64,000 nt of DNA, taken from NCBI GenBank assembly GCA_052426225.1, contig JBNJNM010000015.1, positions 682,001 through 746,000 on the forward strand, read 5' to 3'. Positions 1 through 64,000 of this stretch are shown here, in pieces (the first letter of the stretch is position 1; each line of letters starts with the position of its first letter). Source of the stretch: Zancudomyces culisetae HAW-14-8. Its lineage: Eukaryota > Fungi > Kickxellomycota. Made by a program: the position numbers and the translations under genes. Under the pieces are notes generated by a model. It was not told the origin of the DNA. It was given only the letters and a program-made list of their open reading frames with translations, and did not search any database.

Positions 1-507
1 AGCAAAAGGCAAAAAATATCAGCTCCACCCACTCAAGCCTCTTCTATCGCATTCCAATATCCCATCAGCAGCAGCAGCAATAACAACAGTAACAATACTG
101 GCAGCAATCATAGTAATAATATCCGCAATAACACTGCCAGTAGTATTGCGTCTTCTATGGCTGCACACTACGATATACAGTCTGGAAGAGGCGTGGTTGA
201 TTCTACATCGTCAACACCGCCCCTTATAAACTCTACCAATAGTTCTCGGCCCACAAAGTCGCGTGAGATTTTGTCAAAGGACGAAAAGCGTATAAACCAC
301 ATTGCGTCTGAACGTCGGCGTCGGGGTTTGATTAAGCAGAGTTTTTCGGAGCTAACTTCGATTGTTTACGATCCTAGTACGAGAAAGGTTGAGAACAGCA
401 GAAGAACCAAACCAAGCAAATCGACAATTATAATGTGTGCTGTTGAGTATATCAACAACATCAAATCAGAGATTGACATGCTAAAGTCAAAACTGGATTC
501 CATGTAA
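1..507 (+). CDS. bHLH transcription factor, Ino4/Mlx-like (5'-partial)
   Basis: The frame is open from base 1. C-terminal EKRINHIASERRRRGLIKQSFSEL...SKSTIIMCAVEYINNIK is a basic region plus HLH and a short zipper. Confidence 0.85.
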   Translation, partial: SKRQKISAPPTQASSIAFQYPISSSSNNNSNNTGSNHSNNIRNNTASSIASSMAAHYDIQSGRGVVDSTSSTPPLINSTNSSRPTKSREILSKDEKRINHIASERRRRGLIKQSFSELTSIVYDPSTRKVENSRRTKPSKSTIIMCAVEYINNIKSEIDMLKSKLDSM

Positions 508-2374
508 TATTCTACATTATCTTTTATCATTTATACCATCATGCTTTTTTTTCTCTTCCCGTTTTCCATTCATTTTTATTCAAGAAAGGGAAAAAGGGGG
601 GGAATGAAAGAAAACAAATTGTTACAAGTTAAGCTATCAACCAACTTTTAATAATACCTGCTTTAGTAGTGTTACATTGCTATTTGCTATTCTACTGATT
701 TTATTTCAAAACTCATTACATATTAGCATATGTATTAACTTATTTACAAGAAAATAAAACATTTTCATTTTAATTTGGCTCAGAGTTTTTTTATTTATTT
801 TTACCATTTCGATGCATATTGTTGCCTTTTGGGAATTAATGAATCTTTATTCTAAATTGATCATTATTCACACTTTATTCACACATGCATCCATTTCTCA
901 TTTAGGAATGGGTAAACCCTATTTATACAAAAAAAGAAAGAAAGAAAGACAAGTTTACTTTTGCAGGTGATATTTTCATAGCATTGATTTAAATGGTGGT
1001 GGTAAGTCGTTTTCCTAATAGTACCTTACTCCAAGGTTAATGTAGTTCTGCATTGGTTATTATTTGTATCTTTTGGTTTATTATTTTATCACATTGCTTT
1101 ATAGTGATATAGAGACACTAAATAGTATTCGACAAGTTTATTTTTACTAATAATACTTGGATTAAGGTATGCCAATTTACTTTTACATACCAACTAAACG
1201 AGAGTTATAAAAAGGGATAAAGATAATGATACAAGTAAGCTATCCTTTGTATTATAAAGATTTGATCATCAGGAGCGTGATGGATGATGAGTGATGGGCA
1301 AGGATTTGGAAAGAGGAAAGAGGAAAAGCTATTAAAACTAAATGCATAATCAACTCTTGGTAATATCTGAGGAAAAGAAAAATAAGTAAATAATGAAGAT
1401 ATTGGATGAATCCAACAGTCTGCAAGTAGAGCTGATGTGCGATGAGGTGAGGTGCGATGAGGTGCGATGAGATGAGAACATGTTACTTGGGAGTCCGAGA
1501 GTTTTCGAGTTTACGATGAATATAAAAAAATATATATTCTTACAAATCTAGTGTATTAAAGAACATAATGAGTGAAAGTTCAAAAAGAAAATAAAAGAGG
1601 CAAGAGAGGATATGATTGATAAACCGATTATAACTAATGATTATGATAATAATGGTGATGGATGAACACTATGAGTGAATGATTGAGTTTTTTTAGTATA
1701 TACTTTTTTTTTCTTTTTTTTTCTTCTTCAATTGAACTTGGGTGTTATTTCTATTTTGATTCTTGAAAATGTATAAAAATCGTTTATAAATAAATACAAA
1801 GAAAACGAAAAAAAAAAGTAATTGCCATTTTTTGATTAGGAAAACCAATTGAAATGTTACAAATGTTGAATATGTTTAAATTCCAAAAAATAAAATAAAA
1901 TAATATAATATAAAAAATTTAAAAGTGACAAAGCTAAAAAAGAAAAAGATATAGAGCCAGAATAATAAAGGTAGTGAAAGGTTTCTTTACATCAATACTA
2001 GAAATAAAGAAATAAAGAAAAAAGAGAGATAAAAGGTGTGTATGTTTTATTGAGAGTATGGGCAATTTATGTTTTTTATATGCTAATCCACCAAACCACA
2101 CCAAACCACACAACACCACAAAACACTACAAGTTTGGGCGGGATAGAAAAAATACCAAGTTTTAAATTCTGGTAGAGGCTGGCTTGTAACAAAAATAATA
2201 ATTCGGAAATTAAAAAAAAATAAAAAAATTGTTGTTATAGTGGTAAAAACCAACAATTGGAAACTTATAGTTGAATAAATTAGAGAATAAAAATGATTAG
2301 CTCACAATTTATTGTTTATTTTATTTTCCAACTTTTTAAAGAGCTCTTGTTGTTGTTGTTGTAAAGGCAAAAAA

Positions 2375-2430
2375 ATAAAATAAAATAAAATAAAATAAAA
2401 TAAAATAAAATAAAATAAAATAAAATAAAA
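2375..2430 (+). repeat. (TAAAA)n pentanucleotide microsatellite
   Basis: About 11 near-perfect tandem TAAAA units. Confidence 0.9.
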
Positions 2431-2839
2431 CATTTGAGAGCAAAATTATCACTAAAACCAATTCTAGTTCTAATTCTACTCTACTCTACTCCCACGCTCT
2501 TGCCTATCCCATACAAACTACTATTACTACACTGCTACAACCCACCAACAAACACTACAAATACTACTTCAATATATAAAAATAAAACATTTGGGAATAG
2601 TAATTGTTTTGCATAGGACCTAAAAAAAAAAGAGAAAAGATTTAGAGAGGAAAATATTGTGTAAACTAAGAGGAGGTAGGAAATAAGAAAAAAATACAAA
2701 AGTAACTCGTTCATTAGGAGGAAAAGAAAAGAAAAGAAAAGAAAAGAGAGATTGAAAAAGTATAACAGTTTTTTTTTTTTTACTATTTTCTAGGAACGTA
2801 AATATAAAAAGAATTGGAAATACAGGATAATATAATAAA

Positions 2840-5800
2840 ATGAGTTGGAAAAAGGACGAAGATGGAGGTAAGAATTTAAAAAGTATATAAAAAGACAAAT
2901 TAAATATATGGATGAATAGTAATTTAAGAGATAGAAAGAGGGGAGGGTATAGCAATAAAGATGTGGTTATAAACAATAGGAGAGTTGGGGGCGTTAATGA
3001 CGGTAGACCAATCAGCGGTATTACAGGAAGCAAGGATTTTTAACGAGACGCCATTGAAACCTAGACAATGTAGATTGTTGTTGGCCAAATTGATGTATAT
3101 ACTGCAAAGGGGAGATGTATTAAGCACTACAGAGGCGACAGAATTGTTTTTCAATATCACAAAGCTGTTCCAAAACAAAGATGTAAGTGGGAGAAATAAA
3201 CAAAGTAAAAGTAAGTACTAAAAAGAGGGGGCAATAATATGTAAAAATAGATGTCGTTGAGGCAGATGGTGTATTTGGCAATTAAGGAACTGTCAGAGAT
3301 ATCAGAAGATGTGATTATGGTAACAAGCTCGTTGATGAAGGATATCCAGCCAAAGTCGGAGGAAATGTACCGAGCCAAGGCGATAAGGGCACTGTGTAAA
3401 ATCACAGACGTGTCGATGCTGCCAGCGATAGAGAGGTTTTTGAAGGGAGCGATAGTGGATAAAAACCAGGTGATATCGTCAGCAGCATTGGTATCGGCGT
3501 ACCATTTACAATGGAAGGCAAGAGAGATAGTAAGACGATGGGGAGGAGAGGTACAGGAGGCGCTTTCACACAGTGGTGGGAGCGGGTCGTTTTTTGGAGG
3601 AAGTAGCGGAGCAGCGACAACAGGGTCAGGAATTGAACAGTACCATGCACTGGGATTGCAATATATGTTGAAACAACAGGACCGGATGGCGGTAGCAAAG
3701 ATGGTACAAGGGCTGAGTGGAATTGGAGGAGGAAGAAGTGGAGGATGGTTTGGAGGAGGAGGAGGAGGAGGAGCAGTGCTGAAAAACGGAATGGCACAGG
3801 TATTGATGGTGCGATATGCAGTTAAAGTGATGGGAGACGATACAGGAATGCAGCAAGGGTTGGAGGATTTGTTGGAGGATAATCTGCGTAGTCGGACAGA
3901 TATGGTGAGTTTGGAGGCGGCACGGGCAATATGCGAGTACGAGGGAGTGTCGAAGAAACGACTGTCGGCAGCAGTAAGCGTTTTGCAGGGCTTTTTGGGA
4001 TCAAACAAGACAGTTCTTCGGTTTGCAGCGATGCGGATACTGGACAGATTGGCGAGTAGACGGGCAGATGCAGCACAGGTGTGCAATGTGGATATTGAGG
4101 GACTGATCAGCGACAGCAGCAGACCAGTAGCAACCTTGGCAATTACAACGTTGTTGAAGACAGGAAACGAGGCGTCAGTGGACCGGTTGATGGGGCAGAT
4201 GCAGAGTTTTATGGCAGAAATCAGCGACGAGTTCCGGACAATAGTGGCAGAAGCAGTCAAGAATCTGAGTGTCAAGTTTCCACAGAAACATGCTGTGTTT
4301 TTGAGTTTCCTTGCTGGAGCGTTGCGTGATGAAGGAAGCCTTGAGTTCAAGCAGCGTATTGTTGACTCGATTATTGGGCTTGCACGACAGGTTGGTGAGT
4401 GTCGCGAAACAGCGTTGGCTCATTTGTGTGAGTTTATTGAAGACTGTGAGTTCAGCAAGCTGTCAGTTCAAGTGCTGCATTTCCTAGGCCAGGAAGGCCC
4501 AGCCACATCACAGCCAACCATATACATTCGTCATATCTACAACCGTGTTATTTTGGAAGATGCAGTTGTACGAGCTGCGGCAGTATCGTCGTTGGCTAAG
4601 TTTGGAGCAGCTCCTCAGGCCGAGGGCAAGCTGCGTACATCTATCCAAACACTCCTCAAACGCTGCTTGGATGACCGTGATGACGAAGTACGTGACAGAG
4701 CTGTGTGGGCTCTCAGCTTGATGCGTGATGAACGCAAACGTGTCAGGTACATTCGTGACGACTCAACATTTGCACTGGATCAGTTGGAAGCTAATTTGGC
4801 TGCTCATGCCTTTGATCCTGCCTATGCATCCAAGCGTATCGATTTGAGCGCAATCCCTCGCGTATCACGTGATGCTGAACTCGCTGCCAGAACACATATT
4901 GGCCTTTTGTCTTCTCCTTCAATCCCCATGTCACGTGAACAGAGTCTACAACTAGCTGACAGTCGAACTTCAACCCCTATGATCTCAACTACAACAACAG
5001 CAGGAGCGACAACAACAACAGCAGCAGTAGGAGCAGGAGCAGGGGCAGTATATTCAGCAGAGGCGAAAGAAAAGGCAGAACAAACCGCCCAAATGTTTAG
5101 TGAGTTTGGTCCTGTGCTTTCCTCTTCTACTTCTCCAACTGCCTTGACTGAATCCGAAACTGAATACACTGTTGCTTGCTACAAACATGTCTTTGCTCGC
5201 CACATTGTTTTCCAATTTGATTGTGTCAACACTCTCAACGAATGCATTTTGGAGCACGTTTATGTCGACATGACTACCGACGATGATATTGATTCTGTTC
5301 TTCGCCCACTCAATGCTGTTCCTATCGATTCTTTATCTTACAACTCTCCCAAATCCACCTATGTCGCCTTTGAGCTGCTTCTTCCCGATTCTCTGCTTGA
5401 CGGTTCCTGCCCTATTGCTTCTTTTGACTGTTTGTTGAAGTTTAAAGTTGTAGACTGCGATCCTTCTACTCTTGAAAAGCTTGATCCCGAAGATCCTGGC
5501 TTTGACGATGAGTATTTGCTTGAGTCTGTTGATTTGGCTGAAGCTGACTATTGCTGCCCTGACTACTTTTCTGACTGGAACGCCCTGTTCGATTCCTATC
5601 CCGAATCTCTCCAGTCCTTTGCTTTGCCTCACTTACACACCATCAATGCTTGTGTTCAGAACCTGATTGACCTGTTGGGTTTGTATTCTCTTGATCTTGC
5701 TTCCAACTCTCTTCCACTACCTGATTCTCTAAAGGCTCACCAGTCTTACTTTATGGGCTCTTTTATGCGTGGTTCAAAGGTTATAGTTAGGGCTAGAATG

Positions 5801-5899
5801 ACTCTTGATCCTCAATCTACCAATGGTGTTACTTTGGAATTGTCTGTTAGATCTGAGGATCCTTTACTATCCCAATTTATTATTGGTTCCATTGCTTAA
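2840..5899 (+). CDS. SEC21: Coatomer subunit gamma; exons 2840-2867, 2980-3182, 3251-5899
   Basis: Spliced N-terminus MSWKKDEDGGELGALMTVDQSAVLQEARIFNETP. Introns GTAAGA..TAG and GTAAGT..TAG keep the frame. Motifs LRQMVYLAIKEL, LCEFIEDCEF, YIRHIYNRVILE and LTESETEYTV are gamma-COP hallmarks. Confidence 0.96.
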
Positions 5900-6239
5900 A
5901 TCTTTTCTTTTTCTTTTTCTTTTTCTTTTATTCCTTTTATTTCTTTTTATTATTACTATTATTATTATTTACACTTTTATTCAAAAAAAAAAATATTTTT
6001 CATTTGTCAACCAAGTAAAAAAAATTAAAAAAAAGTACTCTAGTCGTGTTTTTTTATTTATTTATTTATTTATTTATTTAAATTCAACATAAACAAAAAT
6101 ATTGATAATTCTAAATCGGCTCTCCTCCAAACAACTACAACTACAACTACAACTACAGCTAAAGCTACAGCTACAGCACAAAAGGCTAGTTAAGAAAAAT
6201 CCACTTTTTTAATATAGATAATACGCGGACTTGGATAAA

Positions 6240-9200
6240 ATGGATAAAAAACAGGCGAATAACAATCATCTTGACAAACTAGTGCTCCAGTATTTGAAAA
6301 ACAAGGGATATAAAGAAGCCGAACGTGCGTTGCTAGAAGAATCCCATTTAACAACCTTGGGAATCGATCCCTATAATTCTTCTTCGACTTTAATTCCATC
6401 CCAAGATACCAATCCAGAATTACTTGGAAATACCAATACTAAAGAGAATGAAAATGAGAACGTGAATGCGAATGAGAATGCGAATGAAAACGCGAATGAG
6501 AATGATACTGGTACTGGTACTGGTACTGATATTGATATTGATATACAAACTGCATTGACAAATGAACTTGTAGAACTTTCGACCGAAGGTGTAATTTCAG
6601 ATAATCGACTTTTACTTTTAAGTTCATCGGTTTCCAACACAAAAACAACAACAGCAACAACAACAGCAACAACAACAACAACAAATAAAACAACAGCAAC
6701 AACAGCAACATCAACAAGGGAGGATAATGAAGAATCTGATGAGCAGGATATTGACAATTCTTCATTTTCGACACCAATATCAAGCTCCACGCCAATTATT
6801 GATGAAGCAAATGTGATTGCTTCGTTTGACAAGTTTTTCAATTGGGTAATCAACAGTCTTGAAGAATATAAACATCAATTGTTGGCTGTCTCTTTTGCAT
6901 TGTTTGTATATATCTATATCTTGTTGTCAAGACAAAAGAATCTTGTAAAAATAAAAGGTAAAGGAAAAGGAAAAGGAAAGGTAGAAAGGGAGCTACAACA
7001 AGAAAAGACAAGACAATTTTTGGAAAAATATATTGTATTTTATTCCAATTTGAATAATTACTATGCCCAAGAACTTGCTAGTTTATCTTCGATTTATAAC
7101 AATCAGGCATTTGAAAAATATCTTGGAAATACAAGTACCAAAGGTGGTATTGGTGGTATTGGTGATGGTGTTAGTAATAGATACATGTTGAAACTTAGTG
7201 GTAGTTGTATTCAATTGTTACTAAACTACTTTACCATGGATAATACCAGTAATGTCACTATTACCAATCATAATCATAATCATAACCAAAATTTGAATCA
7301 GAATCAGAATCAGAATCAGGGCGCTCTTGGTTTTACCAAAAAAAGTGAAGCTAGTGGTGGTATAGGAATTGTAGAAAATCTACAGGGACCTCCAATTTTA
7401 TTGGTTTTGTTAAATATGTACATTACTTTATTAAAAAGCACTGTATTTGAAGAAATTGGAATTGTTAATAGCGAAATATTCTTGCCATATTCATCTAAAA
7501 CTCAAACTACAACTACATCTACAACAAAAGATTATGAAAAAGAAAAAGATTTTGATAAAGAAAATACTAATGCTAGTGATAATACAAATGCTAGTGTTGT
7601 TGAGAATCAGTTAACTAATTTGAATTCTAAAAACTTACAATTAAAAATCTCGTATCAATATACAATCGATAATACTAATCTACCTGTAGTACCTCCTACT
7701 AGTACTACTGATGAAAAGCCTGATAGTTCTAGTGCAAGTACAACGAATACAAATACTGCTACAACTGCTACAACTACAACTACAACTACAACTACAACTA
7801 CTGATACTGCTACAACCACAACTACTACTACAGGAATGGGAACTGGGGTACCACCACCACCACCACCATCATCATCATCATCCTTGGCTACTGAAACATC
7901 TAATTCTGTTAGTACTTTTAGTACTGGTGAATTTGTGTTACCGATAACCGATACCACACAGCTTGATAGTATTTCAGACCAACAAATTCTTACTCCCGGC
8001 AGCAAACTCTCAATGGTTAGTAAAGTTCCATTGCCTCCACAAAAGCCTTCGGATAAACTTCGTATTTTGCACGACCTCAAGGATTTATACTCCAGTAAAC
8101 GTGCTATCCACGTTAGCAGTACAAATCCTCCTAGTATTTGTATGTTTACTTTACACAACACCATTTGCAGTACCAGTAATCCCAGTCCAAATTCCAATTT
8201 TAATACTATTGGTGGTGGTGGTGGTGGTAGTAGTGGTAGTGGTAATAGTGAAAGTACTTTAACATCTACTGCTATTTCTCGCGATTTCGATATTGTAGCT
8301 GCTGGATTTTCCGATTCTTATATTAAAATTTGGAATATTAACAACAACAACAACAACAACAATAGAGATAGAGATAGAGATATAGATAATGAAAATCAAC
8401 AAAATACCGATTCCAATCTTGATACTGATAACGAGTATCAAAAATATAAAAATAAAAAACTAGTTGCTCATAGTGGGCCTGTATATGGACTAGATATTGC
8501 TCATGATAATTCACTACTTGTATCCAGTAGTGCAGATACAACTGTACGATTATGGTCACTTTTCCCAAACTCTTCTTCCTCTTATTCCTCCTCCTCAACA
8601 ACAACAACAACAGCAACAACAACAACAACGTTTAAATCTAAATCTAAATCTAAATCTAAACCTTTAGATTTATGTGCAAATTTGGCAAGTTATCGAGGCC
8701 ACAATTATCCAGTATGGGATGTCAAATTCAGTCCATTTTCATACTACTTTGCTACTGCAAGCTATGACCGTACTGCTCGGCTGTACAGTGTAGAGCGAAT
8801 CAATCCTCTACGTCTTTTTGCTGGCCATTTGTCCGATGTAACGACGGTAGCCTTCCATCCAAATTGTAATTATTTGGCTACTGGTTCTGACGATACTTAT
8901 GTTCGACTCTGGGATATTTCGAGTGCAAGTTGTGTTCGTTTATTGTATCCACAACAATCCTCTTCCTCTTCCTCTTCTTCTTCCTCTTCTACTGCCAATA
9001 GTACTAATAGTGCCAGTGTTGGTAATAATAGAGGTCCTGTAACTTGTTGTAAATTCTCTCCAAATGGTAAATTATTAGCTGTTGCTTATTCTGCCGTTTC
9101 AATAACACCTGTTACAAATAAACCAAAATCAAAGTCTAAAACTCAAACTCACACCAAAACCAACCCTAATGATCAACAACAACAGCAACAAGAACAACAG

Positions 9201-9641
9201 CAACAACAGTCAACATCTCCTTCAAAATCAACAACAAAATCAACAACAAGAACCACGTTTCGTAACACAAACAATGCAATCATTGTATACGACCTATCAA
9301 CATCCAAACCACTCTTTACTTTTGCGTATGCCCACAATGCGCTTATTACTTCTTTGGATTTCAATAATGAGTCCACTGTTCTGCTATCTAGTTCCATAGA
9401 TAATACAATTAGAGCCTGGGATCTTGTACTGAACAACTCGCATAATTCCAACTCTAAAATTGGTGCTAGTAATGGTATTAATACTTCAACCACTGGTGGT
9501 GGTAGTGGTATACCTTCTTCTCCTTCTTCTTATAATCATTCTAGTCCCTTGTTTACTTGGTATACTAGAAACACTCCTGTTTATCACCTCAAGTTTTCCA
9601 CAAAGAATTTGTGTGCTGCTGTTGGTCCCTTCATACCTTAA
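6240..9641 (+). CDS. TAF5: TFIID/SAGA subunit TAF5 (LisH, NTD2, WD40) with large low-complexity insertions
   Basis: LisH-like LVLQYLKNKGYKEAE, PSICMFT, AGFSDSYIKIW, LVAHSGPVYG, YRGHNYPVWDVKFSP, LRLFAGHLSDVTTVAFHPNCNYLATGS. First in-frame ATG is at 6240. Confidence 0.92.
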   Translation: MDKKQANNNHLDKLVLQYLKNKGYKEAERALLEESHLTTLGIDPYNSSSTLIPSQDTNPELLGNTNTKENENENVNANENANENANENDTGTGTGTDIDIDIQTALTNELVELSTEGVISDNRLLLLSSSVSNTKTTTATTTATTTTTNKTTATTATSTREDNEESDEQDIDNSSFSTPISSSTPIIDEANVIASFDKFFNWVINSLEEYKHQLLAVSFALFVYIYILLSRQKNLVKIKGKGKGKGKVERELQQEKTRQFLEKYIVFYSNLNNYYAQELASLSSIYNNQAFEKYLGNTSTKGGIGGIGDGVSNRYMLKLSGSCIQLLLNYFTMDNTSNVTITNHNHNHNQNLNQNQNQNQGALGFTKKSEASGGIGIVENLQGPPILLVLLNMYITLLKSTVFEEIGIVNSEIFLPYSSKTQTTTTSTTKDYEKEKDFDKENTNASDNTNASVVENQLTNLNSKNLQLKISYQYTIDNTNLPVVPPTSTTDEKPDSSSASTTNTNTATTATTTTTTTTTTTDTATTTTTTTGMGTGVPPPPPPSSSSSLATETSNSVSTFSTGEFVLPITDTTQLDSISDQQILTPGSKLSMVSKVPLPPQKPSDKLRILHDLKDLYSSKRAIHVSSTNPPSICMFTLHNTICSTSNPSPNSNFNTIGGGGGGSSGSGNSESTLTSTAISRDFDIVAAGFSDSYIKIWNINNNNNNNNRDRDRDIDNENQQNTDSNLDTDNEYQKYKNKKLVAHSGPVYGLDIAHDNSLLVSSSADTTVRLWSLFPNSSSSYSSSSTTTTTATTTTTFKSKSKSKSKPLDLCANLASYRGHNYPVWDVKFSPFSYYFATASYDRTARLYSVERINPLRLFAGHLSDVTTVAFHPNCNYLATGSDDTYVRLWDISSASCVRLLYPQQSSSSSSSSSSSTANSTNSASVGNNRGPVTCCKFSPNGKLLAVAYSAVSITPVTNKPKSKSKTQTHTKTNPNDQQQQQQEQQQQQSTSPSKSTTKSTTRTTFRNTNNAIIVYDLSTSKPLFTFAYAHNALITSLDFNNESTVLLSSSIDNTIRAWDLVLNNSHNSNSKIGASNGINTSTTGGGSGIPSSPSSYNHSSPLFTWYTRNTPVYHLKFSTKNLCAAVGPFIP

Positions 9642-9929
9642 TAATAATTTATTATTATCCTTAAATTTTCATATTTATCTATCTATCTATATATATATCT
9701 ATATATTTGTTTGTTTTTGTACTTTTTTAGTAAATGATGTTTTTTTTTTTTGAACATGCTCTTTATTTTCTCTTTTTTCAAGTAAAATTATAATATATTA
9801 AATTGAATGGAATAAAATAAAATAAAAGGTAATATATAAATATACCTACCATCAACTAGTATTATAAAACAAGAAGAAAAAAATAGAAAAACGAATAGGG
9901 TAGTAATAATACTATAGATATATATATAT

Positions 9930-10550
9930 CTAGGCCTTTCTCGAGGGGGCGTAAATTGAAAAGATGCAATTTTCTTCAATTGGTCGATCTCTTTTCTCAC
10001 CCGCACCCAATGCAATAGTATCGGCACTGATCGAGCAAGTATCCATACGGGTACAAACCTTATATTCCACAAACAAGTCTTCTGGACCCACAGCATGGGT
10101 GGTGTGTTCGACTGAATCCATCTTAAAATATGGATACTCACAACCGTTTCCACTATTTGATTTGTAGGAAACACCACCATCATCACTACCACTACCACTA
10201 CCACTACCAACCGAAATTGATATGAATCTAGTATTCAATATTTCCACATTTGTTGTGGTTTTACCAGTTTCTGGCAACGTACAAATTGCCCGCAAGTACC
10301 GCTCACTAGGGATATTCTTGCCGTTCAGCAAATATTCATTGGCATATGGTACTCTGGCATACGCAACTATATCTTGGAATTTTTCAAACACTCCAAGATC
10401 GTCTATTGCCTCTTTGACATTTTCAAAACTCCTATACTGGGCACATCCATTAATATTCAATACTTCTTGATGAACACTTACGCTTTGTCCGTGTACATTA
10501 TTTGTGGCTTGTACAATTATTGCTATGATACTTGGGTTTATCCTTCTCAT
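9930..10550 (-). CDS. Small Cys-containing, probably secreted protein; paralog of 11393-11974
   Basis: Weak signal-like start MRRINPSIIAIIVQA. Shares GCxYPYF, EDxFxExKxCxRxxxCxIS and CxFSIYxPxRK with the neighbouring ORF. Confidence 0.75.
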   Translation of the reverse strand: MRRINPSIIAIIVQATNNVHGQSVSVHQEVLNINGCAQYRSFENVKEAIDDLGVFEKFQDIVAYARVPYANEYLLNGKNIPSERYLRAICTLPETGKTTTNVEILNTRFISISVGSGSGSGSDDGGVSYKSNSGNGCEYPYFKMDSVEHTTHAVGPEDLFVEYKVCTRMDTCSISADTIALGAGEKRDRPIEENCIFSIYAPSRKA

Positions 10551-11392
10551 TTTCTCTTTCTTTTGTTTTCTTTTTTTTTTCTTTTTATATTTCTTCCTTA
10601 GTTTGTTATTTTTACAGGATAGCACTTTATTACTCTGCCCTTTTTATTTTATTTTATTTTAGATTGTCTTTACTAGGATAACGTACTCCTTATATATAAA
10701 ACGTATCCTTTTCTTCCCCCCCCCCCCTTCCTCTCCTCTCCTCTCGTCTCTTTCTCCTCCCAAACATACTCTCTATATCACACTTGTTTCTTTTCAAGTA
10801 TATTTCGAAACAAGAAAAAAAACTAAAATTGGAAACGCCCCTTCACTCTTCACTCTTCACTCTTCCACCTTGTACTATACATTTAATATTCTCTATTAAT
10901 ACCTCATTTTACTTTTATTAAAAAAATATGTATATCTTGCAAGACTACTTATTGAAAAACTTCCTGATTATTATTGATACAGCTAGCACTTCATCTTTAG
11001 ATTAAATTCAAACCTGATGAATATTATTTATTAAATATATATTGGCTTTAGTCATTAAAAGCCAATATTTACAAGTTTCCAAATCTGGCTATTTATGCAT
11101 TTATAGCTATTATTATTATTATTATTATTAACTCCTAATAAACATCCCTGAAATAACTACAAAAAATAAAGTGTAAACTCGTACCTTTATTACAACTTTT
11201 ATATTTGGTATGAATTTATGTTAGTGAACACATATCAAAATATCACTTCTCTTTTTCTCCCACACTCTTCCTAATCATGTTGAAAAGCAAGTCAAATTGT
11301 TTGAAATACAATCCAAAAATAACCAATATAGCCAAAATGTTTAAATCACAGAAAAAAAACAAAAAAGCAAAAAAGCAAAAAACTAAGGGACT

Positions 11393-11974
11393 CTAGCTAC
11401 TATCAACTTTTCTGATAGGCGAGTATATTGAAAAGGTACACCCAGCTTCAAACGGCGTCTTTTTATGATTTTTTCCATCTGAGGCGACAAAGTTATAGCT
11501 TATCACGCAAGAATTACGCCTCAAACATGCTTTGCGCTCTATAAAATAATCCTCAGCAGCTGCCAGTTTCACAAACCGCCGATTTTCTGCCGTAAAGTAC
11601 GGATATGTACACCCAGTCTTATATGTTGATGGTGTAGAAATCCCGTCACCTGATGGTATACAATGCCTGGTACTGATAATAGTTTCGAGTGGTTCCTTAT
11701 CACAAACTTCTTTCAAGTAGTACTCTCTGACTATGGGGTACGGGTTTTCAAGCTCGTCAGCGTAGCCGATTTTGACATACCCCAGTATTTCGGGAAATCT
11801 GTTGAATATATTCAGCCCATTTATTGCACTCTCAACATCTGTCGGGTCCTCGTATACTTGACAGTTCTCTTCCAGTTGTGCAATTCTTACCACTTGCGTA
11901 ACTTGAGCGTATACTACGTATATATTGAATGTCAATAAAACCATCACGTTTACCAACTTCATCATCATCACCAT
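11393..11974 (-). CDS. Small Cys-containing secreted protein; paralog of 9930-10550
   Basis: Signal peptide MMMKLVNVMVLLTFNIYVVYA|Q and the same six-Cys framework as the neighbour. Confidence 0.78.
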   Translation of the reverse strand: MVMMMKLVNVMVLLTFNIYVVYAQVTQVVRIAQLEENCQVYEDPTDVESAINGLNIFNRFPEILGYVKIGYADELENPYPIVREYYLKEVCDKEPLETIISTRHCIPSGDGISTPSTYKTGCTYPYFTAENRRFVKLAAAEDYFIERKACLRRNSCVISYNFVASDGKNHKKTPFEAGCTFSIYSPIRKVDSS

Positions 11975-13235
11975 TTCTTTTTTTTTAAATTCGTTTATCA
12001 AGTAAAGTAAGTCTGTATAACATCCGAATTGTTTTTGGGCTTACTTTGGTAGCTATATATTTTATTCAGATTGCAAAAAAAAAAGTGATAAAAGGGTAAC
12101 TTTATTTTATAGAAAATAGTAGTGGGCTCATCAAATTCAAAAAGAAAGAATGGATAACAAAAAAAAGGACAACCTGGGTGCACAGTTGGTTAAAAACACA
12201 TTTATGGCAACCTGCAAAATTAAGTTGTCAGGTTTTATTTTGGTATTTTCAAGTACCTGTTTAGTTATACGAAAGTCTTGGGTTTTTGAATTTCAAAGAG
12301 CTAGTTTTCCTACAGGTCGCTTTGGAACTTAAAAAACTACAGTATGTTTTTGCTAAAAGGTTTTTCGTATGTTTCTGAATCGTACTTTATTATTATAGCA
12401 TTATCAAAACTGGTTATTAATAAAGTCGGGTAATAAAAAAATATAAAGTATTAAAGTACAAATATACTATTGGACTCATAAATAGCATCTATATATAACC
12501 ATATAACCATATAGCCAAATAAGCTAAATAAGCAAAATAAGAACTCAAAAGACAATACTGTAGTCCACTTTATGAAAGGCTCATTTTCTGTTCAAGTATC
12601 CGGCGTTACTGTTGAAAACTATTTTAAATACCCATTACCCAAATCTTGTTCATAGGTTTTTTCAAAGCAATTTGAGCTAATAAAACTACGCTTTATATCG
12701 GTTTATTACTTATTTTGTCTACACACTCGAAAAAAACATAGTTTGGGTCGTTTTTCGTGAAAATATGTTGGGGAAAGAATACATAGTATAAAAAAACTAA
12801 ACACTACTACTCCAGAGATATCCGTTTAGTTATATTTGCCATAATTTTTACATCAAAGTTGCATGTTTGTTTATTGCTCCGTTTTTTATAAATTATGCTT
12901 AAAGTTAACGCATCTTGGTACTAAACGTGTAACTACTCATACTAAAGACCCACTTTGCTACTACATCCCCTGGCATACTTTTTCATAGCAATAATTATAT
13001 ATTTTCAACATATGCCATCAAAACGGAAAAAGTATCCGCTTTCATCAGTTTCATCAGCTTCATTCTGAAAAGTATATAAAGGTCTTCCCCACTCACCCAT
13101 TTACCACTACCACCAGTACATTTAGTTTTGTTCCTAATTCTAAAATTCGCTTTCGTTAAAGAAACTCAACAGTTAAATACAAGGAATAAGAATAAACAGT
13201 GTGAAAAACCTTCTTGGAAATTTTTTTTATCAATA

Positions 13236-14279
13236 ATGAGATTCATAAGCATTGCCAGTGTTGCACTTTGTTTACTTAGTACCAGAGTGAAACCAGCGTC
13301 TCCAGGACCCAGTAGCCAGATATTTGGAAGAGGACTAACTCGAAGAGTAACAGGAGGATCTGTTGCCAACTTTGCTGATTTTCCATTTGCTGTGAGTATA
13401 CGTGTTAGTACAAATAAAAAAATAGACAATCAAGACGTTACAACCTTTTGTACAGGCGTGCTATTATCAGATGAAGTTGTGCTGACTGCAGCAAACTGCC
13501 TTTATAACCACCTTCATAAAATAGACGAGATTACTGATATTCATGTATCAGTTGGAAGTGGAAAGATAATAAGCCACACCAAAAATAGGTCTATTCAATA
13601 TAGTAAAAAAATAGTGATTCCCGAATTTAACGCTGACGTCGATAAAACTAGTAAGGTGCCTTTGATAAAAGGGATTAATAATAATCTCGCATTGATTATT
13701 TTGAATGAAAAGGTTGAGGATCCGAATGCAAAATTTGCCAAAATATATCCTGGCAAGGTAACCACCGACATGAACGTGAAAGTAGCAGGTTGGGGAACTC
13801 AAGGCTCAGAACTTTCAATCACCCCTTCTGAAGATTTATTACAGGCACCGGTAAAAATTTTAACTGCAGATGTATGCAAACAATATAACACCCTTTGGAA
13901 TGATAAGAGTCAAATTTGTACAGTAACTGAAAGAAATAAAAATGCATGTATGGGTGATCAAGGTGGCCCATTGGTGTACAAAACCGACGGTTTTGACGTA
14001 GTCGTTGGTATTGCAAGCTTTCCTGGGGTTGATAAGGATAATATAAAATGCGCAACAAATGGGTTACCTACTTATTATACGAATCTATATCACCATATTG
14101 GTTGGATATCAAAAGCTACCGGAATAAGTGAGGACAAGCTCATAGCAGGTGTACCACCATCACCACCATCACCACCATCATCGTCATTGTCAGATAAGAT
14201 ATCGCTTGACATGTTGATTCTACTTTCCCTTGGAGCCATGCTTGCCACTTTTATTTTTAGTATGAATATATTTGCTTAA
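13236..14279 (+). CDS. Secreted or membrane-anchored trypsin-like (S1) serine protease homolog, catalytically inactive
   Basis: Signal peptide MRFISIASVALCLL, activation motif R|VTGG, FCTGVLLSDEVVLTAANC, VAGWG, CMGDQGGPLV, Pro/Ser linker and hydrophobic C-terminus. TATATAAA at 13073. Confidence 0.88.
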   Translation: MRFISIASVALCLLSTRVKPASPGPSSQIFGRGLTRRVTGGSVANFADFPFAVSIRVSTNKKIDNQDVTTFCTGVLLSDEVVLTAANCLYNHLHKIDEITDIHVSVGSGKIISHTKNRSIQYSKKIVIPEFNADVDKTSKVPLIKGINNNLALIILNEKVEDPNAKFAKIYPGKVTTDMNVKVAGWGTQGSELSITPSEDLLQAPVKILTADVCKQYNTLWNDKSQICTVTERNKNACMGDQGGPLVYKTDGFDVVVGIASFPGVDKDNIKCATNGLPTYYTNLYHHIGWISKATGISEDKLIAGVPPSPPSPPSSSLSDKISLDMLILLSLGAMLATFIFSMNIFA

Positions 14280-14692
14280 GTGCTTTTCTGTTTAACAAGG
14301 AGCTTGTATTTACGTCTAAATTGTTTATGATTTTTAAAGCTATCCATCAAGATGATAATCTTGAAACTTTAATAAACCAGTAAAATACACGTAGCTTGAT
14401 ATTTGCTGTTTGTAGAGCATAAATAATCACACAAAAAATATTTTAGATTGTGAAAATGATATTAAACTGCATAGATACTAAGAGAGGACAGGCTACAACC
14501 CAAACATATTAACTATAAGCTAAGGAATAGGGGAGAAAAACAAAGAATAGAGAGGGAGGATATCAAGTATGATAGTATTATTATTTTATTTAAAGTTTAT
14601 GTTGTTCAATAATATTACTATTAGAAAGAAGTAAGATCTAAAGAGTGCATCTAACACATTATTTAAAAGGGTAAAGATCTAAAACCTAGAAC

Positions 14693-15205
14693 TTAGGTTC
14701 TTCTAACCATGAGCCAAGCAAATGAGACAGCTCTTCTTCCTACAACTTTGGGTATACTTCTGATGGTCTTAGATGATGATCTACGGACCACTTGGCATCT
14801 ACCGGTACAATCCTTTCCTCCACAGACCATAATAACTCCCATTCCTGGTTTTTTCAACCCGCTCTTTCTTCCGAGCTTGATTGATCCAAACTTTCTTGTG
14901 TTGTAGCACTTTCCAAATCTAATATTGCGCTTAGCATATCTTCTACTAAATTTCGGAGACTTGTACAACCTAACAGTAGTTTTAATACATCTACAGCGAT
15001 GATGGTGACACATGTCATTGAACTCAGAACCAGCAATCTTGTTGTATCCAGAACCAGCGATATTATTTAATTGAGAACCAGCAACCTTGTTGTTTTTAGA
15101 ACTAGCAATATTATTGTTATGATTCTGTTCGGAATTGCGGATGTTCACCGCACTGGCAAAAGTAGAACTGAGGAGTAAGACACTAATTTAGGCTGACTTG
15201 AACAT
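14693..15205 (-). pseudogene. Small cationic Cys-rich secreted protein with an in-frame TAA in its signal peptide
   Basis: ATG at 15205 reads MFKSA*ISVLLLSSTFASA|VNIRNS in frame with ORF 14693-15148; the TAA is at 15190-15188. Short NxIAGS-type repeats precede a K/R-rich Cys domain. Confidence 0.65.
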
Positions 15206-16145
15206 TTTGGCTACTGTTTTTGCTTTTTTTCCCTTTTGGAATGATTTTTGTGTACAACGTTTTTTTTATAAACTGAATGGAAAAAAAAGCCTTACGCTTA
15301 TATACTTTTGAAAAGGGTGATGAGTGGGATTTTAGTTTATTTTGTATATTAGTATAAAAAAACAACAGATTAATATACCTAGTGTTCAGACTATTGTTGA
15401 TAATGAATACTTTCTTCGATAGAATGATACCACACAACATAGATATAAAGTATGGGGATATGGTACAACTGAAAGATCATAATTTGCATGAGACCAGACC
15501 AGCATTAATGAGCTTAAAAGTTAATGTGGCATCTTGTACAAATAAAAAAAGTGTATTTTGCTGTATTGGAGAACACATATTCTACATTAATAACATCTAG
15601 TATTTTCTTATATAAAAAGAACATGGTTATGTATATTACTGGAAAACAAAGCCGGGCTAGTTCGTGTTCAATTTAAAAGAAAAGTAAGTCTTGGTAGTTT
15701 ATGAAAACATTGCGAGATTCTGGTAGAGTCTCTTATTTCCCGTTTCACTTTTGTGTGGTGTGTGTGGGAATATATCTACTTTGGAGGTTAATTCTATTAT
15801 AAAGGAATCAGAACCAAAATGCTCCAAAGAACTTTGAACACTGGTATTTTTATTTAATCTCTTCTTTTTTCCCTTTTGAGGGCTTTTGAATTATTGTTAT
15901 TATATTAAGAACTACTGGATGCTATAATGCTATTTATTAGATCTGGAACGCACCATTTTACCTTTATTTTATTTTCGGTATTTGTAGGATGTAGTACATC
16001 CTGAGTATATAGTGGGTACAAAATATTAACAACGTGGGGTTTCTACTAATTTGGCAAGTCGAGGCTTAGAAATGTTTATAGCCACAGCGTATTAAAAAGC
16101 TTGGAAAGGGGGTTTGGAAGAGAAGAGAAGAGAGGGTGTGTGTGT

Positions 16146-16163
16146 GGGGGGGGGGGGGGGGGG
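16146..16163 (+). repeat. poly-G tract (18 G)
   Basis: Directly visible; follows a (GT)n run. Confidence 0.9.
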
Positions 16164-16919
16164 TATTGATGATAAAACCAAAAAAAAAGCGTGTAAAAGT
16201 TGATTTGAAGATGATGAATTTGCAGTAATGGTATTCATTTTAATGACATTTCATCATTTTTATTTTTTTATTTTTTGCTATTCCTTTGGCTTCAAAGTGC
16301 TAGAATAAATAAATATTTAAATATTTTTCCTCGCTGTAACTTCCTTCTCTCTCTTTTTTTTTAACGCTAACGATACACTGTGCCTTGGGCTTGAAAGTGC
16401 TATCGTAGTAAAAAACTTTTAATTTTTTCCCACAACTGTTCTTACAATAACAATGATTGATCATCTTTTTTGTATTTGATTTTTCCCATGACCTTGATAT
16501 TTTTAGATATAGCAGGTATACTTAGGCCTAAACTTATAAAACGGGAATTCGACCTGTTGAATTCCCAGAGTTTATAACGCTTTCTAACTGCTTATTTTAA
16601 AGATACTTTTCAAAATATCTGCATCTTTTCTTGATAGCAAAAAAAAAGCAGTTGTACATTTATTCTTAAAGGTTTTGCATAGCTGTGAGATGGTTTCAAC
16701 TTTATTAAAAGAGTATGAAGACTAAATAAAAAAGTATATATACCCATCCCTTAGATAGGATGATACAGTTTCCTCATACAAGTATCCCAGAGTAAAGACT
16801 CTAAAATAAAGATATTATAGTTGTACTTATATACCAATACACAGCACTATTGGTGTAATACACTAACAACTGAAAGATTATAAGCATTACTATTCTGCAA
16901 GGCAAAAAAAAAAAGAGAA

Positions 16920-17840
16920 ATGCAAAACGAAATATCTGCAGCTTACATAGCTAGAAGGCATGGGGCTAGAAACGATGCCATGAACATTCTAAAGGACGGG
17001 AAAATGTTTATATATAAAAAATCAAGCGATGATGTAATCGAGCCAGATTTTTTTGTGAATGTTGAATGGCATCATGCAAGGTATGCAAGCGAGGTAAACC
17101 ACTTGCTTGGGTTTAGGATGTCAGAATGCATAACTCCTATTACACACACCATACTCGATGAGATGAACAATATACTCGGGTTTATCCAGCAATTAAAACC
17201 AAGACCGGTGCCACAAGATGAGTCTTCTGACGAAGAACGCTCGCTCCCACCACATAATCCGCTATCTATTTGGAACGTCTTTAATACAATCGGATTGTAT
17301 GCATTCACCATCTCTGTGACGGAAATGGAGAGTGGTGTGAGGACAGTTGTTTTCAACTACAGATTTAGACACTTGCTTGCAAGCACCGTCTCAAATTCCG
17401 AGATACCCAGTGCACCTATCAGACTTTATGCTGCAGATGAGGATAGTTCCTTTGGAAATTGCTCTTTTATTGATGATTTGGGGTACAATATAAGAACATC
17501 TGATAGCAGAACGCTTGTGGATGGTGTGGAGAGTAACAGCGATGGATCAAGTTCTGATGGTTGTGAAGAACACTTGGTTTTTACTACTGAAACCCGCAGA
17601 ATGATGGCAATATTGACAATGGATACGCACTACAATAATACCGTTATTCATTTTAACCAGGATTTTAGAATAAGAGGGTACAGTAGCCTGATACAACCAT
17701 CATACTATGACAACATTGGAGAGTGTCCATTTCCCAGAGGCGAACAGGAACTAAGCACTTTGGAACAAAGAGCCGCCATCTTTTCGCTTGCTTTTTATAA
17801 GGAGTTATTCTATATTATGCGTGAGGAATATTGTAGTTAG
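16920..17840 (+). CDS. Hypothetical 306-aa protein, possibly a remote scramblase/Tubby-C-like fold
   Basis: Uninterrupted 306-codon ORF. C-terminal LSTLEQRAAIFSLAF recalls the terminal helix of scramblase-family proteins (weak). Confidence 0.7.
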   Translation: MQNEISAAYIARRHGARNDAMNILKDGKMFIYKKSSDDVIEPDFFVNVEWHHARYASEVNHLLGFRMSECITPITHTILDEMNNILGFIQQLKPRPVPQDESSDEERSLPPHNPLSIWNVFNTIGLYAFTISVTEMESGVRTVVFNYRFRHLLASTVSNSEIPSAPIRLYAADEDSSFGNCSFIDDLGYNIRTSDSRTLVDGVESNSDGSSSDGCEEHLVFTTETRRMMAILTMDTHYNNTVIHFNQDFRIRGYSSLIQPSYYDNIGECPFPRGEQELSTLEQRAAIFSLAFYKELFYIMREEYCS

Positions 17841-18690
17841 TTTGTTTAACATTTTAACTGATGCAATTTTCGATATTTATTAATACAATCGGAGTTTTAT
17901 TTTTATCTTTACCATCAAATACAACTTTTTGTCTTTATCTTTTTCTTTCAGACTTGATATTGGTAGTCCCAAGAAAGGTACGATAGTTGCCGCACCTGAT
18001 GTTGTGAAATGGGAAAATATTAAAATAAAATCAAGACAGTAGGTCCTAAATAATTTTTTTTGTGAAACACACTCTTGTTTTCTTATGAAAAAAGCATGTA
18101 TGTAGGGCATTATAAGTTTAATAGACTGAGGTTAAATACTTTTAGATGGGTATATAGACATTTGCATAAAGGTGTTTGTTTTGCGTATCTGTGTGAAACT
18201 GCGTGGTGGATTTGAGTTTAAGTTATGAATATCCCGCTCCCCAATCACAATAATTCAGAGATACAAAATAAAATAAATAAAAAAAGTCGTCTGATTTTTG
18301 GTTTTTTTGAAATTCGAAATTTGGGCAAATTAGCAACTCGTTCTGTTGTTATTTGGCATATTTTTCGCTCCAAAAATTTTTATCAGGTATTATATTTTAG
18401 GCATAATTATTTTTATTTTGTCAATTTTTTTTAACATATAAATAAAATGGCCTGCAAATAAAAATACATATACGAAACACTGAAAAAAAAAAGTGATAAA
18501 TCTGGCAAATGAGAGATATCAAAACACTTTAGAAATCCTGCACATTCTAGCAAATAAACAATCCTAGTTGACCTGCAATTTTTTCCATTATCTAGTTATC
18601 TATTTTTTTTAATATAACTTTTATTTTCAACTTTTTTAAAAAAAAACCAAATCGAATACATTGGTAATAATCGATAAAGAAAAAGACAAA

Positions 18691-19377
18691 ATGATGAGAT
18701 TCAACAACTTGATTTCAAGATCTGTCAGACAGAATCAAAGATTGATCAGAGGTGGTGCCCACGACTTCCCAGCTCCTAACGGCATGGTAAGTACTTTTGC
18801 CGTCATTTTTCCCATCTATATTAGCATTTGCATTTGCATTTAATTTGGATTGCAAATGTAACTTGCAGTTGCTAATATGTTTTTACAATGCTCCTGGGAA
18901 CATTTCTGTACCATGTTCAACTACTACAGAGTATTAGTAGCTATAATAACAATTGATATACAAATATGTTAGAACCTTCCATTCAACACCCAAAAGAAAG
19001 GCTTCAAATACGTTTTTATCACATTTGCAACTCTACCTGCTATCCTCACTGCTACTGGTACGTCTTTTATTCTTATTACCGTTACACTTGATATACATGT
19101 TCAAGAATATATGTTTTAAAGCTCGAAATAATTTATATCTTTTAATTGTGTTGCTGTTCCATCATCATAACAAACAACTTGACTTGAATTTTTGTTATGA
19201 ACTAAATAGCCTACTGGTTCCAAGTGTAAGTCTTGACTCATCTCGTTTATATTATTTTATCCGCGATCGCTGTGCTGTCGAACCTGGACGAAACAAGGTA
19301 TCATGATATTTTTTATGTGTATATATGCTAACTTTTTGTATTGTACCTATAGTGAACGAAAGGCCGTAAAGAACTAA
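18691..19377 (+). CDS. COX8: Cytochrome c oxidase subunit VIIc (yeast Cox8 family); exons 18691-18786, 18973-19057, 19210-19225, 19353-19377
   Basis: Three GT-AG introns (GCTAAC branch site at 19327) give 73 aa: MMRFNNLISRSVRQNQRLIRGGAHDFPAPNGMNLPFNTQKKGFKYVFITFATLPAILTATAYWFQVERKAVKN. It has an Arg-rich presequence, the H..G.NLPF motif, one TM helix and a WxQ tail. Confidence 0.85.
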
Positions 19378-20923
19378 GACTTTTTACCCGAACACATGAT
19401 TATTTCATTTAATACTTTTGATCAAATCTTGAGTTTTAAGTTGAATTTTAAAGAAGCCGACTTCATTTTCTTTTATTTTTCGAGATGGAATATTGATTAA
19501 TAAAAAAGTATTAGTGCTTGACGTAAAATTTTGCTTGTGTTATTTGTCCATCAAAAGTCACATCACAATAATTCCACATGATTCGCATTTGAAAATACGA
19601 CTATAGTCGAAGAATGAGTGGTTTAATTTAAACTATCTATTGCTAGATTTGTGCGGCAAAAGAGTATGTTGTCGTTGTTGTTGCTGAAACGGAGTTTAAA
19701 CGAAGAGAATCTATCACTATTGCCCGCACTAAAGTCTCTTCAAATAAGATGTGGTTTTTTATCTTTTATTTTTTATTTTTTTGTACTCACATTTGAACTA
19801 GAAAGTAGTAGATGCAAGAGTAAATAATACCTGTCAGTATATTGGGAGATTGAAAGGGTACGAGTATTGTGTAAGGGTGAAAATATCAGGATGAAAGACA
19901 TATCACCTAGAGTGTATCAGATTTTGTGTATCTTTTTCATTCTCATGTTAGTTACCATGTAAATGGAATAAAGTTTACGAAATAATTTGTTTACGTGGAA
20001 ATTAAGCAGCAGAAAGAAGAAAATAAAAAAAAAAGATGTTATGGATCTTGTAAAATCTATTGTGTTTTCATCATTTTATTTGCTACAAAGTTTATTCCAT
20101 CTTTTGCAATCTGTTTTAACATTTTTTTTTGTTTGAAATAATGGACATGGTTTATTGATTCCTTGAGCCGAATTATTAATAAGTTGGTTTTGAAATCAAA
20201 AAAATAAATAAAAATAAAAAAAAGGGGCAAAATGGCGAAAGAAGGAAATGGAAGGGAAATTTTTTGTATTTTTCTCTAAATGGAAAGAAATTGAGAAAAA
20301 AAACAGAAAGAAAATGGAGAATGCAATATCTGTACTTTATAGTTTGGCCTTTTTCAAAAGTCGTACTTGGATGATCTACTATACGAGTGGGTGAAAATGA
20401 TGAAAGAAAGGAAGGTTGAAAGTTAGGGATTAGAATCTAAAGACTGTTTTGTTTTGGTTCCATTCACTTTTAATGTTTGGTTCCACCATTACAAGTTGAC
20501 AATACCTTTTAAGACACTAATTTATGTTGCATCACATTTTTTTTATTTCATTTTTGGTTAGCCGAATGAATCGCTCTTTGTAATTTTTATGTAATAATCA
20601 GCGAAATGGAAATAAATAGAATCTAAAAATCCTAGAAATAATTGATAGTTTATTAGAAATTCTGTTTAGTTCCTCATTGAAAAAGTATATAAACAGATAT
20701 TGATATATCGCCAAAGTATATACCATTTCAAAAAGAGAAGGAAAAAAATAGAGGTAAATAAACGTACAAATAATGCTAACAGACTAGTTTTCTGTGTTTG
20801 TTATACAAACATATAAAGTATTGACCTAGACTCGTTTTTAAATTTCAACATCCAAGCAGAACTTTACTAACTCCTCCAACAATAAATAAACTATATGTAG
20901 ATTGCATTAAATCCAGCAAAAAC

Positions 20924-22774
20924 ATGAAAGTAAGTCTATATTCACTGAGCGGGCTAGCACTAGCGTTGCTGTTTTCAAAGAAGGTGAGAGGTGAAGTGTA
21001 CTATGAAGAGGATTTCAGCGCAAAGGATAGTGTTGACAAATGGGTAAAGACCGGAACTCGAGAGGATGTTGGTAAGATTGAGAGGTCGCCTGGAAAGTGG
21101 TTCAGTGATGAAGAGGCATCACAGGGGTTGAGACTTACAGAGGATTATCGATTTTACCAGTACACAACAAAGCTGGACAAGCCATTTTCCAACAAAGGAA
21201 AGGACTTGGTGGTACAATTTACCGTCAAGTATGAGCAGGAGATAGATTGTGGTGGTGCGTACTTGAAGTTGTTGCCACCAACTCTGGATCCCAAGGAGTT
21301 TAACGGGGATTCTAAATACGGGATAATGTTTGGACCCGATATTTGTGGTTCAGAAAAGCGAATGGTACACGCAATATTGAACCACAAGGACAAGAACGTG
21401 GATATGAAGCCACAGGTACATGCTCGAACAGACCAACTGACACACCAGTATACACTTTGGTTGAAGAAGAACAAGACATTTGAGCTTATCATTGATAACC
21501 AAGTGCAGAAAAACGGAACAATTGAGGATTTCTGGAATGTTGCACTGCCGAAAACCATTTTAGACGAAAATGACAAGAAACCAGAGGACTGGGTGGACGA
21601 AAAGGAGATCTATGACCCTGAGGACAAGAAGCCCGAGGATTGGGTTGACGAGCCTGAGCAAATTGCAGATCCCGAGGCCACAAAGCCAGAGGACTGGGAT
21701 GATGAGTTGGATGGTGACTGGGAACCTAGCATGATTCCAAACCCCAAATTCAAGGTATGGGAGCAGCGCAGGATTCCCAACCCAGATTACATTGGGGAGT
21801 GGAAGCAAAAGACAATTCCAAACCCTGATTATGTAGAGGACAAGTCGCTCGCAGTATATGACATTGGATATATTGGGTTGGATATCTGGACAGTCAAGAG
21901 CGGAACAATTTTTGATAACATTCTTTTGACAGATGATATTGAGTATGCTCGCAAGTTTGGTGAAGAGAAATGGTCAGATCATGTGAGTAAAGAAATTGAA
22001 GTCAAGAAAGCAATTGATGAAGAGCAGAAAAAGAAAAACGAAGAGATGATGGCAAAAATGCAAAAGGAACATGAAGAGGAAATGAAGAAAAAGGAGCAAG
22101 AAGAGAAGGAAAAGGAAGAGACAAAGGAGGGAGAGAAAGAGGAAAAGAAAGACGGTGAGGCTGCTTCAGAACATGATTTGGATGATGATTTGGAAAAGGA
22201 TGTAGCTAAAGAGGCCAAAAAACTTGTAGATGAATCAGAACAACCAAAGGCTGAGAAGGAGGAGGAGAAGGAGGGAGACAAAGTCGATGCAGAGAAAGAA
22301 AAGGAGCAAGAAAAGGAAATTGATGATGAAGAAAAAGAAGAAAAGAAAGAGGAAAAGAAGGAAGAAGAAGAGGAAAAGAAGGAAGAAGAAGAGAAAGAGG
22401 AAAAGGAAGAAAAGAAGGAGGAAAAGAAGGAAGAAGAAGAGAAAGAAGAAAAGAAAGAGGAAAAGAAGGAAGAAGAAGAGAAAGAAGAAAAGAAGGAAGA
22501 AGAAGAGAAAGAAGAAAAGAAAGAGGAAAAGAAGGAAGAAGAAGAGAAAGAAGAAAAGAAAGAGGAAAAGAAGGAAGAAGAAGAGAAAGAAGAAAAGGAA
22601 GAAGAGAAAGAGGAAAAGAAGGAAAAGAAAGAGGAAAAGAAGGAAAAGAAAGAGGAAAAGAAGAAAGAGTCTGTATCACCATCTGATAAGGTCGAAGTTG
22701 AGACAGATGCTGATGCTGAGGTTGAAACAGAAGCTGAGGAATCCAAAAAGTCAGCAGATAAGGACGAACTTTAG
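20924..22774 (+). CDS. CALR: Calreticulin with an extended E/K tail and KDEL
   Basis: Signal peptide, QFTVKYEQEIDCGGAYLKL, IMFGPDICG, P-domain KPEDWD repeats, WTVKSGTIFDNIL, no TM helix, C-terminal KDEL. Confidence 0.96.
   Translation: MKVSLYSLSGLALALLFSKKVRGEVYYEEDFSAKDSVDKWVKTGTREDVGKIERSPGKWFSDEEASQGLRLTEDYRFYQYTTKLDKPFSNKGKDLVVQFTVKYEQEIDCGGAYLKLLPPTLDPKEFNGDSKYGIMFGPDICGSEKRMVHAILNHKDKNVDMKPQVHARTDQLTHQYTLWLKKNKTFELIIDNQVQKNGTIEDFWNVALPKTILDENDKKPEDWVDEKEIYDPEDKKPEDWVDEPEQIADPEATKPEDWDDELDGDWEPSMIPNPKFKVWEQRRIPNPDYIGEWKQKTIPNPDYVEDKSLAVYDIGYIGLDIWTVKSGTIFDNILLTDDIEYARKFGEEKWSDHVSKEIEVKKAIDEEQKKKNEEMMAKMQKEHEEEMKKKEQEEKEKEETKEGEKEEKKDGEAASEHDLDDDLEKDVAKEAKKLVDESEQPKAEKEEEKEGDKVDAEKEKEQEKEIDDEEKEEKKEEKKEEEEEKKEEEEKEEKEEKKEEKKEEEEKEEKKEEKKEEEEKEEKKEEEEKEEKKEEKKEEEEKEEKKEEKKEEEEKEEKEEEKEEKKEKKEEKKEKKEEKKKESVSPSDKVEVETDADAEVETEAEESKKSADKDEL
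22328..22669 (+). repeat. 342-nt pure-purine coding tandem repeat (~39-nt / EEKKEEKKEEEEK unit)
   Basis: No C or T between 22328 and 22669. Confidence 0.9.
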
Positions 22775-23457
22775 AAAAACATTAGTTTAGGGGCAAAATC
22801 ATACACTATTTCATAGCCTTTTTTCATTTTTAAAATAAATACTGAATAAAACATAAGAAAATAAAACATGATACATAAAACAAAACAAAAGCCTCACGTT
22901 GTTTGGAGGGGGAGGGGAAGAGAGAGAATAATTAGGAATTGATATAACATATTTCAATGAAAAGCATCGTGTATAAGTTGAACGTTTTTATGGAGATGTC
23001 AAGGTAAAGTGTAATGATTGATAAGTATTTGAAATATATACAACTCAATCCTAGTAACAAAGTATTTTACACGAATTAGTGAATAAAAACGTATACCAGG
23101 TATTGTATAAAATGAATACTGTTCAGTTTTCAAACTTGGGATGATTTGATGAATAAATAATTGAGATATCTTATTAACAATGATGTAATTGTCCAGTAAA
23201 ATAATCACTAAAAAAAAAAAGAAAAACAATAAAGAAATGAAAGATTAAGTTTAGATACTTTTTATTTTATTTTATTTTATTTAATTTAATTTAATTTAAT
23301 TTGAATTAAGCTTTTTTGTTTTTATTTTACTTGTTTGATTGATTGAGATCTAGTAAAGATGATTGTGGAAAATAAATGATGTGTAAATGTCAGAGGAGAA
23401 AAAAAAAAGACAATGGTAAAGTCTAAGGCAAAGTCTAAGGAAATGGAAAAAAGTAAA

Positions 23458-23510
23458 GAAAAAGAAAAAGAAAAAGAAAAAGAAAAAGAAAAAGAAAAAG
23501 AAAAAGAAAA
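23458..23510 (+). repeat. (GAAAAA)n hexanucleotide microsatellite
   Basis: About 8 tandem units. Confidence 0.9.
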
Positions 23511-24362
23511 GAGGGAAAGGGAGAGTAAGAGATATGAGTAAAGGGGAGTTATTATATATTTTAATAGTAAAATCAGAAAGACAAAGAATGAATGTAGAGA
23601 GTGCGTGTGAGTGAGAGAGAGGAAAAAAAAAACGGTTTGTTTGTTCATTACCAAAAATGAAATCTAACTAGTCAAAAAAAAAGAAAGAAAAAGAAAGCTT
23701 AGATTTCACTTGTTATTTGCCAAAAACAAAAAACAAACAATCACATGTATAATACGAAAAGTCTTGGTCAAAAAAAAAAAGAGAGAAAAAAAAAGAGAAA
23801 AAAAACGAGTATTTAAAAACCAAAACAATGTTTCTTTGTGATTATCAAAATTGGTTGGGCAAAACTAGAAACTACAAGCTAAACTTTGCAAAGTTTTAGT
23901 AGAGTTTTCGTTTATTTATCTGTTTATTTATTTTGTTTTTTTAGTTTTAATTTTTCCACTGTACACGGAATACCTTTTTTTAAATAATAAGAAAATTTTA
24001 ATTGTGGAAAATAGAATTAAATAAAAAAAAATATTACCCATCAGTAAAATAAAATAAAATAAAAAATATTATTATGGAATATACAAGCAAAAACAAACTA
24101 GTCTTTTCTTTGAAAAAAATTAAAAGTTTAATGATTAAAATTGCAGAGTTCAAACTCAAACAAAAGAATAAGCAAAAAAAAAATAATACAATAATTAGTG
24201 ATAGAGCAATGAACATTATAATTTTTAATCAGACACTCACATGAATACTACCACTACTACTACTAATAATACTAGAACCAAATAACTGATAAAAAAAAAT
24301 AAAAAAAAGAAGCAGAAAGAACAGGATTGAATTGAACAGAATAGAAAAAGTAAAAGAAAATA

Positions 24363-27300
24363 ATGGATAGGAGTACACAACGGTATAAAAAGATGGGGCT
24401 GCTGAGCAGAGAAACCAAAAACAAAACGAGAATTAAACGGAATGGCAGTTCAAGTAGTGGAAGTAGTGGGAGGATAGAACCGCGGCCGTTGCGGGGACCG
24501 GAATTCCCAGTCGAAGAAAGTGATGATGGAGTGCTTTATGACCAGTTTGGACAGCAGTATAGGGGGTATGAAGATTTAGCGATTAATAAGCAACAGTATA
24601 GTAGGTATAATCAGGGACCAAGATATTCACAAAATCAAGGTCAAGTACAAGGTCAAGTACAAGGTCAAGGTCAGGGACAAGGACAGACGCAGGGACATCT
24701 TCGAAGTAAGGCAATGATGCAGCACTGGGAGAATACAGTGCAGCCGTTTGGGTATGGACAAGATCAAGTAATAGGACAAGGACCAGTTCAGGGGCAAGGA
24801 GGGTGGTATAATCAAGGATATGGGCAGGAAAGAGCAGAGATGATGGAATATAATAGATACACATTAAGAGACGATAAACGAATGCAAAGGCTTTATAGTA
24901 GCAGCGAAATACATAATAGGCAAAGAATGGAGGAATTACACGATCTGAATGAACAACAGCATACAAAAAGCGAGGAGCGAGAGATGAGAGGATACGGAGA
25001 TGAAGCTAGAACAATTGTACAACGACCACAAAGCGAGAGTCGAATATATAGGCCAATGGGGGAAAGAGGAGAAGAAACAATAGTACCGCGGCGATATAAT
25101 AAGGGGATAAGTGGAAAAGTGAAGGAGGAGAAAAAGATTATAGAGAGGATGCGGTCGATAAACGTGGAAGGAGGAGCAGAGCAACGGAAAAGCTATGCGT
25201 CGGGGAGTAGTGGGAAGGATGAGATGGCAGTGGTTGTGGAGCGAGGACGATCGAATAGTGAGCAAACGGGACGAAAAAGACTGCCACAGGTGCCAATCAA
25301 GCATTATAACGAGACGTATAGGTTGTCAGTGTTGTGGGAACGGTTTAAGAGGGAGGTTGGATGGCGATATGGAGAGGAGATACGGGGATCGGATGCGGTG
25401 GATGTGATGAGTGAGCTTGTGGGACAGAAAGGAAGAGAATATGCAATAGAAACGCTGCGAGAGTTGATAGTGACGGATAAGCAGCTGGAAAGAACAAGTG
25501 GAGAAAGTTTTAATATAGACACGACATTGGAGAGGTACCGAATTGAGATGGTCAAGAAGCCAGTGGGGATTCTGACAGAGTTGCTTCCGTGTTATTTGTG
25601 TGGAGAGAAGAGTTGTGAGTGTTTTGGGGAGAGTAAGAAGCAGCGGGAGGCGACAAAGGGCAAGTATTGGAGCAGCACAGTGACGGCGGCGGAGTTGAGC
25701 AAGATGAGCCAGCAGGAGATTATGCGGCAGGAGCTGATATATGAGCTGGTATACACGGAGACAGAGTATGTGGAGGATTTGGAGATACTGATAAAGGGGT
25801 TTAAAGAGACGATAATGAAGCGGCGATTGATTCGCAGCAACGAAACGATTAAAAAGGTGTTTATGAATGTAGAAGAGATATACGAAGCCAACAAAGTGCT
25901 GCAAAAGGAGCTGGTGGAGCGACAGAGCAAGAGCAAGGTGTGTTTGCGGATTGGGGACATAATGGCGCGGCATATGGAGAGATTTGAGGCGTATGTAGAG
26001 TATGGGGGCAACCAGCCGTTATCGAAATATGTGATGGACGAAGAGGTGAAGCGAAACAGTGGGTTGAGTGAGTTTTTGAGCGAAATGGAGCGGAAGAGTG
26101 AGTGCCGCAAATTGCCGTTATCGTCGTTTCTTGGGCGACCGACCAGCCGATTGGCACGATACCCACTGCTGTTTAGCGGGATTATTAAAAAGACAGATGC
26201 AGGACATCCTGACATTGAGAGTTTGACGAGAGCAACCGAACTGGTGCGCAAGTTGTTGGAGCGCATCAATGAACAGGCCGGCAAAGTCAGCAACAAGCTG
26301 GCGCTGCACAAAATCAACCAGCGGCTCAACATTGGCGTCAACGAGCGGGCCGAGCTAGATTTGTTGAGCACTACACGAGTGTTGGTTCGGGCAGGCAATT
26401 TGCGGCTGAAAAGCGACGCCAGTAGCAACGACGAAATCATGTGTTATTTGTTTGACCATATGTTTATTATGTGTAAAGAACAGCGCAATAATAACAACAA
26501 CAACAACAACAACAGCAACAATGAAGGAGATGGAGAGTTGACATTATACAAGCCCGCTGTTCCTCTATTGTTGATGGCTCTAGTCAGTGTAGACGATAGT
26601 CGTCCAAGATTGGGTGGAATCAAATCCGCTGGTGAAGACAATAGCAGTATCAAAAGCTCTTCCAGTTCTGCCAATCCCCAACAACAGCAACAACAACAAC
26701 AATCCCAGTTTTCTGACCATCGAAACTCTATTGCTTTTGTTCATCTAGGCCGACTGGGTGGCCAACACAAACTATACGCCTCCAGTGTTGCCGAACGGAG
26801 CGACTGGCTAGCCAATCTGACTGCAACCTGTGCCAAGTTTGTCGCTGCCAACTCGCGTCAACTGTACCAGCCCGAAATTATGTCTCCGTTCATGCTGGCT
26901 GCATCCAACCGCGTCAACTGTGCCTGCTACTTTGACAATGGCCGCGGCTTGGTCATTGGTACTGACAACGGCCTGGTCGCTGGCCTGACTGCAAAGCCTG
27001 CCAGCTTTACTCGCATCAGTGGCTTTAACCACGACCGTATTGTCCAGGTCAAGATCATCGATAAGCTTGATGTCATTCTGGTTGTTTGCGACAAAGACAA
27101 AAGCCTCTACTCCTATCCTCTGCAAATCATCCTCATGGCCACCTCTGCCTCTCGTCGCTCTCTCAAGGGCGAGCGCATTACTTCCCACGTCTCCTTCTTC
27201 AAGTTTGGCTCCTGTATGCAAATCGATATTCTCTGTGTTGTCAAGAACAACTCTCTCTCCAACCAATCCACCATCCACATCTACCGCCCCCTCGTCCCCC

Positions 27301-28445
27301 ACCAACTTCCCAACGTCTTTGGCCGCATCTCCATTGCTTCCTCCAAATCCATGTGGTGGCTTTTCCGCGACTGTTATATTGCCGCCGAGTCTTCCTCCAT
27401 CTTTTTTCTCCAGTCCAAATTGTGTATTGGTTGCGATCGTGGCTTTGAAATTGTCGACATCAAATCCATGAATACCCAATCCCTGCTCGATCCTGCTGAC
27501 GAAAACCTCAAGTTTGTCTCCAAACCTCTCAACTATCTCCTCCCTATCTCCTCCTCTGCTACCTCTTCCTCTCCCTCCTCCATCCCCACTTCTTCCTCTT
27601 CTTCTGCAATTCCTATTCAACACTCCTCCTTGGCTGTAATCCCTCCCTCTTCTTCTTCTTCTTCCTCTCCTTCTCTTCTTCCCCCTCCTCTCCCTATTCC
27701 TCCACTTTCTTCTTCCTCTACTATTGCTTCCAGTTTTCCCAAACCCCTTGAACTCTACAAGGTTCAGAATGGCGAGTTTCTTTTGTGTTATGACTCCTTT
27801 TACTTTTTTGTCAACAGAAATGGCCAACGTGCTCGTCCAAACCTTCTTGTCAACTGGCTAGGAACTCCCTCTGCCTTTTTCTATGACTATCCAAACATCA
27901 TTGCTTTTAGTGATGACTTTTTCGAGGTCCGCAAAATCGATACTGGTCAAGTTCTTCAGGTTTATCCCATGTTGGATCGTAAAGTCAAAATGCTTGATAC
28001 TAACTATTCCTCCTTTTATACTTCCCAACTCGCTTCTCCTCCTCCTCCTCCTCCTCCTACCCCTCTCTCTTCTTCATCTCATTCGTCCTCCTCCTCCACT
28101 ACTTTTAATAGTGCTTGTATCCTTACCAACACTACTCTTTATAAGTCTCCCAATATTGATGATTCCTCTTCCTCTATTTCCTCAACCATTCAACCTAATG
28201 CTACTCCCTCTACCTTGAACGCAAATACCAATTTCCATCTAACTCAACCTCACCATTCCTTCTCCTCTTCTTCCACTGCTCCCAATCCTTCTACGTATAC
28301 GTCTTCGTCTCTAGGTTCACTGCCTTCTTCTTCTAATTATGGAATGGTTATGCCATCTTCTTCACTTACCACTTTTCCTTCAGCAAGTTCAAATATTGGA
28401 GTCTTTGCTCAACAAGTATTATATATAAAAAGTTGTAATTATTGA
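24363..28445 (+). CDS. Rho1 guanine nucleotide exchange factor, Rom1/Rom2/Rgf family (DH, PH, CNH)
   Basis: EIMRQELIYELVYTETEYVEDL and CRKLPLSSFLGRPTSRLARYPLL (DH); YLFDHMFIMCK (PH); HVSFFKFG, KLCIGCDRGFEIVD, TQSLLDPAD, EFLLCYD (CNH). Confidence 0.93.
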   Translation: MDRSTQRYKKMGLLSRETKNKTRIKRNGSSSSGSSGRIEPRPLRGPEFPVEESDDGVLYDQFGQQYRGYEDLAINKQQYSRYNQGPRYSQNQGQVQGQVQGQGQGQGQTQGHLRSKAMMQHWENTVQPFGYGQDQVIGQGPVQGQGGWYNQGYGQERAEMMEYNRYTLRDDKRMQRLYSSSEIHNRQRMEELHDLNEQQHTKSEEREMRGYGDEARTIVQRPQSESRIYRPMGERGEETIVPRRYNKGISGKVKEEKKIIERMRSINVEGGAEQRKSYASGSSGKDEMAVVVERGRSNSEQTGRKRLPQVPIKHYNETYRLSVLWERFKREVGWRYGEEIRGSDAVDVMSELVGQKGREYAIETLRELIVTDKQLERTSGESFNIDTTLERYRIEMVKKPVGILTELLPCYLCGEKSCECFGESKKQREATKGKYWSSTVTAAELSKMSQQEIMRQELIYELVYTETEYVEDLEILIKGFKETIMKRRLIRSNETIKKVFMNVEEIYEANKVLQKELVERQSKSKVCLRIGDIMARHMERFEAYVEYGGNQPLSKYVMDEEVKRNSGLSEFLSEMERKSECRKLPLSSFLGRPTSRLARYPLLFSGIIKKTDAGHPDIESLTRATELVRKLLERINEQAGKVSNKLALHKINQRLNIGVNERAELDLLSTTRVLVRAGNLRLKSDASSNDEIMCYLFDHMFIMCKEQRNNNNNNNNNSNNEGDGELTLYKPAVPLLLMALVSVDDSRPRLGGIKSAGEDNSSIKSSSSSANPQQQQQQQQSQFSDHRNSIAFVHLGRLGGQHKLYASSVAERSDWLANLTATCAKFVAANSRQLYQPEIMSPFMLAASNRVNCACYFDNGRGLVIGTDNGLVAGLTAKPASFTRISGFNHDRIVQVKIIDKLDVILVVCDKDKSLYSYPLQIILMATSASRRSLKGERITSHVSFFKFGSCMQIDILCVVKNNSLSNQSTIHIYRPLVPHQLPNVFGRISIASSKSMWWLFRDCYIAAESSSIFFLQSKLCIGCDRGFEIVDIKSMNTQSLLDPADENLKFVSKPLNYLLPISSSATSSSPSSIPTSSSSSAIPIQHSSLAVIPPSSSSSSSPSLLPPPLPIPPLSSSSTIASSFPKPLELYKVQNGEFLLCYDSFYFFVNRNGQRARPNLLVNWLGTPSAFFYDYPNIIAFSDDFFEVRKIDTGQVLQVYPMLDRKVKMLDTNYSSFYTSQLASPPPPPPPTPLSSSSHSSSSSTTFNSACILTNTTLYKSPNIDDSSSSISSTIQPNATPSTLNANTNFHLTQPHHSFSSSSTAPNPSTYTSSSLGSLPSSSNYGMVMPSSSLTTFPSASSNIGVFAQQVLYIKSCNY

Positions 28446-29068
28446 TTCTTTTTTTTCCCTTTTTTAATTCTATTTTCGCTTTCATTTTCGCTTTTATTTT
28501 GATGATTAGTATATAATAAAACGATATTAAAAAGTCCCTTCTTTTCAACATGAATATTTAAAACATTTACTACAATATTTCTTTAGATTGTTGTGATGTA
28601 CTAATTCGTTAATGTGGACACAAAAGTAGTAGTTCCGAGGATTGAAACGTGGTGGTGGTTTATCTTGTTGAACTGATTTATACATTTTTTTTATTATTTC
28701 AATATATCTATCTATTTATTTAATGAAGAATAACAGAGTTTTATAAACCTTCCAAGTCTTCATTGATACCTTTACTTCTTTTTCCTTTTTCCTTTTTATA
28801 CCTTTTTTTTTTGTTTTCATTTATAATTGCAATTAAATTGTTTAATATAAAAGTAAAAGACAGAGAGTAAGAGTAAGAGTAAGAGTGAGAGTGAGAGTGA
28901 GGGTTAAGAGGGAGGGAAAAGGGTGAGTATAATTAATCAAGGGTTTTAAATGTTTATAAACATTTATAAACTAGTATCGTATTTTCTTGGTACTTGTATA
29001 ACACACTATATTCACAGTACAAGTCATACAAGACAATTGTATCATGATTTTTAAATTTGGGTGGGATT

Positions 29069-29088
29069 GGGGGGGGGGGGGGGGGGGG
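29069..29088 (+). repeat. poly-G tract (20 G)
   Basis: Directly visible, about 230 nt upstream of ORF 29318. Confidence 0.9.
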
Positions 29089-29317
29089 TTTAAGTCTAGT
29101 CGGATCACTCACCTTTTCAATAGTAATACAAATGATTTTATAATTTATTATTAATAGCAATAGCAATAGCAATAATAATTATAGTATAAATACCCATTCT
29201 CCGACCCTTCACCTCACTCACCCACTTGCTTTCTAACCCCCCCCCCATTCACCCACACTTCAACAAATATAACAAGTATAGCAACTAAAGAAAGAAAAGA
29301 AAGAAAAGAAAAGAGTA

Positions 29318-29923
29318 ATGCTCCTAGCTTATATCTGTTCACTAATGAGTTACAAAGATTACACATCAATCAAACCCTTTCTTAATATACCCCAACTCCC
29401 CGCCATAGAAGAATCTAGACCATTTGTATTGATTGAATGTCCAAATAGAAACGCTGCCGGCTACGAACAACAAATCCTCAAGTCGCTCAAGGACTACCCA
29501 TGCATTTTTAAACGCACGTCTTCCAGTGAGTTTTGGATTTCCTTTTCCAACCACAACGATATTGACAAATACTTGAACACTCAAGCAAAAAATATAAACC
29601 CAAGTATCTCTGATGAGCCTTCTCCAATATCCATAACTAAAGCCTCTAGCAACTACCGTATCCACCGCCTTTCCATCTCAAACGAGCATTTTGATACTTG
29701 GGACGATATCATTGGCTTGCTTAACCGTATACATCAAAAATATGGTGAAATCATTGATGTTACTGCCAAAGTTTGCCCAGATTCTAATGTTGTCAAAAGC
29801 AACCTCATCGTATACACCAGAATGCATTCTAGCGCGTATGTCTACTCTTTTCTGGATACTAAAAGGGGTAGTATTTATTTTAAAAATAGTACTATTTTTA
29901 TGGACTATTATCCTATCTATTAA
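29318..29923 (+). CDS. ~200-aa protein of a local three-member family (RRM-like / LINE-ORF1-like)
   Basis: Shares SIK, FV, SLxxY, ExxxxF, KYL, K(Y/F)G(E/D)I(I/V)D(V/I) and terminal DYxPI with the 30340 and 39265 copies. Confidence 0.7.
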   Translation: MLLAYICSLMSYKDYTSIKPFLNIPQLPAIEESRPFVLIECPNRNAAGYEQQILKSLKDYPCIFKRTSSSEFWISFSNHNDIDKYLNTQAKNINPSISDEPSPISITKASSNYRIHRLSISNEHFDTWDDIIGLLNRIHQKYGEIIDVTAKVCPDSNVVKSNLIVYTRMHSSAYVYSFLDTKRGSIYFKNSTIFMDYYPIY

Positions 29924-30115
29924 CATTTTTCGCTTCCTTTCTATTTTCCTATTTTTCTATTTTTCGAATTTGGAAAATAAATAATTGTGATAACGGTTAA
30001 TTTAAAATGTATATCTATATTTTACCCGAAATAACCTCACTACCAAAACTGTTTATTGAATATCACTTAATTTCTTTTTCTTTTTTTTCTATATTAAGAA
30101 CGAAATCTTATGTCG

Positions 30116-31219
30116 ATATTATCCGTACACTCTTATTTAAAGTATTTCATACTCTTTGATACGCACATAATGCAATTCTCAATTATAGACATTGAAAGTT
30201 TAGTGACATAATGGTGAATGGTAAAGAAAAAGTATAAAAAGCCCAACTCAAGTCTTCATTTTTTTTTGTTTCTTTGCTTTTGACTTTTCTACTCACAACA
30301 ACCAGCGAGAACACCGAATTTGTTTTAAAACAGACTAACATGAGTTCAGCAATTTTAAATTTTTTAAAGAATCGTGGATTATGTGACATTTCAATCAAGA
30401 AGCCGCTTAACAATGTCTTCAAGGTTCCCTTCGAAAACTTTCAGTTTGTGCAAGTCAGAGCTCTCAGAAATAGCTTTAGATTTGCTAATAAAGTTAATGA
30501 ATCTCTCAGTAATTACGATTACCTACTCAAATACATTGATCCCAAAGAGTATCGCGTATATTTTTTTAATGACAAGGATAAAATAAAATACTTGAGTGAA
30601 GAATTAGACCCAGAGGATAAAGATGGATATCAGAAGTTGCATGCATCCACCTTGTATAGTCTTTTTCAAATAAATATTAAAGTAAAGCATTTTAAGGATT
30701 GTGGTCATATAAAGCCTATAGCTGAGGCACTAAAAGATAAATTTGGTGATATTGTCGATATTAGAGCAAATTCCCTTTTTGATCATCCAGCATCGCTAAA
30801 ATATGTAAGTGTTTATATAAAGAGATGCAACTCAAAGGCTATCACAGATAAGAGAATATATGTCTGCAATGGATTTGTCCCATTTACTGCTACTCGTATT
30901 ACAGACTATGTTCCAATTTAGTCATACTTACTAGCTATTTGATAGTCAATAACTGATTCTATTCAATAGGATCATCGCATTCCTTTTTTTCTTTATTGGT
31001 TTTTAGCTTTTGGTTTGGTTATATTAATAAAGTGTCATCTACTCTGTTCCCTTTGTCCTTTACAAAATGAAAGGAATGTGTTATTTTGGTCAACTCATAC
31101 TTTAAAACTATAGATACATGCATTATACCCTCTCTTTACTTATAGCGGTACAGAATCTCCGACAGTTTAAATACAGATTCGTCTTACTAACCTTATGTTT
31201 GTGTGAATTGTAGTATTCT
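30116..31219 (+). repeat. ~1.1-kb duplicated unit, copy 1 (promoter, CDS, 3' flank)
   Basis: Colinear matches to 39052-40119: ATATTATCCGT; GTATAAAAA(G)CCCAACTCAAGTCTTCATTTTTTTT; TTACTGCTACTCGTATTACAGACTA; TAATAAA...TCATCyACTCTG; CTTACTAACC; GTAGyATTCT. Confidence 0.85.
30340..30921 (+). CDS. 193-aa family member (RRM-like / LINE-ORF1-like)
   Basis: ATG at 30340 aligns with the ATG of the 39265 copy. TATAAAAA at 30233 and AATAAA about 105 nt after the stop. Confidence 0.75.
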   Translation: MSSAILNFLKNRGLCDISIKKPLNNVFKVPFENFQFVQVRALRNSFRFANKVNESLSNYDYLLKYIDPKEYRVYFFNDKDKIKYLSEELDPEDKDGYQKLHASTLYSLFQINIKVKHFKDCGHIKPIAEALKDKFGDIVDIRANSLFDHPASLKYVSVYIKRCNSKAITDKRIYVCNGFVPFTATRITDYVPI

Positions 31220-31220
31220 T

Positions 31221-31508
31221 TCATTTCAATGGTCTCGACAAGTGAAGCTGCTTACAAAGACTAGCTTGAACAATGCTTGAAAAAGATTGTCGGATGAGAC
31301 CGGGCGGACCACGTTCCTTAGTCGGGTTTCTCATGCTAAGGAACTGTTGTTGCACATGCTCCTGGACAAAAGCAAATGTATGATGTGACTCGGTACGATC
31401 CAACTCCATAAAAGTGGCTCCGGAACAGTCGCTGTTCGGAGAGTAACGACCCTAATCCTTGAACTGTTGGATGATGGCTGCACGTAGTTGCTGCATGAGA
31501 CCTGACAT
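31221..31508 (-). pseudogene. GC-rich degenerate coding fragment with an in-frame TAG (possible mobile-element relic)
   Basis: ATG at 31508 reads MSGLMQQLRAAIIQQFKD*GRYSPNSDCSGATF in frame into ORF 31221-31409. Clearly more GC-rich than its flanks. Confidence 0.45.
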
Positions 31509-33046
31509 GAGATTTTATTTATTTTAAACTTTTACTATTTACTATTTACTACTTTAAACTTTTAGCCGAAGCACAATTATTATGATTTGACGTTTAAATA
31601 AACTTGTACTAAAAAAACTTCTTGATCAATGTCTATAATTCCTGATGTCTCTATTATGTTTTAAACTACTAAAAGAGCTAAAGAAACTCCAATTGAGTTA
31701 CCTTAGCTATATAATAATATTTATTAATGTTAAATATATGCCTATTTCTTATACTGCTTAATTTGGTTAATCGCTAACTTTATTTCTTCATCCATATTTG
31801 GTTGCATTTTCCATACTCGTGTTGTTACTTTTATAATAATTGATATATACTAATATTATTAAATTCATTTTATGGTATTTTACATTTTGTAATTTTTCTC
31901 TTAGATATTCGATCATAATATTTCCGTATTTTGTGATCAGAAATTTAATTCATATTTTTGATTGTTATTTTAATAGTTAAAATGAATTTCATTAATAATA
32001 TTTTTAATTATTTTCTTTAAATACTCTGTCTTTCCCAAGTAATTGAATTTACTAGGTCATATACCCAGAACACGCAACACGTTCTACTTTTCAACTTTCT
32101 GTTCAGAGCTTATTTGATTCTATTGTGTATACTACCTTTATTTATTTCTTTGTTTTTTTTTGGATTTGCGTTTAATGAAATACTTTTTAATGTATGTGTA
32201 ACTGCACTATAATATATCTAGTGGTTGTGATGAAATATTTGCATTTGATTAGAAAATAATCAGAAGGTTGGATATGAACTATTAGGAGTTTCGGAGCTTT
32301 TGCATTGCCACGAAAAAAAAAGATTTGAAAAGTTGAATAAAAATGAAATGCATAGTGGTGATAGATACCGCCATCCTTTATATTCATGGAGTCTGCTCTA
32401 GGTCTTGTATTTACAATGGAATTCAACACATAGAATTATTTGGTTTATTTGTTATATAGTTCAACATCCATAATGCCGCTGATTTTTACAACTAATTGTG
32501 CCTTTTAACTTAACAAACTCAAGTCATGATACCAATTTAAAACTGTACTCAATGACATTTATTAATTTCTTTCAAAAAATAAAAAGTTGATGGTAGTACT
32601 TGACAACCCAGTACTAAATTACACCAACCTGAATAATGGTTTACCAAATGTAAGTCAGCTGGTTAAAAAATATTCAACTATCAAGTTTTATTTTCCATTC
32701 CTTTGAACACTAACGAAAAAAGTGAAACTTTCTTTGATGAGTAATTTACTAATACTAAACTCATACTGCATTCGTAACACTACGGTAAAATCGATGTAAA
32801 TAACTATACTGCCTTTGGAATATCACATTTCAAAAGCATATTTCATCTTTTTTTCTATTAGATGCAATACATTTCCTCATTCAATTCACAAAGAGTCCAT
32901 TGAAATATTTATTGATATTGAATAAATGCTCTATCCATTTTTAAAATTATTGAATTCTGTATGCCTTTCAGGTCATCTTATTATACAGAAGTATACAACT
33001 ATAGAATATATCTACAACCAAAATAAAGACTACACCGGTACTGAAT

Positions 33047-33433
33047 ATGACAACCAGTTCAAATATAAAAAGGTCATCATCAACTGCGATAATGTGGCTA
33101 ATGAACATCACTTTATTAGTGCTTTTCTTAAAACCTGAGACAATCAATATTTTAGGTTTTTTATTCAAAACGATGAGTTTAGATTTCTTAAATTCCTTTT
33201 TAGTTTTAGAATTACCTCCACTAATTGTGTTGGGTATGTATCTGTATTTCGAATACCAAAAGTGTTTAATTCAATTGGAATTACAAAAAACTGAGTTGAA
33301 ATTAAAACTCTTAGAAATAAACTTAAAGTATAAAGGAAACGATAATGGAACAGGAGCTCTGGAAAAGAATCTATTGGATGATTTCGATCCCAATGGACAA
33401 AAACTGGATAAAGAAGGCAGTATGAATGTGTGA
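33047..33433 (+). CDS. Hypothetical 128-aa membrane protein with a short coiled coil
   Basis: Hydrophobic segments, then a heptad-like LIQLELQKTELKLKLLEINL and a polar tail. No recognised family. Confidence 0.5.
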   Translation: MTTSSNIKRSSSTAIMWLMNITLLVLFLKPETINILGFLFKTMSLDFLNSFLVLELPPLIVLGMYLYFEYQKCLIQLELQKTELKLKLLEINLKYKGNDNGTGALEKNLLDDFDPNGQKLDKEGSMNV

Positions 33434-34963
33434 CTTTTACACATTTGCCGAATATTCCTTAGTTTAGTGAAGTTCCTTATCTGACCATCCTAACTTGATT
33501 TTTATACAAAAGTTCGGATGTAGGTTTTGCAAATTAGGATGGTAGAGGACCCAAGAGGAAGGGACATCATATTTTTTCTTTTATATATATTTTCAACTAT
33601 ATTATTAAGTACAGACATATTTAAGGATTAAACGAATATATCTTATTAAATAAACTTAACCAAGATAAAAAAAACAAATTATTAATAAAAAGTTCCACTA
33701 CACACCAGTAGAAGAGTAATAGAAAACAGGCAAGACTATAAGTTTGCATATTTGTTGCGCTGTTGGTTTTCCCTTTGGTTGGACTATTGTGCTGCATCTC
33801 GGCTAATTACCAAAGGTCGAATTCGTTTGCTTCTTTTATAGTTTTGTGGACTTGAGTGTTTATAGGTATTCTTTTATTTAGTAGAAATTTTTATCCTGAA
33901 GTGTTTTAATTTGTAAAAAAAAACTAGTATGTTGACTACAGCTTTAACGACTAAGAAATTTGGTAAGCTCCCCCAACAATCCTCTCTTTGGGTATGTAAT
34001 AGAGTGTTCCGTCTCTGTGTATACTTTAAGTATTTATATATTTTTTTTAGTTTTTAAAGATTAAGCTTTACTGACTTTAGAATAAAAACAATACTGTTGT
34101 CCTTCTTTCTGGTTTTCCCCTCTACCGTTTCATATATAGAGAGTTTCAATCTCCTTAAAAAGTCTAACAAATATGGATATAGTATATATAAAAATAAAGT
34201 ATTGTAACTAGAAAATAAGACTTTATTATCCTTTTGACACTTATTTTTTCCATCCTTTTTTGTTATAGAATTGTTTTATCTTGAATTGACACGTAAATCA
34301 CACTTTTTTAAATTTCCACATATATCAACGCTTACTAGACAATAAAATATCCCAGAACTGAGATCACCTATGAATATCACAGAATATTTTATTGTATTTT
34401 CACATAATTATGTATCTCTTTAGGGAACAGAGTGTTTTAATACTGTTATTTTGTCAGTGATAATATATTTGAATTTCTCTAAAATACAGTTGGTATAATC
34501 AAATATATCTGTAATTTGTGTTCCCTAAGAGCTACACTCTTCACTTTCGTAAATATTCAATACTTTAATATATACTTTCAACACCTCACCATCTTAATAA
34601 ACACCCCGACAAGAATAACTGAGATGGATTGACCAGTTTGTGTTTGGTTAAAGATTAGGAGAGTTGGAATGACTTTCAGCTGTCAATTTGGTGAGACTTT
34701 TTTTATTAGTAGCAAATCATCTTGAACTTATCCAATAATTTGACATTTTTTTATTGATTTTTCCAAATTACACAGCAAATGACTAGATAAACCAAATCCT
34801 AAAAATGAAATAGATAGATCAAAAAAAAGCAGGAAAATTGTATAAAACCAACACAATTCATCTATTTCACTCTGTTTATTTTGACTGGATTACTTTAACA
34901 TACTAATAAGAAAACAAGCTGAGGGGAAGGAGGGGGGATAAGGATATTAAAACTTACGACACA

Positions 34964-37900
34964 ATGAACTCCAAAAACAACGACAACAGTCTTTTCAACA
35001 AACTTCCGGCAAGTATCCTGTCAACCATATTTGTTCTTGTCCAGAACCCTCAACTATCACTGTTGAACGAAAATATGCACTACGCCTCACAACAGGTAGA
35101 CACTATTAGCAAGTACATACTTTTATATGCTTTATCTGACACAAAGGATAATTTGGAGTCAAATTTAAGTACAATATTTGAGAAATACACGAGAATAAAT
35201 ATAAATGAAACGGCCGGGACATTGGTTCTGAGAAAAATCAAGAGTTTGGACTACGAAACAGCTCTAAATATGGCATTTAAGTACAAGTGGAGGAATGTGC
35301 TAAAAAAACTGCTAAAGATGTATGTGGTGATTGATAGAAACACTTCGGCAGTTGTATATAAGGGTACTTTATTTATGAACGAGGGTGAATACCTAGATGT
35401 TGATATTGGAAGTTTATTTTTGGAAAACAGTGAATCAGAAAAGGACCTAATAGATATCAAGATTTCTCACTCTCTTTATTTCAGGCCGTTGTTGAGGGTA
35501 GGTGAGGTCTCAGCGAATCTTATATGCATAATGGACTGCAATATCTCTGGGAAACGCGACATCGAAATGCTAATAGATATCTGCAATACTGAGTTTGAGT
35601 TTCATCCTGAGGTGTGTAGCTCTGTTGGAAGAAATATTAGATGCATAGATAACAAATACATGGCATTTTGTATATTGATGGCTGCACGTGAATGCTGCAG
35701 ATTGAACAGCCTTGATTTTTTAAAAAGGATCTTAGATATAGAAAGAGACACAAATATTCCTTTTGAGGTGTTGCAATCGGTAGTAGACACACGTGGTATG
35801 CCTATAGACTATGAATTAAGTGCGTTTGTTTGAGAATATGAATATATAAATAGATTGGATTTGTTGAGCTATACACTGTGTGCATACTATTCTACTGAAG
35901 AAGATAAGAAAGAATTGATAGAACACTTTAAAGTGAACTATCCCGATGTAAAGTACCAACAAATATTGTTCGATGTAGCTATACACCATGAAAGGGAGGA
36001 ACTAGTTAAAGAATATTTTTTCAAAGTGGAATCAAACTCGGAAAATATAAGTAAAATAACTAAAATGGCATATAATAATCATAATATCGAACTCATACGA
36101 CTACTATTGGGCAATTGTGATAAATTTAACGGAGATTTAGACAAAAATGCGTTGAAAACCGCTATAAAAGAGTATGAATACGAACTAGCGCTGGAAATCA
36201 TAAATAGATATCCAAATATAGTGAGTATTAATTGTTTAGAGAAAGCTGTGGAAAGTGGAGATACCAGAATTGTAAAACTACTTATTGAATCTGGAGCGGA
36301 TTTAAAATTACCTCATTTTGAAGGAATATTAATTGCCGTCAAAAAAAGGATATCAATGTGTTACAATTGCTATTGGAAAATGGTGCTTCTGTTGAGCCAA
36401 ATGTTCAGCATGATATTGAAAAGTCGAGTAGTGTTAAAAATTATGAAATAGCAGAACGATTGTTGATGTTTTCAGAAGATAAGCTTAAGGTTAAGTGTAA
36501 AACTTTAGGAGACAAACTCAAATTTGGAATGGGACTGAAATTTAGTAAAACAATAATGTGTCTTATCGGACTTTATCAAAAATATGATGCATATAATGAT
36601 AATGCCGAGCTTGATGATTTTTATGAATATATGGATTTATATGAGAAGATGATGACAAGTACAAACTCAAAAAAAAAGGACATTGTCAATGTATGTGCGT
36701 CATATTTTGCAACTCTTTTACATCCTTCTTGTAACAACAAAAGTAAAAGAGCTTGTTACGATAAAGTGGTTGATATTATTGAATATATTGTTGAAAACGA
36801 CTCAGAAATAACATTCAACAACACTGAACACTGTGAAACCAACGAGTTAGAAAACGAGAAAGATGTAGAACTATTAAATGATGAGCATTATGAGCTAGCA
36901 AAGTCAGAATTGGTGAGCCGAAACTTTAAAATGTTGAAACTGTTAATAGAGCATGGAATGAGTGTCAATTCGCATGATAGTTTAATCTTGAGAACAGCAT
37001 ACAAAGCAGGTGATATTGACTGGATAGATTACTTTATCAGTAAAGGTGCAAAACTAAGAGATGAATCGGATGGGTTTGAAGAGGCGTGTGAATCAGATAA
37101 AGTTGAAGTTTTGCAGCACTGGATGAAGAATGGTGGTGTTGTACCCATGAATCCAGAATATCCTTGTATTAACATGGCATGTTTAAAGGGTAATTTTGAT
37201 ATGGTTAAACTGCTGGTAGAAAATGGAGTTGATTTGAGTGATCCAGAATATAATGGAGTAAGGATTGCATGTAGATTGGGTCTCAAAAGAACATTGAAAT
37301 ATCTTTTGAACAATAACGCTGTGGTTGGGGATAATTGTAGATACCAATTAGAACGTGTATGCGTGGTTGGTGATATTGGGCTGGTAAAAATGATTCTTGA
37401 ATATTATGATGGTTTGGGAGTATTGGAAATGAGAGAAAACACGAATACAAAGGATGGAGAGCTAAAGAATGTTTCTTGGTTGGATGATGAAAACACTGAC
37501 TGTGTCGAAGAATATAAGATTACTAAAACCTTACTGAAAAATGGCGAGCCTATCCAAAATAGCGATTTGTTTGACAGAGTAATAGCAGCAGTTATATTAG
37601 CCAATATTGAAATATTGAAACTGCTGCTCTCTTACAATTTTGATTCCAACATCGCATCTAAAATACTGAAGTTTGCCGTGCAATTGGAAAATATTGATGT
37701 GGTGAAGGCGCTTTTGGAGAACGATTTAAGCCCTAAGGATGACTCCAGCATTATAGATATAGCATTCAAAACAAATAACTCTGAAATTGTCAGATTATTA
37801 TTACAGTACGGAGCAAAAATTGGTAAATATTCAAGTGAGCTTACAAAGTATTTAAATCTAAACGGCGCTGAAAAACTGCAGTTAATATTGAATTATTGTC

Positions 37901-38358
37901 CTGAGATTGATGGTGCTTCCTACTTACTTCAAGACTCTATTCGAGAAAACTATGTAGAGGTGGTTAGGTTGCTTTTGAAACATACAGTCACGCTTGAAAA
38001 CGACAGATATGATTGTATATTTTATGCCTGCAAGAGTAACAATCTGGAAATTCTTGAACTGTTGATTGAAAAGGGGGCAAAAATACAAAAGGGACAAAGT
38101 AGTGGGATAATCCAGGCTTGCAAAAGAAACAATCTGGAAATTTTGAAACTCTTGCTGGAAAGAATTCCGAATTTGGTATTAAAAAATAATTATGGACTGA
38201 GGGAGGCAATCGAACAGGAAAATGCAAAAATGATCAAGCTGGTGATAAATTATGGTACTGATACTAGTGAGCATATTGAATCAATCATGGAGGTTGCAAA
38301 CGAACTAAATGAGCACGAATTGATAAATATTTGCAAGAATATGAACAGTGGAAATTAA
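34964..38358 (+). pseudogene. F-box-like N-terminus plus ankyrin repeats (~1130 codons), interrupted by an in-frame TGA (35831-35833) and a frameshift in an A7 run (36341-36347)
   Basis: LFNKLPASILSTIF is F-box-like. The frame continues past the TGA (EYEYINRLDLL). One extra A restores IAVKKKDINVLQLLLENGA. Many ankyrin motifs, e.g. ACLKGNFDMVKLLVENGVD. Confidence 0.8.
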
Positions 38359-38854
38359 GCATCTAGAGGGTTGGCGTATATGAATTGTTTAAACATATAT
38401 CTTTTCGATACAAAAGTGATAATTTAAAGTGATATAGAGTACTTTATGCACCTTTAATCGATATTTAGTAATTTTTCATAGTAGGAAATGATTGAACATA
38501 TTTTTCTGAGTTGTACATGATGGATGAATGTTAGGATAGCATCTTGATAAAAATTCATTCCAGAAATAATAAGGGTAAAAAGAAAAAAGCTAAAGTACTA
38601 TCCTTGGTCAAGCTGAAAACAGCATGATTTTTGGATGGCGTCTGTCTATATAGGATAAAAAATATTAAATCAACTCATGGCAGAAAAAACCTCGTTGGAC
38701 CAACTCCTGGTGGGTATGAAGCCTCTAGAGGGACAGAGGGGAATTTGATTAAAAACATCTTGTGTAGGATTGGTTCTTTTTCAGTTTTATGTAGTATTCA
38801 TATAATATACCCATCATGGGTAATAAAAAAAGATGTTTCCTTTTCTTTCCAACC

Positions 38855-38925
38855 TTTCTCTTTTTCTTTTTCTTTTTCTTTTTCTTTTTCTTTTTCTTTT
38901 TCTTTTTCTTTTTCTTTTTCTTTCT
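38855..38925 (+). repeat. (TTTTTC)n hexanucleotide microsatellite
   Basis: About 10 tandem units; the reverse complement of the 23458 repeat unit. Confidence 0.9.
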
Positions 38926-39051
38926 CCTCAAACCTTCGATTTTGGAAAATAAGAAAAAAATATAATGATATATTTAAACTTTTATTCATTTCCCAATTAT
39001 TCCTTGTTCTTTTTTTCTTTTTTCGGAATACTTTTTATAAACTACATACCA

Positions 39052-40119
39052 ATATTATCCGTGTACTCATAAATATCATAAGTCATATTATTTGATATTC
39101 ACATATTGCATATCACTATATTAAACATTGAAAAATAACGTTTTGATAGTGATGTTAATGAAAAGGTATAAAAACCCAACTCAAGTCTTCATTTTTTTTC
39201 TTACCTTACATCTTTTAATCAAAATTACAATCGAGAGCACCGATTTTTCTTTAACACAATCAATATGAATTCATCAACTGATAAATTTTTAACTGAAATT
39301 GGAAGTGGTCATATTTCGATCAAGGAATCACTCGACAAAGTTTCCTTATCCGACACATAGGAGTACAAAGAGTTTGTACTAGTAAGGGAATCTTCAAATA
39401 GCTACAACAATATTGATGGTGTTGTTGGAAAATCGCTCAAGGGTTACCACTATTTACTTAAAAAGGATTCTAATGAGTTCCGGATATACTTCTTTAATAA
39501 CAAAGAAAAAAAAAAGTACTTGGGTGAAAAACTAACAACAGAAGATGGAGCCGAGTTAAAGAAGTTTCATGTATCCAGTGAATATTGTCTTTTTAAAATA
39601 GATATTAGAATATGTGATTTTGAGGGTTTGAATAACTTAAAACGTATAACTGATGCTATAGGTAAAGAGTTTGACAATATTATTGATATTAGAGTAAACT
39701 TATTAGAAAAGAACACCAACTCATTAAAACATGTGTAACTGTATATAAAGACCACCTCAAAAGAAATCACTAGTAATAGTGTTGTTGTTGAAGGAAAATC
39801 TATCTCACTTACTGCTACTCGTATTACAGACTACTTTCCTATTTAATAATCGTTTATTTGTAAGTTGAGGGTACATTATCGATTTTAATCAATATGATAG
39901 TCAATTTCCTTTTTTTCCATTATACTAATAAATTATCATCCACTCTGCTCTTCTTGTGGTTTGCAAAATGGAAGGAAAGTGCTATTTTGATCAAATCTCG
40001 CCTTAGAGTAATTGGAAAAACCAGGATATTCAAACTTTGTTTATCTGGATAGAGTGACCTATAGAATGAACACAGTTTTTTCCTTACTAACCGAGTAATC
40101 TGGTAAAAAGTAGCATTCT
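39052..40119 (+). repeat. ~1.1-kb duplicated unit, copy 2
   Basis: Colinear with 30116-31219 (see copy 1). Confidence 0.85.
39265..39846 (+). pseudogene. Full-length paralog of 30340-30921 with two in-frame stops
   Basis: One frame runs from ATG 39265 to TAA 39846 (ends TATRITDYFPI), with TAG at 39358 and TAA at 39736 and no frameshift. Confidence 0.85.
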
Positions 40120-43100
40120 GTTACTTTTTGTTACGGGTTGTTAGTTCCATTATAACATATCACTAGTGAGCTTCACAGCTAATTCAAAATCATTGATCAG
40201 ATATATGTTTTAGGTCGCGAGGAGAGCGGGAGAGAAGAGAATACTAGCACTTAACAAGTACAAAAGAAGGAAAAGTTGAAAATTTTGGATTGTAAACGCA
40301 ACTAGATACGGCCAGTTTCATATCTAATGTTTCTTGTGTTTTCGAAAAGTTTTTAAAAACAGTAAAACCTCCATGATGAATACTAAGAGATATATAATAC
40401 ACTGTTTATGGTAAATGTCTACTTTCTCTACCTCTCATGATGCGAAATAGACACGACGTACTGAAAATCCAAATCGTAGCACAATAGCCCTGCTATTGTT
40501 ATCGCTTTGACCATTCCGGGCTCTTGTTTTTTTATTGGATATCCCACATATAAAACTGAGTTTTGAATGAACATGTTTTGGCAAAAGGTAGTCTTTCACG
40601 ACTTTTTTTTACAACAGTTCAGTCTTTTTTTACCCCTTAAATGTCTAGTTACGTTGCAACCAAAGAATCAAAGTACTAAAGTCTACTTTGTCCTTCATGA
40701 ATGTATAGTCATATACTGATTCATAGTTTTATTTTGAAATCCTTGATTAACAATGGGTTTACTGATACCGATTATAATTATGTACAGAGTTATAGTTCGT
40801 GTTTTTTCTTGGGAAAAAATTTAAAAGCCTTAAAAAGTGGGCAAAAAAGAGTATCACTGATATAAACAAAATGATTTACACCCCTTAATTTATCGTAACA
40901 TTTATTGATTTTCGAATTAGTGCGACTTTTGACAATACAATTGATATGCGCGTCAAAAAGCAAACAAACAATAAAACAGAATGATCAAGCATGAGGTGAT
41001 CGCATTTTACATTCAAAAAACTTGTTATAACTATAAATACTGCAATTGTGAGAATCGCCCAGACTACCTCAAAAGCTTGCAATTATTACAAAGTACATGA
41101 ATATCAGGATACCCAGACTGTAGAATATTACCTCTAATTTTTTTGTTCTAGTGTGGTTGGGTCTGTACTTGCGCAAGTATTACTACTTCATTTGATGTGA
41201 ATGTTTAATAGGTGTGTAATTTCAATTGTCATCAAAAAAATAACCAGCATAATACACGCAAAATGCTCGATAAATTTTTTGCGGTAATCATGGTATTTTC
41301 TTTTTCTTTTCCGTCAATACGATCTTTTGGAATATTTCAATGGTGTAGAATGGTTGGGGGGAGTGAAATAAATTAGATAATGGGCGTTGAAATAACCAAA
41401 ACAACAAGCAAAGATCCTAACACCTTTTATTTTCAAAAAAATTGTAATTTCATTTGTGGTTTCACAGTTCTTTTATAGTAAATATAATGTTATTGCAAAA
41501 AAAAAAACAAGTGTAAAGATTTTCATTTCTATCTCTCAACCAGTGATGGTATGTTTCACAAATTTCCTGGTTAGGCGTTTATATTTTCAGCAGCAAATAA
41601 AACTCGTTATCCTCCTCTCAACTGTAGAGAAAATATCAAGATGCAAAAAAATCGGAAGCAAAAAAATAAAAATAAAAATAAAAGTAGTGGATCGAGATGA
41701 ATCCAAGAAACGATAGGAGCAGGTTTTATTTTTTGGGAAAAAAAAACAAAAAAAGATCAGAGATGGGGGATAAAAGGAGATGGATTTGTTGAAAATAGAT
41801 GTTAAATGCTGCAATGTAAGAGGTCCTTTTACTACTTATCAGTATTTCAACCTTGGTGAGTTTGTCTTTTTATTAAAATTCATTTGCTTCATTTTGTGGT
41901 CAAAAAAATATTTTTCGTCTTAATCGATAATAATAAAAAAAGTCAAGATAAAATGAATATCATTGGAATTATGGGAACATCTGGGTCTCTACCATCATTT
42001 TTATTTTATTTTATTTTATTTTATTTTGCAGCGTATATGTTAGTGCAACCAAGCAGAGCATTTGCTGCGATACTTTTGCAAGTTGAAATAGTTTTCGATG
42101 TATGGGTTGGTTATATGTTGCTAGCATGTTAAATCGAATGATGACTAATACAACAAGAACAGACACGACATGTTTTGCATTTGAAAATAAAAGTTAAAAT
42201 ACAAGCTAATTACGTAATGCTATGACATCTTTTATTCCTTTGACAGCAGGGGGCATAATTTATGGGAACCTATTCTATAATGGTCAAAATCTGAAACTTA
42301 CCAGTGATTAAAAAAAACAAGTAAAATGATACAAAAATAAAACCAAAACCAAAAACAAAACCAAAACTAAAATAGGACTGGATGAAAAGGCCATGTAGAT
42401 ATATTCCACTTTGTGTTTCTCAAAAATTAATACACGTTTTCCACAGAGATAAAGCAAAAAAAGTGGAAAAAATGAACCATGTTGAAAACTTCCACATGGA
42501 TAAAAAAAAAAGAGTTAAGGAAGTCAGTTAATTCACTTGATATCCACTTGGGTTTAAACTGATAAACACAGTTCAGTAATTGTGATCCATCATCTTCCAA
42601 TAATTTTTCTGTTTTGCATTTATCAATATCAGGTTTAGTAATCAATGAATTGATAGTTATAAGCAGTAATACGGCAATTAAACACATAAAAAATGATACA
42701 GACATCAATATTACCTGAAATGCAAATCATAAAACGAACCCGAAGTTTTTTTTTTCAACAAAAAGGCGCTGTAGCAAGAGTGCATAAGACAACGCAAGTT
42801 GCATGATAAGAAAGGTTGGGTGTTGTTAAAAGGTTCTTGTGTCCGTTGAGCGTATTTTTATGTTTGGGCAGTTATACGAGTCGAGTCATCAACTGTAAAA
42901 TGATAACTGTGAAACCTGCACTGTAACCTACAAGAAGATTTTCCATGTCTTTTCGATTACATCACAATCGCCAAAGTGAGTAGCAGGGTAAAGTACTCGA
43001 GCTTTTCTTTGTGAATTAAAGTGAAAGAGTTTAAATTTCGAAAAATGCTTGGAGGTGAGTAACTATTGCAGATTTCCATTGCGCAACCATTTTAATATTG

Positions 43101-44214
43101 GCTTTTATTTCCAATAATACTGATTATTGTAATAGGTCTGATACGTAATTCCCATTTTAAGGTAATTCGACACCAAAATTGTAATTATTTTATTCCCACC
43201 CTCCATATCTCCGTTTAGCTAAACTTGGATACTTTTTATTATATTTATTGGTACTAAAATAATGTAAAATAACATTAAAAATCCAATCAGTTGAAAGTGT
43301 ACAAATCACACCATATTTCACCGTATCATGTTTAGTGTACAAAAAAAGGCTGTAAAACAGTAATTTGAAGATTATATATTTACTTTTTTTTTTGTCTGTT
43401 TTGCTATTGTTTTCATTTTATTCTTGAATTATTTTATTACATTATCGATAGTTGTGCAACGATTAACTTCCTTTTTTGAACAATATCTAAAAATAATTAA
43501 AAGCTGGATTTTGTTAATCCACAAACTCGTATAAAAAATCTGAATGAAAAAGAGTTCAACTAGCCAAACACTTCAAAGATGCAGTATTGTTTCAGAAAAC
43601 GCACGCTGTTTAGTTTACCCTGCTCAAGTACAAAAACGACGAACAGCGATTAAATATCTTATTCGTTTGTATAAAAGCAGAATGACGTTTCCGAGTTTTT
43701 GTTTTAAAGTAAAGGTCGAAAGTTTGCGCCTATAAATTTGTACAATTGTTGTCATCCACAAAGTCCACCCGACGTTTTGATACATGACAGACACCCTGAA
43801 CCCTAAACTTTGAATGTGGGCTTGAAAACAATGGATCCATAAGTGTCAAGTGTTTCTATTTGTTCTAGAATAATCCATTACACACACCTTCCCCCTCTCT
43901 TCCCCCCAGGTTCAAGCCCAATAAAATGGAGGTTGTCGAATCAACAAAGTGTTTGCATATTTCTCTGCTTAAATGGAGATTTTACCATTCATACGCTGTT
44001 TTTTACATTGCTTCTTGCCAAACTTTTAAAGTAAATGGTAGAAAAAAAAAAGAAAACTAATGGGGGGAAAAATACGTAGCTGAAAAATTAAAAAGCGGAG
44101 AACAAACTAGATTGTTTTTTTTTTTTTTTACAAACGAGATTGTTCTTTTTTGTTCTTCTCCATAAAACTTTTTTTTATTCCACAAAAAGTGAGCGGGCAT
44201 AAAGTTATGGGTTA

Positions 44215-45463
44215 CCAATGAAAATCGCACAATGTATCACGTTCAATATTTAGGAAGTGATTTTCAAGCAATTCTTTTTTTTGGAGAATCTATTGAAAAA
44301 AATGCTGAGACAAATTTTATGCTGATTGGTAATCAGAGCGCAACAACAGGTTAATAATTTCGATTAGATTGACCAATGGTACATAAAAAAAAGTATGGGA
44401 AAATAAATTTCAAACCTTCTGCTGATTATTAGATGCAAATGGCTTAATTTTGCAAGAGGGGGTATCATAATCAGTAATCAATCCGATGGGATATTCGTGA
44501 TTGTAAAAATAAAATTGATCAATAAGAGATTAATGAAAAAGTAGTTGCATTTTGTAAATTATGTCACACTTGAAAAGCAAATGGGGCAAAAAATAGGAAA
44601 ATAAAACGAGGTAGAAATATACGGGTTGGGTAGTTATTAATTTTGTGGTGAAAAAGTCAAAAAAAAATCGAATTACATAAACTTAAACAAAAGTAAAATA
44701 ATACAAAATCATGTGCTTACAACGAGATGGGTTATTTTCATTTGAAAAATGATGGAAAGGGAGGGGAAAAGGCGAGAGAGACTTGTAAAGTTAAGTTTTT
44801 GGGTCAAAAAACTTGTAAGCGTGATTGGGAGGAGTGCTCTTGGCCGAATGCTGTACTTAGAATAGATACCTATTGAAATAAGACAAGCTTATTCTTTTTT
44901 TTATTAAACAAAAAGCTCAACCAATCGGTCGAATGAGAGGCGGCAACAAAATCTAATGATTAATAATACGCTTTCTAGGATTTAATAGGTAGTTAATTAG
45001 TTTTATAGCTTTCACGTTCCTAAATTAAAGAAAAAATTTCGTAAACATAAAATCCTCACTTCAGTTGACTAAAGCGCCGAAGGGTCTAAAAATTAGTAAG
45101 AAATGTCAGGAAATAAAAAGGTGCAAATTAACATCAGAGATAAAATCTATTGAATTTTCAATAGATTAAAAAAACATTCGGTTTTTTTTTGCAGCATTTC
45201 AAATTCAAAAAGAACCAATGAAAAGTAACACGATATGATGTTATGGATTGTTTTACATTGGTTAGTTCACTATATGGTTTTTCCGTGTTTTTATTTTTCT
45301 AAGCAAACTAGAAGCGATTATTGTTATTAAAAGATAAGTAAAATTTCTTGGTTAATCCTCTAAATAAAATAAAAAAGAACTAAAGACCACAAAAAATTTT
45401 ACATTGGACATTTCTCGATTGTTTCAATATTAAATATTATGCTTTGTACAAAATAAAAATTGG
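44215..45463. promoter_or_regulatory. Cluster of CCAAT boxes upstream of the iron-responsive GATA gene
   Basis: CCAAT/ATTGG at 44215, 44325, 44373, 44824, 44921, 45215, 45257, 45403 and 45459. Confidence 0.45.
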
Positions 45464-45976
45464 AATACCCCACCATTTAAATATCTTTAGTGGTAGTGAA
45501 ACTTTGAGCAGGAAGAAATAGAAAGCCGAGACACATACTGGCAGCAAAAGAAATACCAGTATTCGTTAGACAGTACGGCATATTAATTTACCGGACGTAC
45601 AATAAACAGAGAAAATCAGTTTATATATACTGGAACAAATTTTTTCAAGAGTCTTGAAAGGCAATATACTCTTGTCAATAAGCACAGTAACCGTGTGTCT
45701 AGAAAAGGGGTAGTAATTAGTAGTGAATAAAGACAATAATAGAGGAAATAGTTTATAGAAATAGTGCAAGGATATTTGCAAAAAAAAAAAGTTGGAGCAG
45801 ACAAGTAACAGTATATAAAAAAAAAGGAGGAGGAAAAAGACAAATACAAATACAAGAATTGAAAAAACAACAACAACAACAACAAAGGTCATACTAAAAT
45901 AGTTGTGCATGATAACTTGTAAGTTTATGACAAGGAAAACAGAAAACCTTGCTAAAGTAAATTAAAAAATCGAAAC

Positions 45977-48532
45977 ATGTACAATACAAGAGTAGAAAGT
46001 ATGGATAGAGTGGATAAAGTAGATATGATAAATAGGATGAACGCAATAAATACAATGGATAGAGTGGATAGGATTGATAGAGTTGATAGAATGGATAGAA
46101 TGGATAGGCTTGAAAGGCTTGATAGGATGGAGGGAATAGATAGGATGAATAGGATTGATAGGATTGATAGGCTGAACAGAATGGAGAGAGTTAATATGAT
46201 AGAGGGAGGAGAGAGGAGAGAGGAGAGATTCAGCAATGGAGTGGATAACCTACCACCAATGCATAGGGTTGCAGATAAAGCGAAACAAGAGTTGGGTAGA
46301 TTAGAAGGGAATAGGTGGATGGAACGATCGCCCGCAAAAGATCTGAGAGGAGGAGCAGGGATAGGAGCAGGGATAGGAGCAGGAGGAGGAGGAGGGGAAG
46401 AAGGCAGAAGAGATGAGGAATCAGAGAAGAGAGCAGTTAGACTTCCATCAATAAACTTTTTGACAAACATGGTACAAGATGAAGAAGAGGACAAAAGCAA
46501 AACATATTATGACAAGTATCAAGAGCAACGGCGGCAACCAGGTTTTGGAAAAGAATATTATTATGAAGATCAAAGGCGAGGATATGAAATAAGAGCAGAA
46601 AGAGAAACCCCTAGATACAATGGATTGGAAGGAATGAGACTGGAAAACAGATATGGAATGAACAGAGAAGATAGACAAGTGGGATACAGAGAACCAGCAA
46701 AGATGGGAGGCAGTTGGTTATACAATAAAGGGGAAGAGTTTGGTTCAAGAGATGGAGTAAGAGGATTGAATACAATGACATCGACGGGTACGACTACAGG
46801 TACAGCTACAGGAAAGACAACAGGAGGAATAGCTACAACTGCGACAACAGCAGCAAGAACAACAGGTTCAGTAACATCAACAAATACAACGACAGCAGGA
46901 ATAGCGGCATTGGCAGTGAGAAGAAATATAGGTGTAGAAAACGGTAATAAGAGTGAAGAAGAAGGAATAAAAAAGGGAGAGCGACGCAAACGCAGCGCAG
47001 ATGCACTTGACCAGGCACGGATGGCAAGCCGAGGAGCAAAAGGAAAAAAGGGATCAGTCGGACCAACTTTTTGTGTAAACTGCAAAACCACAAGCACGCC
47101 GTTGTGGAGAAGAGACGGGCAAGGTAAGCAGGTGTGTAATGCATGTGGATTATATCTCAAATCGTACGGACGTATGCGCCCAGTCCAGCCAGCTAGTCTG
47201 GAAGCCAATCTCTCAATTTTAAACAAAGCAATCAATTCGCATATGGGCGATGTCCAGCTTTCCGACCGGCCAATTGCATCTATTGTCCCGCTAATCAACC
47301 GGTTGCCTGTAATGCAAAAAGATTCTGCACTTGATTCAGCATCTAAACCTTCAATCAAGCTAATGTCTCCACAGCGTCCCATCGACCATAACAGTAACAA
47401 TAACCATAATCACAACCATAATCACAACAATAACAATAACAATAACAATAATCACAACAGTAACCACAATCACAATCACAACTCGCCTCATTCTGCTAAA
47501 AAATCATGCAGTGATTCTGCAGATAAATGCCCTGGAAATGGCAGCTGTAACGGTAAAGGTGGCGAGCCAAGCTGCAACGGCTGCCCTACTTTTAACCAGA
47601 CTCAAATCCGTAACGGCACCAGCGTTGTTGACCGTCGCTCCCGTACCAAAAAGACCAAGCTTGATGAATTCTCTGTCGACGCCCTTAACGGAATCCAGCC
47701 TGTCTGCCACAACTGCAGCGCCGTCTGTACGCCTCTGTGGCGCAGAGACGACAATGGCCGCCCTATCTGCAACGCCTGTGGTCTGTACTACAAGCTGCAC
47801 AAGCAGAACCGCCCTCCAAGCATGAAGAAAAACATCATCAAACGCAGAGCTCGTGGAATCTTCCCCGGCACAAGCACCTCTCCATCAAATCCTCCCTCTC
47901 TCATGCCTCACCCTTCCTTCTCGCCTCCTTCATCTTCTGCTGCCAACCCTTCTTCTCTTTCTGCCAAAATGTCTTCCAACATCCACGAAATCGAAGACTA
48001 CGGCTCTCTTGTTCGCCGTAACTCTGCTCTTTTTGACGACAACCATTCTTCCCAGTCTCCAATAAGCGTCACTCTTGATAATGACATTGCTGTTGACTAT
48101 GAATCCGAGGATGATCCCAAACCCTCTTCTCGCAGTGCTCTGGTTTCTCTAGACTCTCTCGCTCTTGCCGCTGAAATCCAAGTTGGTTCCAAACCCTCTT
48201 CTTCTGCTAACCACCCCCCTCGCAATACCTCTCCAACTCTTGCCCCCCTTAAAAAAAACTCTCCTATGCAGTTCAAATCTGCCACTCCTAATTCTCGCCC
48301 TGCAAACTTAAACTCTCCTTCTATTCTCAATTCTGATCCCTCCAACTCAAACTCTAATTCTGCAAACAAGAGCCGCTCCTTAAATGTCGACCTGACTGAA
48401 ATTGATCAGGTTGTCCGGATTCCTGAAGAAGCCCAGCGTTATCGAGAAGAGCTTTTGCTCAAAGTCGGAAAACTCCAAGATATGCTGACCAAATCCACAA
48501 TGATTCTGGACTATCTTGATAAAATTTCATAA
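45977..48532 (+). CDS. Iron-responsive GATA repressor, SreA/Fep1/Urbs1 family
   Basis: Two GATA fingers (CVNCKTTSTPLWRR..CNACGLY; CHNCSAVCTPLWRR..CNACGLY) separated by the Cys-rich motif CPGNGSCNGKGGEPSCNGCP, plus a C-terminal coiled coil. Confidence 0.93.
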   Translation: MYNTRVESMDRVDKVDMINRMNAINTMDRVDRIDRVDRMDRMDRLERLDRMEGIDRMNRIDRIDRLNRMERVNMIEGGERREERFSNGVDNLPPMHRVADKAKQELGRLEGNRWMERSPAKDLRGGAGIGAGIGAGGGGGEEGRRDEESEKRAVRLPSINFLTNMVQDEEEDKSKTYYDKYQEQRRQPGFGKEYYYEDQRRGYEIRAERETPRYNGLEGMRLENRYGMNREDRQVGYREPAKMGGSWLYNKGEEFGSRDGVRGLNTMTSTGTTTGTATGKTTGGIATTATTAARTTGSVTSTNTTTAGIAALAVRRNIGVENGNKSEEEGIKKGERRKRSADALDQARMASRGAKGKKGSVGPTFCVNCKTTSTPLWRRDGQGKQVCNACGLYLKSYGRMRPVQPASLEANLSILNKAINSHMGDVQLSDRPIASIVPLINRLPVMQKDSALDSASKPSIKLMSPQRPIDHNSNNNHNHNHNHNNNNNNNNNHNSNHNHNHNSPHSAKKSCSDSADKCPGNGSCNGKGGEPSCNGCPTFNQTQIRNGTSVVDRRSRTKKTKLDEFSVDALNGIQPVCHNCSAVCTPLWRRDDNGRPICNACGLYYKLHKQNRPPSMKKNIIKRRARGIFPGTSTSPSNPPSLMPHPSFSPPSSSAANPSSLSAKMSSNIHEIEDYGSLVRRNSALFDDNHSSQSPISVTLDNDIAVDYESEDDPKPSSRSALVSLDSLALAAEIQVGSKPSSSANHPPRNTSPTLAPLKKNSPMQFKSATPNSRPANLNSPSILNSDPSNSNSNSANKSRSLNVDLTEIDQVVRIPEEAQRYREELLLKVGKLQDMLTKSTMILDYLDKIS

Positions 48533-48774
48533 TTATTCTATTTATTTTTGTATTAATTAGCCACATTTTTGCTGTGCCCTTATTTATCTCTTTCAACACT
48601 ATAGATTCATTTTTTTTATTTTTTTTTCATTATTCATTTTCTAATAAGTCAATCAACATTATACCACCTAATTAATCCTGTATACATTTATTTATATATT
48701 TCATTGAGAAATAAACCATCTAAACTCAGATAAAAATACAGAACAAGATTTTCACATTTCCAAAAACTCAGAAA

Positions 48775-51700
48775 ATGGATCTTGTAGAAAAGCTTTTTCA
48801 AAATAAAGATATTGTTGACCTGGTTTCTACGCATAATGTAAGTTGCATACTACGTCCCATTTAGTCAATTTCTCTCTCCGCCTCAACTTTTGTTTTTTTT
48901 TGACTTTAAAAGAAAACGTAAATAACATTTATATATTATAATAATAATAATGTATTGTAGGTAAGTGGCGAAACTCAGGACCAAATTGCGAGCCAAATCA
49001 CACAAGAACTTCATAATTCCATCTTGGAGCCAACCCTCCATCCTTCGTCCAATTCCGATCAGCTACTAAAATCTCTACAACGAAACATCCCTGTAGGAAT
49101 CACATTAAATGAACTGTACAACACCAGTCAACCCCGCTTCAATGCCAATTTTACTCGGCTAGATTTTGCCAGAAATGTAACTACAAACAAAGTTGTTCAA
49201 GTCACTGGAACTCGGGTAAAAGACCGGCTCGGTATTGAGGGAGAACATGAAGGCATAGGCGGAAAGAAAGTAGAGGGTGGAGTCCAGGAAATGTATAGTG
49301 GCCAGGATGTCTACGCCAGAGGAAAACTGTTGGGAAAACCGTTTTTGCCAGGCAGTAGTGATAGTAGAACAGGAGAAGCTCATACACAAACGAAGCTTAA
49401 TATTGATTGGGAAGCTTTATGGGAGGATATTTCACAGGAAAGTAAGTATTTCAGCAAGATTCCGGGTCTTGTTGATTCAGCTACAGATTCCGAAAACAAA
49501 TTCAAGAGTAATAGTAAGAGCAAGAGCGAGGAGTTAAAAGAGCCTGCAAATTCTGGCTTGAAACGAATAGAGACAAAAAGCAAAATACAGGTGGATATTG
49601 AAAAGTACTCGGAAGTAAATACACGAGTGGAAACTCCATCACCAACAACCCAATTGCAGCCTGTTAATAACGAAAAAGACGCTACTAATCAAAGACTGGG
49701 TACCCGGCAGGAGGATTCAGTCGTTGATCAAATTATAGAAACAACCAAGGTAGACGAAAAACAGATTGAACAAAATGGTAAAGATAAAAATAACAAAAAG
49801 TGGGCGGTAATAGTTCCACCAGAAGAAAGCGGCAAAAACTACGACGATCTCTTGAATCCAGCAATAAAGTATCCGTTTGAGCTAGACGGATTTCAGAAAG
49901 AAGCTATATGTCGTTTAGAACATAGCGAAAACGTGTTTGTGGCAGCCCACACTTCAGCTGGCAAGACAGTAGTCGCTGAATACGCGATTGCACTATCAAT
50001 GGCGCACATGACCAAAACGATATATACTTCACCTATAAAAGCACTGTCAAATCAAAAATTCCGTGAGTTTTGCGATAAGTTTGGAGCGGACAACGTTGGA
50101 ATCATTACGGGAGATGTGGTGGTACGACCAGAAGCAAGTGCGGTGATAATGACAACCGAGATTTTGCGGATGATGCTGTACAGAGGCGCAGATATGCTGA
50201 GGGATGTTGAATTTGTAGTGCTTGACGAGGTTCATTATGTTAATGATACAGACCGTGGTGTGGTGTGGGAAGAAGTGATTATCATGCTACCCAAACACGT
50301 TACTTTGGTTTTGCTTAGTGCAACTGTATCCAACACACTGGAGTTTAGTGAATGGGTTGGTCGGACCCGAAAGAGTGAAGTGTATGTAGTCAGCACACCA
50401 AAGCGACCGGTACCACTAGAACATTATTTGTATATCCCCACAATTACTACTACGACTGTTACAAATGGTAGCCGACAACGGTTAGCAGCTGAAGATTCAC
50501 TTGAAAAACATGGAATCTACAAAATTGTCAACGAACACGGCGAATTCAACACAGATACCTACAAAACTGCCGTACGAGACCAGTCGTTATCAGCAAAACA
50601 AGCTGAATCGGGCCAGCCAAAACAAAAACGGCCAGAACTTAAAACCAAATCCAAGGCAGGCAGCAACAGCAGTTTTGGTACCAATCGGATGGTCCAGAAA
50701 GCATCACAGGCTGCATTTGGCATGCTTTCACCTTCATTCTATTCATCGTTCACTCCATTGTATTCTCATTCGGCTAGTCACAACGTAGGTAGTAGCTATG
50801 CTGAGTTGACCCAGCTGGTCAATACACTGAAACTCAAGGGCTTGACTCCAGCCGTTATGTTTGTGTTTTCGCGTAAACGTTGCCAGGAATACGCAGAGGC
50901 GCTAACCAACACCTCGTTCCTGACCTCCAAACAAAGTGCGTATGTCCACCGCTTTATTGCCACCAGTTTGTCGTCGCTAAACAAGAGCGACCGCGAACTA
51001 CCGCAGATTATTAACATGACGTCGCTCCTCAAGCGCGGAATCGGTACTCACCACAGCGGCCTGTTGCCAATTCTCAAGGAAATTGTCGAGATCTTGTTTA
51101 GTCGCAACCTGATTGGTATTCTGTTTGCCACCGAAACATTCGCAATGGGTGTAAATATGCCCGCAAAGGCTGTAATCTTCAGCGGTTTGCAAAAGCACGA
51201 TGGTACCAGTTTCCGTGATTTGCTGAGTAGTGAATATACTCAAATGAGTGGTCGTGCTGGTCGCCGTGGGCTTGACCGCACAGGCACTGTCATTCTGGCT
51301 CCTGTTATTTCCAGAAAGAATTTGGCCAAGCCCGATTCAGCCTTTTTATACAATCTGATTTTGGGTAAGGCTGGCAAGTTGATTTCACAGTTCAAGCTTT
51401 CATATTCAATGATTCTAAACCTATTTCGTGCAAACAAAATCCGTGTTGAAGATATGATCAAAAAAAGCTTTTGTGAACATGACAGTGCCTCCCACCACCC
51501 ACAAATTCTCGAGTTGATTAAACAACATACCGCCCAACTTGCCTTGCTGGATTCTCCTGAAAACAAACTCGACTGCCAGTACTGTTCTGATTCCATCGAA
51601 AGCCTTTACAAACTCTGTCTAGACCTTGCTAATTCCCACTTTTACCTCTACTCCTTGCAGCCCCGTAGTCTGCTTGCCAAAGATAGATTTGTCGTTGTTT

Positions 51701-52992
51701 ATCTCCACAACTATGGAAACTGTCTTGCCACTGTTTCTCACCACCCTCCTTCTCTTTTCTCTCCCGAAAACCATAATTCCCGCATCAAGTTGTCTCTCTT
51801 TTTACCTGCCCATTACGCTATCCCCACTGATTTGCTTAACTCTGAGCTAGCTTCTGACTACTCCTTTGAATTTCCAACTTCTGATGTCTTGCCTCCAATC
51901 TTTAACTACAATCTTGATTCTCTTTGCCTCTCCTTCTCAAACATGCGTCCCCAATCTGCTCTAATTCCTCTTGCCTTAATCACTTGTATATGTGACCAAT
52001 TCTACGATGGAAACGATCCCTCTTTCCTCACCCAATCCGATCTTTCTATAAAGCGTTCCATGAACGTTACTCTAGAATACGCCCTCCTATTAAAAAGCAG
52101 AAACTCTACCCTTGACTCTCTCCTCTCTCTCACCAAATCCTCGCCCATCCTTTCCTGCCCCAACTTCAACTCCCACTTTGCTCTTGTCAACCATAAATCC
52201 GCCTTATTGTACCAACTTACCAATCTACAATTCTCTATTTCTTCTCTAAACCTTGCTCTAGTTCCCGAATACAACGTCAGAGTTCGTGTTCTTAAACACC
52301 TAAACTTTCTCACTCCCTCAAACACCCTTACTACAAAAGGTCTCAGCTGCTGCGTTATTTCTTCCACCTCCGACTCCCTCCTCCTCACCGAGTTCATGTT
52401 TGGTTTTGATGCCCTCTCGTCCTTTTCTCCCCAGGAAATTGTTGCCATTCTCAGTGGATTCGCTCTTCAACAATCCTCTAGTTCAACTTCTCTACCTTCC
52501 TCTCCCTATGAATGCTCCTTTGATTCCAACCTGGTTTCTGTCGGTTCATCTTCTGTCTCCAATATTAACTCGGCTCTTTCTTGTATTTTTGATCTTGCTG
52601 TTAAAATTCAACATGCCCAGTCACTCTACACTCTTTCCTCCTCCACATCATCTACCTCCTCTGTTTCGTCTGATCCAAACTCAAATACCAACCAGCAATC
52701 TCTACCTGTATGCTCCTACAACCCATTACTCATTCCTGCCACTTACCTGTGGGCTGATGCCCTGCCATTCAAGGACATTTGCCACTACTACTCCTCCATG
52801 ACATCTTCTCCTTCCTCTACTATTGTCGACGAAGGTCTAATTATCCGAACTGTCCTCAGAATTAATGACCTTCTTGAAAACCTCAACAACTTTATTCTTA
52901 TCACTGGCATGTCTCAATACGCCCCCATTCTTGCTCAGTGCAAACAATTAATTACTCGTGATATTGCCTTTGCTTCTTCACTATACTACTAA
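48775..52992 (+). CDS. SKI2: Ski2 DExH RNA helicase; exons 48775-48837, 48961-52992
   Basis: YPFELDGFQKEAI, AAHTSAGKTVVAEYA, DEVHY, LFATETFAMGVNMPA, QMSGRAGRRG, terminal RDIAFASSLY. Intron GTAAGT(48838)..TAG(48960) is phase 0. Confidence 0.94.
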
Positions 52993-53170
52993 TTTTCTTT
53001 ATTTATTCACTAAAAATGTATATTTACCCACCTTACCCCCACACCTTTCTCCTCTCTTTATCATTTATGAATATTTACCAATTTTTTTAAAAGCGAAAGA
53101 AAAGCGAAAAAAAAAAACTATTTCTACTACTACGATCTAGTTTTTTTTTGTTTTATTTTTGTTTTATTTA

Positions 53171-53941
53171 TTAGAGCTTGGATACGTATCCACCTGCAGT
53201 CATGTCATCAGACAACAACGAAATCACTGCCTCTCTGTGGTTTTCTGATTTGATCAGCCTAAACGCCTCTCCCCGATTTAGTGCCTTTTTTCCTAGCAAT
53301 CGCGCTTGCTTCAGTGCAACTGGAAGCACATCTTTTTCTGACACCGCTGCGTCAACAAGCCCTGCAGCAACCGCCTCGGCAGCTGTAAACCGATGGCCTT
53401 CAAGCAAGCACTTTCGAAGGTTACTTGCGTCATTTAATCTCAATCGAACTAGCGACACCATTGCTGGTTTTAGGGACATTGCGAGGTCAACCTCGTTCAT
53501 ACAGATAAATCCGCGATCTTGACGCATTATTCTGTAATCTTGTGCACATGCAAGCATACATCCGCCAGCAAATGCATGACCGTTGATTGCTGCAATGACT
53601 GGTATTCTGAATGTCAACAAACGTGCGTACAGGCCGTGTAGTTTTGGATAGAACACTTTTTGGTTGGCCTGGGCCTTTTCAATGTTCAACCCATTGGAGT
53701 AAAACTTTCCACTTGATGTAGTAACCACGCTTCCACCGACATTCTTGTGCTCTTCGGAGAGCGTAAGAATTGCGGATTCTACGATATCGAGTGCGCTGTT
53801 TATCGCATCTAGAAACTCAACATCAATTCGGTTCTCGGGCAGTGACACAAACTCCAATACAAAATGGGTTGGTGCTGACTTGTCTGGTATGTACAACTTG
53901 ACGAGTTTGTTTTGTTCGTTTGGAAAATACTTGGCTTCCAT
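53171..53941 (-). CDS. Peroxisomal enoyl-CoA delta isomerase (crotonase superfamily)
   Basis: KFYSNGL, IAAINGHAFAGG, GFICMNEVDL and a C-terminal PTS1 (SKL). Confidence 0.9.
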   Translation of the reverse strand: MEAKYFPNEQNKLVKLYIPDKSAPTHFVLEFVSLPENRIDVEFLDAINSALDIVESAILTLSEEHKNVGGSVVTTSSGKFYSNGLNIEKAQANQKVFYPKLHGLYARLLTFRIPVIAAINGHAFAGGCMLACAQDYRIMRQDRGFICMNEVDLAMSLKPAMVSLVRLRLNDASNLRKCLLEGHRFTAAEAVAAGLVDAAVSEKDVLPVALKQARLLGKKALNRGEAFRLIKSENHREAVISLLSDDMTAGGYVSKL

Positions 53942-55503
53942 TCTTTGACAATACACTTTACTACTTTATTTTAATTGTTTTGTTTTGTTATACTTGTAAA
54001 TCAAGCTGGTATATTATTAATATTTATTTTTTGATATTTGACTCTGGGTTTGCCCTGTTTATACCTTTTGAAAATCATGTTCTATAACTTGTTTTGGCAA
54101 AAAGAAAATTAAATAGAAACAAAAATATCACATTACTTTTTCAGATCAAACACGTTTGTTGGTTATTATTTATTGTTTGTTATTCGTCTTGGTCACTTCC
54201 CCCCTCCCGCCCCTTCATTTCTCCCACCTCCTCTGCTCTCATTCTCCTCCTCGCCTCCCCCTCCACCCCTCGTCCTCCTCCACTGAAGTTCAAAGAGCTT
54301 GTTCATTGCATTATTCATTTTTTCTGCCTTTAAACCCTTGCATATGATTTCCAGTGTTCCGTTTTTTTTTGTTTTACTCTACTCCTCCTTCCATTGTTCA
54401 CTTGCCCTTCTTCCGAGTGCCCCTTTTTTATATGGATACACGTATTTCTACTATTTTTATTTTTGTTTTTATCTTTATTTTTATTTTTTTTTTGTTCTCT
54501 TACACCTTGACCACCACCACCACCACTCGTCCTCCCAAGAAAAAAATCACAAGCTTATTTGGATGAACTGTGCTTCATCAATACAATTAACCCTAACCCA
54601 ATTCCCCTTCATTGCTCCTCTAATTTCAAACAAATCATTTCAAAAAATAAACTATGATTTGACAAGTAAAAGAAATTAACAACAATAAATTACAATGTGG
54701 AATGTCTGCAAAGTAGCAAATAATTCCGCTCTGAAACTTTGAATTACATAATTTGGGATACCATCCTCTCCCGCCCCCTCCCCTCCCCTTCACCAACTAT
54801 TATAAAAATAAATAAATAATTAATTAATTAAAAAAAGCGTAATATAACAAAAGCACACATTGCCTTGTTTATTTCAAATGCTAAACTTTCTCTGTAACTT
54901 TTACCCCTTTACCCGTTTGTTTTATTTAAATTACCAGCCTACAATAACGTCCCCGAAGTTGTTTGATTTGCCTTTTTGTAGATGCAAGACTATAAACATA
55001 CAAAAACTATCTGAATTTTATTACATGTATCATCTACAAATTCACAAATACATTCACCAACGCTTATCTCGGTCTTTGAAACACGATGTAAAACCGCATT
55101 TTGATCGCCCTTTTTCATTTTATTTTCCCATACCCCATATTCATAGCCATATACTGTTCATGTCCATACCATTTTCAATCTCGTCCTACACATCTGTTCA
55201 ATTCATAGATTTCCTTGATACAGTACCAATCTCAACCCTTTGTCCTCTCCTTCCCCTCTCTTCTCCTCACCCCCCCCCCTCGCCTTTTTTTTTTGCTGTA
55301 AACCCGTTTTTGTATGAATATCATTCAGTTATATAAATCAGAGGCTCTCTTTATTTGCTCATCTTTTTAAAATAATTTGTTTTCCAAAATATACACTTTA
55401 TTTGTCTATATATCTCAAAAACTGACTCACTGACCTTGTGATTATTGATCAAACCTTTTGAAGGCAAAAGAACAAGAACAAGAACAAAAACAAAAAACAG
55501 AAA

Positions 55504-55530
55504 AGACAAGACAAGACAAGACAAGACAAG
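55504..55530 (+). repeat. (GACAA)n microsatellite immediately upstream of the ADHFE1 start
   Basis: Five tandem units just before ATG 55536. Confidence 0.85.
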
Positions 55531-55535
55531 AAAAT

Positions 55536-57677
55536 ATGGCATATGTACCCAAATCAAGACTCTCAAGAGTAACACAACTGATGAAACTCACCCAGGGCGC
55601 TTGTACCTGTCCCGCACATATGGGTGGAAGGATTATCTCTAAACATCTTCCAACTTGCAAAAGCAACAAAATGGCAACCCAGGTTCCAATGGAATATGCC
55701 TTTGAAATGGCCAGCTCAAACATCAGATATGGTGAGAATGCTACAAGGTAAGCCCCCTTCTTATATTTTTCATGTTTTTCCTTCCTTTTTTCCTTTTTCC
55801 CTTTTCTCTTTTTTTTTACATATTTTTTACACGTATGCTTGTTGTCCTATACATATCAACATCTAATTATCAACTTAATCGACGTCATGTAGCGAGGTTG
55901 GAATGGATGCAGCAAACCTCAAGGCAAAGAGAGTCATGGTTCTAACAGATCCTAACGTAAGTCTTTCTATGTTAAACCTTTTGCTTTTATTGCCATTTTC
56001 CTTCTCAATACTTTTATTCTTACTTTTCTTGTATCAAAAAGTGCAAAAATATAAAATATAAACCATCATCTGTAAACTAGCAACTCATGCCTAAATAAAT
56101 ATAACCCGACTAGATTGCTAAATTACGACCCATGAAAACTGCCATCGAGTCACTCGAAGCAAACAAAGTCAACTACACCGTCTTTGACAAAGTGCGTGTC
56201 GAACCAAGCGATATTAGCTTCAAAGAAGCAATTGCATTTGCTCGCAAATACCAACCCGACTTGTACATTGCTGTTGGTGGTGGCTCAACGATTGATACAG
56301 CAAAAGCTGCAAATTTATACACCGAATACCCCGATGCCGATTTCTTAGATTTTGTGAATGCGCCAATCGGAAAGGGTTTACCCATTGAAAAAACATTGCG
56401 CCCACTAATTGCCATCCCAACTACCGCTGGAACTGGTAGCGAAACCACTGGAGCATCCATTTTTGATTTCAAGTCTATGAATGTAAAGACTGGAATTGCA
56501 AACAGGGCACTGAAGCCAGTTCTTGGTATTGTTGATCCAGTAAGATCAGATTTCACTCTATAAATATGATATATATTTACATGCATGTTTGAAGCTGTAA
56601 ACCTAATAGCCTTGCTTGTGCATTTATATAGCTAAATATCAGATCAGGACCACTTTCAGTTCAAATATCCGCTGGACTTGATGTTCTATTGTAAGCCCCA
56701 CAACATACACTCCACCTATGTAATTATTGTAGCTTATTCGTGCGCTCAGGTATATATACTCATGCATCTACGTACCTACACCCTTATAGCCACTCACTCG
56801 AGTCGTATACAGCAATTCCTTACAAATTGCGAGGACCAGCACCCGAGAATCCTCTTTTGAGACCAGCTTACCAAGGATCAAACCCTATTAGTGATGTTTG
56901 GTCCATCAAGGCTCTAAAGATGGTTGTTGATTCACTACCAAAAATCAAAAAAGATGTTAATGACTATAAAGCACAATCAGAAATGATTCTTGCAGCTACA
57001 TACGCAGGTATTGGATTTGGAAATGCTGGGGTTCACTTATGTCATGGGTAAGTTTGCACTTAATCCTGGTTTTCTCAATTACTATACATCCGCTAGTCGC
57101 CATGTATTGACATTTTCCATTCAATTTTTGTTTTGCCTATTTGCATACATAGAATGTCATACCCTATAAGTGGACTGGTAAAAAATTACAACCATCCTGA
57201 ATATCCAACCGACCATTCCCTAGTAGTAAGTATACTTGTTTTTTTATTTAACCCTTTCCACTACTGAGCAAAGACATAGTTCAGTCGACTTCTATTTGTC
57301 ATATTTAATCCCGCTTAATCTCTTCCTATTATTAGCCCCATGGTGTTTCTGTTGCTATTACCGCACCATCTGTTTTCTCATTTACCTCTGCAATGTACCC
57401 AGAAAGACACTTACAAATTGCACAAATATTTGGTGCTGACATTTCCAATGCAAAACTAGCTGACGCAGGTGCTATACTAGCTGACAGAATCCGCCAATTT
57501 TTGTACAACTTGGAACTTCCTGATGGAATATCTGCGTTTGGCTACACATACTCCGACATTGAAAAATTGGTGCAAGGAACCTTGCCCCAACATCGTGTTA
57601 CTAAATTGGCGCCTTTGGCTGCAGGCACTGAGGATTTGTCCAAAATCTTTGAAAATAGTCTCAAGCTATACAATTAA
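55536..57677 (+). CDS. ADHFE1: Hydroxyacid-oxoacid transhydrogenase (iron-ADH family); exons 55536-55747, 55893-55956, 56114-56539, 56632-56690, 56790-57047, 57153-57225, 57336-57677
   Basis: [80 protein letters not shown]. All six introns are GTAAG..AG and keep the frame. Confidence 0.95.
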
Positions 57678-58059
57678 GCCATTATATGAGTACTTTTATT
57701 ATTCTTTTTCAAAAAAAAAATATTATCAATAAAACGTAATTATTTTCAAACTATTTAGTGTGCGGTAGCCAGCAACTCTACACTGGTAAAAAAAAAGGGG
57801 GAGGTAACCATAGAAATAATTAGACAAAGAGAGGGGAGTTATGAATAGATGGGAGAGCATTTCAACTGATAAAAACTAGCTAGCAGCTTTGCTCGAAATA
57901 CAAACACATTGATGTAAAGCGGGGATAAAAAGGGGGAGGGGGGAAGGAAAGAGGGAAGAAGGAGGGAAAAAATTATAATGATTTGTGGCAAGCTAATAAT
58001 AATAAAAAGTTTTTGGTGCCAAGCATAGCTAGGCCCCACTGAAGGAAACTTTACATTTG

Positions 58060-59906
58060 TTATTTCTTATAATCAATACAAACCATGGGCACGATTCCGA
58101 TATTTTTCTGGGCATGGTGTTTTACTAGAGCCCATCCATCAGAAAATACCTTTATGATCCTCAATCTATCGCCAACTTTGAGTTCAAGCTCATCATATTC
58201 ATTTGGCGTGTAATCATACACTACGTCATAAAGAGTTTCATCCTTATGGAAGGATGAAACACTTATCACACTGAGTTTTTTGCCATCACTACTTGAGGGC
58301 TGATGACTATCATCTGAATAATAAGGCGTAGGTAATGTTTTTTGTTTTACTTTCATTTCGTAGCTTTCACCTGGTGCGCTCATACTTCCCTTTCCAACCG
58401 CTCTACCCTTACCGCTACTTGGTCTGCTCATCTCAAATGTATTTTCATACGTTCTTTGTCCTCGTTTTCCGGACTTTTCATATTTCCCGGTTCGACCATT
58501 CTTTTCCAACCTGTACTTGTCATTTTCACTTACGGATTTTTTCACTGGGTAGTCGGGTATGTTGATACCTATACCACTTTCTCTCCATTCATTACTATCT
58601 CTTCTTGCTTTTGCCTGACGGCTGGTTGGAAAAGAGTCCCCTACGTAGCTCCTGCTAATATCATGCTGAACCTCTTTCTGGAAGGAATAAAATGATGCTT
58701 CCTCGTCTATTCTCATCTCCACCTGATATTTATCCAAGGGACCCACAGATCTTGCCGACTCTCGAATGCTGCCTTTATCGTTTCCAGTTTTTTTCTTTTT
58801 TTTTCTCTCCTCTTTGTCACTGTTGTAGTTGTTTGGTCTATACAAGTATGAGTCATTCTTTACATTTTTCCCATAGCTGACTTTACTATCTACACTTGTG
58901 TTGCTATTGTTTTCATGCTCCGTCATGTTATTATAGTTAGCATAGCTCATATTTTCTATGCTTTGGGTTTCTTTTGGATATCCAATCACAAGCCTGTTTC
59001 CCCCATATTCATAGTCAATCTTATTTCTTTGCTGCTTTCGCTTTTTTATATGCCTTACTATCAAAATGATGAGCAAAACTAAAACAATCAACGAAACCAC
59101 TGCCATCATTGCTGCCATCACTGCAATATCCTTGGCATTTGCTGTTAGTCCCGTGCATTCTTTGCTAACAATATCTAGTTTGCAACATAGATCGTCAGGA
59201 TTTTCATCACAATAACTACACTTGGAACTTGCTGATGCCAGCCTCTTCTCTATTTTCATTTTGTTGTATTCCATTAGCAATTATTTTTATAGTATTCAAT
59301 TAATCTAGCTATATAAACTCTATACTTACCACAACTAACTATTTTTCTGGGTTCAACTTTGATACAGTCTTCATTTTGCCCATTGAACGGGTATTGGTAG
59401 CATGTACCCATTAGTAGGTCTATGTTGGTTGATTGTGTTTGGTTGGATTTTTCACATTTATCGCTATTCACCTCAATAAAATCGACCCACTCATTGACAT
59501 AATCCACGCACGTCGACTGGCATAGTGTGCTTGGGTGTAAATCTTTATTACACGCCTCGACACTGGTGTTGTTCAGCAACCCTTCGCATACATACGCAGT
59601 TCTTAGCGAGGGGCTTTGTGAAAATGGGATTCCTGTACATCCAAATGATTCTTTTATTTGGTTGTTCCAGTTTAAAAAGTAGCTGTTCAGAAATGAATCA
59701 AACTGATTAATGTTTGCTATCGTTTTATTCATGTACGTCATTCTAGGAAACGAAAACTCGCCAAAATCGGTACCACAGTATTTGGAGGACTGCAGCGAGA
59801 AGCATCCGTCTTCTTCGCCATCTCTCCTCTTCAACCCCAAATTCATTCTTCTAACGAGCTCCCTACTAGCCCTATTCTCAAAGTTAGCCATCTCCTTGAG
59901 GTTCAT
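58060..59906 (-). CDS. Single-pass protein with a Cys-rich ectodomain, TM helix and C-terminal SH3; exons 59906-59330, 59249-58060
   Basis: CFSLQSSKYC...LCQSTC Cys-rich domain; intron GTAAGT..GCTAAT..TAG keeps the frame; TM AVMAAMMAVVSLIVLVLLIILIV then a basic stop-transfer; SH3 VVYDYTPNEYDELELKVGD..DGWA..GIVP. Confidence 0.88.
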
Positions 59907-61898
59907 TTTATATATGTGCTTTTGTCACCCCAGACCCCTACCTAATTTTCTTCTTTTCTGTGTGTAAAGTTGTATATATATGCTTGTGTTGTATAAGTTG
60001 CGTATCAAATTCAGTTGGCTATGTTCCACCTTTCGGTTAAGGTTATCGTTCCTCTATCCTTCTTTTCGTTTGCCAACCTTGTGGAATAGTACACTTTAAT
60101 CACTCTCTAGATGTATCAATATGTTCTGTAAAGCTTATAGAAGCGTATTATAAGAGATAGCTTTGTTGAATGCGGAAGATATTATTGTTTTTCTAACTGC
60201 CAGTATGTATTGGTTAAAGAATATACTTTTACGACCTTTTTTTTTTACTAAAGAGAATACTCAAGCTCTATACTTCTGAATTTACTCTTTATCACTATCA
60301 ATATTGAAATTTGTTAAATTAGTTTGCTTTTTTCTACAAAAATACAACCACAAAGTACTATAAAGCATAAATTATGAAAATAAATTCTACATAGTCTGTA
60401 TAAACGATAACTATAATACGTGTGACATTAGTACAACAACCTGATATATAAATGAATACTGTAAACCACAGAGAAAAAAAATGAAAGAAAAAAAATGAGG
60501 GCGAACCTATATATTTTCTTTAGAGGCCTGGGAAGCAACCACACAAATGATGGAAAAAAGTTGCAATTATATTTATCCGTGCCAGCATGCCTATTGACAT
60601 GGGTAATCTTACTTTCTCTGTGCCAATTTTTCAAAAATATAAAGTAGCCCTTATGATATGTTCTAGGCGTGTAACATGGATATATTCCTTTCAATTGGTG
60701 GTATTTCTCCTATCTACGTTCATCCTTGGTGAGATTTTTTTACCACTTTCATTGTTCATGTTAACTATTTTTCCTCTGTTCGTTATTTCGACATCTTTTT
60801 GATTTACAGTGGAAATAAAGGGAAAAAAAAAACTATAAGGGTAAGTCAAATAAATTCACAGCATAATCTATAATTAGCATTTTTAGTTCTCATCCAGGGT
60901 TCTTGCAAACAAAAGAATTGTAGATTTTGGAATCAGACCAAAACCAAAGTTGGCACTAAACAATCAAGCTGTGATGGTGTCTACAATTGCGTTTATCATT
61001 TCTGCTTCTTTTAATATTAATTTCTGTAATGGGCTAAACATACATCGAAAATCCTGCCAGATTATATACGCACTTTCAAGCAAATAATTGGATATTATTT
61101 TTTTTTCTTTAACTTTCATGTAAATCAGATTTTTGACTTTATATGCTCTACAAAGATAAAAGTAGCTTAAACCCACCTTCAGAACCGAATTTGCAGAAAC
61201 AAGCTTTTTCAAAAGCAGAGTAACACTAACTTTTATGATGTACAATATTCAAAACATGACAAACAATGCCGATGCTAGTAGCGAAAAAAAAGATTATGTT
61301 TTAGACAATAAAACGAGCGACTTGATTTTATGGATTCACCACAAAACCTATCCATTCCAAAATATTGATCATATATAGCCTGTATAGGCTCTTAGGTACA
61401 CCACTTAAATTATAACTGCGTGCAAGTTGGTCTTAACTCGACCACTATTTTTATTTATCCTTGGGGGGGAAGAAAATTGAGCAGATAAATGAAGTATTGT
61501 TTTTTAAATACCTAGCGGTCTTGTTGGACGTAATTGCTTTTTTTAAAAACAAAAAGACTGGTAAATACATCTAAAAATTGACTGCTCACTGCTTCTTTCT
61601 GTATAGTTTGTGACCAAGTACCAGATATTTGTGTTTTCACCTCGAAGTATTCAAGTGTGTATTAATACCCTTTTTTTAAAAAAAAAATTGATTGTTGCCA
61701 ACAATAGATCAAAATGGGCTAACAAGTATAGTCAGCTACGAATACACCAGACACATTTTTATTTCAATAACAGCTAAAGGCAAACTTACGCAAATTATAA
61801 AAAAAGTATATCAACTCTGTACAGAGCCGTAGTGTTATCTGAATGTTCAAAATGGTAAAGACCAGGTCCGTTTGGCGCTACATGATCTTTACGTATAT

Positions 61899-63776
61899 TT
61901 ATATAAATATGTACTTTGGCTTTGCTTTGAATCTGAGCAGTACATATGCAACAGTATAAAAAGCTACACCTATTGTCAGTGTAAAAACAACACACGGGAG
62001 TATCCCAAGAGAATTTAAGTTGAAGGAGTCTAATACAGCTTCACCTGTAGGGTAACAAACTGATTTATCATTGTCACACTCAAACTTTAGACCTGTAAAC
62101 AGATTCTGCATCTGTGCCATATAGGTGTAGTAAATATAAGACACATACCTAATCCATGATAATACTGCTGGAATGGTTCCTGCATTAACAAGATTTCCAC
62201 CGTATATCAGAAAAACTGTAAGAACGATTGGAGCTAATATTGATGCGACTTCAGCATTAGATACCGATGCAGAAACAGCCATTGCAAATCCAAATGATGT
62301 AAACACCGTAGACAAGTATATTGCCATAAATACAAGGTACTTTATAAAGTTGTGCTGAAATTTAACCAAAAGATAAATGCCACTGAGCATAATGAAATTT
62401 TGTGCGATTGCAATTGGAAGCTTTGTTAAGATAACCGAAAGCATATATGTTGAGACCCGATACGCACCACTCGCTCTTTCTCTTGTCATAACTGATCGTT
62501 CGTATATAAGAACGCCTAAGATCGGCATAATTACTGGAAAAATAAGATTGATAGTAATTAAAAAAATCAAACCAATTCTGTTCTGGGCCTTTTGAAATCC
62601 ACTTCCAGGATTGAAAAACGTAAATCCAACTAGCAGCATTGTTATAATGGAGCTCAAAAGAGCTGAGAATAGCACTTGTTTTTCTCGCACTTGCTTTAAC
62701 CATGATCTCCGTAACAATATAAATAGCTCCTTTGGCCAACTGTTGTTGAATCGTGATTTTTTTCGTCCAAAGAAAGCAACCCTACGAGACACTCGTCTAC
62801 ATAGTGCGCCTCCCCTAGAAAGCACTGAGCTACGATTTGTTTGATCACGTGAAGCTTGAATATTTTCTTCTTCTTTTGTGTCACTGCTTTCTCTTGCCAT
62901 CTTTTCTGCCCAGGAATTTTTTATATGTTCTACTCGTTTGGTAGATTCCTCGAGTGACTCTTCAGAAAGTGTATCAAGCGTCATCAAGTTAATGAAAAAA
63001 TCTGCCGGATTTTCCTGTGTAGGACAGTCGTATCCTATTGAGCTAAAGTAATCCAATGAGTCAGCACGTGAACCCATGTACACAACGCCACCAGGTGCAA
63101 GTAGAACTAGCTTATCAAATAATGAATATATTGTCGAATTGGGCTGATGTATAGAGCATACTGTTATCACATTTTTCTCGATAGTGAATTCTTTTATAAG
63201 CTTTATTACATTCTCTGCTGAATTGGAGTCAAGTCCGGATGTTGGTTCGTCCAACATAAGCATAAGTGGATCAGTTATTATCTCGACACCTATTGAAACT
63301 CTCTTTCTCTCGCCTCCTGAAACGCCTCGGATCTTCTCGTTGCCTATCAACGTATTCCTGGAGTTGGTTAGTCGTAGTTGTCTGATGACATTCTCTACTC
63401 TTTCCTTTTTATCACTGAGGTTAAACCTTTTGTTATCGACTCTAAGTTTTGCCGCATACAAAAGCGTTTCATACACTGTGAGAGTAGGATATAACAAGTC
63501 ATCTTGCTCTACGTATGCAATCATTTTCTTAAACTGACTTTCCACTCGTCTACTTCCGTTAAACAGTATTTCACCTGTAACTATACCACCAGTAACCCTT
63601 CCTGCTAAGATATTTAGTAGTGTCGTTTTTCCCGCGCCAGAACTGCCGATAATTGCGACCAGTTCTCCTCCAACAAAATTCCCATTTACATTTTTTAAAA
63701 TATGTCTTGTGACAGCCTTTTTTCCTTTTCCCGTCCTTACTTTGTAGTTAATGTCATTGAATTCTAGAGTATTCAT
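61899..63776 (-). CDS. ABCG (White-type) half transporter
   Basis: Walker A GSSGAGKT, signature VSGGERKRVSIG, LDEPTSGLDS, SIHQP, and a C-terminal ABC2 membrane domain. Confidence 0.95.
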   Translation of the reverse strand: MNTLEFNDINYKVRTGKGKKAVTRHILKNVNGNFVGGELVAIIGSSGAGKTTLLNILAGRVTGGIVTGEILFNGSRRVESQFKKMIAYVEQDDLLYPTLTVYETLLYAAKLRVDNKRFNLSDKKERVENVIRQLRLTNSRNTLIGNEKIRGVSGGERKRVSIGVEIITDPLMLMLDEPTSGLDSNSAENVIKLIKEFTIEKNVITVCSIHQPNSTIYSLFDKLVLLAPGGVVYMGSRADSLDYFSSIGYDCPTQENPADFFINLMTLDTLSEESLEESTKRVEHIKNSWAEKMARESSDTKEEENIQASRDQTNRSSVLSRGGALCRRVSRRVAFFGRKKSRFNNSWPKELFILLRRSWLKQVREKQVLFSALLSSIITMLLVGFTFFNPGSGFQKAQNRIGLIFLITINLIFPVIMPILGVLIYERSVMTRERASGAYRVSTYMLSVILTKLPIAIAQNFIMLSGIYLLVKFQHNFIKYLVFMAIYLSTVFTSFGFAMAVSASVSNAEVASILAPIVLTVFLIYGGNLVNAGTIPAVLSWIRYVSYIYYTYMAQMQNLFTGLKFECDNDKSVCYPTGEAVLDSFNLNSLGILPCVVFTLTIGVAFYTVAYVLLRFKAKPKYIFI

Positions 63777-64000
63777 TTTTTAATTTCTACTTGAATCACC
63801 ACCGCTAAAAAATATATCTAAACAGGTATCAATAAAACAAATATAGAATACTAATATAAAAATATGTGCCTATTTATGCAGCTTTTATTTTCATTTAGTT
63901 TGCTTTGCTTTTAATCTTTAGTAGCACAACACCTTCGCATTTTACTTTTTCCTTGAACGATCAACAACGCTGGCATCAATAACAGAGCCAGCTACCCAGT

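What the first reader, a model, noticed from the sequence alone, without database searches (positions are those of the whole stretch)
3251..52992. Recurrent mid-gene strand-skew flip: purine-rich 5' halves, pyrimidine-rich 3' halves
Seen: in gamma-COP, the Rho GEF, the GATA factor and SKI2, the + strand changes from G/A-rich to C/T-rich around mid-gene (~4.5, ~26.5, ~47.3, ~50.8 kb). Hand counts in illustrative, hand-picked 60-nt windows: 3901-3960 G25/C8 vs 5581-5640 G7/C24; 25681-25740 G24/C10 vs 27241-27300 G3/C31; 50161-50220 G21/C6 vs 52081-52140 G4/C24. It affects synonymous sites in conserved domains and the inserted homopolymers (poly-Gly/Glu/Arg at 5', poly-Ser/Pro at 3'). One purine-rich domain spans calreticulin plus the GEF 5' half, so it looks positional rather than strictly per gene. 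Inference: simple transcribed-strand bias would not change sign inside a gene. Kilobase-scale skew domains suggest fixed, closely spaced replication origins with forks meeting mid-gene, or another polar mutation/repair process strong enough to reshape the proteome.
Basis: partly seen in the sequence, partly recalled or inferred. Interest (0 to 1): 0.8.

Follow-up and report, generated by a model that had tools for sequence, protein, structure and literature searches.

The report
Purine-to-pyrimidine codon flip inside genes
In this insect-gut fungus many genes are written almost only with purine-ending codons in their first part and pyrimidine-ending codons in their last part, a very strong and apparently undescribed strand bias that follows the direction of each gene and has visibly altered the proteins.

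Summary
His six 60-nt counts are exact. At fourfold-degenerate sites the purine share falls from 0.93-0.96 to 0.08-0.15 in gamma-COP, 0.93 to 0.06 in the Rho GEF, 0.83 to 0.08 in the GATA factor and 0.63 to 0.12 in SKI2 (p 1e-18 to 1e-62).

It holds inside conserved domains and in two 5' introns, and it shifts amino-acid use. The two arms are reverse-complement mirror images.

The genome is Zancudomyces culisetae, by an exact contig-length match to the published HiFi assembly. The bias is widespread: of 41 ORFs of at least 400 aa from 8 contigs, 36 decline 5' to 3', 18 at p<0.001, and none rises significantly, on both strands. Other first-stage readers of this scan noted the same flips on other pieces of this genome.

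Seven related fungi lack the decline in the orthologous gene. One Coemansia has a weak version.

Polarity follows gene direction and the skew is bounded by the transcription unit. I therefore read it as a gene-anchored strand-asymmetric mutation pressure, probably transcription-linked. Forks meeting mid-gene are kinetically implausible at 4-6 kb. The mechanism is not settled. No paper describing this was found.

The parts
1001..2839 (+). Purine-rich non-coding flank upstream of gamma-COP (purine fraction 0.55-0.71), with (GAAAA)n tracts
   Evidence: A .43, C .10, G .18, T .29. No ORF of 150 aa or more.
2840..5899 (+). Gamma-COP gene. Exon 1 is 2840-2866 and intron 1 is 2867-2981. Exon 2 is about 2982-3183 and intron 2 about 3184-3250. 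The long exon runs to 5899. Purine arm to about 4150, switch zone about 4150-5000, pyrimidine arm about 5000-5899 plus about 300 nt of 3' flank.
   Evidence: Pfam hits to Adaptin_N and the COP-gamma appendage domains. Exons placed by tblastn with the Furculomyces orthologue. Fourfold purine share 0.93-0.96 falling to 0.08-0.15. Introns have purine fraction 0.73 and 0.78, with 3 C in 115 nt and 3 C in 67 nt.
6231..9641 (+). TAF5-like WD40 gene with a weak version of the same decline
   Evidence: Fourfold purine share 0.63 before and 0.36 after the change-point, p 1e-4. It lies next to gamma-COP, as in Furculomyces.
20924..22774 (+). Calreticulin. It is purine-rich throughout with no pyrimidine arm. 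The extreme purine stretch at 21800-22700 is its expanded Lys/Glu tail, which ends in KDEL.
22775..24362 (+). Purine-rich intergenic stretch between calreticulin and the GEF
   Evidence: A .47, C .09, G .15, T .28. Holds (GA)n-like tracts.
24363..28445 (+). Rom2-like Rho GEF (RhoGEF, PH, CNH). Purine arm 24363 to about 25860, switch about 25860-26910, pyrimidine arm about 26910-28445.
   Evidence: Pfam. Fourfold purine share 0.93 falling to 0.06, p 4e-62, change-point at 0.54 of the ORF. RhoGEF domain 0.84 against CNH 0.07. Sequence read directly.
44001..45976 (+). Purine-rich flank upstream of the GATA factor
   Evidence: Purine fraction 0.54-0.71. A .41, C .12, G .18, T .29.
45977..48532 (+). 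GATA zinc-finger factor. Purine arm to about 46876, switch about 46877-47575, pyrimidine arm to 48532.
   Evidence: 0.83 falling to 0.08, p 6e-30
49024..52992 (+). SKI2-like helicase. Weak purine arm 49024 to about 50500, switch about 50500-51500, strong pyrimidine arm about 51500-52992.
   Evidence: 0.63 falling to 0.12, p 3e-18

Best explanation
A lineage-specific, genome-wide, strand-asymmetric substitution pressure is anchored to transcription units in Zancudomyces culisetae.

From about 300 nt before the ATG through the 5' part of a gene, the sense strand loses C and T and gains G and A. In the 3' part, up to 100-400 nt past the stop, the same change happens on the antisense strand. The sense strand therefore switches from purine-rich to pyrimidine-rich over a 1-1.5 kb zone, usually at 40-70% of the ORF.

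The pressure acts on all transcribed DNA. It is strongest at fourfold sites and also present in introns and UTRs. It is strong enough to change amino acids and to seed composition-matched low-complexity inserts.

Shown here: the pattern, its mirror symmetry, its gene-anchored polarity on both strands, its bounds, its lack of neighbour-base dependence, its effect on proteins, and its absence from most relatives.

Inferred, not shown: that the cause is mutational rather than selective. Also inferred is that the polarity comes from transcription. In that reading the RNA-like strand gains purines, with sense transcription dominating the 5' part and antisense transcription, or another 3'-anchored polar step, dominating the 3' part.
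For: 1. The effect is maximal at fourfold sites, up to 0.93-0.99 purine. It is weaker at codon positions 1 and 2. It is present in two introns, with purine fraction 0.73 and 0.78 and almost no C.

2. The arms are mirror images at fourfold sites. The purine arm is A .52, C .03, G .36, T .09. The pyrimidine arm is A .10, C .37, G .04, T .49. The baseline is A .38, C .13, G .13, T .36.

3. A transition asymmetry flips with the arms. At twofold sites G/(A+G) is 0.53 in the purine arm, against C/(C+T) 0.29. In the pyrimidine arm C/(C+T) is 0.53, against G/(A+G) 0.41.

4. Polarity is gene-anchored. Of 41 ORFs, 36 decline 5' to 3', 18 at p<0.001, and none rises significantly. Minus-strand genes behave the same way: L023 0.99 to 0.39, L030 0.82 to 0.19, L032 0.80 to 0.19.

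5. Genes wholly within one arm always have the purine-rich strand as coding strand.

6. The skew rises at about -300 from the ATG and returns to 0.5 within 100-400 nt of the stop. Long intergenic stretches are neutral.

7. At otherwise conserved gamma-COP positions, replacements go to purine-richer codons in the 5' arm (22 up, 9 down). They go to pyrimidine-richer codons in the 3' arm (6 up, 14 down).

8. The pattern is derived. The orthologous gamma-COP of Furculomyces, three Smittium species, Martensiomyces, Coemansia spiralis and Lichtheimia shows no such decline.
Against: - No RNA data could be laid on the locus; no sequencing run was listed. Antisense transcription over the 3' arms is therefore untested.
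- Upstream of isolated promoters the sense strand is neutral or purine-rich, not pyrimidine-rich. If promoters fired divergent transcripts with the same mutagenic effect, it should be pyrimidine-rich.
- In three window genes the purine-rich zone reaches 1.5-2 kb upstream of the ATG, further than a usual 5' UTR.
- Known transcription-linked asymmetries are of the G+T type and far weaker (from memory: Green 2003, Touchon 2003, Polak and Arndt 2008).
- Mirror symmetry of A:G and T:C would also arise under selection for purine or pyrimidine content on top of a strand-symmetric AT/GC bias.
- The affected genes (a GEF, a GATA factor, SKI2, INO80, kinases) are not obviously highly expressed.
Confidence: 0.45

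Rival explanations
1. Replication. Efficient origins sit in the AT-rich gene-flanking regions, forks run into genes from both ends and meet in a narrow zone, and a replicative-strand error bias (pyrimidine to purine on one nascent strand) builds the skew.
For: - The profile is saw-toothed, with sharp rises in intergenic DNA and gradual falls inside genes or at convergent gene junctions.
- The two arms have equal and opposite amplitude. That is natural if each base is copied by either a rightward or a leftward fork.
- In the unequal convergent pairs (SKI2 with its neighbour; the 2064-aa INO80-like gene with a 953-aa gene) the switch lies inside the longer gene, near the midpoint between the two 5' ends.
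- Only one MutL-type domain was found in the genome, in MLH1. If PMS1 is truly lost, replicative asymmetries would go uncorrected.
Against: - Polarity never disagrees with gene direction.
- The skew stops within 100-400 nt of stop codons, and multi-kb intergenic stretches are neutral.
- Adjacent arms that would share one putative origin differ greatly in amplitude. Gamma-COP's 3' arm is at 0.08-0.15 while TAF5's 5' arm next to it is at 0.49-0.74. The GATA 3' arm is at 0.08-0.21 while the SKI2 5' arm next to it is at 0.49-0.63.
- Kinetic inference from general knowledge, not tested here: with forks at 1-3 kb/min, origins 4-6 kb apart would have to fire within well under a minute of each other in nearly every cycle. 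Otherwise they could not give plateaus near +/-0.9 with a 1-1.5 kb switch.
- Known replication skews are G+T against A+C and small.
Confidence: 0.15
2. Selection on the RNA. Purine-rich, C-poor nascent RNA in the first 1-2 kb protects against premature termination or cryptic polyadenylation in an AT-rich genome. Pyrimidine-rich RNA near the 3' end favours termination before the next gene.
For: - Introns and UTRs share the skew, so the target could be the transcript.
- Purine bias that prevents premature termination has just been shown in bacteria (PMC13323073, found).
- Genes with a close tandem downstream neighbour have the most pyrimidine-rich 3' thirds: fourfold purine share 0.25 against about 0.46, p 0.0009.
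- Mirror-image A:G and T:C ratios would follow from a strand-symmetric AT/GC bias within the allowed base class.
Against: - Driving thousands of synonymous sites to 0.93-0.99 needs strong per-site selection. This is an obligate gut symbiont that lacks about 20% of BUSCO genes (PMC12611240).
- Conserved residues are replaced, and long Gly/Gln or Ser/Pro runs are inserted. That looks like a cost rather than a target.
- The same tandem-neighbour genes also have stronger 5' arms, so the association is not specific to 3' ends.
- A pyrimidine-rich stretch of 1.5-2.4 kb inside the ORF would invite truncation.
- Purine and pyrimidine arms of one mRNA can pair with each other: cofold -231 against -154 kcal/mol for baseline pieces. 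That is hard to see as favoured.
- Close relatives with equally AT-rich genomes lack the pattern.
Confidence: 0.15
3. Recombination. A double-strand-break hotspot lies at the switch zone, and resection exposes the 3'-ending strand on each side. Damage or biased repair of that single strand, plus GC-biased conversion, gives mirrored arms around a GC peak.
For: - GC3 peaks near the switch in the GEF, GATA and SKI2 genes (0.59-0.67 against 0.28-0.43 at the ends).
- The strand that ends 3' at the centre is the purine-rich one on both sides. That is the geometry of strand-coordinated mutation clusters around breaks described in yeast (from memory: Roberts et al. 2012).
Against: - The arms end at gene ends rather than fading with distance from the centre.
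- Some switches lie at convergent gene junctions, and some genes have only one arm.
- Fourfold GC correlates only weakly with skew amplitude (rho 0.19).
- Hotspots centred in coding exons of a large share of genes would be unusual.
Confidence: 0.1

Closest known systems
Transcription-associated strand asymmetry (mammalian genes; 5'-end-specific asymmetry of Polak and Arndt 2008; GC skew near transcription start sites in plants and fungi, Fujimori 2005). All recalled from memory.
   Same: Polarity follows gene direction. The effect covers introns and UTRs and is bounded by the transcription unit. There is an A-to-G excess on the RNA-like strand.
   Different: Here the axis is purine against pyrimidine, not G+T against A+C. 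The amplitude nears saturation at fourfold sites (0.9-0.99). The sign reverses inside the gene.
Replication skew domains (bacterial GC skew; human N-domains; GC-skew flips at Candida centromere origins). Recalled from memory.
   Same: Saw-tooth profile with sharp rises and gradual falls. The two arms are mirror images.
   Different: The period is one gene (3-8 kb). Polarity is locked to gene direction. Long intergenic DNA is neutral. The base axis is different and the amplitude far larger.
Purine loading of coding strands (Szybalski's rule; bacterial purine bias that prevents premature termination, PMC13323073)
   Same: The 5' parts and many whole genes have purine-rich coding strands, transcribed non-coding parts included.
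   Different: Purine loading has one sign along a gene. Here the 3' parts of many genes are as strongly pyrimidine-loaded. At baseline genes in this genome fourfold sites are not purine-loaded at all (0.51-0.53).
Directional mutation pressure that reshapes proteomes (GC-content-driven amino-acid shifts, Sueoka; strand-biased animal mitochondrial genomes). Recalled from memory.
   Same: Synonymous sites are most affected and replacement sites less so. Amino-acid use and low-complexity runs track local base composition.
   Different: The pressure changes sign within single nuclear genes over about 1 kb.

Membership tests
Replication-associated skew domain | Skew sign depends on position relative to origins and termini, not on gene orientation | tested here: not met
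   All 18 significant gradients run purine to pyrimidine in the coding direction, on both strands, and none runs the other way. Genes wholly inside one arm always have the purine-rich strand as coding strand.
Replication-associated skew domain | Skew continues through intergenic DNA up to the origin | tested here: not met
   Purine fraction returns to about 0.5 within 100-400 nt after stop codons. Multi-kb intergenic stretches are neutral. Three window genes do have 1.5-2 kb purine-rich upstream flanks.
Replication-associated skew domain | Measured fork direction switches at the skew flips | not testable with these tools
   No replication data. No sequencing run was listed.
Transcription-associated strand asymmetry | Polarity follows the direction of transcription | tested here: met
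   (gene direction used as a proxy for transcription)
Transcription-associated strand asymmetry | Present in introns and UTRs, and bounded by the transcription unit | tested here: met
   Gamma-COP introns have purine fraction 0.73 and 0.78. Onset is about -300 from the ATG. The first 100 nt after the stop have purine fraction 0.30, then the value returns to 0.5.
Transcription-associated strand asymmetry | One sign along the whole transcription unit | tested here: not met
   The sign reverses inside the ORF. An added assumption is needed, such as antisense transcription or a 3'-anchored step.
Transcription-associated strand asymmetry | Amplitude scales with transcription level | not testable with these tools
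   No expression data were reachable. A transcriptome exists (PMC12611240).
Purine loading by selection on RNA | Coding strand purine-rich along the whole mRNA | tested here: not met
   3' parts reach a fourfold purine share of 0.06-0.2.
GC-biased gene conversion hotspot | A local GC3 peak whose height tracks the effect | tested here: inconclusive
   GC3 peaks near the switch in three of the four genes. Fourfold GC against skew amplitude gives rho of only 0.19.

The most novel reading that the evidence does not exclude
Zancudomyces culisetae carries a previously undescribed polar mutational process tied to gene ends. It converts pyrimidines to purines on one strand in the 5' part of a transcription unit and on the other strand in the 3' part. 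It has driven synonymous sites of a large share of genes to 90-99% purine or pyrimidine. It has also remodelled protein sequences and inserted low-complexity runs, and may explain part of the species' low BUSCO score.
Probability: 0.5. Interest if true: 0.9.

Novelty: new variant of a known kind. Interest (0 to 1): 0.78.

Why it matters
Strand compositional asymmetries are the main sequence-only read-out of replication and transcription polarity. In nuclear genomes they are normally small.

Here the asymmetry is near saturation, uses an unusual purine/pyrimidine axis, and changes sign inside genes. Two halves of one mRNA therefore use almost disjoint sets of synonymous codons, and presumably of tRNAs. 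The encoded proteins drift towards Gly/Glu/Arg at one end and Ser/Pro/Leu at the other.

If the cause is mutational, this organism is a natural, culturable system for studying a very strong polar mutation or repair process. A high-quality assembly and a transcriptome already exist for it.

There are practical consequences too:
- Codon-usage, dN/dS, phylogenomic and orthology (BUSCO) analyses of this lineage will be biased by position within the gene.
- Long spurious antisense ORFs appear inside skewed arms (for example 3157-4350 and 26808-27827 on the minus strand).

Tried and rejected
1. A specific 5'-3' RNA panhandle. Cofolding 400 nt of the GEF purine arm with 400 nt of its pyrimidine arm gives -230.6 kcal/mol, against -204.6 +/- 9.1 for shuffled pyrimidine arms. 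The pairing is mostly composition, with no convincing specific complementarity.

2. UV-type dipyrimidine lesions. The pyrimidine share at fourfold sites in purine arms is 0.17-0.29 in all four flanking contexts, in proportion to baseline. There is no neighbour dependence.

3. CpG or methylation effects. CpG observed/expected is unremarkable.

4. Loss of a repair pathway. UNG, OGG1, the XPC/Rad4 BHD3 domain, XPA and six MutS homologues are present. The Rad4 core model gave nothing, but it had no valid control. Only one MutL-type domain was found, in the MLH1 gene. That is an open lead, not a finding.

5. Reading the Pol epsilon and Pol delta exonuclease motifs. The candidate genes were located (C11:1813396-1813962, C13:540481-541137).

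6. RNA or DNA reads. No run was listed.

7. Mapping all purine tracts genome-wide by pattern. Only the counts came back: 24,225 forward and 22,700 reverse 35-mers with at least 33 purines.

8. Downstream promoter as the source of the 3' arm. The association with tandem neighbours is significant. The same genes also have stronger 5' arms, and isolated promoters show no mirrored signature upstream.

9. Literature. Six full-text searches found no description of this pattern. The genome paper contains neither 'skew' nor 'purine'.

10. The three-exon gamma-COP model was not joined. Only the long exon was searched, by reference.
Full report
**1. The observation**

In 1-kb windows GC skew and AT skew change sign together inside the four named genes. 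In 400-nt windows the plus-strand purine fraction runs at 0.62-0.74 in the 5' parts and 0.26-0.40 in the 3' parts. It crosses 0.5 at about 4500, 26550, 47300 and 50650.

Pfam confirms the gene names: gamma-COP, a Rom2-like Rho GEF with RhoGEF, PH and CNH domains, a GATA factor, a SKI2-like helicase, calreticulin and a TAF5-like WD40 protein.

**2. Synonymous sites**

Table 1 gives the fourfold-degenerate purine share in eighths of each ORF, with Spearman p values.

Table 1.

| Gene | Fourfold purine share, eighths 1 to 8 | p |
|---|---|---|
| gamma-COP | 0.93, 0.96, 0.90, 0.54, 0.36, 0.48, 0.08, 0.15 | 2.6e-46 |
| GEF | 0.83, 0.93, 0.90, 0.74, 0.36, 0.06, 0.08, 0.18 | 4.4e-62 |
| GATA | 0.78, 0.80, 0.83, 0.66, 0.46, 0.20, 0.08, 0.21 | 6.1e-30 |
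| SKI2 | 0.49, 0.58, 0.63, 0.49, 0.35, 0.12, 0.15, 0.22 | 2.6e-18 |

The flip holds inside conserved domains:
- RhoGEF 0.84 against CNH 0.07
- Adaptin_N first half 0.94 against the appendage platform 0.08
- DEAD 0.62 against DSHCT 0.19

Codon positions 1 and 2 shift in the same direction, less strongly.

**3. The two arms are mirror images**

Table 2 gives pooled fourfold composition.

Table 2.

| Class | A | C | G | T |
|---|---|---|---|---|
| Baseline genes | .38 | .13 | .13 | .36 |
| Purine arms | .52 | .03 | .36 | .09 |
| Pyrimidine arms | .10 | .37 | .04 | .49 |

The pyrimidine arm is the reverse complement of the purine arm.

A transition asymmetry flips with the arms. At twofold sites G/(A+G) rises to 0.53 in purine arms, while C/(C+T) stays at 0.29. 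In pyrimidine arms C/(C+T) rises to 0.53, while G/(A+G) stays at 0.41.

The effect does not depend on whether the neighbouring bases are purines or pyrimidines.

**4. Not confined to codons**

Gamma-COP has two small 5' introns. I located them with the Furculomyces orthologue and read them directly. Both lie in the purine arm and are purine-rich. Their purine fractions are 0.73 and 0.78, with 3 C in 115 nt and 3 C in 67 nt.

I averaged over 15 skewed genes:
- The sense-strand purine fraction rises at about -300 from the ATG.
- It is 0.30 in the first 100 nt after the stop.
- It is back near 0.5 by +400.

In the three strongest window genes a weaker purine excess (0.60-0.62) reaches 1.5-2 kb upstream.

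**5. Proteins are reshaped**

Purine arms are enriched in Gly, Glu and Arg. Pyrimidine arms are enriched in Ser, Pro and Leu.

In an alignment of gamma-COP with 50 homologues I looked at positions that are otherwise conserved:
- In the first 300 residues, replacements go to purine-richer codons 22 times and to pyrimidine-richer codons 9 times.
- After residue 650 the counts are 6 and 14.
- The N-minus-C purine-codon score is 7.7 SD from the homologues.

Low-complexity runs follow the local composition. The 5' parts carry QGQVQG repeats and poly-Gly. The 3' parts carry Ser/Pro runs.

**6. Which genome, and how widespread**

The window is C15:682001-746000 of a 27.09-Mb, 25-contig assembly. Its contig C11 is 5,239,357 bp long. 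That is exactly the largest contig of the PacBio-HiFi assembly of Zancudomyces culisetae (27.18 Mb, 26 contigs, GC 35.56%; PMC12611240). The best gamma-COP hits are Harpellales at 53-58% identity.

Only 200 kb more of the genome could be fetched. I added 16 distinct SNF2-family genes from 7 contigs. Together with the window that gave 41 ORFs of at least 400 aa:
- 36 decline 5' to 3' in fourfold purine share.
- 18 decline at p<0.001.
- None rises significantly (sign test p 8e-7).
- 15 of the 21 ORFs of at least 800 aa are significant, and 9 are strong.

Minus-strand genes behave the same way in their own direction. Examples are L023 0.99 to 0.39, L030 0.82 to 0.19 and L032 0.80 to 0.19.

The genome holds 24,225 forward and 22,700 reverse 35-mers with at least 33 purines. 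By my calculation about 0.5 per strand would be expected for unbiased sequence.

Other first-stage readers of this scan noted the same flips elsewhere in this genome, in YCF1, RPB1, RPA135, TUP1, BRE1 and a chitin synthase.

**7. Relatives**

Table 3 gives the fourfold purine share of the orthologous gamma-COP, in sixths.

Table 3.

| Species | Fourfold purine share, sixths 1 to 6 |
|---|---|
| Furculomyces boomerangus | .38 .27 .31 .26 .52 .52 |
| Smittium simulii | .27 .15 .27 .25 .32 .44 |
| Smittium culicis | (.83, 6 sites only) .20 .16 .26 .47 .40 |
| Smittium megazygosporum | .35 .33 .26 .24 .34 .41 |
| Martensiomyces pterosporus | flat (.45-.56) |
| Coemansia spiralis | flat (.38-.53) |
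| Lichtheimia corymbifera | no decline (.24-.40) |

The syntenic gamma-COP-TAF5 and GATA loci of Furculomyces and S. simulii show no flip in sliding windows either.

One exception is Coemansia sp. RSA 376. Its gamma-COP has a GC peak and a weaker decline.76 .72 .64 .44 .42 .43 (p 4e-11). Four neighbouring genes are flat.

The extreme form therefore arose on the Zancudomyces lineage. A mild form may recur elsewhere in the subphylum.

**8. What it is not**

I found no convincing specific RNA panhandle, no dipyrimidine (UV-type) signature and no CpG effect. Section 11 gives the full list.

**9. Mechanism**

The geometry is this: in each arm, the strand that runs 5' to 3' towards the switch zone is purine-rich. 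Three processes share that geometry. They are converging forks, convergent sense and antisense transcription, and bidirectional resection from a central break.

Three observations tie the pattern to transcription units rather than to position:
- Polarity never disagrees with gene direction.
- Whole-gene arms always have the coding strand purine-rich.
- The skew is bounded by the gene's ends, while long intergenic DNA is neutral.

Against fork convergence I also have a kinetic argument. It is an inference from general knowledge and was not tested here. Forks move at 1-3 kb/min. Two origins 4-6 kb apart would have to fire within well under a minute of each other in nearly every cycle. Otherwise they could not give plateaus near +/-0.9 separated by a 1-1.5 kb switch. 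If one origin fires first it replicates the whole interval, and the average is flat. In addition, adjacent arms that would share one origin differ greatly in amplitude.

I therefore favour a transcription-linked strand-asymmetric mutation or repair process. In it the RNA-like strand gains purines and antisense transcription dominates the 3' part. My confidence is only about 0.45. Three things hold it down:
- Antisense transcription is untested.
- Isolated promoters show no mirrored upstream signature.
- Mirror symmetry alone does not exclude selection on RNA composition.

Genes with a close tandem downstream neighbour have the most pyrimidine-rich 3' thirds (0.25 against about 0.46, p 0.0009). 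They also have stronger 5' arms. That points to a gene-level or regional 'dose' rather than to a neighbour effect.

**10. Repair genes**

UNG, OGG1, an XPC/Rad4 BHD3 domain, XPA and six MutS homologues are present. Only one MutL-type DNA_mis_repair domain was found. It lies in the same 954-aa ORF as the Mlh1_C domain. PMS1 was therefore not detected. This is a lead, not a finding.

**11. What led nowhere**

No public sequencing run was listed for the locus. No further genome letters could be fetched. The Pol epsilon and Pol delta exonuclease motifs therefore stayed unread. Six full-text literature searches found no description of this pattern. The genome paper contains neither 'skew' nor 'purine'.

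Only the long exon was searched, by reference. 

**12. Verdict**

- His replication reading and his 'positional, not per gene' claim are not supported.
- The pattern is a new, extreme variant of strand compositional asymmetry, and its cause is unresolved but testable.

Noticed in passing
G000 contig C24 (places listed; DNA partly held as L038-L041): A 701-aa ORF with a family-B DNA polymerase exonuclease domain recurs at a spacing of exactly 26,032 bp in two sets: 1922 and 27954 on the plus strand, and 62978, 89010 and 115042 on the minus strand. A 592-aa SNF2-like ORF recurs at the same spacing, also in direct and inverted copies. This looks like a concatenated or palindromic assembly of a 26-kb element that carries its own polymerase. 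It could be plasmid-, Polinton- or virus-like. I observed it only.
   Followed up: no
G000:C21:596466-598319: The only MutL-type DNA_mis_repair domain found in the genome lies in the same 954-aa ORF as the Mlh1_C domain. No PMS1- or MLH3-type copy was detected by this model. Either a MutL partner has been lost or the search missed it.
   Followed up: partly
window 20924-22774: Calreticulin is 616 aa long, with a roughly 200-residue Lys/Glu-rich repeat tail that ends in KDEL. The tail is encoded by almost pure purine DNA (purine fraction up to 0.93). It creates 255-aa and 186-aa spurious ORFs in other frames.
   Followed up: partly
L049:10001-12870 (Coemansia sp. RSA 376): The gamma-COP orthologue has a GC peak (0.60-0.72 against about 0.5 in its neighbours). 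Its fourfold purine share declines from 0.76 to 0.43, while four neighbouring genes are flat. This may be a mild form of the same phenomenon in a distant relative.
   Followed up: partly
L021, L022, L043, L044 (Furculomyces and three Smittium species): In these Harpellales the gamma-COP fourfold sites are T-rich and very G-poor (G 0.03-0.07, purine share 0.15-0.38 over most of the gene). This is the opposite of the Zancudomyces 5' arm.
   Followed up: partly
window 3157-4350 (-), 25326-26440 (-), 26808-27827 (-), 46570-47400 (-): Long antisense ORFs (up to 397 aa) lie inside the skewed arms. They are by-products of the lack of stop-codon letters on strongly purine- or pyrimidine-rich strands, and could mislead gene finders.
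   Followed up: partly
G000: C12:1605361-1605855 and C25:33694-34188; C21:2065240-2065851 and C21:2105077-2105688; C6:1690376 and C10:1316803: WD40 hits with identical scores at pairs of places point to recent segmental duplications. One pair on C21 is inverted. The genome paper notes more duplicated BUSCOs in this assembly.
   Followed up: no
window 157-507 (+) and 13128-14279 (+): The C-terminal exon of a bHLH factor lies at the window start. A trypsin-family serine protease gene lies in the unskewed, AT-rich stretch.
   Followed up: no
window 9600-20900, 28600-35000, 38500-44000: These stretches have a purine fraction near 0.5, lower GC and no long ORFs. I did not annotate these stretches.
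   Followed up: no
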